A DNA stretch of 64,000 bases, taken from positions 1 through 64,000 of the IMG/VR virus record IMGVR_UViG_3300043473_000069; one strand, written 5' to 3'. A model generated the notes under the pieces. It saw only the letters and a list, made by a program, of their open reading frames with translations, did no database searches and was not told the origin of the DNA. The position numbers were made by a program, and so were the translations under genes. Source of the DNA: a virus (lineage: Duplodnaviria; Caudoviricetes). The first letter of the stretch is position 1, and every line of letters begins with the position of its first letter. Shown one piece after another: positions 1 to 64,000 of this stretch.

Positions 1-317
1 GAGGCGCACGCCGCTACCGCACCTGGGCAGGGCGGGATCAGGGATGCCCATGGTTATGTGATACGGGCCTGTATCACACGATCCCCTGTGTGGCCCTGTG
101 AGGCCCTGTGAGGGTCGTTTGCGTGCCTCCTGAGCGAAATGGCTGTGTGATACAACTGCACCAAACCCCTGGTAGATGCCCACGTTTCGCACGAAACCCT
201 TGTGGCAACTGGTTGCTAGAAACTTCCCTGATCAGTGTGTGGACTGTGTGATACGGCGGTATGGTGGCACCTCACCCGGCGCACGAGGCGCCGAGCACCA
301 GCCCAGGAGGCACTGCC

Positions 318-1199
318 ATGACGAACCCCACCGGACTCCGCCGCTTCTCACGGGTCATCACGACCAAGCGTGACGGCCGCTGCTACTTCTGCGAGCAGCC
401 CACGACCACGGGCGTGGACTTCGCCGCCGTGAACGCCTCCGGCGCCTGGACGTCGGTGTGCACCACCTGCGCCGCCACCATCGCCGCCCAGGCTGCGGGC
501 CTGGTCGCCAGCATCACCGCCGCCGCTGCTGACCACGAGGTTGACGAGGACGCCATCGTGATGCCCACGACCGAGAACCTGCTCGCCACGCTGCAGGGGA
601 CGGCCTCCGAGGCCCTGAGCTACGACACCGTCCTGGCCCTCATCCTGGCCCGTGACATGGTGCGTGAGCAGGTCAAGCCTGCGCCCGCCGCCCTGCCCTG
701 CATCCCCGACCTGCGGGCCATCGCCGCCGATGCCACCGCCAAGCCTCGTGACCGTGACTTCGCCGCCAGCCTGGTGTCGCAGTACGACCGCAAGGGCTCG
801 CTGTCTGACAAGCAGGTCGCCGCTGCGGCCCAGATGATCGCCCGTGCGGGCAAGGGCGCCGCCCCCATCGCCGCCCTGGTGCCGGGCCTGTACACGCTGG
901 ACGGCGCCATCTGGTGGGTCCGTACGGGGCGCCAGTCTGGCAACACGTACGCCATGCGCCTGCTGTCGGATCCCGATGCGCCGGGCAAGCCTGACTGGGA
1001 GTACGTCCGGGGCGGGCTGTCCACGGTCGCCAACGGTGGCGTGCGGGATGCTGACGGCACCGTCGCCGCCCGCCTGGGCCACGCTGCCCACGCCTGCGTG
1101 TTCTGCGGCACGGCCCTGACCGATGACGGTGACAACCGGTCGGTCAAGGTGGGCTACGGCCCGGTGTGCGCCAACCGCTACGGCCTGCCCTGGGGCTGA
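318..1199 (+). CDS. DUF6011-type zinc-finger domain protein
   Basis: AGGAGG RBS before ATG 318. N-terminal CxxC..CxxC; C-terminal CVFCGTALTD..SVKVGYGPVCA matches the DUF6011 pattern. Confidence 0.75.
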   Translation: MTNPTGLRRFSRVITTKRDGRCYFCEQPTTTGVDFAAVNASGAWTSVCTTCAATIAAQAAGLVASITAAAADHEVDEDAIVMPTTENLLATLQGTASEALSYDTVLALILARDMVREQVKPAPAALPCIPDLRAIAADATAKPRDRDFAASLVSQYDRKGSLSDKQVAAAAQMIARAGKGAAPIAALVPGLYTLDGAIWWVRTGRQSGNTYAMRLLSDPDAPGKPDWEYVRGGLSTVANGGVRDADGTVAARLGHAAHACVFCGTALTDDGDNRSVKVGYGPVCANRYGLPWG

Positions 1200-1207
1200 G
1201 CCCCTGC

Positions 1208-1260
1208 CCATACCGCCGTATCACACGAGTTGTGTGATACGGCGGTGCGGGTGATACACT
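1208..1260. promoter_or_regulatory. Operator palindrome and extended -10 promoter for the helicase gene
   Basis: ACCGCCGTATCACAC-GAGTT-GTGTGATACGGCGGT (15-bp arms, 1212-1246), then TGA-TACACT (TACACT at 1255-1260). Confidence 0.65.
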
Positions 1261-1302
1261 GACCTCTCACTTACCCACCCCGACCCCGATTCGGAGACTG
1301 CC

Positions 1303-2997
1303 ATGCCCCTGTTCGATCCCACCGTCGCCGCTGCTGCTGCAGCGGCCACCGCTGCGCCCACCATCGCTGCGGCCACCGCCATCACGTCCCGTGATGCTGC
1401 CATCGCTGCGTCGTCCGCACTGACCACGCCCAGCCCCATCGTCCCGCCGGGCATGGTGCGCCCGTACCTCGCCCACCAGGGCGCCGCCCACGTCGCCGCC
1501 AACGGCGCCATCGCCCGCCACGGTTGCGCCCTCCTGGGCGATGACATGGGCATGGGCAAGACGCAGGTCCTGTTCGGCCTCGTGGCTGAGCGCATCGCCC
1601 GTGGCGGTTACGCCATCATGATCGCCCCGCCGGTCGCACTGGCGGGCTACCGCTCCGACCTCGCTGCGTCGTTCCCCACGCTCCGCATGGCCCAGATCTC
1701 GGGCCGCAAGCCTGACTTCCGCAACCTGCCGATCGCTGACGTGTACTTCCTCAGTGACGACTCGCTGACCATGGCGGCGTGGCTGACCACGACCACGACC
1801 GAGCAGGTCAAGGGCCGCAGCGTCAAGGTCCAGGCTGCCAACACGTTCGCCACGAACTGCGCCATCCTGACCCGTGACGAGATCCACCGTGACAAGGGCT
1901 CCAGCCCGCAGCAGCCGTCCGGCCGCAGCCGCACCATGCTCGCAGTGGGCGAGGGCCTGCGGGCCGCTGGCATCCCGATCGTGGCTGCCACCGGCACGCT
2001 GCTGACCAACCGCCCCAGCGAGGCCTACCTGCCCCTGCGGGCGATCGGCGGCGACAGCCTGCTCGTGGACATCACGCCCAACGCCCGCAAGGCTTCCGGC
2101 TTCCTCTGGCACTACTGCGCCCCGCAGCACAACGGGTTCGGCACCAACTTCGGGTGCAACTTCGACCGCATGCCCCTGCTCCACGACATGCTCCGCAGCA
2201 CCGTGTACGTGCGCCGTGAGAAGTCCGACCTGGGCGAGGCCCTGCCCCACAGCGGCTGGATCGTCAAGCCCATCGCCCTGAACGGCGTGCTGACCCGGTA
2301 CCGCCGTATCGAGAAGGACTTTCTGAACCTCGTGATGGACGAGCAGGGTCCGGAGGCCATGTGGCGCAAGGCCCGTGCGGAGGCCATCACCCGCATGTCC
2401 GCCATGTGGGAAGAGGCGGGCGTCGCCAAGGTCGCCGCCAGCGCCGAGTACGTCAACGACCTCGTGGCCCAGGGCCGCAAGGTGGTGGTGTTCTACTACC
2501 ACCAGCGCACCTGGGACGGGCTCGCCACGGCGTTCGTCAAGGCTGGCGTGGAGACGTGCACGATCAACGGCGCCGTCACTGGCGAGGCCCGTGTGCGTGC
2601 GATCGCTGACTTCCAGGACGGCACCGCCCAGGTGTGCCTGGCCCAGATCCGAGCGGCTGGCATGGCGGTCACGCTGACCGGCGCCGCCGACGCCGTGTTC
2701 GTCCAGGTCCCCTGGTCGGCCGGTGACCTCAAACAGGCCGCTGACCGCATCCTGCGTGTTGACGACCGCACGATGGCCCGTGCCGCCGCTGGCGAGCGCA
2801 TCACCTGGCACGTCCTGCAGGCGGCGCACGACGACGGCGCCCCGACGTTCGACATGGCGATGTGGGACGTCCTGGAGCGCAAGGCCCAGGTGTGCGACGC
2901 CGTGAACGCTGGCAAGGCCGTGACCATGCCTGACGAGCAGGTGATGCGTGAGGCCCTGACGGCCTGGTTCCCCACGGCGCAGCGCCGCTACGCCTGA
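1303..2997 (+). CDS. SNF2-family (SF2) helicase/ATPase
   Basis: GDDMGMGKT (motif I), DEIH (II), ATGT (III), AAGMAVTLT (V), QAADRILR (VI); GGAG RBS. Confidence 0.9.
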   Translation: MPLFDPTVAAAAAAATAAPTIAAATAITSRDAAIAASSALTTPSPIVPPGMVRPYLAHQGAAHVAANGAIARHGCALLGDDMGMGKTQVLFGLVAERIARGGYAIMIAPPVALAGYRSDLAASFPTLRMAQISGRKPDFRNLPIADVYFLSDDSLTMAAWLTTTTTEQVKGRSVKVQAANTFATNCAILTRDEIHRDKGSSPQQPSGRSRTMLAVGEGLRAAGIPIVAATGTLLTNRPSEAYLPLRAIGGDSLLVDITPNARKASGFLWHYCAPQHNGFGTNFGCNFDRMPLLHDMLRSTVYVRREKSDLGEALPHSGWIVKPIALNGVLTRYRRIEKDFLNLVMDEQGPEAMWRKARAEAITRMSAMWEEAGVAKVAASAEYVNDLVAQGRKVVVFYYHQRTWDGLATAFVKAGVETCTINGAVTGEARVRAIADFQDGTAQVCLAQIRAAGMAVTLTGAADAVFVQVPWSAGDLKQAADRILRVDDRTMARAAAGERITWHVLQAAHDDGAPTFDMAMWDVLERKAQVCDAVNAGKAVTMPDEQVMREALTAWFPTAQRRYA

Positions 2998-3011
2998 CGC
3001 AGCACCCCCAC

Positions 3012-3044
3012 GAGAGCCCCGGCCCCACGGCCGGGGCTCTTCTG
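3012..3044 (+). terminator. Intrinsic terminator after helicase
   Basis: AGAGCCCCGGCC-CCAC-GGCCGGGGCTCT followed by TCT. Confidence 0.7.
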
Positions 3045-3441
3045 CGTTCACGGGCTCGCACGCTACACCTGCGCCTGGCCCGTGTTGATAGCAACTGACC
3101 AGGCACGATCCACGCATAGGCCCCTAGCAGGCCCGTAGAGCCACGACACCCCCTCTCAGCCCCAACGTGCGCCTGACTCCTGTTGCTAGCAACACAGCGC
3201 ACTGTAGGCACCAATCAGGGCCTCCTAGGGCATAGGGCGGTATGGGCGCTACGTGCCTGGTCACTGCGCCATGACAGCGACGCACTCACACCATGCGAGC
3301 GCCGCACTGTCACCGCCCCAGCGGTACACCCCCTGGCCCACCGCCCTGGGCGCCGCACCTGGCGGCTGAGTCAACCTCTCATGGCAGCACTCATGAGCAC
3401 CTGACTGGTTACTCGCACGCCACCGTGCACCCCTCAACACC

Positions 3442-3700
3442 TACGCATGCGTACAGCGACTCGCCTATTGGCGAGTGCGCTTGTCGTGCTTATGGCGCTA
3501 TGCGCTAAGGGACATGCGTCCGTTAGCCGTCATCATGGCGTTCCACGCCATGAGTTACTAGCAAATGGAGCAGGCTACGCATGCTCCATTCAGTTGATAG
3601 CGGCATACGCCGCTATCAGTTACTAGCAAATGGTGCCCCGCAAGGGGCACCATTAAGATCAAATACGCCCCCCCAGGGGCGTAGCACCCCCGTGTAGGGG
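3442..3700. repeat. Tandem array of 7-8 perfect hairpins with an internal 16-bp direct repeat
   Basis: Stems at 3442-3453, 3459-3476, 3533-3553, 3564-3590, 3595-3618, 3629-3654 and 3664-3683; AGTTACTAGCAAATGG at 3553 and 3618. Confidence 0.85.
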
Positions 3701-3741
3701 ATGACGAGTTGACAGTGTGGGCGTCGTGCGAGTCGTGCCCC

Positions 3742-4182
3742 ATGTCCCTTAGGGCGTTCCTAGCAACTAGGCTCCCCAACATGCGGAAATGTCCAAAGTG
3801 TGGTATCAGCCGTGAGGAGATGGACTTCCTCAACCAAGCCGGTGTCCTCGTGAAGCGCTGTGTCCGTTGCCGCTCCCAGGGCGTCCGGGATCCCGTAACC
3901 GCTGCCCGAGAGAAGGCGTACCGCCAGGGGCTACGGAAGCAGGTCTTCGACCACTACGGCTGGAGTTGCCAGTGCTGCGGCGAGGACGAGCCCATCTTCC
4001 TCACCATCGACCACGTCAACAACGACGGGCACGAGGCCCGCAAGTTGGGCTTGAAGGGTGGCGGCTACACGTACCGGCTGATCATCCGTGCTGGGTTCCC
4101 GGACACGTACCAGGTGCTGTGCTTCAACTGCAATCGGGGCCGCTGGCTCAACGGCGGCGTGTGTCCACACCAGATGCCCTAA
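3742..4182 (+). CDS. HNH endonuclease with zinc fingers (start uncertain: 3742 or 3781)
   Basis: CPKC..CVRC, then CQCCG..LTIDHVNNDG..QVLCFNCN, the typical phage HNH pattern. Confidence 0.85.
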   Translation: MSLRAFLATRLPNMRKCPKCGISREEMDFLNQAGVLVKRCVRCRSQGVRDPVTAAREKAYRQGLRKQVFDHYGWSCQCCGEDEPIFLTIDHVNNDGHEARKLGLKGGGYTYRLIIRAGFPDTYQVLCFNCNRGRWLNGGVCPHQMP

Positions 4183-4244
4183 GGGACATCGTGTTGCGGG
4201 CGGTGAAGTGCACGGTGTGAAGCGTCATGACGGAATAGCCTGGG

Positions 4245-4652
4245 GTGGTGAGGGTGCTGGCCGCTGCGGCGTTGACGTTGCTGGCGCAGTGTGCGCCGAC
4301 GTGCGGGGCTGGGCCGGGGCAGATCTCGTGGGAGGGGCGACCGGCCGTTGGGGTGGTGGCGATGAACGGTCAGCCGTTGAGTGATGTCCAGGCGGCGCTG
4401 GACCGGGGGCTGGTGGTGGACATCGGCTACGAGGGGCACCATCACGTCGCCGGTCACTACAGCAGCCATGGCAGCGTGTTCGCCGCCGGGCCGAACCTGG
4501 ACCCTGGCGAGGACGTGTGGTTCGACGGTGAGGCCTACACGGTCACGGGACGGGAGTCGGCACCGGCCGGGGCCAAGGTGGTCTTCACCGAGGGCCTGAC
4601 CGTGCAGTACAGCGGGTGCGGCGGGGCCTGTCTGGTGCGAGCCCGCCCTTAG
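4245..4652 (+). CDS. Secreted sortase-fold protein (divergent)
   Basis: Signal peptide; VAGHYSSHGSVF..NLDPGEDV..YTVTG..LTVQYSGC..LVRA follows the sortase order AGH..F..L..GD..Y.V..LTLxTC..V.A. Confidence 0.55.
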   Translation: MVRVLAAAALTLLAQCAPTCGAGPGQISWEGRPAVGVVAMNGQPLSDVQAALDRGLVVDIGYEGHHHVAGHYSSHGSVFAAGPNLDPGEDVWFDGEAYTVTGRESAPAGAKVVFTEGLTVQYSGCGGACLVRARP

Positions 4653-4721
4653 GGACATGAGAGGCTGGACCTGGAACAACGGGCGTGGAGCACGGATCGG
4701 GACCCCTGAGTGGGAGGCACG

Positions 4722-4886
4722 ATGGACTTGCACCCGTTGGTCGAGCACGAGTGGAGAGAGGATCACTGCCTGAGTCGGCGGAGTCTGATCTGGATCCACG
4801 AGCACGCCGAGCCGGGGGACCCGCACCCGCTGCAGACGGCGATCGACCAGTTGCGGGCTGAGCGAGTTGACAGGCTGACGCCCTAG
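4722..4886 (+). CDS. Hypothetical protein (54 aa)
   Basis: GGAGG RBS, ATG to TAG; below the ORF-track length cut-off. Confidence 0.45.
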   Translation: MDLHPLVEHEWREDHCLSRRSLIWIHEHAEPGDPHPLQTAIDQLRAERVDRLTP

Positions 4887-4947
4887 AGTCCTCGGATGGT
4901 GAAGGACCCACAGGCGTGGATCCAACGGAGCAAGCATCGGAGCACAG

Positions 4948-5103
4948 GTGAAGAGGATCGGGAAGTGGATGTTGGTGTGGGTGGCGGCGAGCTTCGCCTT
5001 CACGGCGGCGTGGTCGCTGCTGATGTCGATGAGCAAGGGCTTGGAGACACAGCCTGACCGTCATCCGGGCACGGGCTACCTGCGGAGCGGGGGTGGCTGG
5101 TGA
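4948..5103 (+). CDS. Small membrane protein
   Basis: GGAG RBS and GTG start; hydrophobic WMLVWVAASFAFTAAWSLL; GTGA overlap with the next gene. Confidence 0.5.
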   Translation: MKRIGKWMLVWVAASFAFTAAWSLLMSMSKGLETQPDRHPGTGYLRSGGGW

Positions 5104-5429
5104 GGACGCTGGGACTGCTCTCGATGGTGGGCATCTTGCTGTGGGGCTGCTCCGACGACGACAGCAACGCCAGGGCCGACCTCCCGGCCACCAACCAGAT
5201 GAACGACGTGTCGGCCTCGATGACCGTCGTCTTCCCGGACGGCTATCCGAACTCGACGCACAAGTGCGTCACGCTCGCTGGCGTGGTCACCGGCATCTGG
5301 ACGACGACCGACCGCACGGTGATCTGGATCTACAACGACTGGGCCTGTGAGGGCGCCAACGTGGAGAAGGACATGACCGTGATCAACGGCGTGCCCCGAG
5401 CGATCGTGAATGCGACCAGCGGTGGCTGA
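5100..5429 (+). CDS. Putative lipoprotein
   Basis: Hydrophobic leader ending ILLWGC (lipobox-like), followed by a polar linker. Confidence 0.65.
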   Translation: MRTLGLLSMVGILLWGCSDDDSNARADLPATNQMNDVSASMTVVFPDGYPNSTHKCVTLAGVVTGIWTTTDRTVIWIYNDWACEGANVEKDMTVINGVPRAIVNATSGG

Positions 5430-5658
5430 CGAACCGCCGTCCATCAGACAGGTCACCCCCGAGGAGGGGCGAGAGGTCTTGCGTGGGCTGATCGAGGATT
5501 ATCAGCGGTTGTCGTCTGATGAACCGCCTCGCTGCCGCCATGCAGCCGCCGGGGCTACCGGGCCAGTGTTGTTCTGCGTGCTGCCTCGTGGTCACGATGA
5601 GCCGCACCGTGATGCGAGCGGTGCGGAATGGACGGAGAGGCTGACCGATGTCCAGTGA
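5422..5658 (+). CDS. Hypothetical protein with C..C..H..H motif
   Basis: Overlaps both neighbours; FCVLPRGHDEPH motif. Confidence 0.55.
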   Translation: MADEPPSIRQVTPEEGREVLRGLIEDYQRLSSDEPPRCRHAAAGATGPVLFCVLPRGHDEPHRDASGAEWTERLTDVQ

Positions 5659-5782
5659 CGGACCGGTGGGTGAGTGCGCCAACTGCGAGCGCTGCACCTG
5701 GAACCCCGGTCCTGACTGCGGGCGCCGTGAGCACCCGCACTGCGAGCGCTGCGGCCACTGCCGAGGTCGCCATGCCGCTTGA
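5648..5782 (+). CDS. Small Cys/His-rich protein (44 aa)
   Basis: MSSDGPVGECANCERCTWNPGPDCGRREHPHCERCGHCRGRHAA; GGAGAGG upstream. Confidence 0.5.
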   Translation: MSSDGPVGECANCERCTWNPGPDCGRREHPHCERCGHCRGRHAA

Positions 5783-6065
5783 GTACGACTTCGACGTGCC
5801 CTCGGTCTGCCCCTGGTGCGGCTTTGAGAACGAGGCCATGGCGAACATGACCGGCACCGAGCGGCCCACGGACGGGGACGTGACGATGTGCATGGAGTGT
5901 GGGATCCTGGGGGTCGTGGATACCGCCTCCCCCACCGGGCTCCGCAAACCCAACCCCATCGAGCGAGCCGAGTTCCTGAGGGACCCGGACATCAAGAAGA
6001 TGCTGTGGGCCTGGCAGATCGTTGACGATCAGCGTCGTGCCGCCCGCCGACGACACTCCCCCTGA
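5772..6065 (+). CDS. Zinc-ribbon protein
   Basis: GAGG RBS; CPWC..CMEC pairs. Confidence 0.6.
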   Translation: MPLEYDFDVPSVCPWCGFENEAMANMTGTERPTDGDVTMCMECGILGVVDTASPTGLRKPNPIERAEFLRDPDIKKMLWAWQIVDDQRRAARRRHSP

Positions 6066-6275
6066 CGGCATCCCACCCCCCGAAGAGCCCAGCGACTACG
6101 CCTGGCTGCTTGGGGGGCTGTTGGCGTTCTTCCTCGTCCTCGGCCTGCTGTTCTCCTGGCTCTGGTGACCTGAACATCGTCTGAACACTGGGCGCTACGT
6201 AACCGGGCTATGGGCGCTGGTATCGGCCTATCAGACGATGCGTCAAAGGTTCGGAATCGTTGTAGTGTGTGATAC

Positions 6276-6770
6276 ATGGACAACGACGAAGACGAGTACG
6301 AGGAGTGGACGCCCGAGCAGGAGGTCGAGGACATCTTCCAGCGTGTGACGCAGCAGACGCTGTCGGGGATCTGGCTGTGGACCCGGAACCGGGACGGTGA
6401 GGAGGCGCCCAGCCCGGAGATGATGGAGGCGCTGATCCAGCGCATCTGCGACGCCATCACCCCCGAGGCCGTGGAGGACTTCCGGCTGATGCGCCAGGCC
6501 GAGGATCAGCGGCGCATCGAGCAGCAGACCGTCAAGGAGACGGCGGTCGTGCGGAAGCCGAACGACATCGGCGCCACCTGGCACCGGCCGCTGACCGAGC
6601 ACACCGTCGTGTGCGGGAAGCCGATCCCCGAGAACGCCGCCACGGGTGACATCGGTGACCCCGACGTCCACCGGACGTTCCTCTGTCGTGCCTGCCTCCG
6701 TGCGGGCGACAACCTGCACAGCCTGCGGGTGCGGCGGCAGATGAAGGAGAGCCGTCTGCGTCGGGGCTGA
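6276..6770 (+). CDS. Hypothetical protein, C-terminal zinc-binding motif, probably leaderless
   Basis: H..C..CxxC; -10-like TAGTGT 7 nt before the ATG. Confidence 0.65.
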   Translation: MDNDEDEYEEWTPEQEVEDIFQRVTQQTLSGIWLWTRNRDGEEAPSPEMMEALIQRICDAITPEAVEDFRLMRQAEDQRRIEQQTVKETAVVRKPNDIGATWHRPLTEHTVVCGKPIPENAATGDIGDPDVHRTFLCRACLRAGDNLHSLRVRRQMKESRLRRG

Positions 6771-6885
6771 CACCTGGTGTCTGAAACGCGATACCCAGCG
6801 GTGAGCTAAACTCCCGCTGGGGATCACGAAAGACCAGGTCAGAGCCTACGGGGAAGAAGAATCTGTCCAGTTGCTAAGAACTAGG

Positions 6886-6914
6886 TTGCGTTGACAGACA
6901 ACACCCGCTAGTGT
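6886..6914 (+). promoter_or_regulatory. SigA-type promoter
   Basis: TTGCGT-N17-TAGTGT, overlapped by GTGTCATAC and preceded by GTTGCTAAGAAC. Confidence 0.55.
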
Positions 6915-6967
6915 CATACAAATCGAGACGCCGGACCCCCCGGCACGGAGAACCCGAAGGAGCAAAC

Positions 6968-7867
6968 TTGACCCGGATCACACTTCCGTCCTCACAGGAG
7001 GACGCCGTCGAGAAGATGGGAGGCATCGCCTCGCTGCTCGACAAGAACGGCTGGAAGGCTGGGGCGTTCATCGCTTCGGCTTGCAAGCCGGGCACCGCCG
7101 GTTGGAAGCAATCGGCCACATCTGGCCGATTGAGCTTCACGGCCTTCGCCAAGGCGCTCGACGCCAAGGGCTGGTCGAAGACCATCATCAACCGCCACTT
7201 CGTGGCGTGGGAGGCTGCGGCCGATGCGGGCATCGTCCCGCATGCCGACGAACTCGCCTACGGCGAGGCCGTCGAGGTCCCGACCGATGGTTGGTCGGAG
7301 TTCTACCCCCCGGCCTGGCAGAGCGCCGAGAACGCCGACGACATCGCCGCTGCGGCGGCGGAGGCGGGCATCGGTGGCAGCAAGGTCCACGACATCGCCA
7401 AGAACCCCTCGGCGTTGGCGGCGGCGATCAAGGCCAGCCCCAAGGCCCGTGAGGCCGCTGCGGCGGCGTTGAAGGGCACGCAGGAGGCGACGGAGATCGC
7501 CGCCGACGTCATGTCCAGCCCGGAGCAGGCCGAGGTCGTCATCGGTGACCCCGTCGTGTACGAGTCGGTCATCACGGCCCAGGGTCGGCACCTCGCCGGT
7601 CAGCGCAAGGCACACACGCCCACCACCCGCCCCAGCGGGACCGGTCGTGTCGTCGGCGTCGGCTCGATCCTCACCCTCGGTGTCCTCTTGGACAACATGC
7701 GGTCGGACATCGACAAGCTGGCCCACTTCGTGGACGGCGGACTGGAAGAGGACGCCAAGGAGATCGTCGTCAACTTCCTCCGGGAAGAGGCGCTGCTGAT
7801 CCTCACCGGCCTGCTCGACCACCCGACGCTCACGGGCGTCGAACTGCGGCCCGAGGACTTCGCCTGA
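6968..7867 (+). CDS. Hypothetical protein (helical, Ala-rich)
   Basis: GAAGGAG RBS before TTG 6968; strong GC3 bias. Confidence 0.75.
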   Translation: MTRITLPSSQEDAVEKMGGIASLLDKNGWKAGAFIASACKPGTAGWKQSATSGRLSFTAFAKALDAKGWSKTIINRHFVAWEAAADAGIVPHADELAYGEAVEVPTDGWSEFYPPAWQSAENADDIAAAAAEAGIGGSKVHDIAKNPSALAAAIKASPKAREAAAAALKGTQEATEIAADVMSSPEQAEVVIGDPVVYESVITAQGRHLAGQRKAHTPTTRPSGTGRVVGVGSILTLGVLLDNMRSDIDKLAHFVDGGLEEDAKEIVVNFLREEALLILTGLLDHPTLTGVELRPEDFA

Positions 7868-8022
7868 TGGCGACGAACACGGGCCTGCGAGGCCAACTCA
7901 ACGGCACCCTCGACGTCCTCGACGCCATGGGTCCCGAGGCTGAGAAGGAGGACTACGAGTTCGTCCTCAGCCTCTTCCAGGAACTGGTCGATGACGACTC
8001 CCTTTGGGAGGACGAGGCCTGA
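7867..8022 (+). CDS. Small acidic protein (51 aa)
   Basis: TGATG coupling to the previous gene; coding-type codon usage. Confidence 0.6.
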   Translation: MATNTGLRGQLNGTLDVLDAMGPEAEKEDYEFVLSLFQELVDDDSLWEDEA

Positions 8023-8063
8023 CCTCCGTGGTACCTCGGTATCACACAGCCCTACCCGAGTAA

Positions 8064-8092
8064 GGGGGCCGGTGCGTCAACACCGGCCCCCC
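8064..8092 (+). terminator. Hairpin, probable terminator
   Basis: GGGGGCCGGTG-CGTCAA-CACCGGCCCCC. Confidence 0.5.
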
Positions 8093-8132
8093 GAGTGAGT
8101 CCCCTTATCCACAGACAACTCAGGAGGCAATT

Positions 8133-8711
8133 ATGCCCTCAGGACCCCCGACAGCGGTGCCGACCTCGGCCCGTCATGTCCTCGACACCTTCTTCGCCGC
8201 TCGGGCCTGCCCCAGCACGGGGTGGGACAACGTCATCTGCGGGACGTACCAGTCCATCGCAGATGAGGTGAACGGCCGTCACGGGACGGCGTACACCACG
8301 GCGGAGATCGGCTGGGCGCTGACCTGGCTCCACCAGTGGGGTCCGGACATGGCCGGTGCCTACGTCTCCAAGATCGGACCGGGCAACCACAAGACGCTCG
8401 TCAAGTTCGATGCACCGGGCGAGCCCGACGTGCTCGTGGACGGCGGCGTCTACATGCTCGTCATCGACGGCGTCGTGCTGCCGCTGGAGAAGCGCCGCAT
8501 CCTGGCCGAAGGCCTCATGGAGTGGTGCGAGTACCGCCACAACAGCCTCCGCAACGATGTCATCGACCTCTCGATGACCCGTGGCTGCTTCCCGGCCTCG
8601 GATCCGGCCAACCGCCGTGTCCGTGCGATCCTGCAGGCGACGATCCGGCGCAACGGCGACGAGATGGGGTCCATCCTCACGCTCAAGGCCGAACTGGCCC
8701 GTCTGCTCTGA
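8133..8711 (+). CDS. Hypothetical protein
   Basis: AGGAGG RBS; coding bias. Confidence 0.75.
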   Translation: MPSGPPTAVPTSARHVLDTFFAARACPSTGWDNVICGTYQSIADEVNGRHGTAYTTAEIGWALTWLHQWGPDMAGAYVSKIGPGNHKTLVKFDAPGEPDVLVDGGVYMLVIDGVVLPLEKRRILAEGLMEWCEYRHNSLRNDVIDLSMTRGCFPASDPANRRVRAILQATIRRNGDEMGSILTLKAELARLL

Positions 8712-8791
8712 TGGCCTCAGGGAAGGAGTCGTGGTGGACGTCCCCGGACTTCGCCCGGCTCCTTCCCTGGATGACCGTAGGAGGGTCAGAC

Positions 8792-8998
8792 GTGGAACCA
8801 GTAGACCGCTGGCTTGAACGCCTGACGGCGGGCAAGCAGCGCCGAGACGAAGAGGTGGCTCAGTCCAAGCGGGAGTTCGTCAACCTCGTGAGGTCGGCCC
8901 ACAAGGCTGGCGTCACGGCCGTGGACATACGGCTGGCGACCGGACTCTCCCAAGTGACGATCCGAGAGATCATCAAGACTGAGCACATCGATCGATGA
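8792..8998 (+). CDS. Small HTH DNA-binding protein
   Basis: AGGAGG RBS before GTG; AHKAGVTAVDIRLATGLSQVTIREII helix-turn-helix. Confidence 0.7.
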   Translation: MEPVDRWLERLTAGKQRRDEEVAQSKREFVNLVRSAHKAGVTAVDIRLATGLSQVTIREIIKTEHIDR

Positions 8999-8999
8999 G

Positions 9000-9026
9000 A
9001 GAGCCGCCCTTTGGGGCGGCTCTTTC
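9000..9026 (+). terminator. Intrinsic terminator
   Basis: AGAGCCGCCC-TTTG-GGGCGGCTCT then TTC. Confidence 0.7.
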
Positions 9027-9045
9027 CGTGCTGTACTCTCGTCTG

Positions 9046-9207
9046 ATGGCGGATGCGAAAGACGAGGTTTGCGAGAGGTGCGGGGAGCCTTTGGAAGCCC
9101 ACAACATTTTCAACGACGAGCCCACTCCAGAGCAACTGGAAGGGCTTTCTGTCGCACGTTTCAGGAGTCAAGAGTGGATCGGCGTGTACTGCCCGTCTAC
9201 CGCCTGA
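9046..9207 (+). CDS. Hypothetical small protein
   Basis: MADAKDEVCERCG..YCP; TACTCT 7 nt upstream suggests a leaderless start. Confidence 0.45.
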   Translation: MADAKDEVCERCGEPLEAHNIFNDEPTPEQLEGLSVARFRSQEWIGVYCPSTA

Positions 9208-9375
9208 TCACCCCGCTCCACCTGATCCCAGCGCTGCTGGTGGCATCGATCGCCTTGCTGGCGCCCTTCTACGATCCAGGTGTAACACACAGCCAGACGC
9301 CGTCAGACGGCCCGCAGTTCAAGGAGTGGCTGGGGCAGGAGTACTGCCCGGCTGACCTGGGCTAGCGTCCCCCGC

Positions 9376-9453
9376 ATGGGCTACGGCATCGGTGGCATCC
9401 TCATCCTCATCCTGATCATCCTGCTGATCATCTTCTTCGCCAAGCGGGTCTAG
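9376..9453 (+). CDS. 25-aa single-pass membrane microprotein
   Basis: MGYGIGGILILILIILLIIFFAKRV with near-perfect GC3 codon bias. Confidence 0.65.
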   Translation: MGYGIGGILILILIILLIIFFAKRV

Positions 9454-9555
9454 GACCGGCGGCGGTAAGGGAGGTGGGAGCGGACGAGGCTTGGCCCTCC
9501 TGAGCGGACCGGCTGGACGTCCTGTGCGGTGGGGCTTCACCTAGGATCCCGTTTC

Positions 9556-9858
9556 ATGAGCCAGGCGCTGACCATGAACAAGGTACTGGAGTCGCTGCAA
9601 CGCACCCTCCACGATCTCGCAGACCTCCACATGAAGGCAGGTCGGCCGTTCGATGGCATCACGATCTCGGCTCTGCCCTTCACCTACCGGGACTACGGCG
9701 TCTCGCTGTGGGACATCACGTTCGCACCGCACTCGCCGGTCCCGGAGGTCGAGGAGATCCCTCTGGACGAGGACGACGCCGACGAGCCCGAGGACGACGA
9801 GGACATCACCCTGGAAGAGGCCTTCGTGGAGGGCTTCACCGAAGGGCGGCAGGAGTGA
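9556..9858 (+). CDS. Hypothetical protein, acidic C-terminus
   Basis: Coding bias; GTGA overlap with the next gene. Confidence 0.65.
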   Translation: MSQALTMNKVLESLQRTLHDLADLHMKAGRPFDGITISALPFTYRDYGVSLWDITFAPHSPVPEVEEIPLDEDDADEPEDDEDITLEEAFVEGFTEGRQE

Positions 9859-10082
9859 GCTTCCGTCGGTTCGTGCTCGATCGTGACGTTGACGAAACCG
9901 GGGTATCGGGCACAGGAGTCGTGTGCGAGGGCGTCGAGTTCTCAGACGGCGTCGTGAGTCTGCGCTGGCTTGGCGGTTGGCCGTCGTCGGTCGTGCACTA
10001 CGAGCGAGGCATGGAGTCGGTGGTCCACATCCACGGTCACAACGGCAAGACCAGGATTCGATACCTGGATGAGCCCACCTGA
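9855..10082 (+). CDS. Conserved phage hypothetical protein
   Basis: F.L.R..D.TGVSGTGVV.EGV.FSDG..RW..HGH.G.T, a pattern recalled from other phages. Confidence 0.75.
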   Translation: MSFRRFVLDRDVDETGVSGTGVVCEGVEFSDGVVSLRWLGGWPSSVVHYERGMESVVHIHGHNGKTRIRYLDEPT

Positions 10083-10083
10083 G

Positions 10084-10118
10084 TTGCGAACCTGTCAAAG
10101 ATACCGTATCTTTGAGGC
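10084..10118 (+). promoter_or_regulatory. Leaderless promoter with TCAAAGATAC-N-GTATCTTTGA operator (copy 1)
   Basis: TTGCGA-N17-TATCTT-N6-ATG; palindrome at 10095-10115. Confidence 0.75.
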
Positions 10119-10760
10119 ATGACCGCAACGCAGAAGTTCACCAGCACGAGGGACGTGCTGCGTCGGACACTGCGAGTGCTCAAGGCAGCCGCCGCCAGGC
10201 GTGCGCCCCTGGAGCCTGACCACTTCTCTCACTGCGTGCTCATCGAGCCGTATGCGGGCAAGACCCGCCTGTCAGTGTCGGACGGCTTCCGGATGCACAG
10301 CGTCCTGCTCAACGAAGAGGTCGCCACCTACCACGACCAGGAGATCATGGCGGTCGGCTTGCGCTGGCTGAACGATCGGCTGGACCTGGCGATGGACGGA
10401 CCCGTTGAGTTACACGTCGAACGTCGGGCGACCCCCCACTGGGACGAGTGGAACGTGCTCTTCTGCGGCAAGGACCACGCCAGTGACCAGGCCTTCAAGC
10501 TGCCCGTCAAGCTCCCCAACATCGACGGGCTGATCGAGCACGGTGAGATACAGTTCGCCGCCGGATTCAACCCGGTCTTCTTCTTCGACATGGTCACCGC
10601 TGCCAAGCACTGGTGGGACCAGTCGGAACTCGACAAGGCCTTCCCGCTGCGTGTGCTGGAGATGCACCCCGAGAAGACCTGCGTCTTCACGATCCGTAAC
10701 AGCTACGGCGTCCTGCGTATGACACTCATGCCCAAGGTTTCCAACGAGGAAGAACTATGA
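10119..10760 (+). CDS. Sliding-clamp (DnaN/beta)-like protein, two-domain
   Basis: VSDGFRM (ATDxxRL-like), LPNIDGLI (FPxxxxLI-like), GFNPVFFFDM (FNxxYLxD-like). Confidence 0.55.
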   Translation: MTATQKFTSTRDVLRRTLRVLKAAAARRAPLEPDHFSHCVLIEPYAGKTRLSVSDGFRMHSVLLNEEVATYHDQEIMAVGLRWLNDRLDLAMDGPVELHVERRATPHWDEWNVLFCGKDHASDQAFKLPVKLPNIDGLIEHGEIQFAAGFNPVFFFDMVTAAKHWWDQSELDKAFPLRVLEMHPEKTCVFTIRNSYGVLRMTLMPKVSNEEEL

Positions 10761-10960
10761 CTGCTCCCACCATCCCCTCTCACGTCACCGTGGCCGTGCC
10801 CTACGGTCCGGACGGCGACGTCCGTCTCTTCACCGGCATGGTGGAGGCCAGGATGCACGACGCTGACCGAGACAGGCTCATGTACCGCATCCGCTTCGAT
10901 GACCCGCTGATCTACGGCGGCACCGGGGTGGCCTGGGTCACCGAGGACGACTTCCGGTGA
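10757..10960 (+). CDS. Hypothetical protein (SH3-like beta pattern)
   Basis: ATGA overlap and RBS. Confidence 0.6.
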   Translation: MTAPTIPSHVTVAVPYGPDGDVRLFTGMVEARMHDADRDRLMYRIRFDDPLIYGGTGVAWVTEDDFR

Positions 10961-11124
10961 TGGACTACATCGTGTCGGCGGCGGGCTTCGCCATGGCGAC
11001 CTACATGCTCCTGGAGGCACGGGCGATCTGGGTCACCCGGCGTCAGCCGGTGCGTTCGACATCCCCGACCAACGAGGTCTGGATCACACCAGAGCCTCGT
11101 TCCCGGCGACACTACGAGTCGTGA
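10960..11124 (+). CDS. Small membrane-anchored hypothetical protein
   Basis: TGATG coupling; hydrophobic N-terminus. Confidence 0.5.
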   Translation: MDYIVSAAGFAMATYMLLEARAIWVTRRQPVRSTSPTNEVWITPEPRSRRHYES

Positions 11125-11474
11125 ACGAAGGCGATCATCTCCTGCAGGCCATCCGAGGCCACGTCATGGCCTTGGGTGTCCCGATCGAGCAGCAGGAGGC
11201 GCTGACGATCCTCGTGGCGCAGACCGTGGTCACGATCATGTCGGACCCCCGGTTCTTCAACCACCTGGTCCCCGTGCAGCGTCTGCAGGCCGAGAACGCA
11301 GCGCTGCGCCAGCACCTCATGCTGCTGCAGATGCCGCAGCGGGCTCCGGCCCCCCGCAAGCGCCCGGCCAAGAAGGCTGCGGCCAAGAAGACCGTCAGCA
11401 AGAGCCCCACCGTCAAGGTCCGAGGCTCCACTGCCGCCAACCGTCGAGCCTTCAAACAGGGCTTCGGTGGGTGA
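11121..11474 (+). CDS. Hypothetical protein with histone-H1-like basic tail
   Basis: PRKRPAKKAAAKKTVSK. Confidence 0.65.
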   Translation: MNEGDHLLQAIRGHVMALGVPIEQQEALTILVAQTVVTIMSDPRFFNHLVPVQRLQAENAALRQHLMLLQMPQRAPAPRKRPAKKAAAKKTVSKSPTVKVRGSTAANRRAFKQGFGG

Positions 11475-11485
11475 GAGGATTAGCC

Positions 11486-11899
11486 ATGCCGAAGAAGACC
11501 ACGTTCGACACGGGCATGACGTCACCGGATCCCGGCAACGCAGCCCGTCAAGAGCACATCCAGGCGCTGACTCCCGAAGAGGCTTATGCCGGTGTCGAGG
11601 CCGGTCAGGCCCACGACCTCGGTCCCTGGATCGAGGTCCCCAGCAGCAGCCGTGTGTCACGCTTCCGCTTCGATCACCTGCAGCGTCAGCTACAGGTCCA
11701 GTGGCGCAACGGCAAGGGACCGGGCCACATCTACGAGAACGTGGACTACGAGGGCTACCGCTCGTTCGCCCGTGTCGTGTCCAAGGGCAAGTACATCAAC
11801 TCGACGCTCAACAACCACGTCTTCGAGAAGATGACCGGCCAGGAGAACCTGCCGTCCAACGAGAAGCGCCGTGGCCTCGGGTCGAGGTTGCGTACGTGA
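11486..11899 (+). CDS. KTSC domain protein
   Basis: VPSSSRVSRFRFD..LQVQWRNG..YENV..Y..F....SKGKYIN. Confidence 0.8.
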   Translation: MPKKTTFDTGMTSPDPGNAARQEHIQALTPEEAYAGVEAGQAHDLGPWIEVPSSSRVSRFRFDHLQRQLQVQWRNGKGPGHIYENVDYEGYRSFARVVSKGKYINSTLNNHVFEKMTGQENLPSNEKRRGLGSRLRT

Positions 11900-12216
11900 G
11901 CGAGCCGGTCTACGACTTCATCGTCCTCGGTTGCGCCCCGCACATCACGCTGACGGATCCAGAGCACGTCGAGATGCTGGATCGACTCGCTCAGCGCTCA
12001 GCCATGGGCCAGTACAAGAAGCAGCGGCCCAAGGCGTTGGTCATGGACAAGATCGAGTGGCTGATCACCGACGACTGGGAAGAGGTCGAGCGCTTCCAGC
12101 CAGCGCACGACTGTGCGACGTGTCGAGCGGGCAACGACCAAGCCGTGGCCTACCTCAAGGAGCACCCTGACCGGTGGCTGGCCCTGGGCAACATGAAGTA
12201 CTGGGAGGTCTGGTGA
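11896..12216 (+). CDS. Hypothetical protein (HxCxxC)
   Basis: GTGA overlaps on both sides. Confidence 0.65.
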   Translation: MSEPVYDFIVLGCAPHITLTDPEHVEMLDRLAQRSAMGQYKKQRPKALVMDKIEWLITDDWEEVERFQPAHDCATCRAGNDQAVAYLKEHPDRWLALGNMKYWEVW

Positions 12217-12479
12217 TCGACGTCTGCGTCCTCTGTGACGAGCCCATCGAGGAGTTCGACGCCTGGGCGCCGCTGAACCCCAAGCAGTACGCCCACTACG
12301 AGTGCTCGCTGCGTGAGGTGATGGGCGGCATCGGCCACCACATCGCTCACAGCTACTGGTGCACGCAGCAGCACGACCCTGACGCTGGGCTGACCCGGCG
12401 CCAGAGTTCCAAGCTGGTCGTGGCCCTCGTGGACGTCCTCGGGATCGATGAAGTGTCCAGAAGGAGTGTGGTGCCATGA
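12213..12479 (+). CDS. Zinc-binding hypothetical protein
   Basis: GGAGG RBS; CVLC..HYEC. Confidence 0.65.
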   Translation: MIDVCVLCDEPIEEFDAWAPLNPKQYAHYECSLREVMGGIGHHIAHSYWCTQQHDPDAGLTRRQSSKLVVALVDVLGIDEVSRRSVVP

Positions 12480-12718
12480 CGGCGAAGATGGCGAAGCTGT
12501 TGGTGGAGGTGCAGTGGGGCATCATCCCCGGCACCGTTGATGGCAACAAGCAGTGGGGCTACTCCCGTGAAGAGGTCGAGGCTGCCTTCGAAGAAGAGCA
12601 GTACCCCGGCGACCGTGGCGCCTGGCAGAAGCTGCTGGACAATGCGTACGCCGAGATGGACCGCCGGATGGACCCTCGTGCCCACAACTGGGTCACGCTG
12701 ACCTGGCTCTGGCTGTGA
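12476..12718 (+). CDS. Hypothetical protein
   Basis: AAGGAG RBS; coupled overlaps. Confidence 0.65.
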   Translation: MTAKMAKLLVEVQWGIIPGTVDGNKQWGYSREEVEAAFEEEQYPGDRGAWQKLLDNAYAEMDRRMDPRAHNWVTLTWLWL

Positions 12719-13170
12719 TCATCGTTCGGGGCATCCCGCTCTATTGGGGCGTCGAGCACGACGCCGCCGACCGCACCTTCCTCACCAAGGCGCACATGGA
12801 AGAGGCGCTCCCGCCGTACCGCTACTCCACCCGAGCTTTCCGTATCCGGGTATCACACAAGCACTGGCTCCATGTGGGGCTCTGTCGCTACAAGGACACC
12901 GTCACACCGTGGGGGCTTGAACTCCTGCCTGAGCGCATCGGAGAGTGGGGACGTGCTCAGACGAGTGCAGAAGCCGAAGAGCAAGAACCGGCTGGATCGG
13001 ATGGCGCCGGAGCAGGTCCAACTGCTGATGGAGACGTCGATGCAGCGGATGGCGGAACTGCTGAGGGGCCTGATGCACAACGAGATCGACCGGGGGTGGC
13101 TCCTGTCGGAACTGGACCTGCACTCGGAGCAGATGCACCTGGCAGTGCGCTCGCTGAGGGATCGGTATGA
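12715..13170 (+). CDS. Hypothetical protein (C-terminal part overlaps next gene)
   Basis: GTGA coupling; plausible globular N-terminal ~80 aa. Confidence 0.55.
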   Translation: MIIVRGIPLYWGVEHDAADRTFLTKAHMEEALPPYRYSTRAFRIRVSHKHWLHVGLCRYKDTVTPWGLELLPERIGEWGRAQTSAEAEEQEPAGSDGAGAGPTADGDVDAADGGTAEGPDAQRDRPGVAPVGTGPALGADAPGSALAEGSV

Positions 13171-13183
13171 GGCCGAAGGTTGA
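12953..13183 (+). CDS. Small helical hypothetical protein
   Basis: GGAGAG/GGGG upstream of GTG; best GC3 frame over this interval. Confidence 0.6.
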   Translation: MLRRVQKPKSKNRLDRMAPEQVQLLMETSMQRMAELLRGLMHNEIDRGWLLSELDLHSEQMHLAVRSLRDRYEAEG

Positions 13184-13215
13184 GTCTCCGTCAAAGATCC
13201 TGTATCTTTGACTTC
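13180..13215 (+). promoter_or_regulatory. Leaderless promoter with operator (copy 2)
   Basis: TTGAGT-N17-TATCTT-N7-ATG; TCAAAGATCC-T-GTATCTTTGA at 13191-13211. Confidence 0.75.
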
Positions 13216-13506
13216 ATGTACGAACAGCAAGAACTACAACTGGAGTGGCCCGTGTACAAGCACTACACAGTCGAGCTTCGCAAGGGCACGATGCCGGATC
13301 TGGACACGGTCCGCTCCACCAAGGCGACGGACGTGGACGGGGCGATCAGCCTCATCGAAGGCTTCCGTGACTTGGCTGCCTCACGCAACAGCGTGACGTG
13401 GCAGGAGGACGAGGTCAACGCCGAGGGCTTCGTCTTCGGCATGGCACCAGGCGGCGAGGTCTGGCAGATCATGTGCGTGCCGCCGCTGGCGCAGGAACTG
13501 GGATGA
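13216..13506 (+). CDS. Hypothetical protein
   Basis: Leaderless ATG after the promoter; coding bias. Confidence 0.7.
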   Translation: MYEQQELQLEWPVYKHYTVELRKGTMPDLDTVRSTKATDVDGAISLIEGFRDLAASRNSVTWQEDEVNAEGFVFGMAPGGEVWQIMCVPPLAQELG

Positions 13507-13649
13507 CCGACCTGTCTGCACCCGTTGACATGACGCACCAGTGGTGCGTCGAGGCCCGGCAGCAGATCAACGAACACGCACTCGACCTCAAGATGCAGGC
13601 AGCGCTGTGGGAGCCGAGGCCCATGCCCGAAGGATGGACCCCCCGATGA
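13503..13649 (+). CDS. Small hypothetical protein
   Basis: ATGA overlaps on both sides. Confidence 0.55.
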   Translation: MTDLSAPVDMTHQWCVEARQQINEHALDLKMQAALWEPRPMPEGWTPR

Positions 13650-13921
13650 ACGATGAACCCGAACTGACCACACGCCTTGCCACGCTGGAAGCGCACGTCC
13701 GACAGCAGGACAGACGCATCCAGACGCTGGAAGGACGCCGTCCCGGCCGCAAGGCGCTGCCGATCGTGGTGTCCGAACTGCACGTCTGCGGCGTCGATCC
13801 AGAGATCGACAGCGCTGCCTGCCCGCACGCCAGCTTGTACCGCAGGCAGAAGGGCTGCAAGGGCGATCGCTGCGTGCAGATCAGCCAGGACTACTACGAA
13901 GCTCGACGCAAGAAGACCTGA
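13646..13921 (+). CDS. Coiled-coil plus Cys-motif protein
   Basis: ATGA overlap; H....Y...GC....C motif. Confidence 0.65.
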   Translation: MNDEPELTTRLATLEAHVRQQDRRIQTLEGRRPGRKALPIVVSELHVCGVDPEIDSAACPHASLYRRQKGCKGDRCVQISQDYYEARRKKT

Positions 13922-14115
13922 TGCCGAAGACCATCCCATGCCCTCACTGCAAGGGGCAGGTCGGTCACATGCGAGGACAGACGTTGGACGAGGCACTGGA
14001 GCGCCACCTCCGTGTCGGCTGCCCATCTCCCATGGTCAAGAACGTGCCGCTGCCGAAGCCGCTGGTTGCCAAGCGGGTGCGGGTGATACCCCGGTCAGAC
14101 GTTCCGAACCGTTGA
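13921..14115 (+). CDS. Small zinc-finger protein
   Basis: CPHC..H...C; TGATG coupling. Confidence 0.55.
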   Translation: MPKTIPCPHCKGQVGHMRGQTLDEALERHLRVGCPSPMVKNVPLPKPLVAKRVRVIPRSDVPNR

Positions 14116-14135
14116 CAGCAGGGGTACACTGGGGG

Positions 14136-14210
14136 GCGAACTAGCGAGAGCAGTCGTAGTTCGGTAAGTGGCGCTTGGAGGCCTGGTACCCGCAAGGGAC
14201 CGGGCCTTCG
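14136..14210 (+). ncRNA. Candidate small structured RNA or leader upstream of terL
   Basis: TTCCGA-N17-TACACT promoter (14102-14130), then two hairpins; the second has a GCAA tetraloop and G-U pairs. Confidence 0.35.
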
Positions 14211-14214
14211 GCGT

Positions 14215-15837
14215 ATGTTGGGCGCAGTGTCGTTCACGATCACGGACCTCGGCTACGGCCCCAGTGAGGAAGAGGCTGCCGAACTGGCTGCCCTAGAGGC
14301 CTTGGAAGAGGACGAGGACAACGCCAGCGGGATCGATGAGGATCCGCTGGCAGCGGAACTCGCTCCCGAGATGGCCGACTTCCTCGACCAGATGATCAAG
14401 CGGACGATCCTGTTCTGCGAGGAACTGTGGGGCAAGGAGTTCCGCCCGTACCAGCGGGCCATGTCATACAGGGTTATCGAGTCCCTGATCCTCAACGACG
14501 CCGAGGAGATCACCGGCCTCATGGCCCGCCAGAGCGGGAAGAGTGAGATCGTCGCCACCACCCTGGCTGGCTGCATGATCCTGTTCCCGATCCTGGCGAA
14601 GACCTACCCCAACATGAAGCAGTTTGAGGACGGGGTCTGGGTGGGCCTGTTCGCACCGGTCGAGGAGCAGAGCGAGTTGGTGTTCAGCCGCATCGCTGAC
14701 CGGCTCACCAGCGACCGTGCCCTGGCGATCCTCTCCGACCCAGAGATCGATGAGAAGGTCGATGGAAAGAGCCGTATGATACGTCTCTCCAACGGCTCCT
14801 TCTGCCGTCGTCAGACCGCCAACCCGAGAGCCAAGATCGAGGGCTCGACGTATCACATCATCGTGATCGATGAGGCCCAGGAGGCCGATGAGCAGGTGGT
14901 TCGCAAGAGCGTCCACCCCATGCTCGCCGCCAACGCTGGCACCATGGTGAAGATCGGGACGCCCGGCTTCAACAAGGGCGACTTCTACAAGGCCATCGGC
15001 CTCAACAAGCGCCGGGCACGGGGCAAGCGGTCCAACCATTTCGAGTACGACGACCGAGTTGTCAGCAAGTACAACCCCGCCTACAAGAAGTTCATCGAGA
15101 AGGAGAAGCTGCGCCTCGGGGAGGACTCCGAAGAGTTCCAGATGAGCTACCGCCTCAAGTGGATGCTGGAGCGGGGCATGCTCATCACCGAGGACGATCT
15201 CGACATGCTGGCGGACAAGAGCATGCCGCTGATCAAGGCGTGGATGCGGACCAAGGTCGTGGTGGGCATTGACCCGGCCCGCATCCGGGACTCCACCGTG
15301 TGCACGGTGTGCTGGGTGGACTGGGACCATCCGGATCCGGCGGGCTACCGGGAGCACCGCATCCTCAACTGGCTGGAGATCCACAACACCAACTTCGAAG
15401 AGCAGTACTTCGAACTCATGGACTTCCTCGACCCGTATGACATCGCTTACGTCGGCGTGGACGCTCAGGGGATGGGTGGGCCGGTTGCAGATCGGCTGCA
15501 GCGTCTGCTGGGCTCTCGCACCGAGGTCATCCCCTTCACCAGCGACGCCAAGAACCAGGCGGAGCGCTGGAAGCACCTGATCCAGCTACTGCAGCGCCAG
15601 ATGCTGGTCTACCCCGGCCACTCCAAGGCCCGACGCACCCGTGTGTGGCGCCGCTTCCGGCAGCAGATGAGCGATGCCGAGAAGGTCATGGCAGGGCAAT
15701 ACCTCCTGGTAGCGGCCCCCGATGAGCGTGAGGCGCACGACGACTACGTGGACAGCCTGGCTCTGGCCTGCGCCTGCTCCGTGCAGGAGACGGTCCCGGT
15801 GATCGAGGCCTTCGACAGTCCATTCTTCCGAAGGTGA
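14215..15837 (+). CDS. terL: Terminase large subunit (alternative start GTG 14227)
   Basis: Walker A ARQSGKS, Walker B IIVIDEAQ, coupling motif GTP, nuclease VVGIDPA..HDDYVDS. Confidence 0.95.
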   Translation: MLGAVSFTITDLGYGPSEEEAAELAALEALEEDEDNASGIDEDPLAAELAPEMADFLDQMIKRTILFCEELWGKEFRPYQRAMSYRVIESLILNDAEEITGLMARQSGKSEIVATTLAGCMILFPILAKTYPNMKQFEDGVWVGLFAPVEEQSELVFSRIADRLTSDRALAILSDPEIDEKVDGKSRMIRLSNGSFCRRQTANPRAKIEGSTYHIIVIDEAQEADEQVVRKSVHPMLAANAGTMVKIGTPGFNKGDFYKAIGLNKRRARGKRSNHFEYDDRVVSKYNPAYKKFIEKEKLRLGEDSEEFQMSYRLKWMLERGMLITEDDLDMLADKSMPLIKAWMRTKVVVGIDPARIRDSTVCTVCWVDWDHPDPAGYREHRILNWLEIHNTNFEEQYFELMDFLDPYDIAYVGVDAQGMGGPVADRLQRLLGSRTEVIPFTSDAKNQAERWKHLIQLLQRQMLVYPGHSKARRTRVWRRFRQQMSDAEKVMAGQYLLVAAPDEREAHDDYVDSLALACACSVQETVPVIEAFDSPFFRR

Positions 15838-15940
15838 GTACGTCGGACCGACGGCCCGTGTCCACACCGGCACCCGATCACGGTCATACCCTGGTTCCAA
15901 GGTCTATGCTCCGGGTGATACCAGCCTAAGGAGGGCCTGC

Positions 15941-16303
15941 ATGTCGTACCAGCCTGCGAGTGGCTATGAGCACGTCATGGCGGCGAACACCGCTCGGCGT
16001 GGGCCACTGCGCTTCGAAGAGGGTGTCGCCACTGACACCGACGTGCCCAACGACTTCGGTGTGGGTGCCTACGGCGACTGCGGCGGCGATGGCCGTGGCC
16101 GTCCGTTCACCAACATCAAGGACCCCGGTGAGACGATGCGTGAGCGTGCACACCTCGGCTCGTCCTCGTGGATCGAGGCCCCGACGATGCTCTCCGACTT
16201 CGTCATCGGCGCCAGCGTCGGACAGGGTCCGTCCCAGTTCGAATACGAACTCGGCTCCGAGGTCCGCCTGCGTCGGCTCAACCCGGCCCAGGTGTCCGAC
16301 TAG
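15941..16303 (+). CDS. Conserved head-region protein
   Basis: AAGGAGG RBS; RRGPLRFEEGVATDTDVP motif; lies directly after terL. Confidence 0.75.
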   Translation: MSYQPASGYEHVMAANTARRGPLRFEEGVATDTDVPNDFGVGAYGDCGGDGRGRPFTNIKDPGETMRERAHLGSSSWIEAPTMLSDFVIGASVGQGPSQFEYELGSEVRLRRLNPAQVSD

Positions 16304-16314
16304 GGCAGGATCCC

Positions 16315-16659
16315 TTGACAGCGGCTCGTGCCCGCAAGCCGCTCTTGAGGGTGGGGACGGGGACGAGTTCTCCCGCCGCCCGTGGAGGCCTCGGTCCCGC
16401 CCCCGCAGGACGTCCGCCCTCCAACATCGGCAAGTACCTCATCCGGCCAACGGCTGAGGCCGACACCGGGTGGGAGATGATCAACTCCGACCCGGACATC
16501 CTGCGGCAGGTGCACCGCAAGTACCTCAAGGCGGGGATGCTTCCTCCGGCCCTCCAGCCGAAGTATCTCCGCAAGCCCGAGGTCATGGAGAGCGGCCCGA
16601 CCGGTCGTGCCACCAACATCAGCAAGGGCTGGAGGAAGCCGAGGAGTCGTAGTGGCTAG
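16315..16659 (+). CDS. Basic hypothetical protein
   Basis: AGGA RBS before TTG; R/K/P-rich. Confidence 0.55.
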   Translation: MTAARARKPLLRVGTGTSSPAARGGLGPAPAGRPPSNIGKYLIRPTAEADTGWEMINSDPDILRQVHRKYLKAGMLPPALQPKYLRKPEVMESGPTGRATNISKGWRKPRSRSG

Positions 16660-18136
16660 AGGTCCGCAACGCACCGCCGTGGCGAAGGCCACCATGCCGA
16701 CCGATCGTGCTCTCCAGTGGGGCGACATCCCCAAGGAGGGTCAGGCGCACCTGAGTGAACAGGTCAAGGGCCTCGGCATGGCGAGGTCGTCGGTCGAGGG
16801 CGGGCTCGCCAAGTTGGCCGAGGCTCGGGACCGGCCGACCAACAACCCCAACAGTCGTCGCAAGGCCACGCAGCGCATCGCTTCGCTGCAGGCCATCGCT
16901 CCGCACCTCACCGACGATCCCATCACCCACGTCAAGGCGTCGAACGCCCGCTACAACCTGACGAAGGCCGGGATGGCCCGTCAGGCCGAGACGGGCGAGG
17001 ACCCCAATCACGGCTGGTACTTCAACCACCACAAGCGGCTCTCTGAGGTCGCAGAGGCCACCGGCCACGCCAAGGACCGGGTGATCGCCGCCAGTGCCGT
17101 GATGTCGCCGCAGAACAACCCTGAGCAGGAGTTGACGGCCGTCCACGCTCTGGCTCGTGCCCACTCCGACCCCGACGCAGCGCTGCACATCACGCACGAG
17201 GCCGTGCACGCCCACGAGGAGGCCGACTACCAGGACCGCCTCAAGAAGGCCCGCACGCCTGCCGCCAAGGCCAAGGTCCAGCGCCAGCCGTCTGCGTTAC
17301 GGGACTATGCCGGGACCGTCGTGCACCCAGGTGAGCTTGCGCCGGAGCACTTGGCCGCACTCTCGACCCCGGAGGTGCGTGAGCACGTCGGCGCCACGGG
17401 TGTCGATCTCGGTGCCATCGCCAAGGGCGGGGTCAAGGGCAACGTGGTCAAGGCCATCGACGTGCTGCGGGGCAACGTGGCGGTGGACAAGGCCATCGAC
17501 CCCCGCTCGTCGCCCAAGGTGTGGAGCTACCACGCTGGCATCGCCTCGTCGGTGCACGGTTCTCTGGAGCACACCGAGTTCATGGAGCGCATGCACGTCG
17601 CCAGCGGCCGGGAGCTTCCCGGCCAGCAGCGCATGGACGTCACCGGCATGCGATCGGCCACCCACGGCCCCCTGGACCCCACCGGCCCCACCGCCGAGGA
17701 CACTTGGCAGCAAGCCATCAGCACCCGGCAGCCACTGCCGCAGATCGACGTCCCTGGACGACAGGGACGGGCTGCGAAGCAGAGCCCGGCGAAGTTCTCG
17801 GTCGGTGAGGGCGGTGCGGCGAACCAGAAGGACATTCGGGCGGTGCCAGGCGTGCCAGGTGCTGAACCCTCAGCACTCATGCACGCCTGGCAGAACCGGG
17901 CCACGCACATGGCGGCGAAGCGGCTCAGCCGTGAGTCGGGCGAGATCATCCCGGCGATCGGCATCCAGGCCGGTGGCTGGATCGAGGCCCGGCGCCAGGC
18001 GGGCAAGAACATCGAGGAGCAGGTCCCCGTCAAGAAGCAGTCGATCAAGCGGGGCATCGTCAAGGTCAAGTCGCACTCGGGTGCGGAGCACGAGGTCAGG
18101 GTCGGCCCGTCACAGCAGATGGACTTCGGTTTCTGA
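16652..18136 (+). CDS. Helical HhH/glycosylase-like (DUF7178-like) domain protein, candidate virion-internal
   Basis: GAGGAG RBS before GTG; WY..H..A..SPQN, PKVWSY, TAEDTW, PAIGIQAGGW..R motifs. Confidence 0.55.
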   Translation: MARGPQRTAVAKATMPTDRALQWGDIPKEGQAHLSEQVKGLGMARSSVEGGLAKLAEARDRPTNNPNSRRKATQRIASLQAIAPHLTDDPITHVKASNARYNLTKAGMARQAETGEDPNHGWYFNHHKRLSEVAEATGHAKDRVIAASAVMSPQNNPEQELTAVHALARAHSDPDAALHITHEAVHAHEEADYQDRLKKARTPAAKAKVQRQPSALRDYAGTVVHPGELAPEHLAALSTPEVREHVGATGVDLGAIAKGGVKGNVVKAIDVLRGNVAVDKAIDPRSSPKVWSYHAGIASSVHGSLEHTEFMERMHVASGRELPGQQRMDVTGMRSATHGPLDPTGPTAEDTWQQAISTRQPLPQIDVPGRQGRAAKQSPAKFSVGEGGAANQKDIRAVPGVPGAEPSALMHAWQNRATHMAAKRLSRESGEIIPAIGIQAGGWIEARRQAGKNIEEQVPVKKQSIKRGIVKVKSHSGAEHEVRVGPSQQMDFGF

Positions 18137-18924
18137 TGGCCCGCAAGCCTCAGCAGATGCGCCTGCCGGAGCAGATCAGGTCGGGGTCGGATCCCTGGCA
18201 CACCGGGGAGATGGAGCGGGTCGAGCACTTCGCTGCCGGTGCTGCTTCCTACGCTCAGCAGGCGGGCCTGCCCAACTACAACCAGCGGGGCATCGCCGCA
18301 GTGCGGGCCAACCCCAACGTCACCCTGGCGATCGGCAAGGACGTGAAGAGCCAGCAGGGCGACCTCGGTCGGCTGACACCTGAGCTTGCCGAGAGCTACG
18401 GCCACCTCATCCATCACATCGGCAAGCAGTTCGACCACCTGACTGGCTCCAAGGAGTCGGGCGGCATGGGCGTCAAGGTCGAGTTCAGCCCCCACGACCC
18501 GTACGAAAGCGCCACCCACCTGCGAGACGAGGTCCGTGAAACCGGCACGTTGAAGGTGCTCTCCACCGAGGCCACCGGGGGCATGGCACCGGGTCATCCG
18601 ATGTCCAACGAGGACAACGACAAGTTCCGGGCCGTGCACGATGCCTTCGGGCATCTGGCAACGGGGCGCTCCTTCTCTCGTCATGGTGAAGAGGGAGCGC
18701 TCCAACACCACGCCCGGACGATGCCGAAGGAAGCACACCCGGCGCTGATGGCGGAGCTTCGGGGCCAGAACAGCTTTCTCAACAGCTACGGGGACTTCCC
18801 CGGCAACCAGGTGTACACGGTGCCGAAGTGGGCGTCAGCCCAGGCGCCGACTGTCCCCGGTGGTGGTGGCGGCAAGCGCACGTCCAAGGCTCGTCGCCCT
18901 GAGCAGTTGAGCTTCGATCTCTGA
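18136..18924 (+). CDS. Zincin-like HDxxGH domain protein of the type seen in large polyvalent phage proteins
   Basis: NDKFRAVHDAFGH..F..HGEE.A..H..ALMAELRGQNS. Confidence 0.6.
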   Translation: MARKPQQMRLPEQIRSGSDPWHTGEMERVEHFAAGAASYAQQAGLPNYNQRGIAAVRANPNVTLAIGKDVKSQQGDLGRLTPELAESYGHLIHHIGKQFDHLTGSKESGGMGVKVEFSPHDPYESATHLRDEVRETGTLKVLSTEATGGMAPGHPMSNEDNDKFRAVHDAFGHLATGRSFSRHGEEGALQHHARTMPKEAHPALMAELRGQNSFLNSYGDFPGNQVYTVPKWASAQAPTVPGGGGGKRTSKARRPEQLSFDL

Positions 18925-19106
18925 TGCCGAAGACCCGTACCCCGCTATCCAAGAAGGTGGCGAAGAAGGCTGTGGTCAGGCCTGTATCACAACAGACCAA
19001 GACCAGCGGCGTTGTCGGGGACGTGCGGCCGGTGCAGACGAACAGCAACCTGCAGCGAGCGCAGTGGGGGATCACGAACCGGCAGAGCAAGGGGGACTGG
19101 ACATGA
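18924..19106 (+). CDS. Small basic protein
   Basis: TGATG coupling; K/R-rich. Confidence 0.55.
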   Translation: MPKTRTPLSKKVAKKAVVRPVSQQTKTSGVVGDVRPVQTNSNLQRAQWGITNRQSKGDWT

Positions 19107-19231
19107 CGGCGAAGAAGGAAGCGTTCGGCGGCAAGCAGGCCAAGCCGTTCGGCAAGGGCAAGGAAGAGCAGGAGAAGGCCAAGCCTGCGGGCAAGACCAG
19201 GGAGCGCTCGCAGACCAAGGAGAAGAAGTGA
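19103..19231 (+). CDS. Small Lys-rich protein (42 aa)
   Basis: MTAKKEAFGGKQAKPFGKGK..; ATGA and TGATG overlaps. Confidence 0.6.
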   Translation: MTAKKEAFGGKQAKPFGKGKEEQEKAKPAGKTRERSQTKEKK

Positions 19232-19452
19232 TGCCCAGGGGAACGGACACAGGAGGCCACCCCGGTCGCAAGGTCGGCCGTGAGCGGTACGCACCCAAGC
19301 AGACCCACGCCAGCCGTGGCGGTGACGTCTACTCCACAGCGGGGTCAGACGCCGCCCGCCCGGCCTTCACCATGGGCGTGGACGAGGGCGGAAACGTCAC
19401 CAGTGTGATGACCGGCGGACCTGCCGGTCGTGTCACACGGCGAGGCTCCTGA
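19231..19452 (+). CDS. Small protein with N-terminal HPGRKVGRERY motif
   Basis: AAGGAG RBS; TGATG coupling. Confidence 0.65.
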   Translation: MPRGTDTGGHPGRKVGRERYAPKQTHASRGGDVYSTAGSDAARPAFTMGVDEGGNVTSVMTGGPAGRVTRRGS

Positions 19453-19622
19453 TGGGCAGGGGTCCAGGGTCCTTCATGGACGACGAGACGGGCGAGCCCG
19501 ACTGGGACTCGTACGCCGACTACAAGCGTGACTCCGACCGTGATGACGCCATGGAGCGCCAGTACGAGCGGCGTGAGAACGATCCCAACCGGCAGGTGGG
19601 CAGGGAGCGGTTCGGCGGATGA
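19452..19622 (+). CDS. Small charged protein with C-terminal DPNRQVGRERF motif
   Basis: TGATG and ATGA coupling; 56 aa. Confidence 0.6.
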   Translation: MGRGPGSFMDDETGEPDWDSYADYKRDSDRDDAMERQYERRENDPNRQVGRERFGG

Positions 19623-19954
19623 GCTTCGTGGGCCATGGGTGGCGCTCCGGGACAGCTACTGACTCGGCAGTCAATACGGGGGCGGCTTCGACCGCCACCG
19701 TGTCGGGCATCGCCCCGACCACCTTCGCCCGCCGCAACAGCATCACGCTGACCGTCACCGGCACCGGCTTCACCGCCGCTACCAAGATCGTCGCTGACTA
19801 CGTCCCGATCTCCACCGTCTTCGACAGCGCCACGCAGTTGCGCTGCACCAGCTTCAACACCACGCCGGACAGCGGTGCGGCAGGCACCATCAACGTTGGC
19901 GTCGTCAAGCCCGGCGAGAAGATGTCCGCCACTCGCCCCTTCACGGCCGTATAG
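19619..19954 (+). CDS. IPT/TIG Ig-like domain protein (head decoration candidate)
   Basis: TVSGIAP..ITLTVTGTGFT..SATQL. Confidence 0.7.
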   Translation: MSFVGHGWRSGTATDSAVNTGAASTATVSGIAPTTFARRNSITLTVTGTGFTAATKIVADYVPISTVFDSATQLRCTSFNTTPDSGAAGTINVGVVKPGEKMSATRPFTAV

Positions 19955-19965
19955 GGGCGTATCAC

Positions 19966-21624
19966 ATGGCCGTTACCTTCTACCCAGGCAGCTACCGGGC
20001 TGCTGCCAGCGATCTCACGATCGCCATCAGCCCGCTGGGCCTGGTCGAACTCAGTGACGAGGAGTTCGAAGTCCACGGGCCTCGGATGAACCGCTACGCA
20101 TCGAACTGGGCCTGGTATCTCGGTCACCACTGGGCCTACCGGCGTGAGATCGGTGAGCCCCAGCTTGTCTTCAACTGGGTCAAGGCGTTCAGCGACTACC
20201 TCACCAACTTCACGTTCGGCAAGGGCGTCAACTTCCACTCCCCCGAGGTCACGGCGGCGATCACGCCGTATCTCCTCAAGGAGGTCTGGGAGGTCCACAA
20301 CAACAAGCAGCAGATCCTGATGGAGACGGCCCAGTTGGGGTCCGTGTCGGGCGACTGCTTCGTGAAGGTGGCGTACGAGATGCCCTTCATGGATCCGGCC
20401 GGTGTCCCCCACGAGGGTCGGATCCGCATCCTCCCGCTCAACCCGGCGTTCTGCTTCCCCGAGTGGCATCCGCACGACCGCAGCCGGATGATCCGCTTCA
20501 AGACCAAGTACAAGTTCTTCGGGACGGCCAGCGATGGCACCCGTCAGGTCATGACCTACGTGGAACTCATGACCGAGGACATGATCGAGGAGTACATCAA
20601 CGACGAGTTGATCGACTCCCGGCCCAACCCGATCGGTGAGATACCGATCGCCTTCTGCCCCAACATCGAGATCGCCTCCAGCCCGTGGGGCCTTGCTGAC
20701 ATCACGGACATCGTGTCGCTGAACCGTGAGTACAACGAGAAGGCCACCGAGATCTCGGACATCATCAACTACCACGCCAGCCCGGTCACGGTGATCACCG
20801 GGGCCAAGGCCAGCAACCTGGAGAAGGGTCCCCGCAAGGTGTGGGCGGTGTCCAACAAGGACGCCAAGATCCAGCAGTTGGAGCTACAGACCAACTTCAC
20901 CGGGCCATTGGGCTACATGGAGTTGATCAAGCAGGCCATGCACGAGCTAACCGGGGTACCGGCCAGCGCTCTGGGCACGATGCAGCCCATCAGCAACACC
21001 TCGGGTGTGGCGCTGTCGATCCAGTACCAACCGCTCATGCTCAAGCACGAGCGCAAGACGATCAACTACACCCGGCTGTTCGAACGCATCAACGAACTCG
21101 TCATCCGGCACGCCTTCGTCTTCGCCCCCGAGTTGACGATCTACAACCCGATCCTGTCGTCCACGTACCTCAAGCCGGACCAGATCCCCCAGCTTGACCC
21201 CGCTGCCCCGGTGTCATACAGGACCTACGTCCAGTGGCCCTCCCCGATGCCCATCGACCGTCTGCTCAAGATCAATGAGATCCAGGCGCTGATGGCGATG
21301 AACCTGGAGAGCCGCCGTGGTGCCCTGCGTGACCTGGGCGTCCAGTTCCCCGACCAGAAGATCAGGGAGATCTTCGAAGAGGTCGTGGAGGACACCAAGG
21401 AGCAGGGAGCCCTGGGCCTCATCCAGGGACAGATCGCTGCCTTCAACATGATGGCGACGGGCCTGACCCCAGACGGTCAGCCGCTCATGAGCGCCGATGC
21501 CGAGGGCAACCCAGTGCCTGCGACGCCTCCGGTCAACCCGGAGATCGCCCAGGAGGTCCAGTTCCTCGCCTACGGAGGCATGCCTCCCCAGGTGATGGAC
21601 TTCGAGTCGGACGACCGGACCTAA
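19966..21624 (+). CDS. Portal protein
   Basis: 552 aa, after terL and before scaffold/MCP; GDCF, SPWG.AD, SNTSGVAL motifs of SPP1-gp6-like portals. Confidence 0.9.
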   Translation: MAVTFYPGSYRAAASDLTIAISPLGLVELSDEEFEVHGPRMNRYASNWAWYLGHHWAYRREIGEPQLVFNWVKAFSDYLTNFTFGKGVNFHSPEVTAAITPYLLKEVWEVHNNKQQILMETAQLGSVSGDCFVKVAYEMPFMDPAGVPHEGRIRILPLNPAFCFPEWHPHDRSRMIRFKTKYKFFGTASDGTRQVMTYVELMTEDMIEEYINDELIDSRPNPIGEIPIAFCPNIEIASSPWGLADITDIVSLNREYNEKATEISDIINYHASPVTVITGAKASNLEKGPRKVWAVSNKDAKIQQLELQTNFTGPLGYMELIKQAMHELTGVPASALGTMQPISNTSGVALSIQYQPLMLKHERKTINYTRLFERINELVIRHAFVFAPELTIYNPILSSTYLKPDQIPQLDPAAPVSYRTYVQWPSPMPIDRLLKINEIQALMAMNLESRRGALRDLGVQFPDQKIREIFEEVVEDTKEQGALGLIQGQIAAFNMMATGLTPDGQPLMSADAEGNPVPATPPVNPEIAQEVQFLAYGGMPPQVMDFESDDRT

Positions 21625-21713
21625 CCGGGGTACGGGACTGCATACTCCCGTATCACCCCCGTTCGTGCTATAGATGACACCCGACAGCCACGGAGAACTC
21701 AAGGGATCACTGA

Positions 21714-22544
21714 ATGTCGACCACTGGAGAACAGAGCAGCGTCGGGGACACGGGCAACGGCTTCATCACTGGAGTCGAGCCAGCCAGGCCCCGTCAGGCC
21801 AACGACTGGGTGCAGCAGCGTCCAGATCAGCAGGTCAGCCAACCGGTGCAAGGTGTGCCGCAGCAGCAAGGTGATCCCCGCCCGGCGTACCGCTGGACGG
21901 ATGAGGACATCGCCGCTGCCCGGCAGCAGGAGAAGGACAAGCTGTACGGCCGCATCGAGGACCTGGGCTCGCAGATGAAGGAGATCCAGGCCCAACGTGA
22001 GGCAGAGCAGGCCGAGAAGCAGCGGCTGGCCGACGAGGCCGACCAAGCTCGCAAGGCCAAGGAAGAGAACGAACTCGACCTCCGTGCGTTGATGGAGAAG
22101 CGTGAGGCCGAGATGCGTGGGGAGATCGAGACGATCCGCCGCACGCAAGAGACGGAGCGGGAGATCTTCAACAAGGAGCGAGTGCTCCAGGAGGTCGCCA
22201 TCTACCGTCGAGATCGCATCGAGCAGGAAGCCAACGACTTGCTCCCGGAACTCCGGGACTTCGTCAGCGGGGACACGCCCGAGGCGATCGACGCATCCAT
22301 CGAAGCGTTGAAGGGTCGCTCGCAAGCGATCCTCAGCAACATCTTGGCTCAGGAGCAGGCTCAGGTTGCTCCGTACCAGCCGAGAGGGGCCGCACCCACG
22401 GCACCACCTGTAGGACCAATGGAGCAACTACCGTCGTATGAATCGTTGACGCCCGAGGACATCAAGGGCATGGACATGGAAACGTACAAGCGATATCGGA
22501 CACAACTCCTGCAAGCGACCAGTCCCAACAACCGTCGGGGCTGA
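21714..22544 (+). CDS. Capsid scaffolding protein
   Basis: Charged coiled coil with C-terminal LTPEDIKGMDMETYKRYR, directly before MCP. Confidence 0.85.
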   Translation: MSTTGEQSSVGDTGNGFITGVEPARPRQANDWVQQRPDQQVSQPVQGVPQQQGDPRPAYRWTDEDIAAARQQEKDKLYGRIEDLGSQMKEIQAQREAEQAEKQRLADEADQARKAKEENELDLRALMEKREAEMRGEIETIRRTQETEREIFNKERVLQEVAIYRRDRIEQEANDLLPELRDFVSGDTPEAIDASIEALKGRSQAILSNILAQEQAQVAPYQPRGAAPTAPPVGPMEQLPSYESLTPEDIKGMDMETYKRYRTQLLQATSPNNRRG

Positions 22545-22604
22545 TTGGGTAACTCACACCCATAGGGCCGTAACACACGACCCCGCTCTTCAAGGAGAAC
22601 CACC

Positions 22605-23960
22605 ATGCCCGCAGGCGGCTCACTCGGTGGCGAACTCCCAGTCGTTTCCGGTGTCACCGGCACGACTCGGCTCGCCACGGGCGGTCCCTACAGCCAGTAC
22701 GAGGCCCCCATGGGCTACTACGGCCAGGCGACGCTCGACAACACGGGAACCGGCTACGCCGGGTCGGTCGCCACCGGCTCGACCATGCTCGGCCCGGCCA
22801 TCCAGACCATCTGGAGCAAGGAGATCTTGTTCCAGTCGATGCCGGTCCTGAGGTTCGAACAGTTCGCTGTGAAGAAGACGGAATTGGGCACAATGCCCGG
22901 CCTCACCGTCAACTTCATGCGCTACAACAACCTCCCCATGCCCGCCGGTCCACTGATCGAAGGCGTCCGCATGAAGACGCATGCGATCACGGCGAACCAG
23001 TACGCCATCACGGTCCAGGAGCAGGGCTTCGCCGTCGCCGTCTCGGAGTTGCTGCTGAACGCCAGCTTCGATGACATCATGGCGTCGGCCAGCCGTCTGC
23101 TGGGTCGCAACATGGCCCTGTACATGGACGGCCAGGCCCGCCAGACCCTCGGTCGGGCGTCCTCGGTCGTGTTCGGCTACCAGAAGCCGGGCGCCATCAA
23201 CACGGGCTACGGCATCTACGAGGGCGGCACCCCGGCCACGGGCCTCGCCGCCGTCACGACCGCCGCAGGCACCGGCACGATCGATGACAACTACTGGCTG
23301 TCGCCGTACGCCGTCAAGGACGCCGTCGAGGTGCTGGCGTCCAAGAACGTGCCCCGCCTCGGGGAGACGTACGTCTGCTTCGTGCACCCGCACCAGAGCC
23401 GCCGCCTCCGGGACACCCCGGAGTGGATCGAGATCACGAAGTACGCCGCCCCCGGCAACTTCATGCTCGGTGAGATCGGCCGTCTGGACGACGTCGTGTT
23501 CATCGAGACGACGCAGGTGTCGAGCCCGCTCGCCAGCACCACGGACATCACCGACCCGTGGCCGACGCTGCCCGGCGGCGCCGTGTCCTCGCCCAACCCG
23601 TTCAACCCGGACTGGCGTGGCAACCTGCTGGGCGCTCCGGCGGGCCAGACCGGCCTCCCGGCGGGCTACAACACGGCCACCGACGCCTTCGGTGACCTCG
23701 CTGACCCGGCGACGCTGGACGACCTGCCCACGGGCGAGACGGCGCTCCCCGGCTGGGGCGAGCCGTGGGGTCCGTCCAACGGCATCTACGAGGCGATGAT
23801 GCTGGGCGACAACGCCTTCGGGCACGCCATCTCCCTGCCCGTCGAACTGCGTGACGGCGGCGTGCTCGACTTCGGTCGTGAGCACGCCCTGGCGTGGTAC
23901 TCGATCTGGGGCTGGGGTGTCGTGACCGACTCCTCGGTCGTGAAGATCATCACGAACTGA
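22605..23960 (+). CDS. Major capsid protein (HK97 fold, N4-gp56-like)
   Basis: AAGGAG RBS; IWSKEIL, YVCFVHPHQ..L, GEIGRLDDVVFIET, DFGR..LAWY; very biased codons. Confidence 0.93.
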   Translation: MPAGGSLGGELPVVSGVTGTTRLATGGPYSQYEAPMGYYGQATLDNTGTGYAGSVATGSTMLGPAIQTIWSKEILFQSMPVLRFEQFAVKKTELGTMPGLTVNFMRYNNLPMPAGPLIEGVRMKTHAITANQYAITVQEQGFAVAVSELLLNASFDDIMASASRLLGRNMALYMDGQARQTLGRASSVVFGYQKPGAINTGYGIYEGGTPATGLAAVTTAAGTGTIDDNYWLSPYAVKDAVEVLASKNVPRLGETYVCFVHPHQSRRLRDTPEWIEITKYAAPGNFMLGEIGRLDDVVFIETTQVSSPLASTTDITDPWPTLPGGAVSSPNPFNPDWRGNLLGAPAGQTGLPAGYNTATDAFGDLADPATLDDLPTGETALPGWGEPWGPSNGIYEAMMLGDNAFGHAISLPVELRDGGVLDFGREHALAWYSIWGWGVVTDSSVVKIITN

Positions 23961-23972
23961 CGGCTGCACGAA

Positions 23973-24002
23973 GGGGCAGGGCGGGTGAAACCGTCCTGCC
24001 CC
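23973..24002 (+). terminator. Hairpin after MCP
   Basis: GGGGCAGGGCGG-GTGAAA-CCGTCCTGCCCC. Confidence 0.55.
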
Positions 24003-24028
24003 GCTGTGCCCTGAAAGGCTGGTATCCC

Positions 24029-24583
24029 ATGAGCATCGTCTCCGTCCACGGCCCGTACACGTTCGGGTCGAAGGCCGTCACCGAGGTCGGCCCGGCCATG
24101 GCGACCGTCAACCCCACCAACGGGCTGATCTGGACCTTCAAGCTCGACCAGGCGAGCACTCGCACGGCGAGCCTGGCCTGGACCTTCCCCACCGGCACCC
24201 CAGCCTCGGCCACGGGTCCCGGCCCCCACACGGTCACCTACGCAGGTGCGGGCTCCAAGGCCAACACGATGGTGGCGACCGGCGCTGGCGAGGGCGTCAA
24301 CCCCTATCCGGCCGCTGGCACGACCAACCTGCCCGTCACGGCTGTCGCCGGTTCCGGTGGAGCGGGGATGAGCCTGCTGTCGGCGCCCGGCGGCGACGAG
24401 GGTGGCGAAGAGCCCCCGCCCGAGGAGAACGGCGAGTACGACCCCGGCGAGTACACGATCCCCGAGGTCGAGGCCTACGTCGATGCGTACCCCGACCAGA
24501 CCGAGGATGTCCTTGACGCCGAGGTGGCGGGCAAGAACCGATCGACCCTGGTGGCCTGGCTTGAGGCCCGGCTGCCCGAGTAA
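24029..24583 (+). CDS. PKD/Ig-like capsid decoration candidate
   Basis: WTFPTGTPASATGPGPHTVTY..G.K (PKD-like) plus C-terminal LDAE..GKNRSTLV helical domain. Confidence 0.65.
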   Translation: MSIVSVHGPYTFGSKAVTEVGPAMATVNPTNGLIWTFKLDQASTRTASLAWTFPTGTPASATGPGPHTVTYAGAGSKANTMVATGAGEGVNPYPAAGTTNLPVTAVAGSGGAGMSLLSAPGGDEGGEEPPPEENGEYDPGEYTIPEVEAYVDAYPDQTEDVLDAEVAGKNRSTLVAWLEARLPE

Positions 24584-24603
24584 CACACAGGAGAACAACC
24601 ATC

Positions 24604-24945
24604 GTGGCACGAGACGTGGAAGTCGAAGTCGAGGCCGAGATCCCCGAGGATCTTGATCCCTCCAAGAGCGAGGTCACTCGCCCGTCAGACCTGGGCTTCC
24701 CCAAGGCGCAAACCGGTCAGGCCGGAGGCATCCCGGTGCATCGGGAGATCGAAGTCGAAGCACTGGAGACACGTCGGGACGTGGACTCCTCGGGCATGGT
24801 CGAGATCCGCATGGCGGAGACGATCGAGGAGTTCACGTACGGCAACCCGCACTACACGTACAAGTTGGAGGCAGGGAAGCGCTACCGGATCCCGGTGGAG
24901 GTCGCCCGCTACCTCAACAACCTGGGGTACATCTACCACCGATAG
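24604..24945 (+). CDS. Conserved small virion-region protein
   Basis: AGGAG RBS; Y.LEAGKRY.IP..VA.YL..LGYI. Confidence 0.7.
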   Translation: MARDVEVEVEAEIPEDLDPSKSEVTRPSDLGFPKAQTGQAGGIPVHREIEVEALETRRDVDSSGMVEIRMAETIEEFTYGNPHYTYKLEAGKRYRIPVEVARYLNNLGYIYHR

Positions 24946-24957
24946 GAGCCGCCGACT

Positions 24958-26520
24958 ATGACTCGGCCATTCCTGACCCATGACGGGTTCTTGATCCCCA
25001 ACGCTGGGGATGTGTCGAACCCCCGGATGGCCGAGCCAGACCGGATCGACTTCAACACGCTCGCCCACGCCCGTTGGGGCGTGCTGGAGGGCTGCCTCGT
25101 CACCGTCTCGGGTCTGACGGCGCTCATCAGCCCCGGCCTCGCCATCGTCAACAGCACACTGGTCACCGTCCCCAACCAGAGCATTTCGATCGGGTCGGGA
25201 GGCAACCAGGACCGCTTCGACCTGATCGTGGTGAACGAGGCCGGGACGGCGCTCACCGTCGTCGGCGCCTACGACAACGACCCCGTCTTCCCGGACCCGC
25301 CGATCGGTGTCACGGTGCTGGCGGCGATCTTCGCTCCCTCCAGTGCGAGCAACCTGTCGGACAACGTCATCGACAAGCGCAAGTTGCTGTCGAAGGCCCT
25401 GCTGACCAAGATCCCCATCGGGGACATGCTCGTTCAGAACAAGAACGACGTCGGCAACCACTTCACCGTCACCGGAGGAGGGACCCTCAACTGGGAGGGT
25501 GATACAGGGCTATGGCGCAGTGCACCGGCCACGGTCCGCATCAACCGGTACCTCGTCGTGGACGACGACATCCAGACCGGCGGGGACGTCCATGCGGACG
25601 GCGACGTCACGGCGCTGGGGCGGGTGCAGGGCAAGAACGTCCACTCCGGCACCTCCCGGCCCATCTCCGGGTCAACGATTGGTGAGATCTACCAGGACGA
25701 GGCGAGCGGACGTCTCTACGTCTGGCGCAACGGGGCCTGGAAGGAACTGGCGACGCTCGACAGCGCCCAGCCCACGGGCTGCGTGATGACCAGTGTCGAG
25801 CCGCCATCGGTGATGCTCCCGCTGGGTTGGATCCCCCTCGACGGCCGCACGGTGACCGAGGCGCAGTACCCCGGCCTCTTCGGCCTCGTGTCGATGCAGG
25901 GCTACATCAGTGGCACCTCCCCGAACCGGGTGATGACGCTGCCGCAGGCCGAGGGCAAGGTCATGCTGACCCGCTGGGGCGGCGCCGTGGGCACGGTGGC
26001 TGGTCCGGCCAACAACCGCATCGCCCTCAACCTCACGCACATGCCCCGCCACAAGCACAACGTGACCCCTGGCTACGCCGGGGGCGGGGCGGTCAGGGGC
26101 ACCATCGGCCGCTCCGGCACGCATGCTCACGGTGTGGCCGGTGGCGAGCACTGGCACACCGTCAACGACCCCGGCCACAAGCACAACGGCATGGAGGGTC
26201 CGACCGGCACCAACGGTGACGTGGTCGGCCTGTTCTGGGGTGGCCGCAACAAGATCGACGCCTACTTCAACGACCGCAACCACACGTTCTCCGTCGAGGC
26301 GTACCAGTGGACGATGCCCGCCTACGCAGGCATCACGATCAACTCGGCGGGCTCGTCTCACGGCCACATCATCGGGCAGGACGGCGACCACGACCACCCG
26401 CTGTACATGAACGACATGCCGCAGCACATCCACCCGACGACCGAGGAAGACCGAGGTGACGGTGCCGAGTTCGACATCACCCCGGCCCACCTCCTCGTCT
26501 ACACCTACATCCGGTCATGA
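24958..26520 (+). CDS. Fibre protein with tail-collar domain and HxH metal-binding needle
   Basis: PTG.V..P.GWIPLDG..V....YP.LF collar motif; MPRHKH, HAH, HWH, HKH, HGH, HDH, HIH repeats. Confidence 0.8.
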   Translation: MTRPFLTHDGFLIPNAGDVSNPRMAEPDRIDFNTLAHARWGVLEGCLVTVSGLTALISPGLAIVNSTLVTVPNQSISIGSGGNQDRFDLIVVNEAGTALTVVGAYDNDPVFPDPPIGVTVLAAIFAPSSASNLSDNVIDKRKLLSKALLTKIPIGDMLVQNKNDVGNHFTVTGGGTLNWEGDTGLWRSAPATVRINRYLVVDDDIQTGGDVHADGDVTALGRVQGKNVHSGTSRPISGSTIGEIYQDEASGRLYVWRNGAWKELATLDSAQPTGCVMTSVEPPSVMLPLGWIPLDGRTVTEAQYPGLFGLVSMQGYISGTSPNRVMTLPQAEGKVMLTRWGGAVGTVAGPANNRIALNLTHMPRHKHNVTPGYAGGGAVRGTIGRSGTHAHGVAGGEHWHTVNDPGHKHNGMEGPTGTNGDVVGLFWGGRNKIDAYFNDRNHTFSVEAYQWTMPAYAGITINSAGSSHGHIIGQDGDHDHPLYMNDMPQHIHPTTEEDRGDGAEFDITPAHLLVYTYIRS

Positions 26521-27227
26521 CCTACGTCGGCAGCCGGTTCGGACAGGACGGACCCCCTCGGATCGCTACGAGCGCCGAGCTACTGCTGGAGGCCACTGAG
26601 TTGCCACCGATACCGAACTATCAGGCGGTCGTCCCGTTCGTGCCCGGCACCATCTCGGGGGAGGACACCAGTTCGGCCTTCCAGACGATGGTCGATGGGC
26701 ACCTGCTGTGGCGGACCACGCCGTCCCGCTGCGACCTGATGTTCTACCAAGGCGACGACATCGTCATCCCGCTCTACTTCGATGACCCGTCGCTGACCGG
26801 CGACGACATGGAGTTGGGCTACGAGTGGCACGCCCAGATCCGTGTATTACACAGCTACCGCAGCACGCTGGTGGCCGACTTCGTCACCTCGGCCAACTAC
26901 ACGTCCGGGGCTGACGAGGCCACGCTGGTCGAACTGTTCCTGCCTCGCAGCATGAACGACCGCTGGGGCCTGTACCGCTGGGACCTGTACTCGATCCATC
27001 CCGTGGACTACAGCCGATTCCCCAAGCCCGATGACGTGGACGCTGCGGACTGGCCCCCGCCGGACACGCTCCGCACCTGGCTCTACGGCCTGGCGAAGAT
27101 CGCTCCACGGGTCAGTGACACCGACTTCCTGCCTCCGCCTGCCGGTGCCTTGCCCGCCGGAGGTGCGGTGGCAGCCGTGATGACCAACGGGGGCTTCGTT
27201 GTCGGACCGAACGGGAGGGTGCCGTGA
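26517..27227 (+). CDS. BppU-like/Ig-like tail adaptor protein
   Basis: DLMFYQGDD..W.AQIR..YRWDL..TWLYG pattern. Confidence 0.6.
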   Translation: MTYVGSRFGQDGPPRIATSAELLLEATELPPIPNYQAVVPFVPGTISGEDTSSAFQTMVDGHLLWRTTPSRCDLMFYQGDDIVIPLYFDDPSLTGDDMELGYEWHAQIRVLHSYRSTLVADFVTSANYTSGADEATLVELFLPRSMNDRWGLYRWDLYSIHPVDYSRFPKPDDVDAADWPPPDTLRTWLYGLAKIAPRVSDTDFLPPPAGALPAGGAVAAVMTNGGFVVGPNGRVP

Positions 27228-27442
27228 GCGAGGTCGATGTCACCGTCAGCAAGGGCGCTCCGATCGCTGTCACGGTCGGAGGCACCACTCCGATCGTCAT
27301 CGACGTCGGCACGACCGGCAAGCAGGGCAAGCCCGGCCCGAAGGGTCCCGAGGGAGGCACGCCGGTCGTGGCGGTGCCCTACGCCGACTGGCCTCCCGTC
27401 AATCCTCAGCCAGACACCCTCTACCTGAGACTCGCCCCGTAA
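27224..27442 (+). CDS. Short collagen-like minor tail protein
   Basis: GKQGKPGPKGPEG triplets; C-terminal PDTLY. Confidence 0.65.
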   Translation: MSEVDVTVSKGAPIAVTVGGTTPIVIDVGTTGKQGKPGPKGPEGGTPVVAVPYADWPPVNPQPDTLYLRLAP

Positions 27443-27454
27443 GGAGATACACCA

Positions 27455-27862
27455 ATGGGTTCCAAGTCCGACGCATGGGAGATCGAAGTCCTCAAGATGA
27501 CGACTGGTCAGGCGACCAGCATCATCACGAGCACGCCGCTCACGCCCTTCCTGGCCCTGTACACCGCCGATCCGACTGACTCGGCGGCGGGCACGGAGGT
27601 GTCCGGTGGCAGCTACGCCCGTGTCGCCTGCTCTGGCGGCACGAAGTGGGCGGCGCCCGCTGCGGGCTCGGTCACCACCAACGCCGTGGTCACCTTCCCC
27701 ACCGCCAGCGCCAACTGGGGCACCATCACCGGCTTCGCTCTGATGTCGGCGGTCACGGGCGGCACGATGCTGATGTGGGGCTCCCTCACGGCGTCGAAGG
27801 TCGTCAACAACGGTGACACGGCCAGCTTCGCTGCGGGGCAGTTGACGCTCACGGAGGACTGA
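27455..27862 (+). CDS. Tail fibre-associated structural protein
   Basis: LALYTADP..GTEVSGGSYAR..FPTASANWGTIT..GD...FAAG.L family pattern. Confidence 0.8.
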   Translation: MGSKSDAWEIEVLKMTTGQATSIITSTPLTPFLALYTADPTDSAAGTEVSGGSYARVACSGGTKWAAPAAGSVTTNAVVTFPTASANWGTITGFALMSAVTGGTMLMWGSLTASKVVNNGDTASFAAGQLTLTED

Positions 27863-27865
27863 TCC

Positions 27866-29197
27866 ATGCCTGGCAGGATCAGCGAACTGGGGGTCCTGAC
27901 CGGCGGCAGCGCCGCTACAACCGATGCCGTCGAGGTGCTTGACGTCTCCGACACCACGATGGCGGCGTCGGGCACCAACAAGAAGATGTCGTTGGCCGAG
28001 ATGGTCACCTTCTTCAACGCCAACGGTGCTGGGGGCACGCCGGTTGGCACCAAGCTCACCGACCTCACGCAGATGGGCGTCTCGGTCGGAGTGGGGCCTT
28101 CCAACGGTGACTTCATCGAGGTGGTGGACGTCTCCGACGTCACGATGCACCCGACAGGCACCAACAAGAAGCTGTCGCTGACGGATCTATGGTCATGGCT
28201 CTCCATCCCTTCGGACTACGTCCCGATCACGCTCAGCGTCACGGGTGGCGGGGGGCTGACCGGTGGTGGGACGCTCACCGCCAATCGCATCATCTCGATG
28301 GCGAACATGCCCGCCAACACGCTCAAGGGCAACAACACAGGTGGCTCGGCGGCACCTACTGATCTCACCGCTGCACAGGTCAAGGCGTTGCTGGCGATCA
28401 CCGGGACCGACATCGCCAACGACACGGTGACCAACACGCAGTTGGCCCCGATGCCCACGCTCACGATCAAGGGCAACAGCACCGGCAGCACGGCAGGGCC
28501 GCAGGACCTCACCGTGACCGAGACGCTTGCCCTGTTGAGCACGGGGGGCACTGGCAACTGGCACCGCTACCTGTTCTCGACCACCACGACGTCTGGCCCG
28601 GCGACCAACACGATCCGCTTCAACAACGCCACCCTGGCCTCGGTCACGGCGATCTACATCAACTACACGGCGATCGACCTCGACGTGAAGACCCGCCTCC
28701 TGCAACACACAGCAGGTGAGCGGTTCTACGTTCAGGGCGAAGCGTCCTCGGCCAACTACGTCTTCTTCCGGGTGACGGCAGCGCCCACGGACAACTCGAC
28801 CTACGCCACGCTGACGGTCGTCTACGAGTCCAGCGGCGGCTCGTTCACCGACAACCTCGACATCCTCGCTGGGTTCGTCATCGAGCCCAAGCTCACCTCC
28901 ATCAACGCTCAGGTCGGCACCACCTACACGCTGGTGATGTCCGACATCTACAAGATGGTCACGATGACCAACGGCTCGGCCATCACGCTCAACGTTCCGG
29001 CGAACTCCACCACACCGTTCCCGATCGGCACCACCATCGATCTCTCGCAGCTTGGGGCGGGGCAGGTGACGGTGGCATCCCCAGGCACCCCCACGGTCAA
29101 CGCAACACCGTCACGAGCGTTCAGGGCGCAGTACAGCGCTGCCACGCTGATCAAGTACGCCACCGATACCTGGCTACTGGTGGGCGACCTTGCATGA
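27866..29197 (+). CDS. Tail fibre protein
   Basis: Duplicated V.DVSD.TM...GTNKK and MP..T.KGN.TG repeats; C-terminal R.QYS.ATL.K..TD.WL.VGDL domain. Confidence 0.75.
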   Translation: MPGRISELGVLTGGSAATTDAVEVLDVSDTTMAASGTNKKMSLAEMVTFFNANGAGGTPVGTKLTDLTQMGVSVGVGPSNGDFIEVVDVSDVTMHPTGTNKKLSLTDLWSWLSIPSDYVPITLSVTGGGGLTGGGTLTANRIISMANMPANTLKGNNTGGSAAPTDLTAAQVKALLAITGTDIANDTVTNTQLAPMPTLTIKGNSTGSTAGPQDLTVTETLALLSTGGTGNWHRYLFSTTTTSGPATNTIRFNNATLASVTAIYINYTAIDLDVKTRLLQHTAGERFYVQGEASSANYVFFRVTAAPTDNSTYATLTVVYESSGGSFTDNLDILAGFVIEPKLTSINAQVGTTYTLVMSDIYKMVTMTNGSAITLNVPANSTTPFPIGTTIDLSQLGAGQVTVASPGTPTVNATPSRAFRAQYSAATLIKYATDTWLLVGDLA

Positions 29198-29919
29198 GAA
29201 CAGGGATCGTTGCCTCGGGGAAGCGGAACAAGGGCTACAAGGGCGCTGACGGCAACGGCGGCAGCAACGTCGGCGGTGCGACGCTCGTCATCACGACCAC
29301 GGGCGGCGTCGGGTTCGTTGCCGGTGACCTCGTCATTGTCCGAGTGGCTGGCGACAACCTCAGCGCCACGACGCCGACGATCACCGTCACCGACAACGCT
29401 GCGGGCGGCAGCAACACGTACACGCAGATCGCCTTCGCTGGGGTCAACGCCACCGCAGCGGCGGGCTGTGTCGGAGGGATCTTCGCCACCAAGGCGGCGA
29501 GGGCGCTCGCTGCAGGTGGCACCATCACGGTCACGTACTCGGGCTCGATCACGGCCAAGGCGGCGTACATCGAGGTCTTCTCCGGCTACGAGATCACGCT
29601 CCGCAACGCCGCCGTCACCGCCACGGGCGCCAGCACGGCTCCAGCCGTGACGAGTGGCAGCGCCGAGATCGGTGACCTCGTGATCGGCGCCGTGGCCTTC
29701 GAATCCCGTGGCACACCGACCTTCGACGCCGACACCACCAACGGCCCGTGGGTCGTCCCGTTCAACAAGCCCAACGCCACCTCGGGCTCGGACGCCGCCT
29801 GTGTCCAGGCCAGCGGCCAGCACAAGTTCCCGACCGCCGCCGGGGCGCAGACCTACAACAACACCATCACCTCGACCGAATGGGTGGCGATGATCGCCAT
29901 CTTCCAACCCACCCCGTGA
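29194..29919 (+). CDS. Minor tail/fibre beta-sandwich protein
   Basis: Two GDLVI repeats; T/A/G-rich. Confidence 0.7.
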   Translation: MRTGIVASGKRNKGYKGADGNGGSNVGGATLVITTTGGVGFVAGDLVIVRVAGDNLSATTPTITVTDNAAGGSNTYTQIAFAGVNATAAAGCVGGIFATKAARALAAGGTITVTYSGSITAKAAYIEVFSGYEITLRNAAVTATGASTAPAVTSGSAEIGDLVIGAVAFESRGTPTFDADTTNGPWVVPFNKPNATSGSDAACVQASGQHKFPTAAGAQTYNNTITSTEWVAMIAIFQPTP

Positions 29920-29920
29920 T

Positions 29921-32665
29921 ATGGCACTAACAGCAGGACGTCTCACCCAGGGCGGGCAGATGCGTGGGCTCCAGGCCGGGTCCAACCGTGTGTTACAGAG
30001 CTACGTCAGCGGTGGAGGCGGTCCCGTCACGCTCCCTGACACCTTCGACCGGGCGACGCTGGGCGCCGAGTACATCACCAACAGCGCCCTCACCGACTGG
30101 CAGATCGTCAGCAGCACGCTGCGGGCCGTGGCCCCGTTCGATGGGGACTGGCTGCTGTGGGCGCAGCCTGTTGGTGCCGACATCGAGGTGAGCGGTTCGT
30201 TCGACGTGGACGGCACCGTCAACCAGGGAGCCAGCAACCTGCTCGCCCGCTCGACCTCGACCGTCTACCTCCAGGACGGCATCGCCGCCCAGTTGCTCGG
30301 CGGGACGTGGACGGCACCCCAGGACCACCTGATGCTGCGACTGATCAGCATCCACAACAACGACGAGACGGTGCTCGGGACCTACGACCTGGGCTTCCTT
30401 GTCGCTCCGCTCACCACCCAGACGATCACCCTGCGCTGTGCCGGGGATCAACTCAGCGTGCTCTACGACGGTGCCGTGGTCATCGGTCCCGTAACACACA
30501 GCACCTACCAGACCAACACGTATGCGGGTATCCGCATCTACGACGGTGATCACGCCGGTCAGCACCGGCTCCGAGAGTTCAACGCCCAGCCGTACGCAGT
30601 CGTCGGCCCGACCGTCCCGTCCGCTCCCGCCGCTCCCGTCCTCGTGGCCGGTGATGCCCACATCGTCGCCACCGTCACCCCTCCGGCCAACGGGGGCAGC
30701 CCGATCACCGGGTACAACTGGACTTACCGCTGGACCGGCGGCGGCGAGTTCTGGTCCTTCGCTGGCTACACCACCGGCACCACGTTCGACTTCACCGGCA
30801 TCACGAACGGCCAGAGCTACGACGTGCGGGTCGAGGCCGACAACAGCGTTGGCCGTAGCGCCCCCTCGTCGTTCTCCTCGGCCACACCGGCGGCGGGGAC
30901 GCCCGCCATCTACAGCGATGACTTCAACCGTGCTGACGGTGCGCTCACCACACCGTGGGTGGCGGTTGGAGGCGCCCTCGCTGTCGCCAGCAACAAGCTC
31001 ACCAGCGTTGGGTCTGATCTGAACTTCTATCGCTACAACCAGACGTTCGCTGCCGACCAATGGTCCGAGGCTGACGTGGCCGGAACCGTCGAGGGCGGTA
31101 CGTCGATCGGTCCGGCCGTTCGTATCAACGGTGACGATCTGGTCTACATGTGGTTCTCCAACATCCCGGCTCGGGTCACCATCTGGAAGCGGATCGGCGG
31201 CGCCTACACCCAACTGGCAACGAACAGCACGGCTCCTCTGGCGGCGTTCAGGGCTCGCCTGGAGGTGCAGGGCACGACGTACCGGGCGTACATCGATGGG
31301 GCGCTGGTCGCCACCGGCACCGACTCCAGCCTGGCGACGGGCCAGCCGGGTGTGCTCGGAGCGAACGGGGCGGGAGCGACGCTCGACAACTGGCGGGGCG
31401 GTGACCTGCCGTACACGCCGCTGTACGTCGGCTACCGCACGTTCGACGCCACGAAGACCCAGAAGATCGTCGTGGATGTCGGGGAGTCCACGGCGCAGAC
31501 GTTCGACACCTACTCGCTGTTCTCCTTGGTGCGTGCCACTGCACTGGGAAGCGGGGTCAGCTACACCCACATGACGGCAGCAAGGGCGGACGGCAGCCGG
31601 TGCGTCTACTGGTACCTCAACTGGGACAGTCGGCAAGAGACGGACGTCATCAATCAGATCTACACGTCAGGTGGTCCACAGGTCACGGTGGGCGAGTGGA
31701 CGCTCCTCGGCATCACCAAGCCGCCAGGGACGGTGCAGCCGACGTATCACATGTACAAGTTCGGCACGCAGGCGTGGTACCACGACCTCGGCGGGAACCT
31801 CCACGGCACCGCTGCGATGGGGGCGGGTGGCGAGTGGTACCTCGGGCACGACAGGGGCGGGGAGGAGGCGTGGTACGGCGATATCGCAGCACAGGCCTTC
31901 TTCGATCGTGTGATCACGACCGCTGAGGTCGAGAGCCTGGACAACAACCTGGCCTCCTGGCTCCACCTCAACCCCGTTCACTGTTGGCGCCTCGACCAGA
32001 CGACGATCACGGACCTCGTGGGTAGCGCTCACCAGAAGGCGATCACCGGTCCTCCTGCGATCAGCGGTGAGAGCCCGTTGCTCATCGCACCGATGGTCTT
32101 CCAAGACAGCTTCGACCGGGCCAACACGACCAGCGTGGAGGTTGGCGGTGTCGGCCTCGGTGCCGAGTGGGAGGGTGGAGCGTGGGAGATCGCCTCCAAC
32201 TCGGCGCACAAGACCGGCAGTCTCGACTTCGCCGTGTTCAAGCACGACGTGGGCTCGCCCGACATGTGGGTCGAGGCCGACATCACGCCGAACGCCTACG
32301 GCGGCGGTGCTGCAGGAGGGTTCGGGTGCATCAACCTGCGTGATGCCGGGAGCAACGCCGACAACGGCTACCTCGGGTTCTGGGCGCCGGACGGTCGTTG
32401 GGTCATCGGCTCGGTCATAGGGGGGTACCACGACATCCAGTCGGTGTCCTCCGGCGGCATCCCGACGTTCCCGCTCCACCTGAGGCTGGAGGCCCAGGGC
32501 ACGGCGCTGCGTCTGTACAACCAGGACTCCCTGGTGGCCTCGGTCACCAGCACGGAGCGGACCGCTTCGGCTGCTCACCAGTACTGTGGGCTGAACGCTG
32601 GCGTTGAGGTGAGCGTGCACAACTATCGGTGCGGGGCGCTCCCGTACTCGTACGGGGTGTCATGA
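29921..32665 (+). CDS. Multi-domain receptor-binding protein (lectin-like x3, FN3, LamG-like)
   Basis: Three D.F.RA..LG modules, FN3 P..NGGSPITGY..Y.VRV.A.NSVG.S, and a LamG-like segment. Confidence 0.75.
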   Translation: MALTAGRLTQGGQMRGLQAGSNRVLQSYVSGGGGPVTLPDTFDRATLGAEYITNSALTDWQIVSSTLRAVAPFDGDWLLWAQPVGADIEVSGSFDVDGTVNQGASNLLARSTSTVYLQDGIAAQLLGGTWTAPQDHLMLRLISIHNNDETVLGTYDLGFLVAPLTTQTITLRCAGDQLSVLYDGAVVIGPVTHSTYQTNTYAGIRIYDGDHAGQHRLREFNAQPYAVVGPTVPSAPAAPVLVAGDAHIVATVTPPANGGSPITGYNWTYRWTGGGEFWSFAGYTTGTTFDFTGITNGQSYDVRVEADNSVGRSAPSSFSSATPAAGTPAIYSDDFNRADGALTTPWVAVGGALAVASNKLTSVGSDLNFYRYNQTFAADQWSEADVAGTVEGGTSIGPAVRINGDDLVYMWFSNIPARVTIWKRIGGAYTQLATNSTAPLAAFRARLEVQGTTYRAYIDGALVATGTDSSLATGQPGVLGANGAGATLDNWRGGDLPYTPLYVGYRTFDATKTQKIVVDVGESTAQTFDTYSLFSLVRATALGSGVSYTHMTAARADGSRCVYWYLNWDSRQETDVINQIYTSGGPQVTVGEWTLLGITKPPGTVQPTYHMYKFGTQAWYHDLGGNLHGTAAMGAGGEWYLGHDRGGEEAWYGDIAAQAFFDRVITTAEVESLDNNLASWLHLNPVHCWRLDQTTITDLVGSAHQKAITGPPAISGESPLLIAPMVFQDSFDRANTTSVEVGGVGLGAEWEGGAWEIASNSAHKTGSLDFAVFKHDVGSPDMWVEADITPNAYGGGAAGGFGCINLRDAGSNADNGYLGFWAPDGRWVIGSVIGGYHDIQSVSSGGIPTFPLHLRLEAQGTALRLYNQDSLVASVTSTERTASAAHQYCGLNAGVEVSVHNYRCGALPYSYGVS

Positions 32666-35600
32666 CCCGCTACCTGGAGTCCGGCGCCGCTCGCAACGAG
32701 GAGGACGGTTCCGCCCGTGTCCTGGAGTCCGGTGCGGCAGCGGGAGTCGTAGACCTTGCGGGTACCACCGGCGGCTTGAGCACGGCGACCGGCACGCTGT
32801 CCACCACTGGCGCCGCTGGTGGGCTGCCCATCACCGAGACGTGGACCGGTAGCAACGGCACGCCGTGGCCGACCCCGAAGTGGTCGATCACCAAGGCGTG
32901 GCCGCAGTACGTGGTCACTGACACCATCCAGGGCAACCGTGGACGGCTGGTGGTTGGCGACGTTCCCTACGCCTTCGGTCTGGCCGAACTTGCTGACAGC
33001 ACGCACACCGACGTTGAGATCACCTTCACGTACGCCATCGGGAACGCCACCAGGGAGTCCTACACCGAGGTGTTCTACCGGATGGACCACACCGGCACCA
33101 TCGGTGAACCGCCCTCCTCCGGGTGGCCCATCGATTGCTACGCCATCGACATCGAGCCCCAGATCAACACGGTCTTTCTGGCGAACCTCGACGCCGGAGG
33201 CATCGGGACCAACATCGCCACCGTCGCCTCGGCCGGGGTCAACGTCACGTCGGACATCAAGTTCCGCATCCTCGTTGTCGGCAGCAACCACAAGGTGAGG
33301 TGGTGGCCTGCCACCGGCACTGAGCCGAGTACGTGGCAGATCGACCTCAACGACTCGACGTGGACCTCGGGTCACTTCGCCCTCGGGCTCTACGAGGGTG
33401 ACTATGTCGGCGGTTCCAACCAGGCCGAGTTCGATGACCTCCGGGTCGCTGCACCGACGACGCCGACGACACTGATGAAGGGCGTCGGCGCCATCCCCGA
33501 CGCCAACACCGCCATCGATCTCGACACCCTCAACGTCTCCTGGTGGTACGAGTGGGACAACCAGACGACCCACGCACATGTGAGCCCGCCTGGCTACCAG
33601 TTCGTGCCGATGATGTGGGGCGACTGGGATCGCACCTACCCCGGCTTCGACATCGGTGGTACACCGGCCGAGGCGATCGGAGACTCCAGCATCCTGCTCG
33701 GCTTCAACGAGCCGAACATCCCCAGCCAGTCCGACATGACTGTCGCCCGGTGTCTGGAGTTGTGGCCGCAGATGGAGGCGACCGGCGCCCGGCTCGGCTC
33801 ACCGGCTCTGTCTCCGAACGGCGGGCAGGAGGCGTACCTCGACGCCTTCTTCGCAGGCAACCCTCGGGTGGACTTCCTGTGCCTCCACTGGTATCCCGAG
33901 TACGACGCTGGCTACCCCAACATCGGGAACTACCTCGACCACTATCACACGAGATACGGGCTGCCCATCTGGCTGACCGAGATCACCGCTGGCACCACTG
34001 GGAGCATCGCTGACAGCGCTGCGCTGATCACCACGACGATGGCGGCGTGTGAAGCACGCCCGTGGGTTGAGCGCATCGCCTGGTTCTTCCTGGCTCGTGA
34101 TCCAGGCGCCGCTGGATGGCCCAACTCCAGCCTGATCAACTCGGACGGCTCGCTCAATGCAGCGGGCACGGTGTACGCCTCCTACCCGCCAGGGGAGATC
34201 CCTCCTGACCCTTCGGGGCCAGTCCCGCTCGTCGGTACCTCCTCTGGTGTCTCCACGACCACGGGCTCGCTCGCTGTCACCAAGCCGCTCGTCGCCGTCG
34301 CATCGGCTGGCGTGAGCACGGCGACCGGCAACATGGTCGTATCTCACACGTTGGTGGCCGTGACTCCCGCAGGATCGAGCACCACGACCGCCACCATGGC
34401 CGTGGCCCGTGCACTCGTCGGGACGGCCGCTGGCTTGAGCACGACAGTGGGGGCGATGGCGAGAGCGGTTCCGCTCTCCGGCGCCTCGGGTGGGTTGTCG
34501 AGTGATACAGGGGTATCGGCTGTTGCTGTCGCCCTGTCCGGCTCCTCGACTGGCACGAGCACTGCGACTGGTGACCTCGGCGGCGCCTCATCCAGGGCGC
34601 TGGCCGGTCAGACCGATGGCTCATCCTCGACGATGGGATCGTTGTCCGTTGCCGTGGCACTGACTGGTCAGTCAGTAGCGAGTAGCACGGCGACTGCCGC
34701 CATGGCGAAGGCCGCTGCGCTGGTCGGTACGTCGGCGGGGTTGAGCACCACCACGGGCGCTCTGGCCCGTGCTGTGCCCCTGGCTGGCTCAGCAGCAGGC
34801 CTGAGCACGACGACGGGGAACATGGTCGTTGCCAAGGCGCTCGCTGGCTCCACGGGTGGGTTGAGCACGACCACCGGAGCGATGGCACGAGCGGTCCCGC
34901 TGACCGGTACGTCGGCCGGGCTGTCCACCACCACGGGAGCGTCGAATAGCGTAATTGCGCTATCGGGCACGTCGGCGGGGTCCAGTCAGACCCAGGGGCT
35001 CATGGACGGCACCGCTGCGACGCCTCTCGTCGGGACGGCGGCGGGCTCGTCCACCACGACTGGTGCCATGGCCGTTGCCAAGGCGTTGGTCGGTACCGCA
35101 GCGGGGACATCGACCACGACGGCTGCTTCGACCGTCGCTCACGCACTGCTCGGCGTCCCATCGAATGGCAACTCGTCCGCCACGGGGGCGATGGCAGTGG
35201 CCCGGTCCCTGGTGGGCACCACGGCCGGAGGTTCCACCACGACCGGCGCTCTGGTGGGCTCGTCGGGGATGGGCGGTTCCTCGGCTGGTAGCTCCACGAC
35301 GACAGGGACCATGGCCGGGATCGCCAAGGCGCTCAGCGGGTCGTCCACCGGCACCTCCACCGCCACCGGCAGTCTCACGTCCCAGGCCCCCAACAGCCTG
35401 TCCGGTGCCGCCGCTGGCAGCAGCACGACGACCGGGAACCTCGGCGTCGCCATGCGGCTGCCCTCGGCCAGCGCTGCCGGATCGAGCACCACGACCGGCA
35501 CGCTCTCACGCTCGGTCCCACTGGCTGGCAACGCCGTCCCCGGAACGAGCACGGCGACGGGCTCCATGGCTGTAGCTCGGGGCATGGTTGGCGCCTCTGC

Positions 35601-35856
35601 CGGTGGGAGCACGGCCGTTGCCACCGCTCGTGTGGCCGTTGCTCTGGTCGGCATGTCGGACGGTCAGAGCACGGTCATCGGAAGGGCAGCCACCGCCATC
35701 GCCCTGGCCGGGTTCTCCGTGGGCACCGCTGCCTCGTCTGGGACCTTGCAGGTGTTCTTCATCGCCCCCGTCTACGGCATCTGGAACGGCCAACCGTTCG
35801 ACGCCATGCAGTACGGCGACAAGGTGGTAACCGCTTGGATGCTGGTCCCGTCATGA
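32662..35856 (+). CDS. Virion fibre with GH128 beta-1,3-glucanase-like domain and ~21-aa tandem repeats
   Basis: WWYEW..FVPMMWG..LLGFNEP..RLGSPA..DFLCLHWY..LPIWLTE..ERIAWF; repeats L.G.SAG.STTTG. Confidence 0.85.
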   Translation: MTRYLESGAARNEEDGSARVLESGAAAGVVDLAGTTGGLSTATGTLSTTGAAGGLPITETWTGSNGTPWPTPKWSITKAWPQYVVTDTIQGNRGRLVVGDVPYAFGLAELADSTHTDVEITFTYAIGNATRESYTEVFYRMDHTGTIGEPPSSGWPIDCYAIDIEPQINTVFLANLDAGGIGTNIATVASAGVNVTSDIKFRILVVGSNHKVRWWPATGTEPSTWQIDLNDSTWTSGHFALGLYEGDYVGGSNQAEFDDLRVAAPTTPTTLMKGVGAIPDANTAIDLDTLNVSWWYEWDNQTTHAHVSPPGYQFVPMMWGDWDRTYPGFDIGGTPAEAIGDSSILLGFNEPNIPSQSDMTVARCLELWPQMEATGARLGSPALSPNGGQEAYLDAFFAGNPRVDFLCLHWYPEYDAGYPNIGNYLDHYHTRYGLPIWLTEITAGTTGSIADSAALITTTMAACEARPWVERIAWFFLARDPGAAGWPNSSLINSDGSLNAAGTVYASYPPGEIPPDPSGPVPLVGTSSGVSTTTGSLAVTKPLVAVASAGVSTATGNMVVSHTLVAVTPAGSSTTTATMAVARALVGTAAGLSTTVGAMARAVPLSGASGGLSSDTGVSAVAVALSGSSTGTSTATGDLGGASSRALAGQTDGSSSTMGSLSVAVALTGQSVASSTATAAMAKAAALVGTSAGLSTTTGALARAVPLAGSAAGLSTTTGNMVVAKALAGSTGGLSTTTGAMARAVPLTGTSAGLSTTTGASNSVIALSGTSAGSSQTQGLMDGTAATPLVGTAAGSSTTTGAMAVAKALVGTAAGTSTTTAASTVAHALLGVPSNGNSSATGAMAVARSLVGTTAGGSTTTGALVGSSGMGGSSAGSSTTTGTMAGIAKALSGSSTGTSTATGSLTSQAPNSLSGAAAGSSTTTGNLGVAMRLPSASAAGSSTTTGTLSRSVPLAGNAVPGTSTATGSMAVARGMVGASAGGSTAVATARVAVALVGMSDGQSTVIGRAATAIALAGFSVGTAASSGTLQVFFIAPVYGIWNGQPFDAMQYGDKVVTAWMLVPS
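34228..35750 (+). repeat. About 24 degenerate ~63-bp coding repeats
   Basis: Unit LxGxSAGxSTTTGxM/LAxAxx. Confidence 0.85.
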
Positions 35857-35868
35857 GAGGATGTAGCT

Positions 35869-36291
35869 GTGGCGAACGCCAAGTACTCGCAGGTCATTGA
35901 CCTCCTGGCTGCCGGGAAGTTGAACTGGGCCACGAACAACATCCAGGCAGCCCTTCTGCAGGGGGAGAGCTTCGATGAGTCACACCGCAAGCTCTCCGAG
36001 GTGGGAACACCTGTGGCTCGACAGCCGATCCAGGGCCGCTCTGTGGCTGCTGGCGGCGCTTTCCTGGGCTATGCGGTGGCTTTCCCACGGGTTGCCGCCG
36101 GGAACTACCAGGTCGTCGTCATGCAGGACGACGGCATGGACCCCAACGTCTTGGCCTGGTATGACACGGACGAGCAGGACGATCCGCTCTCGACCGAGAA
36201 CGAGGGCACGCTCGTCGTCCGTCCGATCGTTGTCCCCAGCGACCTGCCGCCGGACTCCTCCTCCACGACCCGTGTCTGGATGACGGTGTGA
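35869..36291 (+). CDS. Virion structural protein
   Basis: MANAKY..L.AG.LNW....I.AAL pattern; position in the structural module. Confidence 0.65.
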   Translation: MANAKYSQVIDLLAAGKLNWATNNIQAALLQGESFDESHRKLSEVGTPVARQPIQGRSVAAGGAFLGYAVAFPRVAAGNYQVVVMQDDGMDPNVLAWYDTDEQDDPLSTENEGTLVVRPIVVPSDLPPDSSSTTRVWMTV

Positions 36292-37181
36292 GCCTCGCCA
36301 CCATCACCGCCACGGCCCGCCAACTGGTGCGGGACTTCCCCAAGTACTTCGAAGTTGAGTTGGGTCCACTCAACATCTTGACGGTCAGGCTGCCTCACCC
36401 GCTGATCCAGCCGTCCTCGGTGCAGGTCTACGTGGCAACGCCTTCCCCCATCACTGGGCAGCCGCCGACGACGGCGCTGTCCACTGCCTGGGAACTCGAT
36501 GACAGAAACGGCCTGCTCAAGATCACTGATGCCACCGTGCTCAACAAGCGAGTGCTCATAGCGGCGTATCACTACACCTGGTTCGCTGACTCCGACTTGG
36601 CGCTGGCCTCGACCATGTCGGCAGGGGAGACGTTGTACAACAGCACCGCCGACATCGATGACATCGAGGGCATCTACACGGAGGTCACGGCGATGGGCGC
36701 CGTGGTCCGTGCGCTGTGGTCGCTGGCTCTGGAGTTGTCACTCGACATCGACGTCTCCACGCCCGAGGGCATGTACATCCCGGCACGCCAGCGCTACCAG
36801 CAGGTGATGCAGATGATGCAGTACTGGGAGAACGAGTACGCCACTCGTGCCCAGGCGCTCAACATCGGCCTCGGCCAACTGGAGCAGTTCCAACTGCGTC
36901 GGGTGGCGTATCTCACGAACCGCTACGTGCCGGTGTACAAGGCCCGTGAGGTCGATGACCCACGCTGGCCGCAGCGGCTCTACCCGCCCATCCCTGACGG
37001 CACGATGAACACCCCCACCCAGGCTGACTGGGACATCGTGGAGGTGGTGGCCGAGTCGGAGCCCGGTGACCTCGCCAACCGTGCCGTGACCGGTCCCACC
37101 GGCCGCTGGTACGGCGGTCAGGACATCGGCTGGACGTCCATCGGGACCCGTGGTGATACGGAGTACCTGGAGGGCCGCTGA
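36288..37181 (+). CDS. Neck/head-tail adaptor protein
   Basis: DIDVSTPEG..IP..QRY.Q..LRRVA..TNRYVP.Y...E.DD motif; position. Confidence 0.65.
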   Translation: MSLATITATARQLVRDFPKYFEVELGPLNILTVRLPHPLIQPSSVQVYVATPSPITGQPPTTALSTAWELDDRNGLLKITDATVLNKRVLIAAYHYTWFADSDLALASTMSAGETLYNSTADIDDIEGIYTEVTAMGAVVRALWSLALELSLDIDVSTPEGMYIPARQRYQQVMQMMQYWENEYATRAQALNIGLGQLEQFQLRRVAYLTNRYVPVYKAREVDDPRWPQRLYPPIPDGTMNTPTQADWDIVEVVAESEPGDLANRAVTGPTGRWYGGQDIGWTSIGTRGDTEYLEGR

Positions 37182-37699
37182 TGGGCAAGCGCAAGCAGGC
37201 CGATCCCAACCAGTTGCGGATGTTCATGTCCGCCCACGAGATCATGCAGAGCCACGCTCCCAACGAGCCCGACCGGCTGTGGCACGGCACCCGCTTCGGT
37301 GTGCGGGAGGCGATGGGTGGGGCGTACGCACGGGAAGAGACGGCAGGCTTCGGCCGACAGACCCAGCGCTCGTCACGGACTGACGGTGGTATCAACTTCG
37401 TGCACCCTGAGGGCGGCTACTCACGGGCGCCCAAGCGCACAAAGGCCCCGCCTGAGACAGACGAACAGTTGTACTCCCGTAAGCGCACTGAGGCGGAGGA
37501 GACGGGGCTGGCTACATCGATCGCCCAGCACGGTGTGCAGGTGCCGATCGCTCTTGGTCAGACCGAGAGCCCGAGTGGTCGGCCCAGCCTCGCTGGCGGT
37601 CACCATCGTGTTGCCGTGATGGCGCACCTCAGTCCCGACCAGTTGCTGCCCGTCACGCACGTCGCTGACGTGCTTGAGGCCAAGAAGTTGAAGCTCTGA
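37181..37699 (+). CDS. ParB/Srx N-terminal-like domain protein
   Basis: LATSIAQHGVQVPI..LAGGHHRV. Confidence 0.7.
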   Translation: MGKRKQADPNQLRMFMSAHEIMQSHAPNEPDRLWHGTRFGVREAMGGAYAREETAGFGRQTQRSSRTDGGINFVHPEGGYSRAPKRTKAPPETDEQLYSRKRTEAEETGLATSIAQHGVQVPIALGQTESPSGRPSLAGGHHRVAVMAHLSPDQLLPVTHVADVLEAKKLKL

Positions 37700-38223
37700 T
37701 GGACACTCGACGTGAGGTCCGTGAGATATGGCGGCACTTCGGCCGCTACCAGGACGACATCGGTGAGGCATGCATCTACTTCAAGTTCGACGCCGACACC
37801 TCCAAGTACGACGACGTCTACGACGAGGGCTTCCGGCGTTACGAGACGGGCATCCGGATCCCCATCCTGTGGGTGGACCAGAGCGAGAGTGCCGAGGACT
37901 ACAGCCCCGAGGGTCGTCGGCCCACCATGCGGGTCCGCTTCGCTGTGTCGGCTCTTGACCTGCACGAGGCGGGCATCTCCGTCACCGAGGCGCACGGCAA
38001 TCGGCTCACCGATGGCAGCCCGTCGTTGGTGTGGAGGTATGACCGTGTGCACGACATCGTGTACTACGACAACCGTTACTACGAAGTGAGCGCCTTCCAG
38101 ATCCGAGGGCGGGCCAAGGGCGAGGACGTCATCATCGGGATCACGGGCATCGAGACGTTCCCGGCCGACGACATGCTCTTCGACTTCCAGCCCGGCTCGA
38201 TCTTCCCCGAGGTGACCCCATGA
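37699..38223 (+). CDS. Head-closure (stopper)-like protein
   Basis: DDVYDEG..D.V.Y....YEV....RG; position. Confidence 0.6.
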   Translation: MDTRREVREIWRHFGRYQDDIGEACIYFKFDADTSKYDDVYDEGFRRYETGIRIPILWVDQSESAEDYSPEGRRPTMRVRFAVSALDLHEAGISVTEAHGNRLTDGSPSLVWRYDRVHDIVYYDNRYYEVSAFQIRGRAKGEDVIIGITGIETFPADDMLFDFQPGSIFPEVTP

Positions 38224-39215
38224 GTGTTGACCAGTCCCTACCCACCACAGCGCCCTACGGCAAGGCGACGTGGACCGACTACGAGGACAACTGGCGCAAC
38301 AAGGACGCCAACTGGCTGCAGACCCGATCGATCCTGCGCTACGCCAACCCGGCCGCTCGTGACGCCGACATCACGTCGCCGGAGGTCGGCCAGTTCGTCT
38401 TCTCCGCCGACGTGGACATCCTCACCTACCGCTCCGGTACTGGGGTATGGAAGTACTACAAGCCGCTTCCGCAGTTCACGACGACGACGCAGGACGACGC
38501 CGCTGGTGTGGCCCTCAGCCACCTCAACGCTGGCGGCAAGGGCGTCATCCTCGGTCCTGGCTCACCGGCTGGCACCGGCCTGGTGACGCTCAACGCTCCG
38601 CTCACCGTGATGGGCGGCGTGCTCACGGTCGGGGACACCACCGCTGGCGTCACGATCAAGACCGGCACCAAGACGGTCAAGCTCACCACGAGCGCCACTG
38701 ACCTCGTCAGTGACTCGCCGCTCACCGTGCCCAGCATCACGCTCGGTGGCACGGGCACTGTGATCTCCGCTGCGGGCAAGGTGGTGTCGGTCGGCACCAT
38801 CAACGCCGACACGGGCACCATCACCAACGTCAACGTCTCGGGCATCGTGCAGGGCGGTACCTACAAGGGCGCCGTGGATGCCACCACGGTGAATGCCTCG
38901 ACGGGTGGGACGATCGGCGGTGTCGCCATCAGTGGCAACACCGTGGTGGCGCCCGGTGGGTTCATCGGCCAGGGAGCGTTCCTGCGAGGTGACGCTGGAA
39001 GCGGCATCCTGAGCTACCGCAACCCCAGCGGTGGTGCGGTCGCAACGTCGGCCGTGACCGTGGACGCCACGTACCTCCGCTTCCGTGCGCCCAACGGCAT
39101 CCCTCTCGACAAGGGCGATGGTGCACACACCGGGGCATGGGTCGGCGGCGCTGTCGTCTCGGCCTCCGATCCCGGCGCTGGCAACTTCCCCAACGGGACC
39201 ATCTGGGTGTCGTAG
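38220..39215 (+). CDS. Beta-stranded fibre/spike-like structural protein
   Basis: RYAN.AARDA.I..P..GQ N-terminal motif; G/T/V-rich; C-terminal P....G.IW. Confidence 0.65.
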   Translation: MSVDQSLPTTAPYGKATWTDYEDNWRNKDANWLQTRSILRYANPAARDADITSPEVGQFVFSADVDILTYRSGTGVWKYYKPLPQFTTTTQDDAAGVALSHLNAGGKGVILGPGSPAGTGLVTLNAPLTVMGGVLTVGDTTAGVTIKTGTKTVKLTTSATDLVSDSPLTVPSITLGGTGTVISAAGKVVSVGTINADTGTITNVNVSGIVQGGTYKGAVDATTVNASTGGTIGGVAISGNTVVAPGGFIGQGAFLRGDAGSGILSYRNPSGGAVATSAVTVDATYLRFRAPNGIPLDKGDGAHTGAWVGGAVVSASDPGAGNFPNGTIWVS

Positions 39216-40115
39216 ATGGGCGTCTACGTCAAGCAGGGCGGGCTCGGCGGTGGCTCCTGGAAGGGGCCGATCGCTGCTGGCCTGCTCCGTGTGAAGTGGG
39301 GCAGTGACTGGTACACGCCAGCGGCGCTCTACGCCCGGCCGACGCCCGGCATCGGCAGCAACAGCAGTGGTTGGTACGACAGCGGATACCGGGGTTACCC
39401 GGCCACGCCATCGGCGCCGTGGGTGCACGCCTGGGACTACAACAACGTCGCCATCGGCTGGAACGCTGGCGGTGGTGGTGCTCCGGTAGCGGCGTATCAA
39501 CTCGTCCAGACCGACTCCAACGGCAACTGGATGAACGCCCCCGAGGTCGGCGGCTCACCGTGGGGCAACTTCTCGGTGGGGCCGGGTGGCTACTACCAGT
39601 TCTTCGTGCGGGCCAAGACGGCCGCTGGCCTCTACAGCCCTTTCGCTGGTCCGCTGCGGATCTACATCGGCCAGCCCAGTCAGTACTACGAGACGACCGA
39701 GACGGGCACCCGAGGGTGGTCGGAGTGGCACGACGTGGCCGGGTGGGGAATCAAGGACAACCTCGTCGGGCCTCGGCCACCGGGCGACGTCATCGTCTCC
39801 CAGATCCACTGGGATCTCGGCTGTCCCTACGGCATCTTGAGCCCGTTCAACAACCGCTCGATCGACATCGTCGGCAACGAGGGTCAGTACGTGTGGCCCT
39901 CAGTGAGTTGGCAGGCCCAAGAGGTCCACGGTGATGACTACTTCTGGCACCAGAGCAACGGTGGACGGTGGGGGTTCATCTGCAGAGGTGCTGGCTGGAC
40001 TGTGAGCTACGGCGGTGCGTCACGGGTGTGGGGCAGCTTCACCGTCTACGGCAGCCAGACGTATCAGTACCAGCAGGGCCACTGGACTGCCGCCACCGGC
40101 AACGGCTACTGGTAG
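39216..40115 (+). CDS. Minor tail/adhesin protein with FN3-like domain
   Basis: G/W/Y-rich; Y.F.VRA..AAG.YS. Confidence 0.65.
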   Translation: MGVYVKQGGLGGGSWKGPIAAGLLRVKWGSDWYTPAALYARPTPGIGSNSSGWYDSGYRGYPATPSAPWVHAWDYNNVAIGWNAGGGGAPVAAYQLVQTDSNGNWMNAPEVGGSPWGNFSVGPGGYYQFFVRAKTAAGLYSPFAGPLRIYIGQPSQYYETTETGTRGWSEWHDVAGWGIKDNLVGPRPPGDVIVSQIHWDLGCPYGILSPFNNRSIDIVGNEGQYVWPSVSWQAQEVHGDDYFWHQSNGGRWGFICRGAGWTVSYGGASRVWGSFTVYGSQTYQYQQGHWTAATGNGYW

Positions 40116-40133
40116 CCGTGTCATAGTTACGGA

Positions 40134-40400
40134 GTGATTGACCGCATCGGACAGACCGCCATCCGCTCGCTCGGCGTGGACGTCGCCAACCTGTCGTCCC
40201 GCCTGGCGTTGACCCAGGCGATCATGGAGGAACTGTGCGAGATCGCTGCCTCCCTCAACATGCCCGAGTGGGATCACAAGCCGATCCCCAACGATGACGG
40301 CAGCCAGTCGAACGCCTACATGACGATCATCCCCGGCACGGAGATGGAGAAGGTGCAGGCGATCCTGACGATCCTCTGGCGGGCAACGCAGGAGGGCTAG
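40134..40400 (+). CDS. Hypothetical protein
   Basis: Coding bias. Confidence 0.6.
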   Translation: MIDRIGQTAIRSLGVDVANLSSRLALTQAIMEELCEIAASLNMPEWDHKPIPNDDGSQSNAYMTIIPGTEMEKVQAILTILWRATQEG

Positions 40401-40401
40401 T

Positions 40402-40866
40402 GTGGCGGCGTCCGGCGTCGAGCGATGTCGGACCCCAACTGCCAGGAACGGAGCCCGAGTGGCCTCGATTGAGATCGCCTCTGGATGGATTGATGCCGTC
40501 CAGCGATACGTCGATGGACTCATGGTTGATTCGATCCTGGCGGCGGAGAACGCCACGCAGTTCTTCCACGAGCAGGTCGTCGCTCGTGCTCGTGAGGATG
40601 AGCAGTGGGCGTCACTTGCTGACAACATCGAGGTCTGGTCGCAGGACGGCCGACTGGTGATCGGCGTGCAGAACCCACTGTTCGCCTCCCAGGCGATGCT
40701 CCTGGAGTACGGCGACCTGGAGGCTCCGCCCAACCCGCTGTTCCGCACGCTGACGAGCGCCACCCGTGACGCTGCTCAGCACATGCAGGACGAGATCGAC
40801 TCCAAGTACGGCCCACGCATGGACGTGGGCGGTCCGAAGATCGAGGGGGTGCTCCGTGCCGGTTAG
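40402..40866 (+). CDS. Neck/tail-completion protein (start uncertain)
   Basis: LLEYGD...PP.PLFR motif similar to HK97-gp10-like proteins. Confidence 0.55.
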   Translation: MAASGVERCRTPTARNGARVASIEIASGWIDAVQRYVDGLMVDSILAAENATQFFHEQVVARAREDEQWASLADNIEVWSQDGRLVIGVQNPLFASQAMLLEYGDLEAPPNPLFRTLTSATRDAAQHMQDEIDSKYGPRMDVGGPKIEGVLRAG

Positions 40867-41659
40867 GCCGCTCCGTGACAAGCCCAGCGTCTACGAGCAC
40901 ACCGGCTTCATCCTGGCCGAGGACGAGATGTTGAAGGCTCACCTCACCGGCATCACGGTGCCGGGACGAGAGCCCACCGATCCTGAGGTGGAGGTGGGCT
41001 GTTGGTTCCGCTGGCCCGAGGGCGAGCGCCAGATCAAGTACCCCTTCATCGCCATCGACCTGCTCTCCGCCGACCCGGCCTTCGACCTGTTCCACAGCGA
41101 TCACCTGGAGCCCACCGAAGGGCTGTATCGGCCGGACAAGAGCCCCTACCTGCCACCGCCCCCCGGTGGCTGGGGTGTGGCGAACTACGCCGTCCGCAAC
41201 TACCTCCCGTTCCGCCTGCAGTACCAGGTGGCCGTGCACACCCGCAACGCATTGCACGACCGCTACCTGCAGTCGATCTTCAAGACCGACGTCTTCCCGG
41301 TCCGGCCGTTCTGGCTCTGGATGGACGTCGATCAGACGTGGCGACGCACCGAACTGGTGGAATCCATCGCCTCAGATCTCTCGGAGACGACCGAGTCGGG
41401 CACCAAGCGGATCTTCCGCAAGGTGTACACCGTCTCGGTCCTGGCCGAGGTCCCGCAAGACCGCATCGTGGACTCCTGGGTCTACAAGGTGCTGCGGGTG
41501 TTGATCCCGGTCGTTGACCGGGACTGGTTCGACTCGTACTACGAGGAAGTCCTCAAGGGCGAGCCGGACCCACTGGGTATCTCACAGGCCACTCGGGATG
41601 CGGAAGGCGAGTACTTCCACATCTGGCACGAGGGTCATGAGATGCCCGCCCCATCGTGA
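40856..41659 (+). CDS. Tail terminator/sheath stabiliser
   Basis: Directly before sheath; YPFI.IDL..L.YQV..KRIFR..YTV.V.AE. Confidence 0.65.
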   Translation: MPVRPLRDKPSVYEHTGFILAEDEMLKAHLTGITVPGREPTDPEVEVGCWFRWPEGERQIKYPFIAIDLLSADPAFDLFHSDHLEPTEGLYRPDKSPYLPPPPGGWGVANYAVRNYLPFRLQYQVAVHTRNALHDRYLQSIFKTDVFPVRPFWLWMDVDQTWRRTELVESIASDLSETTESGTKRIFRKVYTVSVLAEVPQDRIVDSWVYKVLRVLIPVVDRDWFDSYYEEVLKGEPDPLGISQATRDAEGEYFHIWHEGHEMPAPS

Positions 41660-41730
41660 CACTGCCGCCTGGCTCGTAGAACTCATCGTCGCAACTCTCT
41701 GGAACCCACGTCTATGAGCCAAGGAGCGAC

Positions 41731-43380
41731 ATGCCCATCACCTATCGACGGCCAGGCGTGTACCTGGAAGAGAGCCTGCTGGTCAACAGCGCTGACACGG
41801 CGTCCACCTTCACGGTGGCGGCGTTCATCGGAGTTGCTGGCAAGGGTCCCCTCAACACGCCGGTCCGTGTGGACTCCTGGAGCGACTACGTCAACATCTT
41901 CGGCGGCTTCGCTCCGATCCAGCCCCCAGGCACCTCCCCGGTGCCACCGAAGGTCCTCTCATACCTGCCTTTCAGCGTCTACTCGTTCTTCCAGAGCGGC
42001 GGACGCACAGCCTGGATCATCCGTGCCGCACCCACGGCGACGATCGATCAGGGCACGGCAGCCAAGATCGCCGTCAACGGTGGGGATGCCTCTGAGACGC
42101 CCTTGATGGCGTTCCAGTTGAACGCCCTGTCGGCAGGTGTGTGGGGCAACAAGATCAAGTACAACCTCAGCACGCAGTCCACGGTGGGCACGGCGCCCAA
42201 CGCCGACAACGTCTTCGCCCTGCAGATCCTCGTGGTCAACGCTGATGGCCGGGACGAGGTCGTGGAGACGTTCAGCGGCCTCTCGGTGAAGGGTGAGATC
42301 CCCGGCTCCCGGCCGGTCGCCGCCACGATCAACGACCCCTCGGCGGGGTCGCAGTACGTCACCGTCACCGACGTCAGCCCCGGTCAGGGTCAGCCGGTGG
42401 TGACGACCAACGCTGTGGCGCTGGCCGGTGGCATCGACCCCAAGATCCCCGACGCTTCGGCACTCACGTCTGCGTGCTCGTACGTGTCGCAGATCGAGGG
42501 TCCGGTGATCGTCAACATCGTCGGGTACCACAGCGACGTCTCCAAGGTCGAGACGTCAGAGGCCGTGACCACCTACGTCTCGGGCACGGTGCCCTCCACG
42601 ACGTGGGTCGATCGCCAGGACATCTTCGTGGTCAACGACTCGGCGCCACCCCGGCTCCCGAACCAGTCGTCGGCGGCGTACCTGTCCTCGATCACGACGA
42701 GCCTCGGGGCCAACACGGGCGACAGCTACAGCGCCAGTTACGGGCCGTGGATCATCGTCCCCAACCCGTCCGCTGTCGGTGAGACGGTCGCCATCCCGCC
42801 GGGTGGAGCGATGATGGGCGTGACGGCCCGCATCGACGCCACGGTCGGCGTGTTCCGGGCTCCGGCCGGGATCATCGCTGGCATCAGCAACGCCGTGGGC
42901 GTGCAGACGAAGTTCAGCGACACGGAGCTTGGGACGCTCAACTCGCAGAACATCAACGTCGTCCGCTCGGTGGTGGGCGCTGGCATCTGCGTCATGGGTG
43001 GCCGCACCCGCAAGACGTTCGGTGCCGACCGCTACGTCAGCGCTCGGCGCACGCTGATCTACATCAAGGAGGTGGTGCGTCGCTCGACGCAGTTCGCCGT
43101 CTTCGAGAACAACGATCAGCGTCTGTGGGCGTCGCTGAGGATGAGCGCAGAGCGCATCCTCCGCCCGCTGTGGGAGGCCGGGGGGCTCAAGGGCTCCAAC
43201 ACCAACGAGGCCTACTACATCCGGTGTGACGACACCATCAACACGCCCTCCGTCATCGCCTCCGGTGAGGTGCGGATGGAACTGGGCGTGGCCCTCCAGT
43301 ACCCGGCTGAGTTCGTGATCATCCGGCTCACCCAGTACGACCAGGGCACGTTCACGACCGAAGTCCAGCCAGCGGCATAA
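41731..43380 (+). CDS. Tail sheath protein
   Basis: PGVYLEE, PPGGA..G..AR.D...GVFRAPAG, GGRT..RYVSARR, FAVFENND..LW, PAEFVIIR. Confidence 0.96.
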   Translation: MPITYRRPGVYLEESLLVNSADTASTFTVAAFIGVAGKGPLNTPVRVDSWSDYVNIFGGFAPIQPPGTSPVPPKVLSYLPFSVYSFFQSGGRTAWIIRAAPTATIDQGTAAKIAVNGGDASETPLMAFQLNALSAGVWGNKIKYNLSTQSTVGTAPNADNVFALQILVVNADGRDEVVETFSGLSVKGEIPGSRPVAATINDPSAGSQYVTVTDVSPGQGQPVVTTNAVALAGGIDPKIPDASALTSACSYVSQIEGPVIVNIVGYHSDVSKVETSEAVTTYVSGTVPSTTWVDRQDIFVVNDSAPPRLPNQSSAAYLSSITTSLGANTGDSYSASYGPWIIVPNPSAVGETVAIPPGGAMMGVTARIDATVGVFRAPAGIIAGISNAVGVQTKFSDTELGTLNSQNINVVRSVVGAGICVMGGRTRKTFGADRYVSARRTLIYIKEVVRRSTQFAVFENNDQRLWASLRMSAERILRPLWEAGGLKGSNTNEAYYIRCDDTINTPSVIASGEVRMELGVALQYPAEFVIIRLTQYDQGTFTTEVQPAA

Positions 43381-43392
43381 GGAGGTACCGAT

Positions 43393-44010
43393 ATGCCAAC
43401 ACCATCATTGGCTGACCGCACTCGGCTCCGTGCCGACCCGGTCCGCAACTTCAAGTTCCAGGTCCAGTTGTTCCACTCGGACGCCCAACTCCAGAACCAG
43501 ATCGCAGAGATGGGGTTCATGACGGTGGAAGGCCTCTCGATGACGACCGAGATGGTTGCCTACCGAGAGGGTGGGTGGAACACCAACCCGCACAAGCTGC
43601 CGGGCATGACGGACTTCTCGCCGCTCACGATGAGCGCCGGGGTGTTCTACCGCAAGCCCGGCATGTGGAACCTGGCGAAGCAGATGTTCGCCGTCCAGTG
43701 GGGCCAGGGCACCATCGGCATGGGCGAGGAGTTCCGCTTCGACATGGCCGTGCGGATCATGGACCACCCGGTCACCGACAACCCCGGCTCGGGCTCGCCC
43801 GGCGACGGGATCAACGGTGCCGTGGTCGCCTTTGCGTTCTACAACGCCTGGGTGGCCTCGGTGGGCTTCAACGGCCTCAACGCCATGGACAACAGCGTGC
43901 TGATCCACCAGATGACGGTGCACCACGAGGGCTTCGACGTCTTCTACGGCACCTCCGACGCCATCAACCTCCGCCACGGCGGGGCGATTGCTGGGTCCCG
44001 GCTCGTCTAG
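43393..44010 (+). CDS. Tail tube protein (T4 gp19-like)
   Basis: DPVRNFKF, YREGG.N...KLPG, NAW, HEG. Confidence 0.93.
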   Translation: MPTPSLADRTRLRADPVRNFKFQVQLFHSDAQLQNQIAEMGFMTVEGLSMTTEMVAYREGGWNTNPHKLPGMTDFSPLTMSAGVFYRKPGMWNLAKQMFAVQWGQGTIGMGEEFRFDMAVRIMDHPVTDNPGSGSPGDGINGAVVAFAFYNAWVASVGFNGLNAMDNSVLIHQMTVHHEGFDVFYGTSDAINLRHGGAIAGSRLV

Positions 44011-44046
44011 TCCCCATACCCTCGTATCACACAGGAGCATGACATC

Positions 44047-44883
44047 GTGACAGACGTCCGAGATGACCTCTCGACGGCAGAAGAACTCTTCCGGGACAAG
44101 GAGACGAGTCTGCAGCAGGCTCGTGAGAAGATCGCAGGTCCGGTGCCGCTCATGGAAGCGGCGCCGGACTGCCATCTCACCCTCCCTCGTGGCCTCTTCG
44201 TACGAGGGGTGTTCAAGACCGACGTGGTGGTCCGGGAACTCAACGGCCTGGACGAGGAGGCCCTGGCGAAGCACCGGGATCCCTCCGACTACTACGACAT
44301 GGTGGTGGCCCTCGGCACGGAGCAGGTCGATGACTTCGACCTGACCACCCTGCCGTTGGCCGACCGTCAGGGCTGGCTCCGCAACCTGCTCATCGGGGAG
44401 CGGGACCAGATCTACATCGCCATCATCAAGGCGACGTTCGGAGACTCCAAGACTCTCTCCTTCACCTGCATGCACTGCAGTCAGGAGCAGGAGATGGAAC
44501 TGGTCCTCTCCGAGGACTTCAAGCCCAAGATCGTGGCCGACGTGGACAACGACGTCTTCGTGTTCACCACGTCCAAGGGCGACGAGTTGCAGTACCGGCT
44601 CGTCACCGGGGAGGACCAGCGGGAGGCATACGCCCGTAAGGGCGCCACCACGGCTGAGCAGAACACGATCCTGCTGAGCCGCTGCATCACCAAGGTCAAC
44701 GGTGGGCTCATCCCCGACCCGCTCAACTACGTCCGCCACCTATCGATCCGTGATCGGCAGGCGGTGCTCACCGAGTTGGTCGATCACCAGCCCTCGATCA
44801 ACCTGCGACTGACCACCACCTGTGTCGCCTGCGGTCTGGAGGTTCCGCTGGCCCTCGGATGGGGCGACCTGTTTCGCACCTGA
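44047..44883 (+). CDS. Tail assembly chaperone (T4 baseplate-assembly-like, two CxxC)
   Basis: VRELNG.DEE..L..G.RD..CMHC..CVAC..DLFR; between tube and tape measure. Confidence 0.8.
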   Translation: MTDVRDDLSTAEELFRDKETSLQQAREKIAGPVPLMEAAPDCHLTLPRGLFVRGVFKTDVVVRELNGLDEEALAKHRDPSDYYDMVVALGTEQVDDFDLTTLPLADRQGWLRNLLIGERDQIYIAIIKATFGDSKTLSFTCMHCSQEQEMELVLSEDFKPKIVADVDNDVFVFTTSKGDELQYRLVTGEDQREAYARKGATTAEQNTILLSRCITKVNGGLIPDPLNYVRHLSIRDRQAVLTELVDHQPSINLRLTTTCVACGLEVPLALGWGDLFRT

Positions 44884-45031
44884 CGAGCAGACCCTCTACC
44901 TCAACTACGACATCATTTCCGCCCACAACATCGGCTGGACCCTCAGTGAGATACGGCTGATGACATACAGACAGCGGAACTACTGGCTCAAGATGATCAC
45001 CTGGAAGCGGGACAAGAGAGCGAATGCCTGA
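44873..45031 (+). CDS. Chaperone C-terminal extension (GT-type), probably reached by +1 frameshift
   Basis: GWTLSEI..M..R.R.YW motif; no RBS or credible start; TTT CGC at 44872. Confidence 0.65.
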   Translation, partial: FAPDEQTLYLNYDIISAHNIGWTLSEIRLMTYRQRNYWLKMITWKRDKRANA

Positions 45032-47948
45032 CGAGCCGTCGGCTGCTGGCAACCCGCCAGGGCCGAACATCAACGTGAACATGCCCGGCATGGAGGGTGC
45101 CGCACGGGTCGTGGACTCCGTGAAGGACGCCCTCAACGGCCTCAAGGCCGCACTGCGGGACATGGGTTGGCAGACGGCGGCGTCCTCGCTCAACTCGATG
45201 CTGGATGGCATCACGAAGCGGGCCACCGAGGCTGCCGATGCGCTCGGCAAGGCCTCAACCGCTGCCAACTCCGGTGGGTTCGCTGGAGGAGGCGGCGGTG
45301 GTGGGGGCGGAGGCGGTGCTGGCGGCGGTGGCGGCGGTTCGGGACCCCCCGCCTGGCAGACCGCTGCCGTCGCCAGCGCCACTGGTGCAGCAGGTGGGAG
45401 CGCTGGTGGAGGTACGGCTCCCGGTGGCCTCGACCTGACGTCAGCGATGATCGGCTCCGGTGCGGGCGGTGACTTCTCCAAGGCCCTCGCCCTGTTCCCG
45501 CTGCGCTTCATGCGGGACCAGATCAACACCAACCGGGCCAACGTCCTGACCCAGTCGGCGGCGCTCGGGCAGCAGGGCTTCGCCACGCACACCATCGATC
45601 AGTCGTTCCAGAACCAGTTGGCGACGATGCCTGGCTCAGTGCTGGGCACGGTCGGTGACCAACTGTCCCTCTTCGGCATGGCCCCGCAGTACGGCGCCAT
45701 GTACGGCTGGGGCACGGGCGCCAACGCACCACGGGCCAAGGGCTACCTGGAGAGCGTCCGCCAGGCGCAGATGATCAACCCTGGCGCCCAGGTGTCCGAA
45801 CTGGCCGGGATGATCGGTGAGCAGGGCCGTGCGCCCCGCCAGCAGCAGGCCCAGATGATGACCGGTGGGGCCTTCGGTCTGGTCAAGGCCGGTGGTGGTC
45901 AGAAGACGCTGCAGGAGTGGGCTGAGTCCATCCTGCGCTGGTTCGAAGGCCTCCGTGGTGGTGACGACCGGGGCAAGCCGTTCAGCTACGGCCAGTTGAT
46001 GGCGCAGTACTTCCCCGGCTCCAACATCGACGCCTGGTTCGACGCCAACGCCGTCACCGAGGACATGAAGTCGTACTGGTGGAGCTACGCCCTGGCGAAG
46101 ACCCAGAACGGCAACGCCGACACGCAGTCCGAGTTCCAGATCACGCCGCAGACGGAGAACCTGGCGCAGAACCGGCTGCGAGCCACCACGGCCATGACGG
46201 TTGGACAGTTCCAACTGGGCGGCACGATGGGTGGCGCCTACAACAACCGAGAGCAGTCGAACCGCTGGTTCAACGAGATGTTCTCGTCCTTCATCAACAA
46301 GGTGATCCCGACCGCCACGTCGTCGGGTCCGCTCCAGAGCCTGCAGTACATGCCGGACACCATGGAGCAGATCCTCATGACGATGATGGAGAACTCCGGC
46401 AAGTTCGGTGAGATCTTCGGCGGCATCCTCGGCTACGGCCGGGCCGGTGGAGGTGTGGCCCAGGGCATCGCCAACTGGGGCCTCGACGCACTGGATCCGC
46501 TCGGCCTGGTGCCTGGCAACACGGGTCGCTTCGGCATCGACCTGCCTGACGTCGGCAACCTGTGGGACTCGCTCACGCCTGGCGACTACGACGTCGGGGA
46601 CTACGGCCAATACGGGGGTACCACCACCGCCGGGCTGCACCCTGACATGCAGTCGAAGCTCGGGGCGATGATGCGGGACAACCCGAAGCTCCGTATCACA
46701 AGCGGGCTGCGGGACAACGCCATGCAGAAGCGCCTCAAGAAGAAGGGCGTGGGCAGGGTGTCGGGGAAGCCCTCGGCGCACACCAGTGGCCTGGCTGCCG
46801 ACCTCGGCCCGAAGAACCAGTACGACTGGATCACCAAGAACGCCAGCCGCTACGGCCTCAAGTCCGGCAAGAGCAAGGGCGAGCCGTGGCACGTCGGCAT
46901 GGGCGACATGTCGAGCCCGTGGGTGGGCGACTACGACGCAGGCATCGGTGACCTCGACATCACCGACTGGATCAAGAGCATCAAGGACCTGCTCACCGGG
47001 AGCGACCCGATCGGTGGCGTCTCGGGGATGGCGACGCCGATCTTCGAACTGCTCGGCGGGCTCATGGCCGGTGGCGACGCTGACTTGAGCAAGCTGCAGT
47101 TCAAGGGCGACGTCTACTTCCAGTTGTACGAGAAGAGCAAGCAGGTCAGCTACGGCAAGGGCCTCGTCGCCAAGGTCTGGGACACGCTCAATCCGTTCGA
47201 CCAGGGCAAGTCGTGGGGCTCGGACACCGGCCCCGGCTCGGGCGCCTCCGGCGGCGGTGGTGCTCGTGGAGCGGCATACGGGGCTTTCGAGTCAGCACCC
47301 CCGGACATCCTCCAGGCGCTCTCGTCCGGCGACCAGATGACCCGAGGCAAGGCCGTGGCGAAGTCGCTGTACCAGGCGGGCTTCCGGGGCACCGACCTCA
47401 AGAACATGACGGCCGTCTCCTTCCGGGAGAGCAGTTGGACCTCCAACGAGGCCGACAACTGGGTGGAGGACAGCGACGACGTGGGTGGTGGCCTGCTCGG
47501 CATCAACCAGTTGCCGTTCATCCGGGCCGGGATGACGCCGCCCTACACCAAGGGCGACATCCTCGATCCGTACATCAACGCCCGCATCGCCTACGACATG
47601 TTCACCCGCAGCCCCGAGGCCAAGGGCCGCATCGGTGCCGGACCCAAGGGCTACACGCCCTGGGACTTCCCCGGTGCCCCGGACTGGAAGCACAACGTGG
47701 ACTTCGCCAAGGGCACGGCGGCGGTGCAGGCGGCAGGGCTGGGTGACATCGACTACGGCGCCATGCGCTACGACGACCTGATGGGGCACGCCAAGCCCGT
47801 CGAGCAGAAGCAGACGGTTGAGTTCCACAACACGTTCCAGATCGGTACCGGTGTATCAAACACCGGTATCGACCTTCGGCGCACCGCTTCGACGATCGCC
47901 GATCACCTCGAAAACGAGATGAAGCAACGACTGCAGAGGGTGTCGTGA
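45024..47948 (+). CDS. Tape measure protein with M15 peptidase and lytic transglycosylase-like domains
   Basis: Position; ITSGLR..SAHTSGLAAD..EPWHV (M15); RES..GLLGIN..DPYINARIA..PW (SLT-like). Confidence 0.85.
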   Translation: MPDEPSAAGNPPGPNINVNMPGMEGAARVVDSVKDALNGLKAALRDMGWQTAASSLNSMLDGITKRATEAADALGKASTAANSGGFAGGGGGGGGGGGAGGGGGGSGPPAWQTAAVASATGAAGGSAGGGTAPGGLDLTSAMIGSGAGGDFSKALALFPLRFMRDQINTNRANVLTQSAALGQQGFATHTIDQSFQNQLATMPGSVLGTVGDQLSLFGMAPQYGAMYGWGTGANAPRAKGYLESVRQAQMINPGAQVSELAGMIGEQGRAPRQQQAQMMTGGAFGLVKAGGGQKTLQEWAESILRWFEGLRGGDDRGKPFSYGQLMAQYFPGSNIDAWFDANAVTEDMKSYWWSYALAKTQNGNADTQSEFQITPQTENLAQNRLRATTAMTVGQFQLGGTMGGAYNNREQSNRWFNEMFSSFINKVIPTATSSGPLQSLQYMPDTMEQILMTMMENSGKFGEIFGGILGYGRAGGGVAQGIANWGLDALDPLGLVPGNTGRFGIDLPDVGNLWDSLTPGDYDVGDYGQYGGTTTAGLHPDMQSKLGAMMRDNPKLRITSGLRDNAMQKRLKKKGVGRVSGKPSAHTSGLAADLGPKNQYDWITKNASRYGLKSGKSKGEPWHVGMGDMSSPWVGDYDAGIGDLDITDWIKSIKDLLTGSDPIGGVSGMATPIFELLGGLMAGGDADLSKLQFKGDVYFQLYEKSKQVSYGKGLVAKVWDTLNPFDQGKSWGSDTGPGSGASGGGGARGAAYGAFESAPPDILQALSSGDQMTRGKAVAKSLYQAGFRGTDLKNMTAVSFRESSWTSNEADNWVEDSDDVGGGLLGINQLPFIRAGMTPPYTKGDILDPYINARIAYDMFTRSPEAKGRIGAGPKGYTPWDFPGAPDWKHNVDFAKGTAAVQAAGLGDIDYGAMRYDDLMGHAKPVEQKQTVEFHNTFQIGTGVSNTGIDLRRTASTIADHLENEMKQRLQRVS

Positions 47949-49474
47949 CAGGCAACAAGTACGGGATCAAGAACGTCTACCGGCCATCACAGTTGGCCCC
48001 CAGGGCTTACGGCTGGTCCACGGCCCCTCCGTACACGAGGGCTGACGTGCCCACGGCGCTCATGGAGCGACCGGCCAACATCACCTCGGACCAGTTGGCC
48101 CAGCAGTTCGCCTACGAGTGGTTCCAGAGCGGCGAGTCATCGATGGGCCTCTCCAACCCGCCCTTCGTGAGCGGCGCTGCCGGGCGTCTCCTGCCTGGCC
48201 TCAACGAGGGCTCCGGTGGACCGGCACGGATCCTGCGGGGCTACATCCGGCGCTCCCAGTACGAGGTGGGTGATGCCAAGAGCCGGGCTCGGCTCTACTT
48301 CATGTACAACCCCGAGATCATCAGCCGGGACTACGTGAGCTACCTCGACCAGGGAGCGCTCGACCCCTTCAACACCGTGTACCAGAGCGGCAACCTGGTG
48401 GCGCCGCCCAGCATCCTCGACTTCTCCTTCGACCTGTTCTTCGACCGCCAGGAGGAGGCGACGCAGAAGAGCCACCCTGGTGTCTTCGTGGACTACCAGT
48501 TCTTCGACCTCGTGGTCCGCAACGTGGTGCCCACCGACGTCAACGCCACCAGCAACACGCTCCCCGACAACGGCGTGATGATGGTCAACCCCCGCAACAT
48601 CACGGTGGTGTTCAGCCCGCAGTTGACGGTGGAGGGCCGACCGCTCAACGCACGGGTGACCTTCGAGAAGTTCACCCACCGTATGACACCGATCCGCATG
48701 CGTATCTCACTGACGATGCGTGCGGTGTACATGGGTCCGATCAAGGACATGACCGAGTACCGGGCCGAGGTCTTCCAGGCGGAGGCGTCCATCCCTACGG
48801 GTGAGGTCTTCAACCCCCCCTACATCTGGAACATGGAGGGCCTGCAGGAGGCTCAGGAGGCCTGGGCGGCTGACCCCACGGGCGCTGGGTCGTCCACCAA
48901 CACCAGCACGCAGAACTACGGCAGCCAGCAGAGCTTCGCCAACACCAACAACGGCCAAGCCCGCAAGAACGCCCTCGACTACGCCAAGGCCCACATCATC
49001 GAGGGCACCACTCGCTACGCCTCGGAGGGCTCGGGCCTCGGGCGCAACAACCTGCCGACGTCGGCGGAGTGCTCGGGTCTGATCACCGGGTGCTACAAGG
49101 CGGTGGGTCTGGCGGACGGGATGGGCTGGAGCGACCTGCCGGGCACTCACGTCATCATCTCCCGGCTCAACTCCAGCAACTACAAGAACGCCCAGAAGTT
49201 CTCCTACGACGACATCTACGCCGGGAAGCTGCAGTACGGGGACATCATCATCCGACCCGGCCACATGCGCTGGTTTGAGGAGTACACGGGTGGTACCGGG
49301 ATACGGCTCACCGACGCCGCCTCGGCCTCGTCGTCCCCCCAGGTGGGCTCCCGTGTCCAGAACAGCAAGCTGACGACGGACTACTTCGCCTTCCGTCCCA
49401 TGCCCCTGGGTGCCGACATGTCATACAACGCCACGAACAACCCCGCCTCCAGCAACGCACCGAGGGCTGTCTGA
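47945..49474 (+). CDS. Tube initiator/baseplate protein with C-terminal NlpC/P60-like domain
   Basis: FMYNP..F.L.FDR..F...M.P.R; ECSGL..GDII.RPGH. Confidence 0.75.
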   Translation: MTGNKYGIKNVYRPSQLAPRAYGWSTAPPYTRADVPTALMERPANITSDQLAQQFAYEWFQSGESSMGLSNPPFVSGAAGRLLPGLNEGSGGPARILRGYIRRSQYEVGDAKSRARLYFMYNPEIISRDYVSYLDQGALDPFNTVYQSGNLVAPPSILDFSFDLFFDRQEEATQKSHPGVFVDYQFFDLVVRNVVPTDVNATSNTLPDNGVMMVNPRNITVVFSPQLTVEGRPLNARVTFEKFTHRMTPIRMRISLTMRAVYMGPIKDMTEYRAEVFQAEASIPTGEVFNPPYIWNMEGLQEAQEAWAADPTGAGSSTNTSTQNYGSQQSFANTNNGQARKNALDYAKAHIIEGTTRYASEGSGLGRNNLPTSAECSGLITGCYKAVGLADGMGWSDLPGTHVIISRLNSSNYKNAQKFSYDDIYAGKLQYGDIIIRPGHMRWFEEYTGGTGIRLTDAASASSSPQVGSRVQNSKLTTDYFAFRPMPLGADMSYNATNNPASSNAPRAV

Positions 49475-49809
49475 TGACCGTGCAGTCGGGTTCCCGCTAC
49501 CAGGACGCTGAGCACCAGTTCACGGGCAAGCACTACTACGACATGTGGAGCCACCCGCTGCTGCACAGCGAGGACGGCACGCTGCGCTTCATGGACACGA
49601 GCGTGGACACGCTCTACATGCTCACCACTCTTCCCCTCCCGCCCCCACCGCCAGCGGAGTACTACGCCAAGGACGGTGAGCACTTCCCGTTCCTGGCCTT
49701 CAAGTTCATGCAGGACTCCACCCGGTGGTGGGAGATCGCTGAGGTCAACCCAGGCGTGTGGTACCCGCTCGACCTGGAGATGGGGATGTACCTCCGGGTG
49801 CCGTCATGA
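49474..49809 (+). CDS. LysM-like (tail X/gp53) baseplate protein
   Basis: GSRY..LA.KF..D.TRWWEIAEVNP..L..G..LRVP. Confidence 0.85.
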   Translation: MTVQSGSRYQDAEHQFTGKHYYDMWSHPLLHSEDGTLRFMDTSVDTLYMLTTLPLPPPPPAEYYAKDGEHFPFLAFKFMQDSTRWWEIAEVNPGVWYPLDLEMGMYLRVPS

Positions 49810-50981
49810 GCCTGACCGACCTGCTGTCGCAGCCTGACGCTCGCTCGACCAAGGGCAGGGTGCCGATCTTCCGGCCCATGCTCAACGGCGAGGAGTTCGA
49901 CGTGACGTTCCAGGAGGCCGGGATCCAGATGGGCGAGGGCGCCCACGACACCGTGATCGTCCAGTGCCAGTCGTCCACGTTGACCGACACGGACGGCATG
50001 CTCAACTCGGCCATCAGCTTCTACTGGGGCCAGGCACCACGGACCGAACTGTTCTGCGGCTACATCGTGGGCGTCGGCATCACCAAGTCCGGTGAGGGCT
50101 CGCTCTCCTTCGGCCTGATCATCCTCGGTGCGACCAAGGTGATGCAGGAGGGCAAGCCTCGCTTCTGGACCAACCGCACGGTGCCCTCTGCGATCACGAC
50201 GTTGGCCTACTCCAACAACCTCGGCGTGCACACCCACCAGCACGACTTCGTGTGGGGCTCGATGGCGCAGACCGATCAGTCTGACTGGAAGATGCTCGAC
50301 ATCCAGGTGGGTCGGCTCGGCTGGTCCACCTTCAACCGGTACGGTGTGATACTCGCCTATGACGCACTGCAGTTGTTCCAGGACTCGGGGAGCTACTGCA
50401 CCCTCCAGTCGTCGCAGGACCAGGACTTCGATCCCACGGCGGAGCGGCGGCTGATCGAGTTCTCACCCAACGAGGAGTCGGACGAGAACCCTGACTCGAT
50501 GGGCACCAAGGTCGCCTACTTCACCGACCGCAACGACGTCCAGGTCACCAAGCAGGCGGGTGACCACAGCAGGTACAAGTTCATCACCCAGTGGGTGCTG
50601 CGGAACGCCGAGGAAGCAGCCCTCTACGCCAACGCTCCGACGGTCAAGCCTGGCTCATGGGACCAGACGGCCACGGCCCGCATCTGGGGTGACTCCGACA
50701 TCTACCCCGGCCTGTGCGTGGACGTCGTCACGACCAACAACACCTACCTCAAGAACAAGTACGACGGGCGCTGGCTCGTGCTGGCGGTGCAGCACAAGAT
50801 GGACCGCCAGTCCTTCCAGACGCAGTTGGCGATGGCCCGCCCAGCGAGTGATACACGGGTAACACAGGAGTCCTACCGTCCGTTCTGGGCTGTCGCTGGG
50901 AAGCCCCGCCCAGGCCTGTCGCTGCTCGATGGCGTGTGGACGTCGTCGTGGACCGACCCACGAGTGCAGAGCGTGATGTGA
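49806..50981 (+). CDS. Baseplate hub (gpD/gp27/VgrG-like)
   Basis: F.GYI, Q..QSDW..L, G...I.PG..V..YDGRWLV.AV.H. Confidence 0.85.
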   Translation: MSLTDLLSQPDARSTKGRVPIFRPMLNGEEFDVTFQEAGIQMGEGAHDTVIVQCQSSTLTDTDGMLNSAISFYWGQAPRTELFCGYIVGVGITKSGEGSLSFGLIILGATKVMQEGKPRFWTNRTVPSAITTLAYSNNLGVHTHQHDFVWGSMAQTDQSDWKMLDIQVGRLGWSTFNRYGVILAYDALQLFQDSGSYCTLQSSQDQDFDPTAERRLIEFSPNEESDENPDSMGTKVAYFTDRNDVQVTKQAGDHSRYKFITQWVLRNAEEAALYANAPTVKPGSWDQTATARIWGDSDIYPGLCVDVVTTNNTYLKNKYDGRWLVLAVQHKMDRQSFQTQLAMARPASDTRVTQESYRPFWAVAGKPRPGLSLLDGVWTSSWTDPRVQSVM

Positions 50982-51415
50982 GAGCGATCCAGTACCCCTT
51001 CCATCTCGACCGCAACAAGAACGTGGCCGAGTGCGTGAGCTACGACGACGTCGTCCGTGGACAGGTCATCGATGCTCTCATGACCAACCAGGGCGAGCGT
51101 GTGTTCCGCCCCCGCTACGGCTGCGACGTGCAGGCGGCACTGTTCGACCCCACCGACGAGTTGGTGCGCCGGGACGCAGCGGCCTTCCTCAAGACCAAGC
51201 TGGAGAACACGGTGACCCGTGCCATCATCCGCTCGGTCACCCTGGACCCGCAGTTGGGCTTCTCCCAGCCGACGCCGCTGTATCACAGCGACCCCTCTGC
51301 TGTGGTCATCACCGTCGTCTACCGGGCCTCGCTCTACGCCACCGACACAACGATCAACATCCCCGTGGCGTCTGAGTACGTCCGCCGACAGCTTGAAGGA
51401 GGGGTCTTCGAATGA
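50978..51415 (+). CDS. Baseplate wedge gp25/gpW-like
   Basis: LMTNQGERVFRPRYGC....LFDP. Confidence 0.9.
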   Translation: MRAIQYPFHLDRNKNVAECVSYDDVVRGQVIDALMTNQGERVFRPRYGCDVQAALFDPTDELVRRDAAAFLKTKLENTVTRAIIRSVTLDPQLGFSQPTPLYHSDPSAVVITVVYRASLYATDTTINIPVASEYVRRQLEGGVFE

Positions 51416-53313
51416 GTGATACAGGGATCCTTGTCTCACTGGAGAACGAGGACGCCTACCGCTCCAGCGTCGTCCTCGACTACACGAGCCGTGACTTCAC
51501 GGCCATCCGTGCCCAGTTGGTGGGCCTCGCCCAAGGACTCATGCCCGACTGGGAGACGGTCGGGGAGGCCAGCGACTTCGGGACGCTGCTCCTGGAGTTG
51601 TTCAGCTACATGGGCGACGTCATGCACTTCTACATCGACCGGACGGCGTCGGAGGCGTTCCTCGGTACGGCACTACGGCGGCAGAGCGTGCTCTACATCG
51701 CTGACATGCTGGGATACCGCCCTATCGGTCAGCAAGCCGCCTCGGTGATGGTGGAGTTCACGCTCGACGCCAACGCCACGGAGCAGATCGTCATCCCCCA
51801 GGGCGCTCGGGTCTACAACGAGGCGAGCAACGCTGACGATCTCATCGTCTTCGAAACTGACTACCCGATGAAGGTGACACCGGGCGAGACGCTGGGTGTG
51901 TTCTGCACCGAGGGCATCACCCAGCACGACCGCCTGCTCGGCGTGAGCAAGGGCGCCCCCAACGCTGAGTACGTCATCCCCGACAAGGGGATCGTCTTCA
52001 ACACGGTGAGCATCCGCAGCAACGAGGCCGGGCAGACGTTGCCGTGGGCCTTCGTCACCGACCTGTCGCTGGCTCGTCCCACGCAGCCAGCGTTCACCAC
52101 GTTCCTGGACGACGCCGACTTCACCCACGTCATCTTCGGGGACAACTCTGCTGGCCGCATCCCACCAGTCAATGCCGAACTGTTCGTGACATACAGGTTC
52201 GGTCGTGGTGCCCAGGCGAACGACCTTGCCTCCGACTCCATCAACTCACTGGCGGCAAGCTCGGCGCCCGGTGTGGACCTGTGGGGTGTCACCGTCCGCA
52301 ACCCCGAGAGCCCGACCGGTGGCACCGACCCCGAGACGGTGGACGCCATGCGTCAGTCGATCCCCCGTGCCGCTGCCCGCATCAAGAGCCGGGCTGTGAC
52401 GCTCAACGACTACGCCGACCTCGCCATGCAGGTGCCCGGCGTCGCCAAGAGCGTGGCCCACGGCACCGTCTACACGGCCGTGCACGTTCGCATCGCACCG
52501 ACCGGTGGCGTCGCCAGCCAGAACACGATGACCCGCCTCATCGCCTCGGTCGAGGACTACATGAAGGACAAGATCATCGTCGGCTCGACGGTGTACGCCG
52601 ACCCCGAGGACGTCGATGACCTGTGGCAGCCCATCTTCATCCGGGTGCTCGTGCACGTCACCGAGGGCTTCAACCAGACCAGCGTGCGGCTGCAGGTGGA
52701 GTCGGTCATCCGCCAGATGCTGAGCTTCGATGCCGTGGACTTCGGCCGGGCGGTGACGATCGGCAAGGTCTACCGCTCGGCCCTCGCTGTGCAGGGTGCG
52801 GACTACGCCGAACTCATGTGGCTCGACACCACGGAGCCCACCGTGGCCCAGGACAAGGCGATGGCACCGATCGACACCACCGCTGACCCCACGCCGAACC
52901 CCACGCACATCAAGGACATCCACACCGACCCGCTGCTGATCCCCCGCATCCAGCCCCCGCTGGAGATCAAGACGGGCAACGTGAGCAACAAGGCGCTGAC
53001 GTCCAACGTCGCCACGTTGACCTACAGCACCGCCGACATGCTCAACCCGACGTTCAAGGTGGGCGACCTCGTGGACGTGTCGGGCGTGGACGCCACCTTC
53101 AACGGGCGCTTCACCCTCACCGCTGCCACCGGCACGACGGTGAGCTACGCCAAGACCAACGCCAACATCACAGCGGTTGCTGCGACCGGCAAGATCACGC
53201 TGGTCGATCCCCATGCCCCCGAGTTGGAGACGGACTTCCCCGGCCTCGATGAGGTGGAGCGCACGCACGACGGCCTGTGGGTGTGGGCTGATGGAGGTGT
53301 GCCCGGCACATGA
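51412..53313 (+). CDS. Baseplate J/gp6-like wedge protein
   Basis: DYTSRDF, DFG..LLELF.Y.GD, FGD...GRIP, GG.DPET, RAVT..DY..VPGVAK. Confidence 0.93.
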   Translation: MSDTGILVSLENEDAYRSSVVLDYTSRDFTAIRAQLVGLAQGLMPDWETVGEASDFGTLLLELFSYMGDVMHFYIDRTASEAFLGTALRRQSVLYIADMLGYRPIGQQAASVMVEFTLDANATEQIVIPQGARVYNEASNADDLIVFETDYPMKVTPGETLGVFCTEGITQHDRLLGVSKGAPNAEYVIPDKGIVFNTVSIRSNEAGQTLPWAFVTDLSLARPTQPAFTTFLDDADFTHVIFGDNSAGRIPPVNAELFVTYRFGRGAQANDLASDSINSLAASSAPGVDLWGVTVRNPESPTGGTDPETVDAMRQSIPRAAARIKSRAVTLNDYADLAMQVPGVAKSVAHGTVYTAVHVRIAPTGGVASQNTMTRLIASVEDYMKDKIIVGSTVYADPEDVDDLWQPIFIRVLVHVTEGFNQTSVRLQVESVIRQMLSFDAVDFGRAVTIGKVYRSALAVQGADYAELMWLDTTEPTVAQDKAMAPIDTTADPTPNPTHIKDIHTDPLLIPRIQPPLEIKTGNVSNKALTSNVATLTYSTADMLNPTFKVGDLVDVSGVDATFNGRFTLTAATGTTVSYAKTNANITAVAATGKITLVDPHAPELETDFPGLDEVERTHDGLWVWADGGVPGT

Positions 53314-54890
53314 GCAACGACTGGTGGCCGCTCGACTACGCCAACCCGGCGTTCCAGGTCCAGCGTCAGGAGTACGGCCTGGCGACGGGCGGCGACTACG
53401 TCCGTGGCTCGTCGGTGTCCACGCTGCCGAACACAGCGCTGCGCTACCCCACGTCGAAGAAGGGCTACGACGCTGTCCGCAACAAGGGGTACCTCACGAT
53501 CCGCCCCTTCGACTACTTCACGGCCGAGATCGCCTGGGGCTGGCCGCTCGGTATCACCGAGGAGTGGCTGGAGATGGCGCTCGTGCGCTCCGGCTTCGGT
53601 GACCCGGTCACGGTGAACGATGGCGAGACGGTGCTGTACGGCAACCGTGCTGCGTTCACCGCCGACGCCACGCTGATCCCGCCACCCATCGTGTACGACC
53701 AGCCGCTGCAGCCCGGCCACTGGTACTACTACTCGCTGTTCTTCAAGACGACGCCGCTCGACTGGGTCCAGGCGATGACCGGCAACGTGCTGATCCCCCG
53801 CAACTACGGCCACGCCGACCACCTGTGGAACGCCGTGCCGCCCTTCTACCAGACCACCGACTCCAACCTCCGTGAGGGCAACGGGCCACTGCGCCAGTTC
53901 CTCACGGTCTTCGGTTTCGAGATGGACCAGACCCGCTCCTTCGTGGAGTCGTGGCAGGAGACGTATCACATCGACACCTGTCCCATGCCGTTGCTCAAGC
54001 GGGTGGGCGAGAACTTCGGTGAGCCCTACGCCGGGGGTATCGGTGGTGTCCGATACCGGGGTTTGCTGGCAGCCCTGCCGGAAGCCCTCTCGATGCGTGG
54101 CACCACGGTGGCGCTGCGTCAGATCATCGAGGCGGCATCGAAGTACGACTGCGACCTCTCGGTCGGCGGCAACCTCTTGCTGCTGCCCGACGACAGCGAC
54201 TTCTACTACGGCACCGGGTCGTGGGCGGCGCTCAACCCCACCGTGGGCTATCCCAACCCGTACACGGTCTACACGTCGGTCTTCCTGTCGAGCACGTCAC
54301 CCGGCATGGTCGCACCACCAACCAACGCTGGACGTGGATCGATGCTCGTTCGCACGACCAAGGCCGCAGCGACACAGGACCTCGTGATCACCTGCGGCGA
54401 CGGCATCAACACGGAGCGCCAGATCATCCCGCTCTACACAGGCGTGCCGGTGGAGCCCAACGCCACGTACGGCTTCTCGGTCCAGGTGAAGATGGAGAAC
54501 CCCTCGGCGGTGGTGGCGGAGCTTCTGTGGTTCGGGGAGGGAGGCAACCCCTCGGACTACCTGGGCTACACCCCCGGTGTCTCCAGCGCTCCCGCCAACA
54601 ACACGGCCTGGTTCACCTACCAGGCACAGGGCGCAGCCCCGGCGGGCGCTGTCTACATGGTGCCTGCGATCCGTGTCACCAACCGCATCTCCGGGTCGGA
54701 TCCCAACTACTCGTCCTCGCTGTGGATGGCCGGGGCGATGTCGTACCTGCTGGCTGCGGGCGGCGAGGTCACGGTGCCTCCGCCGGACTCGTATCTCACG
54801 ATGGGCGATCCGGCGGAGCCCCTGGGTGCGCTCGACGCCTCGGGTCACCCGACCTTCAAGCCCTACATCATCGGGACTCCGAACACATGA
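53310..54890 (+). CDS. Baseplate wedge gpI/gp7-like protein
   Basis: P.FY..L..FL..FGFE.D..RGT..AL; follows baseplate J. Confidence 0.75.
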   Translation: MSNDWWPLDYANPAFQVQRQEYGLATGGDYVRGSSVSTLPNTALRYPTSKKGYDAVRNKGYLTIRPFDYFTAEIAWGWPLGITEEWLEMALVRSGFGDPVTVNDGETVLYGNRAAFTADATLIPPPIVYDQPLQPGHWYYYSLFFKTTPLDWVQAMTGNVLIPRNYGHADHLWNAVPPFYQTTDSNLREGNGPLRQFLTVFGFEMDQTRSFVESWQETYHIDTCPMPLLKRVGENFGEPYAGGIGGVRYRGLLAALPEALSMRGTTVALRQIIEAASKYDCDLSVGGNLLLLPDDSDFYYGTGSWAALNPTVGYPNPYTVYTSVFLSSTSPGMVAPPTNAGRGSMLVRTTKAAATQDLVITCGDGINTERQIIPLYTGVPVEPNATYGFSVQVKMENPSAVVAELLWFGEGGNPSDYLGYTPGVSSAPANNTAWFTYQAQGAAPAGAVYMVPAIRVTNRISGSDPNYSSSLWMAGAMSYLLAAGGEVTVPPPDSYLTMGDPAEPLGALDASGHPTFKPYIIGTPNT

Positions 54891-56287
54891 CCGCTGTCTT
54901 CTCCAACTTCTTCCGCACGCAGTTGGCGACCACGCCGACGCTCATGGACACGGCCAAGATCACGATGCTGTTCTTCAGAGAGGCCCCTGACTTCAGCGGC
55001 AACGATCCTCGATACGCCGGTTTCGATGAAGCCGAGGACCTGTTCAACCAGTCGGGTTGGGTCCCCGCTGCTGGCACCGGCCTGCCCCTCCCGTCACCGG
55101 CCAACGACCTCACCGTCAGCGTGCGCCCGCAGGGTGTGAACCGCTACGTGATGTGGTCGCAGTACCTCCTGCCTGCCAACGTCTCGCCGGTCGAGGTGAA
55201 GGCGGTGGCCTTCGTCTACAAGGGCACCGTCGCTGGCGTCTCGGACCCGGTGATCTTCATCTCCAACACGCCGTTCGGTGATCGTGAGGTGGTCAAGGGC
55301 AACGATGGCATCACGTCGGCGCCGGACCCCACGCTCACCGGCTCCAACCGGTGGCTGTTCTCGTGGGCCATCCCAGCCGGTGGTGTCACGCAGGTGACGG
55401 CGATCGAGGGCTCGCTGGCCCTCACCAAGAGCCCGCCGTCTTTCGAGACGAGCCACACTCAGCACGTCTGGCTGTACCCGCAGCGGGCCAACATGATCGC
55501 CAACCCCAGCTTCGAAGCGCCCGGCACCAACTTCTGGTCCTGTAACGGCAGTATCACACGAGTCGCTGAACCGGCTCCTCTGGGCGACGGTCGTCAGAGT
55601 GGCGGCGCCTGGGCAGGGCGGTTCACCGGCACGTCCCCGCTCATCCTGGAGTCCAACGTCTTCCCGACCCAGCGGGAGGAGTACTGGACGGTGCAGTTCA
55701 TGGCGAAGGGTGCAGGCACCGTCAAGGTGGGGCTCGTGTGGTGGGACGACGACTACGCCGAGACGGCGGTGGACTGGGGCACCGAGACGTGGACGCTCAA
55801 CACCGCCAGCTACATCCACGTCGTCATCTGCCGCACGCTGTACCAGACCTACCAGGCGATGCTCCGCATCGAGGTCCAGGGCACCTCCATCACGCTCGAT
55901 CGTGTGCTCGTGGAGCGGGGCTTCCTCAAGGACTGGCCGTACTTCGACGGTGGCACCACCTACGGCGCCCGTGATGACTTCTCCTGGTACGGCGGTGCCG
56001 CTCGCCAGGGTGCGACGTACTCCCTCTGGTACAACAACAAGCGGGCCACCTACGGTCGGCTGTTCCAGCGGGACGTGGCTGACAACGTGCTGCTCACCGA
56101 CGAGGTGGAGGCGGCGCAGGGCAAGGTCTACCAGTGGGTGCCCGCCGGGACCATCGTGGTGCCGCACATCGACGTGCTCTACCCCAACGACCTGCAGGCC
56201 CCGGTGATCCCCAAGACGCCCGGCGTGGTCATCCCCTACCGCAGCAACATCTCGGACGCTGACAAGGTACGGAACCCTTGGGTGTAG
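54887..56287 (+). CDS. Baseplate/tail protein with CBM-like jelly-roll
   Basis: R.N.I.NPSFE..W..YFDG motifs. Confidence 0.7.
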   Translation: MTAVFSNFFRTQLATTPTLMDTAKITMLFFREAPDFSGNDPRYAGFDEAEDLFNQSGWVPAAGTGLPLPSPANDLTVSVRPQGVNRYVMWSQYLLPANVSPVEVKAVAFVYKGTVAGVSDPVIFISNTPFGDREVVKGNDGITSAPDPTLTGSNRWLFSWAIPAGGVTQVTAIEGSLALTKSPPSFETSHTQHVWLYPQRANMIANPSFEAPGTNFWSCNGSITRVAEPAPLGDGRQSGGAWAGRFTGTSPLILESNVFPTQREEYWTVQFMAKGAGTVKVGLVWWDDDYAETAVDWGTETWTLNTASYIHVVICRTLYQTYQAMLRIEVQGTSITLDRVLVERGFLKDWPYFDGGTTYGARDDFSWYGGAARQGATYSLWYNNKRATYGRLFQRDVADNVLLTDEVEAAQGKVYQWVPAGTIVVPHIDVLYPNDLQAPVIPKTPGVVIPYRSNISDADKVRNPWV

Positions 56288-56300
56288 CCTCGCCCCCTTC

Positions 56301-56564
56301 ATGGTGGAGCAGGTCGTCGTCGTCTTCGGTGTGTGGGCTCTGTGGAGCCTCATCGCTGCGTTCTGGGAGGCCTCACCGTGGGTGTGGATCGTCGTCCCGC
56401 TGGCCCTGGGGGTCGTTGGACAGGTCCTGATCGACTACGACAGGTGGTGGCTGGGGATCGGCCTCGGAGGCGCAGCACTCTTCCTCATGCGACTAGCAGA
56501 CCTGTTGCTGGTAACTACCGACTGGATTAGGGTCCTCGTGCTGCGGGCGCAGAGAACGAGATAG
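56301..56564 (+). CDS. Small multi-pass membrane protein (holin candidate)
   Basis: Three hydrophobic segments and a basic C-terminus. Confidence 0.55.
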   Translation: MVEQVVVVFGVWALWSLIAAFWEASPWVWIVVPLALGVVGQVLIDYDRWWLGIGLGGAALFLMRLADLLLVTTDWIRVLVLRAQRTR

Positions 56565-56575
56565 GAGAACCCATC

Positions 56576-57454
56576 GTGGCAATGCATGTGGTACTCGGTG
56601 ACGGGGAGATGACCCGCAAGGAACTCACCGAGACGTTGAAGGACCTGTGGGACAAGGCGGGCGACGAGGCCTTCTGGTTCGTCCTGCTCGGCAAGAGCGA
56701 GCCCAGCGACACCGATCAAGCCCTGGTGTCGTGGCTGCACAAGAACGAGATCTACTACGAGATCGTGACCGACGACGCCGACTCGGTGTCGGACGTCTAC
56801 TCCCAGGCGCAGGAGACGCACACCGCCAAGAGGCTGGCGCAGAAGATCGGGAACCTCCTGCAGACCAAGCCCGAGGACGATGAGGACGCCCTGATCCTGG
56901 CTCTCTTCGTGTCGGAGGATCCCTCGGCCGAAGAGGACCGGTGGCTCAACACCATCATCCGCTCGGCCATGGACGAGGGCTTCCGTGCTCTCGCCCTCAA
57001 CGACGGCCTCGTGGAGGTCCAGGTGGATGGCGGTGCTCCCGCCAAGGAAGAGGAAGCAGTGGCCGAGACGCCCAAGAAGACCCCGGCCAAGAAGGCTGCT
57101 GCCCGTCCGGCGGAGCCGGAGCCGGAGACGGAGCAGATGACCCTGCCCGGCACCGGGGGCTACACACGGGAGCAACTGGAAGACCTGGACATGGGGGCGC
57201 TCAAGGAGATCGCCGCCGGGATGGGCATCGAGTTGCCGCCCAGGACACGGATGAACACCTACATCGACCACATCCTGGGCGAGGTCAAGGGCGAGGCCCC
57301 GGCCGTCGAGGTGACGGAGCCGCCCGTGACGAAGGTGATCGAGCACGAGGTCCCGCTGTCCGGCTCGTCCGGCACCAACGGTGACCTGCCCCCGGTCGAT
57401 GAGATCGTGGAGCAGGTCCTGGATCGACTGGCGAAGCTCCTCCAGGAGCGGTAG
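56576..57454 (+). CDS. Rossmann-like N-domain plus Rho-N/HEH-like domain protein
   Basis: AGGAG RBS; YTREQLEDLDMGALKEIAAGMGI..R...YIDHIL. Confidence 0.65.
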   Translation: MAMHVVLGDGEMTRKELTETLKDLWDKAGDEAFWFVLLGKSEPSDTDQALVSWLHKNEIYYEIVTDDADSVSDVYSQAQETHTAKRLAQKIGNLLQTKPEDDEDALILALFVSEDPSAEEDRWLNTIIRSAMDEGFRALALNDGLVEVQVDGGAPAKEEEAVAETPKKTPAKKAAARPAEPEPETEQMTLPGTGGYTREQLEDLDMGALKEIAAGMGIELPPRTRMNTYIDHILGEVKGEAPAVEVTEPPVTKVIEHEVPLSGSSGTNGDLPPVDEIVEQVLDRLAKLLQER

Positions 57455-57485
57455 GCGTCACCCACCACGCTGAGCCAGTACGGCC

Positions 57486-57521
57486 AACAGCCCCCTGCCC
57501 CTTCCGGCGGGGGGCTGTTTG
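57486..57521 (+). terminator. Intrinsic terminator
   Basis: AACAGCCCCCTGCC-CCTTCC-GGCGGGGGGCTGTT then TG. Confidence 0.7.
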
Positions 57522-57643
57522 CGTTCTCCGGAGGTTTCGGAATCGAAATCTCCAAGAAGGCATACCTCTGTATCACACGTAGACGGACCCCCCAAGGATC
57601 GTTGCGTCCTGTGGTGTCAATGTGACGTAGGTCACTGTCGCTT

Positions 57644-57670
57644 CTGTCAAAGATACGGTATCTTTGACAG
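57644..57670. promoter_or_regulatory. Operator palindrome (copy 3)
   Basis: CTGTCAAAGATAC-G-GTATCTTTGACAG, perfect 13-bp arms. Confidence 0.8.
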
Positions 57671-58797
57671 TGACACACAGCCGAGCAAGGATGGGCGACG
57701 TGGATCTCTCCGAACTGACCTCACAACTGAACCAGGGGTACGACGTCCCCGACGATGTCATGGAGTCGATCCTCAACCGGGACGTCCGGGCCATCGCCCT
57801 GATCGCCATCGGACTCGGCTGGCGGGTCGGCAAGGCCAAGGGGATCAACCTCACGGCCGAGGACGGCACTGCCGTACAGCTTCCGACCAACGCCGGGCTC
57901 AACTTCAAGGTCTTCCGCTCTCGCATCCGCACTGTCGTCCGCCACGGCGTGATCCGCACCCGTCTCCCCTTCACCGAATGGGTCGAGCAGTGCATCGTGA
58001 TCACCAAGCTGGAGCACTCGCACGCCAACCTCGTGCGGGAGGCAGTCGCTGCCATCACGTCGGAGCAGCACTGGCAGAACGTCGGCGGCGGTGTCCTGGA
58101 GAAGGACGACATCGTGGTCACCCACGGGAAGCCGACTCGGTCAGAAGCGAATCGGCCAGATGTGGCCGATTCCCCTGCCCCTGACCACATCACTCGGGAA
58201 GAGCCGTGGAGCGCCCATGGTCGGGTCCGCTCCGGTGGTTCCGAGACGTACCCCAGCGACGCCGTGATGGAGCGGGTGTGGAGCAGCGGCAAGCACGACT
58301 ACATCTGCCGCTGGCCCGACTGCGACTACGTCAGCGACATCCCCCGCTCGACGGCTGCCCACTACGGGTCGCACGTCCGGGGTCAGGGCAAGGCGCCGCA
58401 GCCCGAGGCCGATGGCATCGACCCGGCGTGGGCGCCCCGCCAGACTGCTCGTATCACACGGTTGCGCCGTGAACTTGACGGAGCCCTGCTCGCCGCCCTC
58501 GCTGCTGGGCTGGACCTGCGGACCCCGGAGTTCTCCCACTTCCTGGCGCAGTGGATCATCGACCACCGCATCGAGTCAGCCGGTGGCGATGTCGATGGCG
58601 GCGAGGACGAGGGACCTCTGTCCACGGAGCAGATCCTGGACAAGATCTCCGCTCTGGCCGACCGTGGCCGCTCCAAGATCCTGCGTGAGCAGTTGGACAC
58701 CCTGAACGCCCTCCTGGACGAGAGTGAGGGAGCCCGCCGCAAAGCCGAGGGGAACCTCCATGCTCTCCGGGACCTACTGAACGAGGAAGAGAACTGA
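57670..58797 (+). CDS. C2H2 zinc-finger protein with coiled-coil C-terminus (start 57670 or 57691)
   Basis: YICRWPDCDYVSDIPRSTAAHYGSH = C-x4-C-x12-H-x3-H. Confidence 0.7.
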   Translation: MTHSRARMGDVDLSELTSQLNQGYDVPDDVMESILNRDVRAIALIAIGLGWRVGKAKGINLTAEDGTAVQLPTNAGLNFKVFRSRIRTVVRHGVIRTRLPFTEWVEQCIVITKLEHSHANLVREAVAAITSEQHWQNVGGGVLEKDDIVVTHGKPTRSEANRPDVADSPAPDHITREEPWSAHGRVRSGGSETYPSDAVMERVWSSGKHDYICRWPDCDYVSDIPRSTAAHYGSHVRGQGKAPQPEADGIDPAWAPRQTARITRLRRELDGALLAALAAGLDLRTPEFSHFLAQWIIDHRIESAGGDVDGGEDEGPLSTEQILDKISALADRGRSKILREQLDTLNALLDESEGARRKAEGNLHALRDLLNEEEN

Positions 58798-58952
58798 TGG
58801 CGAAGATCCGACTTGTCCTGAGCATCGACTGCGAGAACGAGCAGATGGCGACCAAGGTGCAGGACCAGTACCTGCCCAACCTCAACGACCTGCTGCAGGT
58901 CGATGGCATCTTCGCCGTCAAGGCCGAGTGGCTGGCCGAACGTGAGCAATGA
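58797..58952 (+). CDS. Small hypothetical protein (51 aa)
   Basis: TGATG coupling; coding bias. Confidence 0.55.
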   Translation: MAKIRLVLSIDCENEQMATKVQDQYLPNLNDLLQVDGIFAVKAEWLAEREQ

Positions 58953-59328
58953 CGTCCGGGCCAAGCCCTGCCTGGCCTGCCCCTACCGCATCGACGTGCC
59001 CTCCGGGGTGTGGTCGTGGTCCGAGTACGAGAAGCTGCGGCCCTACGACAACCCCACAGGGGAGCAGCCGTTCGAACCGTTCGCCTGCCACGCCGGATCC
59101 GACCAGTTGTGCAACGGCTGGGCTGTGTGTCACACGACGAGGGGCAACGAGCACGACCTTCTGTCGTTGCGCCTGATCGGATACCCCGATATCCCCGTCA
59201 GCAAGATCCCCCTCCACCCGTCCGGCAACGACGCCGCTGACTTCGGCCAGCAGGACATCGAAGAGCCGACCGACGAGGCCAAGGCCGTCGTGGACAAGCT
59301 CATGCAGCGTCACGAACGGCTGCGATGA
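58942..59328 (+). CDS. DUF6283-type protein
   Basis: PC..CPYR.DVPSGVW...EYEKL..YD..F.CH..C.GW. Confidence 0.75.
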   Translation: MSNDVRAKPCLACPYRIDVPSGVWSWSEYEKLRPYDNPTGEQPFEPFACHAGSDQLCNGWAVCHTTRGNEHDLLSLRLIGYPDIPVSKIPLHPSGNDAADFGQQDIEEPTDEAKAVVDKLMQRHERLR

Positions 59329-59411
59329 AGACCGACTACTACCGGCTGACGCTGCTGGCCCTGCTCTTCGGCCTCCTGGCCGTTGCCTTCGTCATGGTCC
59401 TAGCGTTGTGA
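59325..59411 (+). CDS. Membrane microprotein (28 aa)
   Basis: ATGA and GTGA overlaps; one hydrophobic helix. Confidence 0.5.
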   Translation: MKTDYYRLTLLALLFGLLAVAFVMVLAL

Positions 59412-59626
59412 CGGTGTCCTACTTCCAAGACGACGAGCACGCACTGCACACAGGGATGTTCATCGGCTCGCTGATGAAGGCCGGATTCCAGGTCATCGTG
59501 GAGATGGACGCCGAGCAGAACTACACCAACCTGATGACGATCGTCTTCCCCGGCGATCGCTTCGTGGACGAGTTCTCCCTGCATATTGCGGTGATGCCGG
59601 GTCCAGCGGAGCCGCCTCCGGCCTGA
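59408..59626 (+). CDS. Hypothetical protein
   Basis: Coupled start; coding bias. Confidence 0.6.
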   Translation: MTVSYFQDDEHALHTGMFIGSLMKAGFQVIVEMDAEQNYTNLMTIVFPGDRFVDEFSLHIAVMPGPAEPPPA

Positions 59627-59830
59627 CCTTCGTGTGATACAGGCGTATGCCTGGAGAGTTGCTGGCAACAATTTCGCTCTTCGTCTTGCTTCGCTCTTAC
59701 CCATCGTCTACGGTGTCCCCCGTGCCGGGCGGCACAGAGAGGGAGGGAGGCGGGACGTGAACAACACTCTCGGCGGACCTCTGTTCTGCGATGCCTGGTA
59801 CTTCCAATCCAACCCATAGGGAGTAGCTAC

Positions 59831-60889
59831 ATGCATCGCAGGAACACGAAGCGGGTCGCCGCAGTGCTGGCGGTGGCTGGCTTCGGCCTCGCCACCGCAC
59901 ACGGCGCCAACGCCGCAGACGCAGTCGCCCAGTCGCAGGGCCACCACGACGAGGAGGTGGCGCCGACCGAGTCGAGCGTCGATGACCTCGTCGTCCAGGA
60001 TGCCGACGTCAGCGTGGAGGTCGATCAGTACGACCACGCCAACTCGGGCGACAACGTGGCGTTCAACTGGACGGACCAGTACAACGACTCGTGGCAGCAC
60101 TCGGACTCGGATGCCAACGGCGGCGACAGCTACGCCGACGCCTTCGACTTCGACTTCGATGAGGCTGCCGATGCGTCGGCGGCGGGTTCCCCGGCTGCGG
60201 CCGAGGCCACCGCCACGGCCGACTCGACCGGCGGCGACGCCGGGACGGCCGACTCGTCCAACGGCAACGAGGGCACCAACGACGCCACGGTGGACAACAC
60301 CATCTCGGCGGGCGCTGCTTCGGCCACGAACACCATCACCGGTGGCGTGACCCAGACCCAGGACAACACGTCGGCCAACACGGCGACGGCGACCGGCGGA
60401 GCGGCCACGTCGGCCTCCTCGGCCGGTGGCGCCACGGCTGCGTCCAGCACCCCGACCCCGGCCTCGGCCGAGGTCGAGGCGACGGTCATCCAGAAGGCCA
60501 GCACCGACATCTACGTCAGCCAGGGCGCCAGCGCCAACAGCGGTGGCAACGTGGCGGTCAACGTCACGTCCCAGGGCAACTCGTCGGGCCAGGGCTCCAG
60601 CAGCGATGCCAACGGCGGCAACTCGTCCGCCGAGGCCTCGACGCCGGAGGCCAGCACGGCCAGCACGGGCGCCTCGTCGGCGTCCGCCTCGGGTGAGGCC
60701 ACGTCGGCCGGTGGTGCGGGTGGCGAGTCCACCAGCGCCAACACCAACGTGGGCGCCAACACGGCGGCGGCGACCAACAGCATCACGACGGGTGCGGCCA
60801 CGGCCAGCAACTCGGCGTCGTTCACGGTCAGCCAGAGCCAGACCAACAGCAGCACCAACACGGCGGAGGCCACGGCCGACGGCGGCTGA
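59831..60889 (+). CDS. Secreted Ala/Ser/Thr/Asn-rich repeat protein (beta-solenoid or amyloid-like candidate)
   Basis: AGGGAG RBS; Sec signal peptide ending ANA; two long internal repeats containing ANSG.N and N/Q ladders. Confidence 0.75.
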   Translation: MHRRNTKRVAAVLAVAGFGLATAHGANAADAVAQSQGHHDEEVAPTESSVDDLVVQDADVSVEVDQYDHANSGDNVAFNWTDQYNDSWQHSDSDANGGDSYADAFDFDFDEAADASAAGSPAAAEATATADSTGGDAGTADSSNGNEGTNDATVDNTISAGAASATNTITGGVTQTQDNTSANTATATGGAATSASSAGGATAASSTPTPASAEVEATVIQKASTDIYVSQGASANSGGNVAVNVTSQGNSSGQGSSSDANGGNSSAEASTPEASTASTGASSASASGEATSAGGAGGESTSANTNVGANTAAATNSITTGAATASNSASFTVSQSQTNSSTNTAEATADGG

Positions 60890-60908
60890 TCTCTCTCCAC
60901 TGTGAGGT

Positions 60909-60942
60909 GACAGGGGCGGGGGCTTCGGCCCCCGCCCCGTCT
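60909..60942 (+). terminator. Intercistronic cUUCGg hairpin (stabiliser or partial terminator)
   Basis: GGGGCGGGGGC-TTCG-GCCCCCGCCCC. Confidence 0.65.
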
Positions 60943-60963
60943 CTGTTGAAGGGCGGCTACGAC

Positions 60964-63063
60964 ATGTACAGGACCAAGACCATCGTGGGGGCGGCGCTCG
61001 TCGCCACGATCACGATGTTCACGACGACCGTGGCACGGGCCGAGGGTGAGGATCCGGCCCCCACGACCACGGTCGTAGAACAGGAGGAAGCTCCCACCAC
61101 GACGATGCAGATCGTCGTCCCCGTGGCTGATCCGGAGCCTCAGGCCGCTGAGCCTGAGCCCGCACCGGCCACCACCACGCCGACCACGGAGGACACCAAG
61201 CCCCCCGTGGTCGAGCCGGACCCCAACATGGAGCAGATGCCGGTCATCGTTGATGACTCGGCCACCCCGGCGACGGGGTCCATGGTGGAGGTCACGGCGC
61301 CGCCGACGACCAACGTCCAGCAGACGCATGATCAGGAGACGGTGATCACCGGGACCCAGGTGGCGCAGGCCACCACGGGGAACAACACGGCGATCAACGA
61401 CCAGGATCAGCCGAGCGGGGTTGCGGTCGGGGCTGGTACCTCCGTATCGACCGGCGAAGCCGATGCCATCGGCAGCCGGGACGAGAACACGGTGACCCAG
61501 ACGGCGGACGTGGTGCTGACCGGCGAGGCCGTCGCCAACCTGCTGCAGATCGCTCTGATCCTCAACATCGGAGCGGCCCTGGCGAACAGCGGGTCGAACG
61601 GCGTCCTCTCGACACCAGGAGGCTCCAGCAACCCTGGGGCCATCGGTAGCGGTGACGCCACGGCGATCGGCAACTCGATCGCCAGCTACATCACCCAGGC
61701 GGCGAACACGACGGCCGACAACGCCGTCGATGACTCCGCCTCGCAGTTGGCGATCAGCCTGTTCCTCGGGCTGGCGATCGCCAACAGTGGTACCAACTCG
61801 GTCCTCGGGAACGGCGTCGCCGGGTCCGGTGGCGGGATCGGTACGGGCGATGCGATGGCGATCGGGAACGACTCCATCACCGACATCACGCAGCGGGCCA
61901 TCCTGCTGGGTGCTGATCAGGCGACGCTGAACGTGCTGCAGCGGGCCACGGTGCTCAACCTCGGGTTCGCCCTCGCCAACAGTGGCCTCAACGACATCTC
62001 AGGTGTCGCTGGGAGCCTGCTGGCGGCGAGCGACGAAGAGGATGACCTCCTGGCCCAGCAGTTGTTCAGCATGCTCCTGCCAGCGCTCCTGCAGAGCTAC
62101 GGCTATGGCGCAGGGTCGGGCACCATCCAGAGCGGTGACGCCGCTGCCATCGGCAACCAGAGCGACACGCAGATCCTCCAGACGGCTGGGGCGATGGCGA
62201 CGGGGGACGGGATCGCTTCCATCCTCCAAGACGTCCTGGTGGCGAACGTGGGTGGCGCTGCGGCCAACTCAGGGCTCAACAGCCTCGGGTCGGCCAAGAC
62301 GCTGGACCCGCAGACGGCCACAGCGGTCGTCCAGATGGCTGCGTTCCTCGCCCAACTGCTGGCGATGGTGCACCACTCATCGAGCACGGCCACGCAACTG
62401 GCCGCTCAGACCCAGAGCATCCAGATCCCCTTCGGGGACCTGATCTTGACGCTCGACGGTCAGTTCGGTGCGATGGACACCTTCCTGCAGCAGGGTGAGG
62501 CGAGGGCCAACATCCGGCAGATCAGCATCATCGTCAGCCTCGGTGTGGCGCAGGCCAACAGCGGCCTCAACGCCGTGGCGACGATGTCGGACAGCAGGTT
62601 GCTGGCGGCGGTGAACGCCGTCCTCCCCGATGTCATCGGGTCGGGCGACGCCGACGCACGCAACCGGACCGTGGTCCAGATCTGTCAGCGGATCAACTCC
62701 ATCAGCGTGGAGTGCCTGGCCCCGCCGGTCGATGAGCCGGAGACACCGGTGACTCCTCCGACGCCAACGGGTGATACACCGGTTACGCCACCGTCTGACC
62801 CCGGTATCCTCCCGGACACAGGCGAGGCTCCCAACACGGTGATCATGCTCGATCCCGAGCCGATCCCGCAGGGGTTCCGGGCGCCGACTGCGGTGCCCAC
62901 GTCGGACTCGTCCACGCACGGACGGCAGGGGCTGCTGGCAGTCAGCGGCTCCAACGTCGGCAACATCCTCTGGGGTGCCAGCATGCTGGTCCTCCTGGGT
63001 GTGCTGCTGGCGTGCCTGGGCATCCGGCGCAGGCCGGTTGTCGGTACTCACTTCCGCAGCTAG
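60964..63063 (+). CDS. Cell-wall-anchored repeat protein with sortase-type sorting signal
   Basis: Signal peptide; repeated ANSG.N..I..GDA.AIGN..I.Q; Pro/Thr linker; LPDTG, then LAVSG, hydrophobic helix and RRR. Confidence 0.75.
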   Translation: MYRTKTIVGAALVATITMFTTTVARAEGEDPAPTTTVVEQEEAPTTTMQIVVPVADPEPQAAEPEPAPATTTPTTEDTKPPVVEPDPNMEQMPVIVDDSATPATGSMVEVTAPPTTNVQQTHDQETVITGTQVAQATTGNNTAINDQDQPSGVAVGAGTSVSTGEADAIGSRDENTVTQTADVVLTGEAVANLLQIALILNIGAALANSGSNGVLSTPGGSSNPGAIGSGDATAIGNSIASYITQAANTTADNAVDDSASQLAISLFLGLAIANSGTNSVLGNGVAGSGGGIGTGDAMAIGNDSITDITQRAILLGADQATLNVLQRATVLNLGFALANSGLNDISGVAGSLLAASDEEDDLLAQQLFSMLLPALLQSYGYGAGSGTIQSGDAAAIGNQSDTQILQTAGAMATGDGIASILQDVLVANVGGAAANSGLNSLGSAKTLDPQTATAVVQMAAFLAQLLAMVHHSSSTATQLAAQTQSIQIPFGDLILTLDGQFGAMDTFLQQGEARANIRQISIIVSLGVAQANSGLNAVATMSDSRLLAAVNAVLPDVIGSGDADARNRTVVQICQRINSISVECLAPPVDEPETPVTPPTPTGDTPVTPPSDPGILPDTGEAPNTVIMLDPEPIPQGFRAPTAVPTSDSSTHGRQGLLAVSGSNVGNILWGASMLVLLGVLLACLGIRRRPVVGTHFRS

Positions 63064-63087
63064 AGTTGCTAGCAAGCGGGAACCCAA

Positions 63088-63123
63088 AGAGGCCCACTCC
63101 CAATCGGGGGTGGGCCTCTTTCG
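63088..63123 (+). terminator. Intrinsic terminator
   Basis: AAGAGGCCCACTCC-loop-GGGGTGGGCCTCTT then TC. Confidence 0.75.
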
Positions 63124-63217
63124 TGTCCGGGGGTATGTGCGGTACCGTGCCCGGACAAGCAGAGAGGCCGGGATGTTCACGGCCCGGCCTCTCCAAGATC
63201 CCGAAGGACCCAACTCG

Positions 63218-64000
63218 ATGGCAGAACGTACTAGAAGGCCGACCCGCTCACAAGTCTTCCGCTTCCTGAGAGAGCTTCAACGACCTGAGAGCATCAGCCG
63301 ACGCCAGTGGCCGGGCGTCAAGGCCTTCCTCTACGTCGTTGCAAGGGCGTACCCGCACCCCTACAAGAGCCAGGCGACCCTGGCTGACGAGATGGGTGTG
63401 ACGGTCCGTTCAGTGAAGCGGTACGTCCGGTTGGCGAGAGACGCAGGGTTGCTAGTAGTAGAGGCAGACGCCGGGATGAAGCGTCCCTGGAGCCCTCGTC
63501 GGACCAACCTGTATCACATCATGTGTGATACGAAAATGTCCCCTTCCAAACAGGGCAAATTGTCCCCCAAAGAAGAAGGGATACTGACGTATCCCTCCCG
63601 CCCAGCGAAAGGTCCTCCGGACCAGACTTCGTCTGGTCCATCGGCCCGGCCCGGCCAAGCCGGGCCAACAAGAGTCCGTAGGATCCCCCGGATGCCAGAG
63701 CCCGCCCGCACGGCCAGTGAAGCCATCGCAGCAGCCAACGAGAAGGGTCGTATCACACGGCGTCCGAGGAAGGGCGACAAGGATCCCTCACGGCGGATGG
63801 AGGAGCACTTCCTCAACCAGTGGGACTGGGTGGTGGAGTCGGTCCCCTCCCTGGCGCCAGTGCGAGTGCTCGACAACCGTCACGAGCCGAGGGGGTACCT
63901 CCGTGCGACCTTCTTCGCTCCCTCGGCCGGACGGACGTACACCGAGGACGAGGTGCACGAGTTCATCGATGAGTTCATGAAGGCCGTGGTGCGAGGGCTG
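63218..64000 (+). CDS. HTH replication-initiator-like protein (truncated by window end)
   Basis: AAGGA RBS; SQATLADEMGVTVRSVKRYVRLARDAGLL..TNLY winged HTH, then K(M/L)SP repeats; open to 64000; absent from the ORF track. Confidence 0.7.
   Translation, partial: MAERTRRPTRSQVFRFLRELQRPESISRRQWPGVKAFLYVVARAYPHPYKSQATLADEMGVTVRSVKRYVRLARDAGLLVVEADAGMKRPWSPRRTNLYHIMCDTKMSPSKQGKLSPKEEGILTYPSRPAKGPPDQTSSGPSARPGQAGPTRVRRIPRMPEPARTASEAIAAANEKGRITRRPRKGDKDPSRRMEEHFLNQWDWVVESVPSLAPVRVLDNRHEPRGYLRATFFAPSAGRTYTEDEVHEFIDEFMKAVVRGL

What the first reader, a model, noticed from the sequence alone, without database searches (positions are those of the whole stretch)
56..63758. Genome-wide 9-bp site (GTATCACAC family), about one per kb, in both orientations, overriding codon preference
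Seen: exact GTATCACAC at 71, 1218, 8039, 12850, 44024, 55551, 57570, 58451, 63750 and its reverse complement at 145, 246, 1232, 6267, 50344, 59632, 63523 (16 by eye). The 7-mer core GTATCAC/GTGATAC occurs about 37 times. Single-mismatch variants occur too: GTAACACAC (9282, 22570, 24580, 30491, rc 29988), GTATGACAC (10717, 36159, 48681, rc 6911, 21211), GTATCTCAC (34339, 36908, 41577, 48702, 54791, rc 10543, 20635, 44947) and GTATTACAC (26844). A rough zero-order expectation at ~67% GC is well under one exact 9-mer. Inside genes the site uses codons that are otherwise rare here (GTA TCA at 12850, ATA at 14086, GTA TTA at 26844, TTA at 29993), which points to selection on the DNA. Copies sit at promoters and start codons (6267, 6911, 19959, 44024), occur as inverted pairs (57-78, 1218-1240, 63511-63531) and run through the structural genes. 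Established: cluster A mycobacteriophage stoperators are similarly dispersed but oriented with transcription, whereas these are not. Inference: this is a binding-site lattice for one protein that coats, condenses, protects or silences the whole phage chromosome.
Basis: partly seen in the sequence, partly recalled or inferred. Interest (0 to 1): 0.88.

Follow-up and report, generated by a model that had tools for sequence, protein, structure and literature searches.

The report
Scattered operator-like site in soil phage
A 9-letter DNA word that is about 60 times too frequent in this uncultured soil phage is real; it is the strong half of a 20-bp palindrome-like protein-binding site that sits on the early promoters of related phages and is also scattered through the rest of the genome, resembling the known "stoperator" networks of other actinobacterial phages without being one of them.

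Summary
GTATCACAC occurs 16 times in the window (0.27 expected) and 25 times in the 100.7-kb contig. The 8-mer core occurs 40 times. Enrichment survives a protein-preserving codon shuffle: 20 core sites in coding DNA against 0.76.

The word is the strong half of an imperfect inverted repeat, TGTGATAC-N4-GTATCACA. The core is conserved in relatives (22-37 copies in the complete ones), with lineage-specific flanks. One relative lacks it and has a different scattered palindrome.

In two complete relatives, 5-10 copies are the -35 region of sigma70-like early promoters (TGTGATAC-N13/14-TAnnnT), often with a second copy at +1. The window keeps one such promoter, at 1233-1260, because the contig lacks about 15 kb of early region.

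Other copies are 4-7 times denser between genes. About 80% are co-oriented with transcription, and they are irregularly spaced, so there is no lattice. No integrase, sigma factor or prophage relative was found.

Best reading: these are operator sites of a phage-encoded dimeric regulator of early transcription, plus secondary sites. The binding protein is not identified; the two candidates are a winged-helix protein (63218-64129) and a MerR-like protein. The "coating or condensing" idea is not supported. This is a new variant of a known kind, of moderate interest. The scan had already noted the same motif on an overlapping window of this genome.

The parts
56..64 (-). core site (GTATCACAT), left arm of pair 57-79
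71..79 (+). exact site; aligns with the -10 region (TATCAT) of the orthologous promoter in relative G001
145..153 (-). exact site in the 5' non-coding region of gene 318-1199
246..262 (-). exact site with weak second half (GTGTGATAC-ggcg-GTAT), 56 nt upstream of gene 318-1199
1213..1245 (.). perfect 14-bp-stem palindrome CCGCC-GTATCACAC-gagtt-GTGTGATAC-GGCGG, made of two exact sites (1218 plus, 1232 minus)
1233..1260 (+). sigma70-like promoter of the helicase gene (1303-2997): TGTGATAC overlapping -35, 14-nt gap, -10 TACACT. It is the only canonical early-type promoter left in this contig, and the same layout stands upstream of the G001 helicase ortholog
6267..6275 (-). exact site abutting the ATG of gene 6276-6770
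8039..8047 (+). exact site, intergenic, 94 nt upstream of gene 8133
12850..12858 (+). exact site between genes 12476-12718 and 12953-13183
14850..14858 (+). core site in the terminase gene (ACG TAT CAC ATC, T-Y-H-I); the same codons occur in G001, G002 and G004, but the closest relative L008 has TAC
18984..18992 (+). core site (GTATCACAA), genic
19951..19967 (+). dyad ATAG-gggc-GTATCACAT overlapping the portal ATG (19966); kept only in the closest relatives
22549..22578 (+). two variant sites (GTAACTCAC, GTAACACAC) upstream of the major capsid gene; a GTAAC/GACA site is kept at this junction in G001 and G002
24580..24588 (+). variant GTAACACAC whose TAA is the stop codon of gene 24029-24583, followed by AGGAG
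31744..31752 (+). core site, genic (T-Y-H-M)
44016..44032 (+). dyad ATAC-cctc-GTATCACAC between the tail tube gene and the next gene. The orthologous junction has a flipped dyad in G001, a degenerate copy in G002, and a different palindrome in G003
46693..46701 (+). core site, genic
50344..50360 (-). exact site with weak half, antisense inside gene 49806-50981 (uses ATA)
51280..51288 (+). core site, genic
53963..53971 (+). core site, genic (T-Y-H-I)
55551..55559 (+). exact site, genic
57562..57578 (+). dyad ATAC-ctct-GTATCACAC, intergenic, upstream of gene 57664/57700
58451..58459 (+). exact site, genic
59632..59648 (-). dyad GTGTGATAC-aggc-GTAT, intergenic, just after gene 59408-59626
63218..64000 (+). 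candidate binder: 304-aa protein (the gene runs to 64129, beyond the window) with an N-terminal winged helix (HTH_36/MarR-like), a disordered linker and a helical C-terminal domain. Its linker DNA carries the motif copies
63511..63531 (.). inverted pair GTATCACA-tcatg-TGTGATAC inside the linker-coding part of gene 63218-64129; the first copy (encoding Y-H-I) is kept at the same place in G001 and G002
63578..63595 (.). palindrome GGGATAC-tgac-GTATCCC (inner part of the dyad, N4). It is kept in G001, G002 and G004 although the encoded amino acids differ; probable origin or regulatory region
63750..63758 (+). exact site inside gene 63218-64129

Best explanation
GTATCACAC is the strong half-site of a 20-bp imperfect inverted repeat, TGTGATAC-N4-GTATCACA. 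This repeat is the recognition site of one sequence-specific, probably dimeric, helix-turn-helix DNA-binding protein encoded by this lineage of lytic, roughly 115-kb soil myoviruses. Its clearest job is as an operator on a battery of sigma70-type early promoters. There the strong half overlaps the -35 hexamer (TTGTGA), and a second copy often lies just after the -10 at the transcription start, a layout expected to shut the promoter when occupied. The window keeps only one such promoter (1233-1260, helicase gene) and degenerate remains at 56-262, because the contig lacks the roughly 15-kb early region. The other copies, about 35 in this genome, are secondary sites kept by selection. They are enriched between genes and at gene junctions, where they overlap start codons or supply a TAA stop. 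Inside genes they are tolerated where Tyr-His or Ile-Thr allow them. About 80% have the strong half reading along the sense strand. I infer that these sites let the same protein act along transcription units, either as a stoperator-like roadblock or attenuator or as local control of downstream genes. The protein and the sign of its action are not established. Shown: enrichment, dyad symmetry, conservation, promoter placement in relatives, and polarity. Inferred: that a protein binds, that it is phage-encoded, and that it represses.
For: Enrichment over dinucleotide and codon-shuffled nulls. Dyad: upstream of the core, the reverse-complement half matches only at spacer 4, in all three genomes (3.1 of 8 matches against 1.9 background; no signal at spacers 0-3 or 5-12). 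The core is conserved in relatives with portal identity of about 78% or more, with flanks that differ by lineage: GTATCACAC here, GGTATCACAAC in G001 and G002, GTATCTCA in L112. G003 has only 3 copies, and more distant relatives have none. Promoter placement: TGTGATAC-N13/14-TAnnnT occurs 10 times in G001, 5 in G002 and once here (1233), with 0 for the reversed control. These stand in tandem in front of small ORFs, several with GGTATCACA directly after the -10. The orthologous tube/next-gene junction keeps a site in three genomes but with the dyad flipped in G001, and G003 has its own palindrome there. A site is also kept at the major capsid gene's upstream junction. Intergenic density is 1.06 per kb against 0.28 per kb in genes. 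4 of 12 TAA stops are gTAAcacac. Polarity of non-promoter sites: intergenic 18:5 (p=0.011), genic 32:10. No phage sigma factor or WhiB was found, so host RNA polymerase with sigma70-like promoters is expected. Precedents for dispersed operator networks and small MerR-like repressors in actinophages: PMC9283540, PMC6550527, PMC10276819, PMC12266134.
Against: No binding protein is identified. Pfam and PHROGs found no DNA-binding domain in about 30 early or conserved small proteins. Most copies in this window are not at recognisable promoters: only 1 of 8 antisense intergenic sites has a -10 at the right distance (and text). A repressor with sites inside and in front of late structural genes is hard to reconcile with a lytic cycle. 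No integrase and no prophage relatives were found, so the silencing logic of temperate stoperator phages does not transfer. Part of the genic orientation bias can be explained by codon constraints alone. Promoters are inferred from sequence only; no transcript data exist.
Confidence: 0.55

Rival explanations
1. Initiator-box network. The sites are boxes of the replication-initiator-like winged-helix protein (63218-64129). It would bind the dyads in the linker-coding part of its own gene (a lambda-O-like origin) and, like DnaA with its 9-bp boxes, also bind promoters and scattered boxes, coupling replication to early-gene shut-off.
For: The protein has an N-terminal winged helix, a disordered linker and a C-terminal domain. 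Its linker DNA carries GTATCACA-N5-TGTGATAC and GGGATAC-N4-GTATCCC. The first copy of the pair is kept at the same place in G001 and G002, and the palindrome (as its lineage's variant) in G001, G002 and G004, although the linker's amino acids differ, and an AT-richer stretch lies between them. The ortholog in motif-less G003 is only 25% identical.
Against: In L111 and L112 the same linker holds tandem direct repeats of quite different sequence. These look like the true iterons, so the initiator may bind those rather than the motif. The fold is a generic winged helix with no specific initiator match. The correlation with motif presence is confounded by phylogeny.
Confidence: 0.15
2. Chromosome-wide architectural or protective binding. 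A protein uses the sites as nucleation points to coat, condense or shield the phage DNA, and the promoter overlap is incidental.
For: Sites occur all along the genome, including inside structural genes at the cost of rare codons. Copy number is high (22-40) in several relatives.
Against: Spacing is random to clustered, with gaps up to 12-18 kb. A close relative (G003) manages with 3 copies. Placement at -35 and +1 of promoters is stereotyped. Polarity relative to transcription is not expected for a coat. No nucleoid-protein-like gene was recognised.
Confidence: 0.1
3. A polar signal read during transcription or on RNA. Examples would be an ops-like or pause element on the non-template strand that loads an elongation or translation factor, or an RNA site (GUAUCACA) for a processing or binding protein. 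That would explain the sense-strand bias and the copies that abut start codons lacking a Shine-Dalgarno sequence.
For: About 80% of non-promoter sites are on the sense strand. Several sit 0-25 nt before start codons with no room for a ribosome-binding site: 19959, 76087 and 95193, and 10902 in G001.
Against: 20% are antisense, including intergenic ones. The site has dyad symmetry at a fixed spacer. The orthologous junction site is flipped in G001. The promoter copies are in the opposite orientation and upstream of the transcript. All of these fit double-stranded DNA recognition better.
Confidence: 0.1
4. The word is simply a promoter element (an extended -35) of host RNA polymerase, and the non-promoter copies are decayed or spurious promoters.
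For: TTGTGA resembles TTGACA and lies 17 nt from TAnnnT in 16 promoters of three genomes.
Against: Conservation extends well beyond a -35 hexamer, to a 9-14 bp strong half plus a second half-site. Most copies have no -10 at any suitable distance, and most are in the wrong orientation to drive the genes. Selection maintains copies inside genes.
Confidence: 0.07
5. Compositional or mutational artefact, or remnants of a small mobile repeat.
For: None beyond the raw repetition.
Against: Flanks are unrelated between copies. The word is absent from a relative of equal G+C. The reversed-word controls give 0. The codon-shuffle null fails to reproduce it. The word is rare in actinobacterial genomes.
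Confidence: 0.02

Closest known systems
Repressor-stoperator systems of Cluster A mycobacteriophages (L5, Bxb1, TipsytheTRex) and R4-like Streptomyces phages (PMC9283540, PMC6550527, PMC10276819)
   Same: One short word occurs 20-40 times per genome. Some copies are true operators overlapping the -35 of an early lytic promoter. In L5 the 13-mer contains the reverse complement of TTGACA (my recollection); here TGTGATAC overlaps TTGTGA. Most copies are not at promoters, are enriched in short intergenic spaces, and are biased to one orientation relative to transcription. The word diverges between related phages.
   Different: Those phages are temperate siphoviruses of about 50 kb whose immunity repressor binds as a monomer to 13-14 bp sites without dyad symmetry, with near-strict orientation. 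Here the phage is an apparently lytic myovirus of about 115 kb with no integrase. The site is a dyad (N4), orientation is only about 80% biased, half the copies lie inside genes, and no homologous repressor was found.
Mycobacteriophage D29 Gp36, a small MerR-like repressor of a lytic phage (PMC12266134)
   Same: It shows that a small MerR-type HTH protein can act as a transcriptional repressor of early and late genes in a lytic actinophage. This phage encodes a MerR-like 148-aa protein (genome 77617-78063) whose HTH is identical in all motif-bearing relatives.
   Different: Gp36 binds GC-rich direct repeats at one place, not a dispersed dyad. No binding data exist here.
Phage lambda O protein and ori-lambda inside the O gene; DnaA boxes (textbook knowledge, not checked in a paper here)
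   Same: A DNA-binding initiator whose binding sites lie in the linker-coding part of its own gene; an asymmetric 9-bp box scattered over a chromosome and also used at promoters.
   Different: No evidence that the 63218-64129 protein is an initiator or binds the word. Relatives carry unrelated tandem repeats at that place.
T4 MotA boxes at middle promoters; phiC31 conserved inverted repeats bound by the c repressor (own knowledge, not checked in a paper here)
   Same: A phage-specific word replacing or overlapping the -35 of many promoters (MotA); a highly conserved inverted repeat repeated in intergenic regions of an actinophage (phiC31).
   Different: The MotA box is promoter-only and activating. 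The phiC31 repeats are 17-bp symmetric sites in a temperate phage. Neither is found inside genes at this density.

Membership tests
Cluster A-type repressor-stoperator system | Temperate phage with an immunity repressor (and integrase or parABS) | tested here: not met
   No PF00589 or PF00239 match in G000, G001 (98% complete) or G002 (100%). No relatives in 185,579 bacterial genomes. No repressor homolog recognised.
Cluster A-type repressor-stoperator system | Asymmetric 13-14 bp site without dyad symmetry, bound by a monomer | tested here: not met
   The reverse-complement half is enriched at exactly one spacer (N4) in three genomes. Binding stoichiometry cannot be tested with these tools.
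Cluster A-type repressor-stoperator system | 20-30 sites per genome; a few in early promoters, most elsewhere in short intergenic spaces | tested here: met
   22-40 core copies. 5-10 are at -35 of early promoters in G001 and G002. Intergenic density is 4-7 times genic density. However, 24 of 40 copies are genic.
Cluster A-type repressor-stoperator system | [quoted passage not shown] | tested here: inconclusive
   18:5 intergenic and 32:10 genic are co-oriented. This is a significant bias but not the near-strict rule of L5. Nearly all genes are on one strand, so transcription and genome axis are hard to separate.
Sigma70-type promoter (-35 element) | -35-like hexamer 16-18 nt upstream of TAnnnT, in front of a gene, in the sense orientation | tested here: met
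   Met for a subset only: 1 site in this contig (1233), 10 in G001, 5 in G002, control 0. Not met for the other 39 copies here.
Initiator boxes or iterons at an origin | Clustered repeats next to an AT-rich stretch, within or beside the initiator gene, bound by that initiator | tested here: inconclusive
   An inverted pair plus a GATAC-N4-GTATC palindrome lie in the linker of the winged-helix gene and are conserved in relatives. Binding is not testable. Relatives have other tandem repeats there.
Chi/KOPS-like polar words | Strand-skewed 8-mer, mostly inside genes, also over-represented in the host chromosome | tested here: not met
   Enriched in intergenic DNA, with dyad symmetry. Rare in three actinobacterial genomes, at the level of the reversed control. 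The true host is unknown.

The most novel reading that the evidence does not exclude
A lytic phage runs a genome-wide, DnaA-box-like regulon. A single winged-helix initiator-type protein, whose origin lies in its own gene, would read a polar 9-bp box at early promoters, gene junctions and inside genes, coupling the start of replication to shut-off of early transcription and to polar control of elongation along a one-directional, roughly 115-kb genome. Related lineages would have re-coded the box (GTATCACAC, GGTATCACAAC, GTATCTCA, TATCGGGATA).
Probability: 0.12. Interest if true: 0.75.

Novelty: new variant of a known kind. Interest (0 to 1): 0.5.

Why it matters
Dispersed operator networks are so far documented almost only in temperate actinophages, where they silence a prophage. 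Finding a conserved, dyad-type, partly polar network in an uncultured and apparently lytic clade of large soil myoviruses would extend that regulatory logic to a different lifestyle and virion type. It gives a ready-made regulatory code for the clade: a promoter consensus and an operator. It also offers a natural series of re-coded specificities for studying co-evolution of a DNA-binding protein with dozens of sites. Practically, the word is a good marker for recognising contigs of this clade and for locating its early promoters.

Tried and rejected
1. Megablast and tblastn against cultured phages: no close relative. The portal is only 57% identical to Streptomyces phage BRock, which lacks the word. 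The 63218 protein has no match there.
2. A literature search for the word itself returned only primers. A search for phiC31 conserved inverted repeats returned nothing useful.
3. The E. coli-consensus promoter scan found nothing, which is uninformative for actinobacterial promoters.
4. CATAGGG as a possible late-promoter word: only 4 copies, so rejected.
5. Synonymous conservation at the terminase Y-H-I site: the closest relative uses TAC and distant motif-less relatives sometimes use TAT, so this gives only weak evidence.
6. Sequencing runs: no RNA holder is listed. Contigs of four soil or sediment runs laid on 1-20000 differ at only about 32 places, none in a site, which gives too little power to test constraint.
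7. Pfam and PHROGs on about 50 proteins gave no clear repressor. The Atlas search says only that the first early-operon gene (261-1199) is a DUF6011 phage protein.
8. Foldseek of the 63218 protein gave only generic winged-helix matches.
9. The full dyad scanned in 596 Gb of prokaryote genomes gave 119 hits, by my rough estimate about the number expected by chance, with few Actinobacteria among the listed hits.
10. The genome search 'relatives' is not available for a virus record, so the real host could not be examined.

Full report
WHAT THE DNA IS. The window is the first 64 kb of a single 100,668-bp contig with 65% G+C. It encodes terminase, an SPP1-type portal, capsid, tail sheath, baseplate J, a helicase and other phage proteins. 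Almost all genes are on the plus strand. The nearest cultured phages are BRock-like Streptomyces myoviruses, at only 57% portal identity. IMG/VR holds many closer, uncultured soil relatives, among them two complete or nearly complete genomes: G001 (115.7 kb, 98% complete) and G002 (118.1 kb, with direct terminal repeats).

CheckV rates this contig 85% complete. Synteny shows that it lacks the roughly 15-kb segment that lies between its two ends in G001 and G002. No tyrosine or serine integrase, sigma factor or WhiB gene was detected in these genomes. No relative of the portal was found in 185,579 prokaryote genomes. The lineage therefore looks lytic and dependent on host RNA polymerase.

THE OBSERVATION. 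Dinucleotide shuffles give 0.27. The whole contig has 25 exact 9-mers and 40 copies of the 8-mer core GTATCACA, with about 1.1 expected. Only certain substitutions are enriched: position 4 T>A, 5 C>G, 6 A>T, 9 C>T/A, and less strongly 8 A>C. Other substitutions are at background. That is the signature of a degenerate recognition site rather than a composition effect.

In the protein-preserving codon shuffle, coding DNA holds 20 core sites against 0.76 (maximum 4 in 200 shuffles), and 46 family sites against 4.2. Genic copies sit in the two cheapest frames, xxG-TAT-CAC-A (Tyr-His) and xGT-ATC-ACA (Ile-Thr). Every antisense genic copy uses the very rare ATA codon. The word is rare in three high-G+C actinobacterial genomes (7-12 per 5-6 Mb, like its reversed control). 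It is nearly absent from a relative of equal G+C, G003, which has 3 copies in 91.5 kb.

ANATOMY OF THE SITE. Aligning all copies shows a second conserved element, (c)ATA(C/G), 4 nt upstream. When the upstream DNA is scored against the reverse-complement half at every spacer from 0 to 12, there is a signal only at spacer 4. This holds in G000, G001 and G002 alike: about 3.1 matches of 8 against 1.9 background. The unit is therefore a 20-bp imperfect inverted repeat, TGTGATAC-N4-GTATCACA, with one strong and one weak half. This is the usual form of an operator for a dimeric helix-turn-helix protein.

The flanks differ by lineage: GTATCACAC here, (CT)GGTATCACAAC in G001 and G002, and GTATCTCA as the main form in L112.

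WHERE IT SITS IN COMPLETE RELATIVES. In G001 (49.5-62.2 kb in my flipped coordinates) and G002 (99.4-101.6 kb), the intergenic spaces in front of a run of small ORFs share one design. It reads (c)gtGT-TGTGATACC, then 13-14 nt, then TAC(A/C)CT, followed by a conserved leader, a Shine-Dalgarno sequence and a start codon. With TTGTGA as -35, a 17-nt spacer and TAnnnT as -10, these fit the promoter form known for the principal sigma factor of actinobacteria (established knowledge).

The pattern TGTGATAC-N13/14-TAnnnT occurs 10 times in G001, 5 times in G002 and once in this contig, and never for the reversed control. In several promoters a second copy, GGTATCACA, follows the -10 by one base. The TAC of the -10 then serves as its weak half (TAC-N4-GTA). 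An occupied pair would cover both -35 and the start site, which is why I read the site as an operator and the effect as repression. This last step is inference.

In this window the one intact example is at 1233-1260, in front of the helicase gene. Its -35 copy is the right arm of the perfect palindrome at 1213-1245. The same layout (copy, 5-6 nt, inverted copy, -10) stands before the helicase ortholog of G001. The four copies at 56-262 are the tail end of the promoter array, at the broken end of the contig.

THE OTHER COPIES. Outside the early region the sites are not promoters. Of the antisense intergenic copies in this contig, only 1233 has a -10 at a usable distance. They are 4-7 times denser between genes (1.06 against 0.28 per kb for the core). 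They favour gene junctions. Some abut or overlap start codons (6267, 19959, 76087, 95193). The GTAACACAC variant supplies the stop codon of 4 of the 12 genes that end in TAA.

Positions mostly turn over between relatives; the portal-upstream copy, for example, is found only in the closest ones. Some junctions do keep a site. Between the tail tube gene and the next gene there is ATAC-cctc-GTATCACAC here, TGTGATAC-tgga-GTAT (the dyad flipped) in G001, a degenerate copy in G002, and a different palindrome, TATCGGGATA, in G003. That palindrome is G003's own dispersed 10-mer, with 7 copies against 0.06 expected. A copy is likewise kept upstream of the major capsid gene.

Spacing is irregular (gap CV 0.96-1.26, gaps up to 12-18 kb), so 'lattice' is not an apt word.

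ORIENTATION. I set aside promoter-type and early-region copies, which by design read TGTGATAC on the sense strand. Of the rest, 18 of 23 intergenic and 32 of 42 genic core sites in G000, G001 and G002 read GTATCACA on the sense strand (p=0.011 and 0.0009). Codon constraints can explain the genic bias but not the intergenic one. Because nearly all genes share one strand, transcription and genome axis are almost confounded. The few sites in minus-strand blocks lean towards transcription: 72979 in the Ro60 gene here, and 43363 in G001.

A polar component of function is therefore likely, as in stoperators. The 20% of reversed copies, the dyad and the flipped orthologous site all argue that recognition is of double-stranded DNA.

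WHO BINDS. This is not settled. Pfam and PHROGs searches of about 50 proteins, including all small early proteins of G001, gave only two HTH candidates.

(a) The first is a 304-aa protein at 63218-64129. It has an N-terminal winged helix (HTH_36, MarR/DeoR-like), a roughly 80-residue disordered linker and a helical C-terminal domain. The DNA coding for its linker carries GTATCACA-tcatg-TGTGATAC and, 50 bp on, GGGATAC-tgac-GTATCCC. The first copy of the pair recurs at the same place in G001 and G002, and the palindrome (in each lineage's variant) recurs in G001, G002 and G004, although the linker's amino acids are not conserved. Two relatives also have tandem iteron-like repeats there. This looks like an origin inside an initiator gene, as in lambda O. 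The unrelated tandem repeats make it uncertain that this protein reads the GTATCACA word.

(b) The second is a MerR-like 148-aa protein at genome position 77617-78063, outside the window. Its HTH is identical in every motif-bearing relative and differs in the motif-less G003 group. Its gene is flanked by variant sites here and preceded by a core site in G001. This correlation is confounded by phylogeny. D29 Gp36 shows that such a protein can be a repressor in a lytic actinophage.

COMPARISON WITH KNOWN SYSTEMS. The closest known kind is the repressor-stoperator network of Cluster A mycobacteriophages and R4-like Streptomyces phages. Those have 20-30 copies of one word, a few of them as operators on the early promoter and most elsewhere in short intergenic spaces, oriented with transcription.

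This system works like that in outline but fails the membership test on three defining points: temperate lifestyle with an immunity repressor, monomer binding to an asymmetric site, and near-strict orientation. It also differs in having half its copies inside genes. I therefore class it as a new variant of a known kind, not a member.

VERDICT. The finding is real, conserved and under selection. The mechanism is most likely a regulatory binding-site network centred on early promoters (confidence 0.55). The chromosome-coating reading is not supported. Interest is moderate (0.5). The scan had already noted the same motif on an overlapping window of this genome.

Noticed in passing
window 63500-63700 (inside gene 63218-64129): Probable replication origin inside the linker-coding part of a winged-helix gene: an inverted pair, an AT-richer stretch, the GGGATAC-N4-GTATCCC palindrome and a GGACCAGAC-ttc-GTCTGGTCC hairpin. 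Relatives L111 and L112 carry 2-4 tandem 20-bp iteron-like repeats at the same place.
   Followed up: partly
G003 (loci L100-L104), e.g. flipped coordinates 22166, 76765: The motif-less relative has its own dispersed palindrome TATCGGGATA(T), with 7 copies against 0.06 expected. One copy lies at the junction orthologous to window site 44024. G003 also has 9 copies of GTTCCAAGGG clustered near 81 and 91 kb.
   Followed up: partly
loci L046, L048, L050 (TTCCAAGG x18-22), L075 (TTACCTTG x18), L079 (TGAGGACC x19): More distant portal relatives (50-52% G+C) hold other 8-mers at 18-22 copies per 14-22 kb. These could be tandem arrays or their own dispersed words; I did not look further.
   Followed up: no
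window 57645-57669: Perfect 25-bp palindrome TGTCAAAGATAC-G-GTATCTTTGACA (contains TTGACA and GATAC/GTATC) just upstream of gene 57664/57700. This is a separate operator-like element.
   Followed up: no
window 1261-1285 and G001/G002 early promoters: A conserved leader, gacctctcac(c)cactt(a)cc, follows the -10 of the early promoters in three genomes. It may be a shared 5'-UTR element.
   Followed up: no
genome: 24581, 77597, 78061, 86109: 4 of the 12 TAA stop codons of this contig are embedded in gTAAcacac. Three of these are followed by a nearby start codon, so the motif variant doubles as a stop codon at gene junctions.
   Followed up: yes
G001 flipped 45875-48094 and G002 92399-94560 (segment missing from this contig): The missing early segment of relatives encodes an AAA_5 ATPase and a Ku-like protein next to a leftward-transcribed block driven by the same promoter type.
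   Followed up: partly
Genome-contig scan (loci L137-L216): The exact full dyad TGTGATAC-N4-GTATCACA occurs 119 times in 596 Gb of prokaryote genomes, which by my rough estimate is about the chance number. About a quarter of the listed hits are haloarchaea, which may reflect an unrelated haloarchaeal operator.
   Followed up: no
window 1-20000 in runs X3, X5, X6, X7: Nearly identical copies of this phage (a few dozen differences in 20 kb) occur in soil and sediment metagenomes of several studies, so the phage is widespread.
   Followed up: partly

What the first reader, a model, noticed from the sequence alone, without database searches (positions are those of the whole stretch)
4245..4652. 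Miniature sortase-like enzyme in a phage, with a non-canonical active site
Seen: signal or lipoprotein-like leader (LLAQC), then QAALDRG, VAGHYSSHGSVF, LDPGED, YTVTG, LTVQYSGC and LVRA, in the order found in sortases. The catalytic His is present, but TLxTC reads TVQYS with a Cys two residues later. Inference: this is a cognate transpeptidase for the LAVSG protein at 60964, or a decoy that interferes with host sortase-assembled pili or receptors.
Basis: inference. Interest (0 to 1): 0.7.

Follow-up and report, generated by a model that had tools for sequence, protein, structure and literature searches.

The report
Phage mini sortase with serine site
A tailed phage encodes a stripped-down, lipid-anchored copy of the bacterial sortase fold in which serine replaces the catalytic cysteine; it travels with phage-encoded wall-anchor proteins, so the phage may have its own way of handling proteins on the host surface.

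Summary
Window 4245-4652 (+) is a real, selected 135-aa gene: a signal/lipobox-like leader followed by a ~112-aa domain. The domain folds as a sortase beta-barrel (AF2 pLDDT 86.8). The top 18 of 48,161 PDB representatives are all sortases (Z 12.4-8.0); the best non-sortase scores Z 4.1. Profile searches link it to sortases by sequence (SrtE1 E=1.7e-7; hhalign 99%).

The catalytic His (H71) is invariant. The catalytic Cys column holds Ser123. The Arg is not conserved. A Cys125/Cys129 pair is unique to this phage family. The three loops that wall the substrate groove are trimmed.

The family is rare: 9 clusters below 1e-10 among 1.84 billion representatives. Every context I examined is phage-like, and the family was not found in cultured phages or the sampled genomes. 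Its wider relatives are serine-type sortase-like proteins, including ones in Acidimicrobiia MAGs.

This phage encodes two sorting-signal proteins (LAVSG in the window, LPPTG at 69.9 kb) and no canonical sortase. A sister phage group keeps an LPxTG protein 0.8-2.2 kb upstream of its copy.

Catalysis is untested, and active-site geometry could not be measured. This scan noted serine-type sortases before in cellular genomes, but not in phages.

The parts
4245..4652 (+). Gene for the 135-aa miniature sortase-fold lipoprotein (GTG start, TAG stop)
   Evidence: ORF and translation. GC3 0.87 and conserved orthologues. Sortase fold.
4245..4304 (+). Leader: MVR + hydrophobic stretch + LLAQ-C16 (lipobox-like), then near-invariant C20
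   Evidence: Read directly from the sequence. Homologues have canonical lipoboxes at this place: LSSC, LGSC, MASC, VASC, VSGC. Low pLDDT, no fold.
4452..4481 (+). G70-H71-YSSHGSVF motif; H71 (4455-4457) is the catalytic His equivalent
   Evidence: HMMER aligns it to LAGH251RNTHGEPF of SrtE1 and AGHRRTYG of SrtE. His251 is SrtE1's catalytic His (PMC5148588). Invariant in 29/29 sequences. It follows strand beta4 in the model, as in SrtE1.
4554..4589 (+). Short beta6/beta7 loop (residues 104-115), hypervariable between orthologues
   Evidence: 8 of 12 residues differ from the L003 orthologue, while the flanking motifs are unchanged. The model loop is about 10 residues, whereas SrtE1 has a 21-aa insertion here relative to class A enzymes.
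4596..4631 (+). L118-TVQYSGCGGA-C129: the TLxTC-equivalent strand beta7 and a tight hairpin. Q121 is invariant; S123 (4611-4613) sits in the catalytic Cys column; C125 (4617-4619) and C129 (4629-4631) are a family-specific pair.
   Evidence: L-INS-i alignment of 29 sequences. Column 123 is C in P0019/P0032/P0034 and S (one T) elsewhere. C125 and C129 occur together in 12/12 core and 0/17 other sequences. Column 129 is Arg in P0016/P0017/P0028. Model strands are 117-124 and 127-134.
4638..4640 (+). R132, a possible catalytic Arg equivalent by spacing (Ser123 +9, as Cys320 to Arg329 in SrtE1), but not conserved
   Evidence: Column 132 is R in only 4 of 12 core members, otherwise Y/F/K. SrtE1 residues are from PMC5148588.
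60964..63063 (+). Candidate partner: a 699-aa secreted protein (718 aa if read from the GTG at 60907). It ends in a full cell-wall sorting signal: LAVSG (62935-62949), a hydrophobic helix and RRRP. LPDTG lies 37 residues upstream of LAVSG.
   Evidence: Translation. Automated sorting-signal scan. Homologues carry LAFTG, LAATG, LPSTG or LPATG at the same place, and some are named LPXTG cell wall-anchored protein.

Best explanation
The gene encodes a phage-borne, probably lipid-anchored, minimal member of the sortase superfamily. It belongs to a serine-type branch in which the TLxTC cysteine reads L-x-x-Q-[TY]-S. Once exported to the outer face of the host membrane, it most likely acts on the C-terminal sorting signals of the phage's own surface proteins: LAVSG on the 699-aa protein in the window, and LPPTG on a roughly 480-aa protein at 69.9-71.4 kb of the same contig. 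The proposed mechanism is sortase-like acyl transfer. His71 would act as general acid/base. Ser123 would be the nucleophile, forming an ester rather than a thioester intermediate. The invariant Gln121, on the same face of strand beta7, may help in place of the missing Arg. The Cys125-Cys129 pair would staple the very short beta7/beta8 hairpin as a disulfide. Shown here: the fold, homology to sortases, residue correspondence by alignment, confinement to phage-like contexts among those examined, and co-occurrence with sorting-signal proteins. Inferred: export and lipidation, catalysis, choice of nucleophile, the disulfide, the identity of the substrate, and whether the outcome is wall anchoring or release.
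For: Fold: the top 18 structural matches are all sortases. Z 11.8 with rmsd 2.1 A over 103 residues to SrtE 5go6. Z 12.4 with rmsd 2.2 A over 105 residues to SrtA 5hu4 using the pLDDT 86.8 model, and the next non-sortase scores Z 4.1. All listed Foldseek PDB hits are sortases.
Homology: nearly all weaker hits of the exhaustive profile search that I scanned carry Pfam Sortase. The bridging profile hits SrtE1 at E=1.7e-7. hhalign gives 99% probability, E=9e-18.
Active-site conservation: H71 is invariant in 29/29 sequences, Q121 is conserved in 28/29, and S123 is conserved in 25 of 26 non-Cys sequences, down to about 25-30% identity. That argues for a working site, not decay.
Tree: the core family is monophyletic (97/89). 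It is nested in the serine-type group and separate from canonical sortases (99/96).
Substrate link: the phage has two full sorting-signal proteins and no PF04203 sortase. L007/L008, L010, L047 and L049 each have an LPxTG protein 0.8-2.2 kb upstream on the same strand. A cellular serine-type homologue in an Ilumatobacteraceae MAG is convergent with a DUF11 protein ending in LPVSG + helix + RRSRR.
Location: other Cys residues in the family appear in co-varying pairs, as in exported disulfide-bonded proteins.
Against: No sortase with a serine nucleophile has been characterised, and none turned up in the paper searches.
The catalytic Arg is not conserved: R132 is present in only 4 of 12 core members.
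The three loops that form the sorting-signal groove are cut to about 5, 10 and 2 residues (against PMC5148588), so canonical signal recognition is doubtful.
The protein itself gets no Pfam hit, and only 12.4 bits against the class E model, whose cutoff is 160.
The partner motifs differ between phages (LAVSG, LPPTG, LPATG). Host sortases could handle them, and related cellular genomes do carry canonical Cys sortases alongside the serine type.
The four tightly linked cassettes belong to one related phage group, so they count as one retained arrangement rather than four independent events. One lineage (L011/L012) showed no sorting-signal protein in the 16.5 kb available.
No background rate of sorting-signal proteins in phages was computed.
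His-Ser geometry was not measured.
Confidence: 0.5

Rival explanations
1. Non-catalytic pseudo-sortase. The domain only binds a sorting signal, or the wall precursor, at the membrane surface. It would act as a decoy or inhibitor of the host sortase, or as a holder or chaperone for the phage's own sorting-signal proteins. This could change the host surface, for example to exclude other phages.
For: The Cys nucleophile and the Arg are both missing from their canonical columns, and the groove loops are trimmed. Nature does pair clearly inactive sortase homologues with substrates: Ilumatobacteraceae MAGs hold a homologue lacking both His and Cys (GRRATYG...LVLATADG) directly after a LAGTG/LASTG protein. 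The gene sits among early or accessory genes. In L011/L012 it lies in a small opposite-strand cassette.
Against: His71, Gln121 and Ser123 stay fixed across very divergent sequences. That is unusual for a site that no longer does chemistry, although a binding role could also conserve them.
Confidence: 0.27
2. Active cysteine enzyme with a relocated nucleophile. Cys125 (or Cys129), at the tip of the beta7/beta8 hairpin, takes over from the lost TLxTC cysteine, and Ser123 is only structural.
For: C125 and C129 are invariant in 12/12 core phage proteins and absent from all 17 relatives. The nearest outgroups carry a different extra Cys on beta8 (LV[FH]C). This hints that some thiol near the site is wanted.
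Against: The two Cys always appear together and are spaced CxxxC across a two-residue turn. Other Cys in the family co-vary in pairs. Both points fit a disulfide in an exported protein. Ser123 is conserved well beyond the clade that has these Cys residues.
Confidence: 0.1
3. The sortase fold has been reused for an unrelated envelope function, for example binding or cutting peptidoglycan stem peptides. On this reading the co-occurrence with sorting-signal proteins reflects shared descent or host type, not function.
For: The linkage is tight in only one phage group; in the window the genes are 56 kb apart.
Against: Sorting-signal proteins appear in both sister subclades of the family, which have different genome layouts. 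A cellular serine-type homologue also lies beside one. Sortase-like genes and their substrates are rare in phages.
Confidence: 0.12

Closest known systems
Class E sortases of Actinobacteria (Streptomyces coelicolor SrtE1, PDB 5cuw; S. avermitilis SrtE, 5go5/5go6; Thermobifida fusca SrtE, 9iok)
   Same: Same eight-stranded barrel (Z 11.4-11.8, rmsd 2.1-2.5 A over 103-106 residues). Best sequence-profile match in the PDB (E=1.7e-7). Shared G-H-x-x-x-H-G-x-x-F motif with the catalytic His directly after beta4. The candidate partner's closest homologue carries the class E signal LAxTG.
   Different: About 112 residues against roughly 150-160. Lipobox-type leader instead of an N-terminal transmembrane anchor. 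Ser in the Cys320 column. Arg329 equivalent not conserved. The beta3/beta4 loop (home of the LAxTG-specifying Tyr229), the beta6/beta7 loop and the beta7/beta8 loop are all drastically shortened. Extra CxxxC hairpin. Phage-encoded.
Phage-encoded class B sortases of gut huge phages (bioRxiv 10.64898/2026.10.24.761521)
   Same: Sortase-fold genes in phage genomes, together with phage-encoded proteins that have a signal peptide and a C-terminal sorting signal.
   Different: Those are full-length canonical SrtB with intact His/Cys/Arg. They are close to Bacillota enzymes, and the substrate gene is always immediately upstream. This one is a divergent miniature with Ser at the nucleophile position, high-GC and of actinobacterial affinity. 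In this phage it lies 56 kb from the candidate substrate.
Uncharacterised serine-type 'LQTS' sortase-like proteins (here: Ilumatobacteraceae/Acidimicrobiia MAGs; earlier scan notes: Patescibacteria, Chloroflexota)
   Same: Ser in the catalytic Cys column, invariant Gln two residues before it, the GH..HG..F motif, frequent lipoboxes, and a neighbouring sorting-signal protein in at least one cellular locus. The phage family is nested in this group on the tree.
   Different: The phage core family is shorter. It reads Q-Y-S instead of Q-T-S and GHY/GHF instead of GHR. It has gained Cys125/Cys129; column 129 is Arg in the nearest outgroups. It was found only in phage-like contigs among those examined.

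Membership tests
Sortase superfamily (Pfam PF04203, MEROPS C60 cysteine transpeptidases) | Eight-stranded sortase beta-barrel fold | tested here: met
   Two AF2 models. The top 18 of 48,161 chains are all sortases, Z up to 12.4, covering residues 24-135. Foldseek agrees.
Sortase superfamily (Pfam PF04203, MEROPS C60 cysteine transpeptidases) | Significant match to the family's sequence model | tested here: not met
   No PF04203 hit at E<=10 for the protein itself and none in the whole contig. Homology shows only through profiles: SrtE1 E=1.7e-7, hhalign 99%, and Pfam-positive weaker hits.
Sortase superfamily (Pfam PF04203, MEROPS C60 cysteine transpeptidases) | Catalytic His after strand beta4 | tested here: met
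   H71 aligns to His251 of SrtE1. It is invariant in 29/29 sequences and follows strand 65-70 in the model.
Sortase superfamily (Pfam PF04203, MEROPS C60 cysteine transpeptidases) | Catalytic Cys in TLxTC at the end of beta7 | tested here: not met
   The column holds Ser123 (Thr in one homologue). Cys occupies it only in P0019, P0032 and P0034.
Sortase superfamily (Pfam PF04203, MEROPS C60 cysteine transpeptidases) | Catalytic Arg on beta8 | tested here: inconclusive
   R132 has SrtE1's +9 spacing but is present in only 4 of 12 core members. By motif alignment the Arg of the nearest outgroups falls on Cys129.
Sortase superfamily (Pfam PF04203, MEROPS C60 cysteine transpeptidases) | His and nucleophile side chains juxtaposed in the active site | not testable with these tools
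   Model coordinates are not exposed to the script box. Only secondary structure and alignment ranges are returned.
Sortase superfamily (Pfam PF04203, MEROPS C60 cysteine transpeptidases) | Works with proteins that bear a C-terminal sorting signal (motif, hydrophobic helix, basic tail) | tested here: inconclusive
   Such proteins co-occur in the same phage (2) and just upstream in the sister phage group. No binding or processing test was possible.
Class E sortase (NCBIfam NF033747) | Score above the curated cutoff (160 bits) | tested here: not met
   12.4 bits, E=0.1, residues 61-100 only.
Class E sortase (NCBIfam NF033747) | Long beta3/beta4 loop with the conserved Tyr (Tyr229 in SrtE1) that favours LAxTG | tested here: not met
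   The loop is about 5 residues in the model, against 16 in SrtE1. Y62 lies in it but is not conserved in the family.
Serine-type 'LQTS' sortase-like proteins (uncharacterised group) | Ser in the Cys column, with invariant Gln at -2 and the GH..HG..F motif | tested here: met
   Alignment of 29 sequences. The tree nests the phage family in this group, 97/91 and 98/93 support.

The most novel reading that the evidence does not exclude
A phage carries its own minimal (~112-residue) serine-nucleophile sortase. It attaches or processes phage-encoded sorting-signal proteins on the host wall independently of the host's cysteine sortases. This would be the smallest natural sortase, and one that runs on an ester rather than a thioester intermediate.
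Probability: 0.3. Interest if true: 0.85.

Novelty: new variant of a known kind. Interest (0 to 1): 0.7.

Why it matters
Sortases are textbook cysteine transpeptidases and widely used protein-ligation tools. A natural serine version in a 112-residue scaffold would change what is considered essential for the chemistry and could be useful for engineering. On the biology side, phage sortases were first described only in an October 2026 preprint, and only as canonical class B enzymes. A separate, divergent phage family that travels with phage-encoded wall-anchored proteins would show that phages of high-GC Gram-positive hosts also remodel the host surface. That has likely consequences for superinfection exclusion, adhesion and biofilm behaviour. 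The proposal can be tested directly with peptides and four point mutants.

Tried and rejected
- **Direct family scans:** Pfam and PHROGs scans of the protein gave nothing. A single-sequence PDB search gave only noise.
- **Cultured phages:** tblastn and megablast found no relative of the gene or the region. The helicase has only 24-26% identical relatives, so no host could be assigned.
- **Second match on the contig:** the hit at 98.1 kb lies antisense inside an Ala/Gly-rich plus-strand ORF and contains a stop. I judged it spurious.
- **L,D-transpeptidase (YkuD) idea:** suggested by 'SGC', but there is no Pfam hit and every strong fold match is a sortase. Dropped.
- **His2Cys2 metal site (H71, H75, C125, C129):** considered. 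H75 is shared with ordinary class E-like sortases that lack the Cys pair, and it is Ala in P0015. I kept this only as an unexplained possibility.
- **ESM Atlas:** scores <=0.80, which is noise level.
- **Isolate and MAG species genomes:** no core-family member found, and none in 300 sampled Acidimicrobiia genomes.
- **Reciprocal co-occurrence test:** a viral-contig search with the small LPxTG protein family found no relatives.
- **Neighbourhoods of cellular serine-type genes:** L016, L021 and L022 were uninformative.
- **Promoter/terminator scan:** nothing near the gene.
- **Complex prediction:** mini-sortase with residues 628-692 of the LAVSG protein.
- **Remaining contig of L011:** the rest of the 35.6-kb contig could not be fetched, because look-ups were exhausted and only half of a record may be held.

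Full report
**What is there.** Window 4245-4652 (+) is a 135-codon ORF with a GTG start. The window is the first 64 kb of a 100,668-bp IMG/VR viral contig, which CheckV puts at 85% complete. The contig is a tailed phage with a contractile tail: terminase, portal, major head protein, tail sheath and baseplate genes are all recognisable. It has no close cultured relative.

The ORF is a real gene. GC by codon position is 0.73/0.54/0.87. Close orthologues sit in syntenic early regions of related phage contigs, after a DUF6011 protein and a helicase. Against the 78%-identical orthologue in L003, amino-acid changes cluster in the leader (residues 4-13) and in residues 104-115. Residues 47-86 (apart from A69S) and 116-133 are unchanged.

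**Fold and homology.** Direct Pfam and PHROGs scans are blank, and NCBIfam gives only a 12-bit hint of class E sortase. An AF2 model from 8 sequences (pLDDT 75.6) and a second from 28 sequences (pLDDT 86.8, pTM 0.78, domain core above 90) show the same topology: eight strands and one helix over residues 24-135.

With the second it is SrtA 5hu4 (Z 12.4, rmsd 2.2 A, 105 residues). The best non-sortase has Z 3.9-4.1. All listed Foldseek PDB hits are sortases too.

Sequence evidence agrees:
- An exhaustive profile search of 1.84 billion representatives found 32 hits. Nine clusters below 1e-10 form the core family.
- Nearly all the weaker hits I scanned carry Pfam Sortase.
- A bridging profile hits SrtE1 (5cuw) at E=1.7e-7, plus class D and class A sortases.
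- hhalign between the core family and the Pfam-positive group gives 99% probability.

**Active site.** HMMER aligns VAGH71YSSHGSVF to LAGH251RNTHGEPF of SrtE1. His251 is that enzyme's catalytic His and directly follows beta4 (PMC5148588), just as H71 follows strand 65-70 in the model.

A 29-sequence L-INS-i alignment shows:
- His71 is invariant and Gln121 is conserved in 28/29.
- The catalytic Cys column holds Cys only in three 'LQTC' relatives. It holds Ser in all others, Ser123 here, with Thr in one sequence.
- Cys125 and Cys129 occur together in 12/12 core members and in none of 17 relatives.
- Column 129 is Arg in the three nearest outgroups.
- R132 has SrtE1's +9 spacing from the nucleophile column, but only 4 of 12 core members have it.

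The canonical triad is reduced to His, plus Ser in the nucleophile column.

The protein is 'miniature' because the beta3/beta4, beta6/beta7 and beta7/beta8 loops are about 5, 10 and 2 residues.

**Where the family lives.**
- Every core-family context I could examine is phage-like. Neighbours include ssDNA-binding protein, Thy1, Tad3, RecT/YqaJ, RuvC and a PG_binding lysin. Two contigs (L009, L048) were too short to judge.
- The family was not found in 50,697 cultured-phage records, in GTDB species genomes, or in 300 sampled Acidimicrobiia genomes.
- Relatives with Ser but without the Cys pair occur in a temperate phage (P0028, next to an integrase) and in Ilumatobacteraceae/Acidimicrobiia MAGs. 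Those MAGs also have ordinary Cys sortases.
- On a maximum-likelihood tree the canonical sortases form one clade (99/96). The core family is monophyletic (97/89) at the end of a ladder P0028 > P0017 > P0016, inside the serine-type group, with LQTC proteins basal.
- In the library searched, phage sortases appear only in an October 2026 preprint. These are canonical class B enzymes with an intact triad in gut huge phages, and its authors state sortase had not been documented in viruses before. I found no paper on natural serine-type sortases.

**Link to sorting-signal proteins.** I scanned every ORF of all fetched loci and the whole contig for motif + hydrophobic helix + basic tail.
- This phage has two such proteins: the 699-aa protein at 60964-63063 (LAVSG, helix, RRRP) and a second one outside the window at contig 69888-71411, minus strand (LPPTG, helix, RRKRV). 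It has no canonical sortase.
- Homologues of the 699-aa protein carry LAFTG, LAATG, LPSTG or LPATG at the LAVSG position. So LAVSG is a true sorting-signal position with a derived Thr-to-Ser change.
- In the sister subclade, L007/L008, L010, L047 and L049 each encode a small LPxTG protein (signal peptide, ~90-aa domain, Thr-rich stalk). It lies 0.8-2.2 kb upstream of the mini-sortase on the same strand. In L010, L047 and L049 a 2OG-Fe(II) oxygenase gene sits directly upstream of the mini-sortase; in L007/L008 it abuts the LPxTG gene.
- These four share synteny and a conserved downstream gene. I therefore count them as one long-retained cassette, not four independent events.
- One lineage (L011/L012) showed none in the 16.5 kb available.
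- In an Ilumatobacteraceae MAG, a cellular serine-type homologue is convergent, about 37 bp away, with a 1563-aa DUF11 protein ending in LPVSG + helix + RRSRR.

**Interpretation.** The fold, the homology and the phage setting are solid. A functional connection to sorting signals is well supported but circumstantial. Catalysis is open.

Strict conservation of His71, Gln121 and Ser123 down to about 25-30% identity favours a working site, with Ser as nucleophile. The Cys125/Cys129 pair is best read as a disulfide staple, because other Cys in the family also co-vary in pairs. Against catalysis stand the loss of Cys and Arg and the trimmed groove loops. There is also a precedent in the same MAGs: a sortase homologue lacking both His and Cys sits beside a LAGTG protein.

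My odds are about 0.5 for a sortase-like enzyme acting on the phage's own sorting-signal proteins, 0.27 for a non-catalytic binder or decoy, 0.10 for a relocated Cys nucleophile, and 0.12 for an unrelated envelope function.

**Earlier notes of this scan** report serine-for-cysteine sortase clades beside sorting-signal proteins in Patescibacteria and Chloroflexota. They are unchecked AI notes on other DNA. They agree with what I found independently here, and they mean the serine type as such is not new to the scan. A phage-borne miniature version with the CxxxC pair was not among the notes returned.

**Limits.** There is therefore no docking test, no habitat information and no expression evidence. 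The host is unknown. High GC, LAxTG-type signals and the Acidimicrobiia relatives point to Actinomycetota.

Noticed in passing
G000:C1:69888-71411 (minus strand; 5.9 kb beyond the window's end): A second phage-encoded wall-anchor-type protein. It has a lipobox leader (LLAGC), long Thr-rich stalks and two globular regions, and ends in LPPTG + hydrophobic helix + RRKRV.
   Followed up: partly
window 60964-63063: Homologues of the LAVSG protein carry LAFTG, LAATG, LPSTG or LPATG at the same position. Several lie on 80-266 kb contigs, and some are named LPXTG cell wall-anchored protein. The phage copy therefore has a derived Thr-to-Ser change in its sorting motif.
   Followed up: partly
L007 4451-7996; L010 1852-4678; L047 3048-5342; L049 3359-6211: A conserved cassette in a sister phage group: a small LPxTG protein, a 2OG-Fe(II) oxygenase (PF13640), the mini-sortase and a conserved 73-93-aa gene. 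It sits among early genes, including Thy1 and the anti-defence family Tad3. The window's phage has no PF13640 gene.
   Followed up: partly
L039 and L040 (Ilumatobacteraceae MAG contigs), ORF 2-1168 and the match at about 1501-1746: A sortase homologue lacking both the catalytic His and Cys (GRRATYG ... LVLATADG) lies directly downstream of a protein ending in LAGTG or LASTG + helix + basic tail.
   Followed up: no
L018 4584-5672 (+) and 5709-10400 (-): A cellular serine-type sortase-like gene is convergent with a 1563-aa DUF11-repeat surface protein whose sorting motif is LPVSG. It has Ser where Thr is usual, like the phage's LAVSG.
   Followed up: partly
window 5100-5429 (+): A 109-aa ORF with a canonical lipoprotein leader (LLWGCSDDD) lies 450 bp downstream of the mini-sortase gene. 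It has no family match.
   Followed up: no
window 3709-4182 (+): The upstream neighbour is a Cys-rich protein with zinc-ribbon matches and an HNH-like DHVNNDGH motif. It is absent from the syntenic relatives L004-L006, so it is probably a mobile endonuclease insertion.
   Followed up: no
window 4554-4589 (residues 104-115 of the protein): The loop that corresponds to the sortase beta6/beta7 specificity loop is the most variable part between close orthologues: 8 of 12 residues differ from L003.
   Followed up: partly
BFVD entries A0A0E3M3L1 (Streptomyces phage TP1604) and A0A6M3T8X0: Two uncharacterised viral proteins give weak Foldseek matches to the model (E 3e-3 and 8e-4, TM about 0.45-0.49). 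They may be other sortase-like folds in actinophages.
   Followed up: no
G000:C1:98102-98392 (minus strand): A weak 33% match to the protein with an internal TGA. It lies antisense inside an Ala/Gly-rich plus-strand ORF and is probably a compositional artefact.
   Followed up: partly
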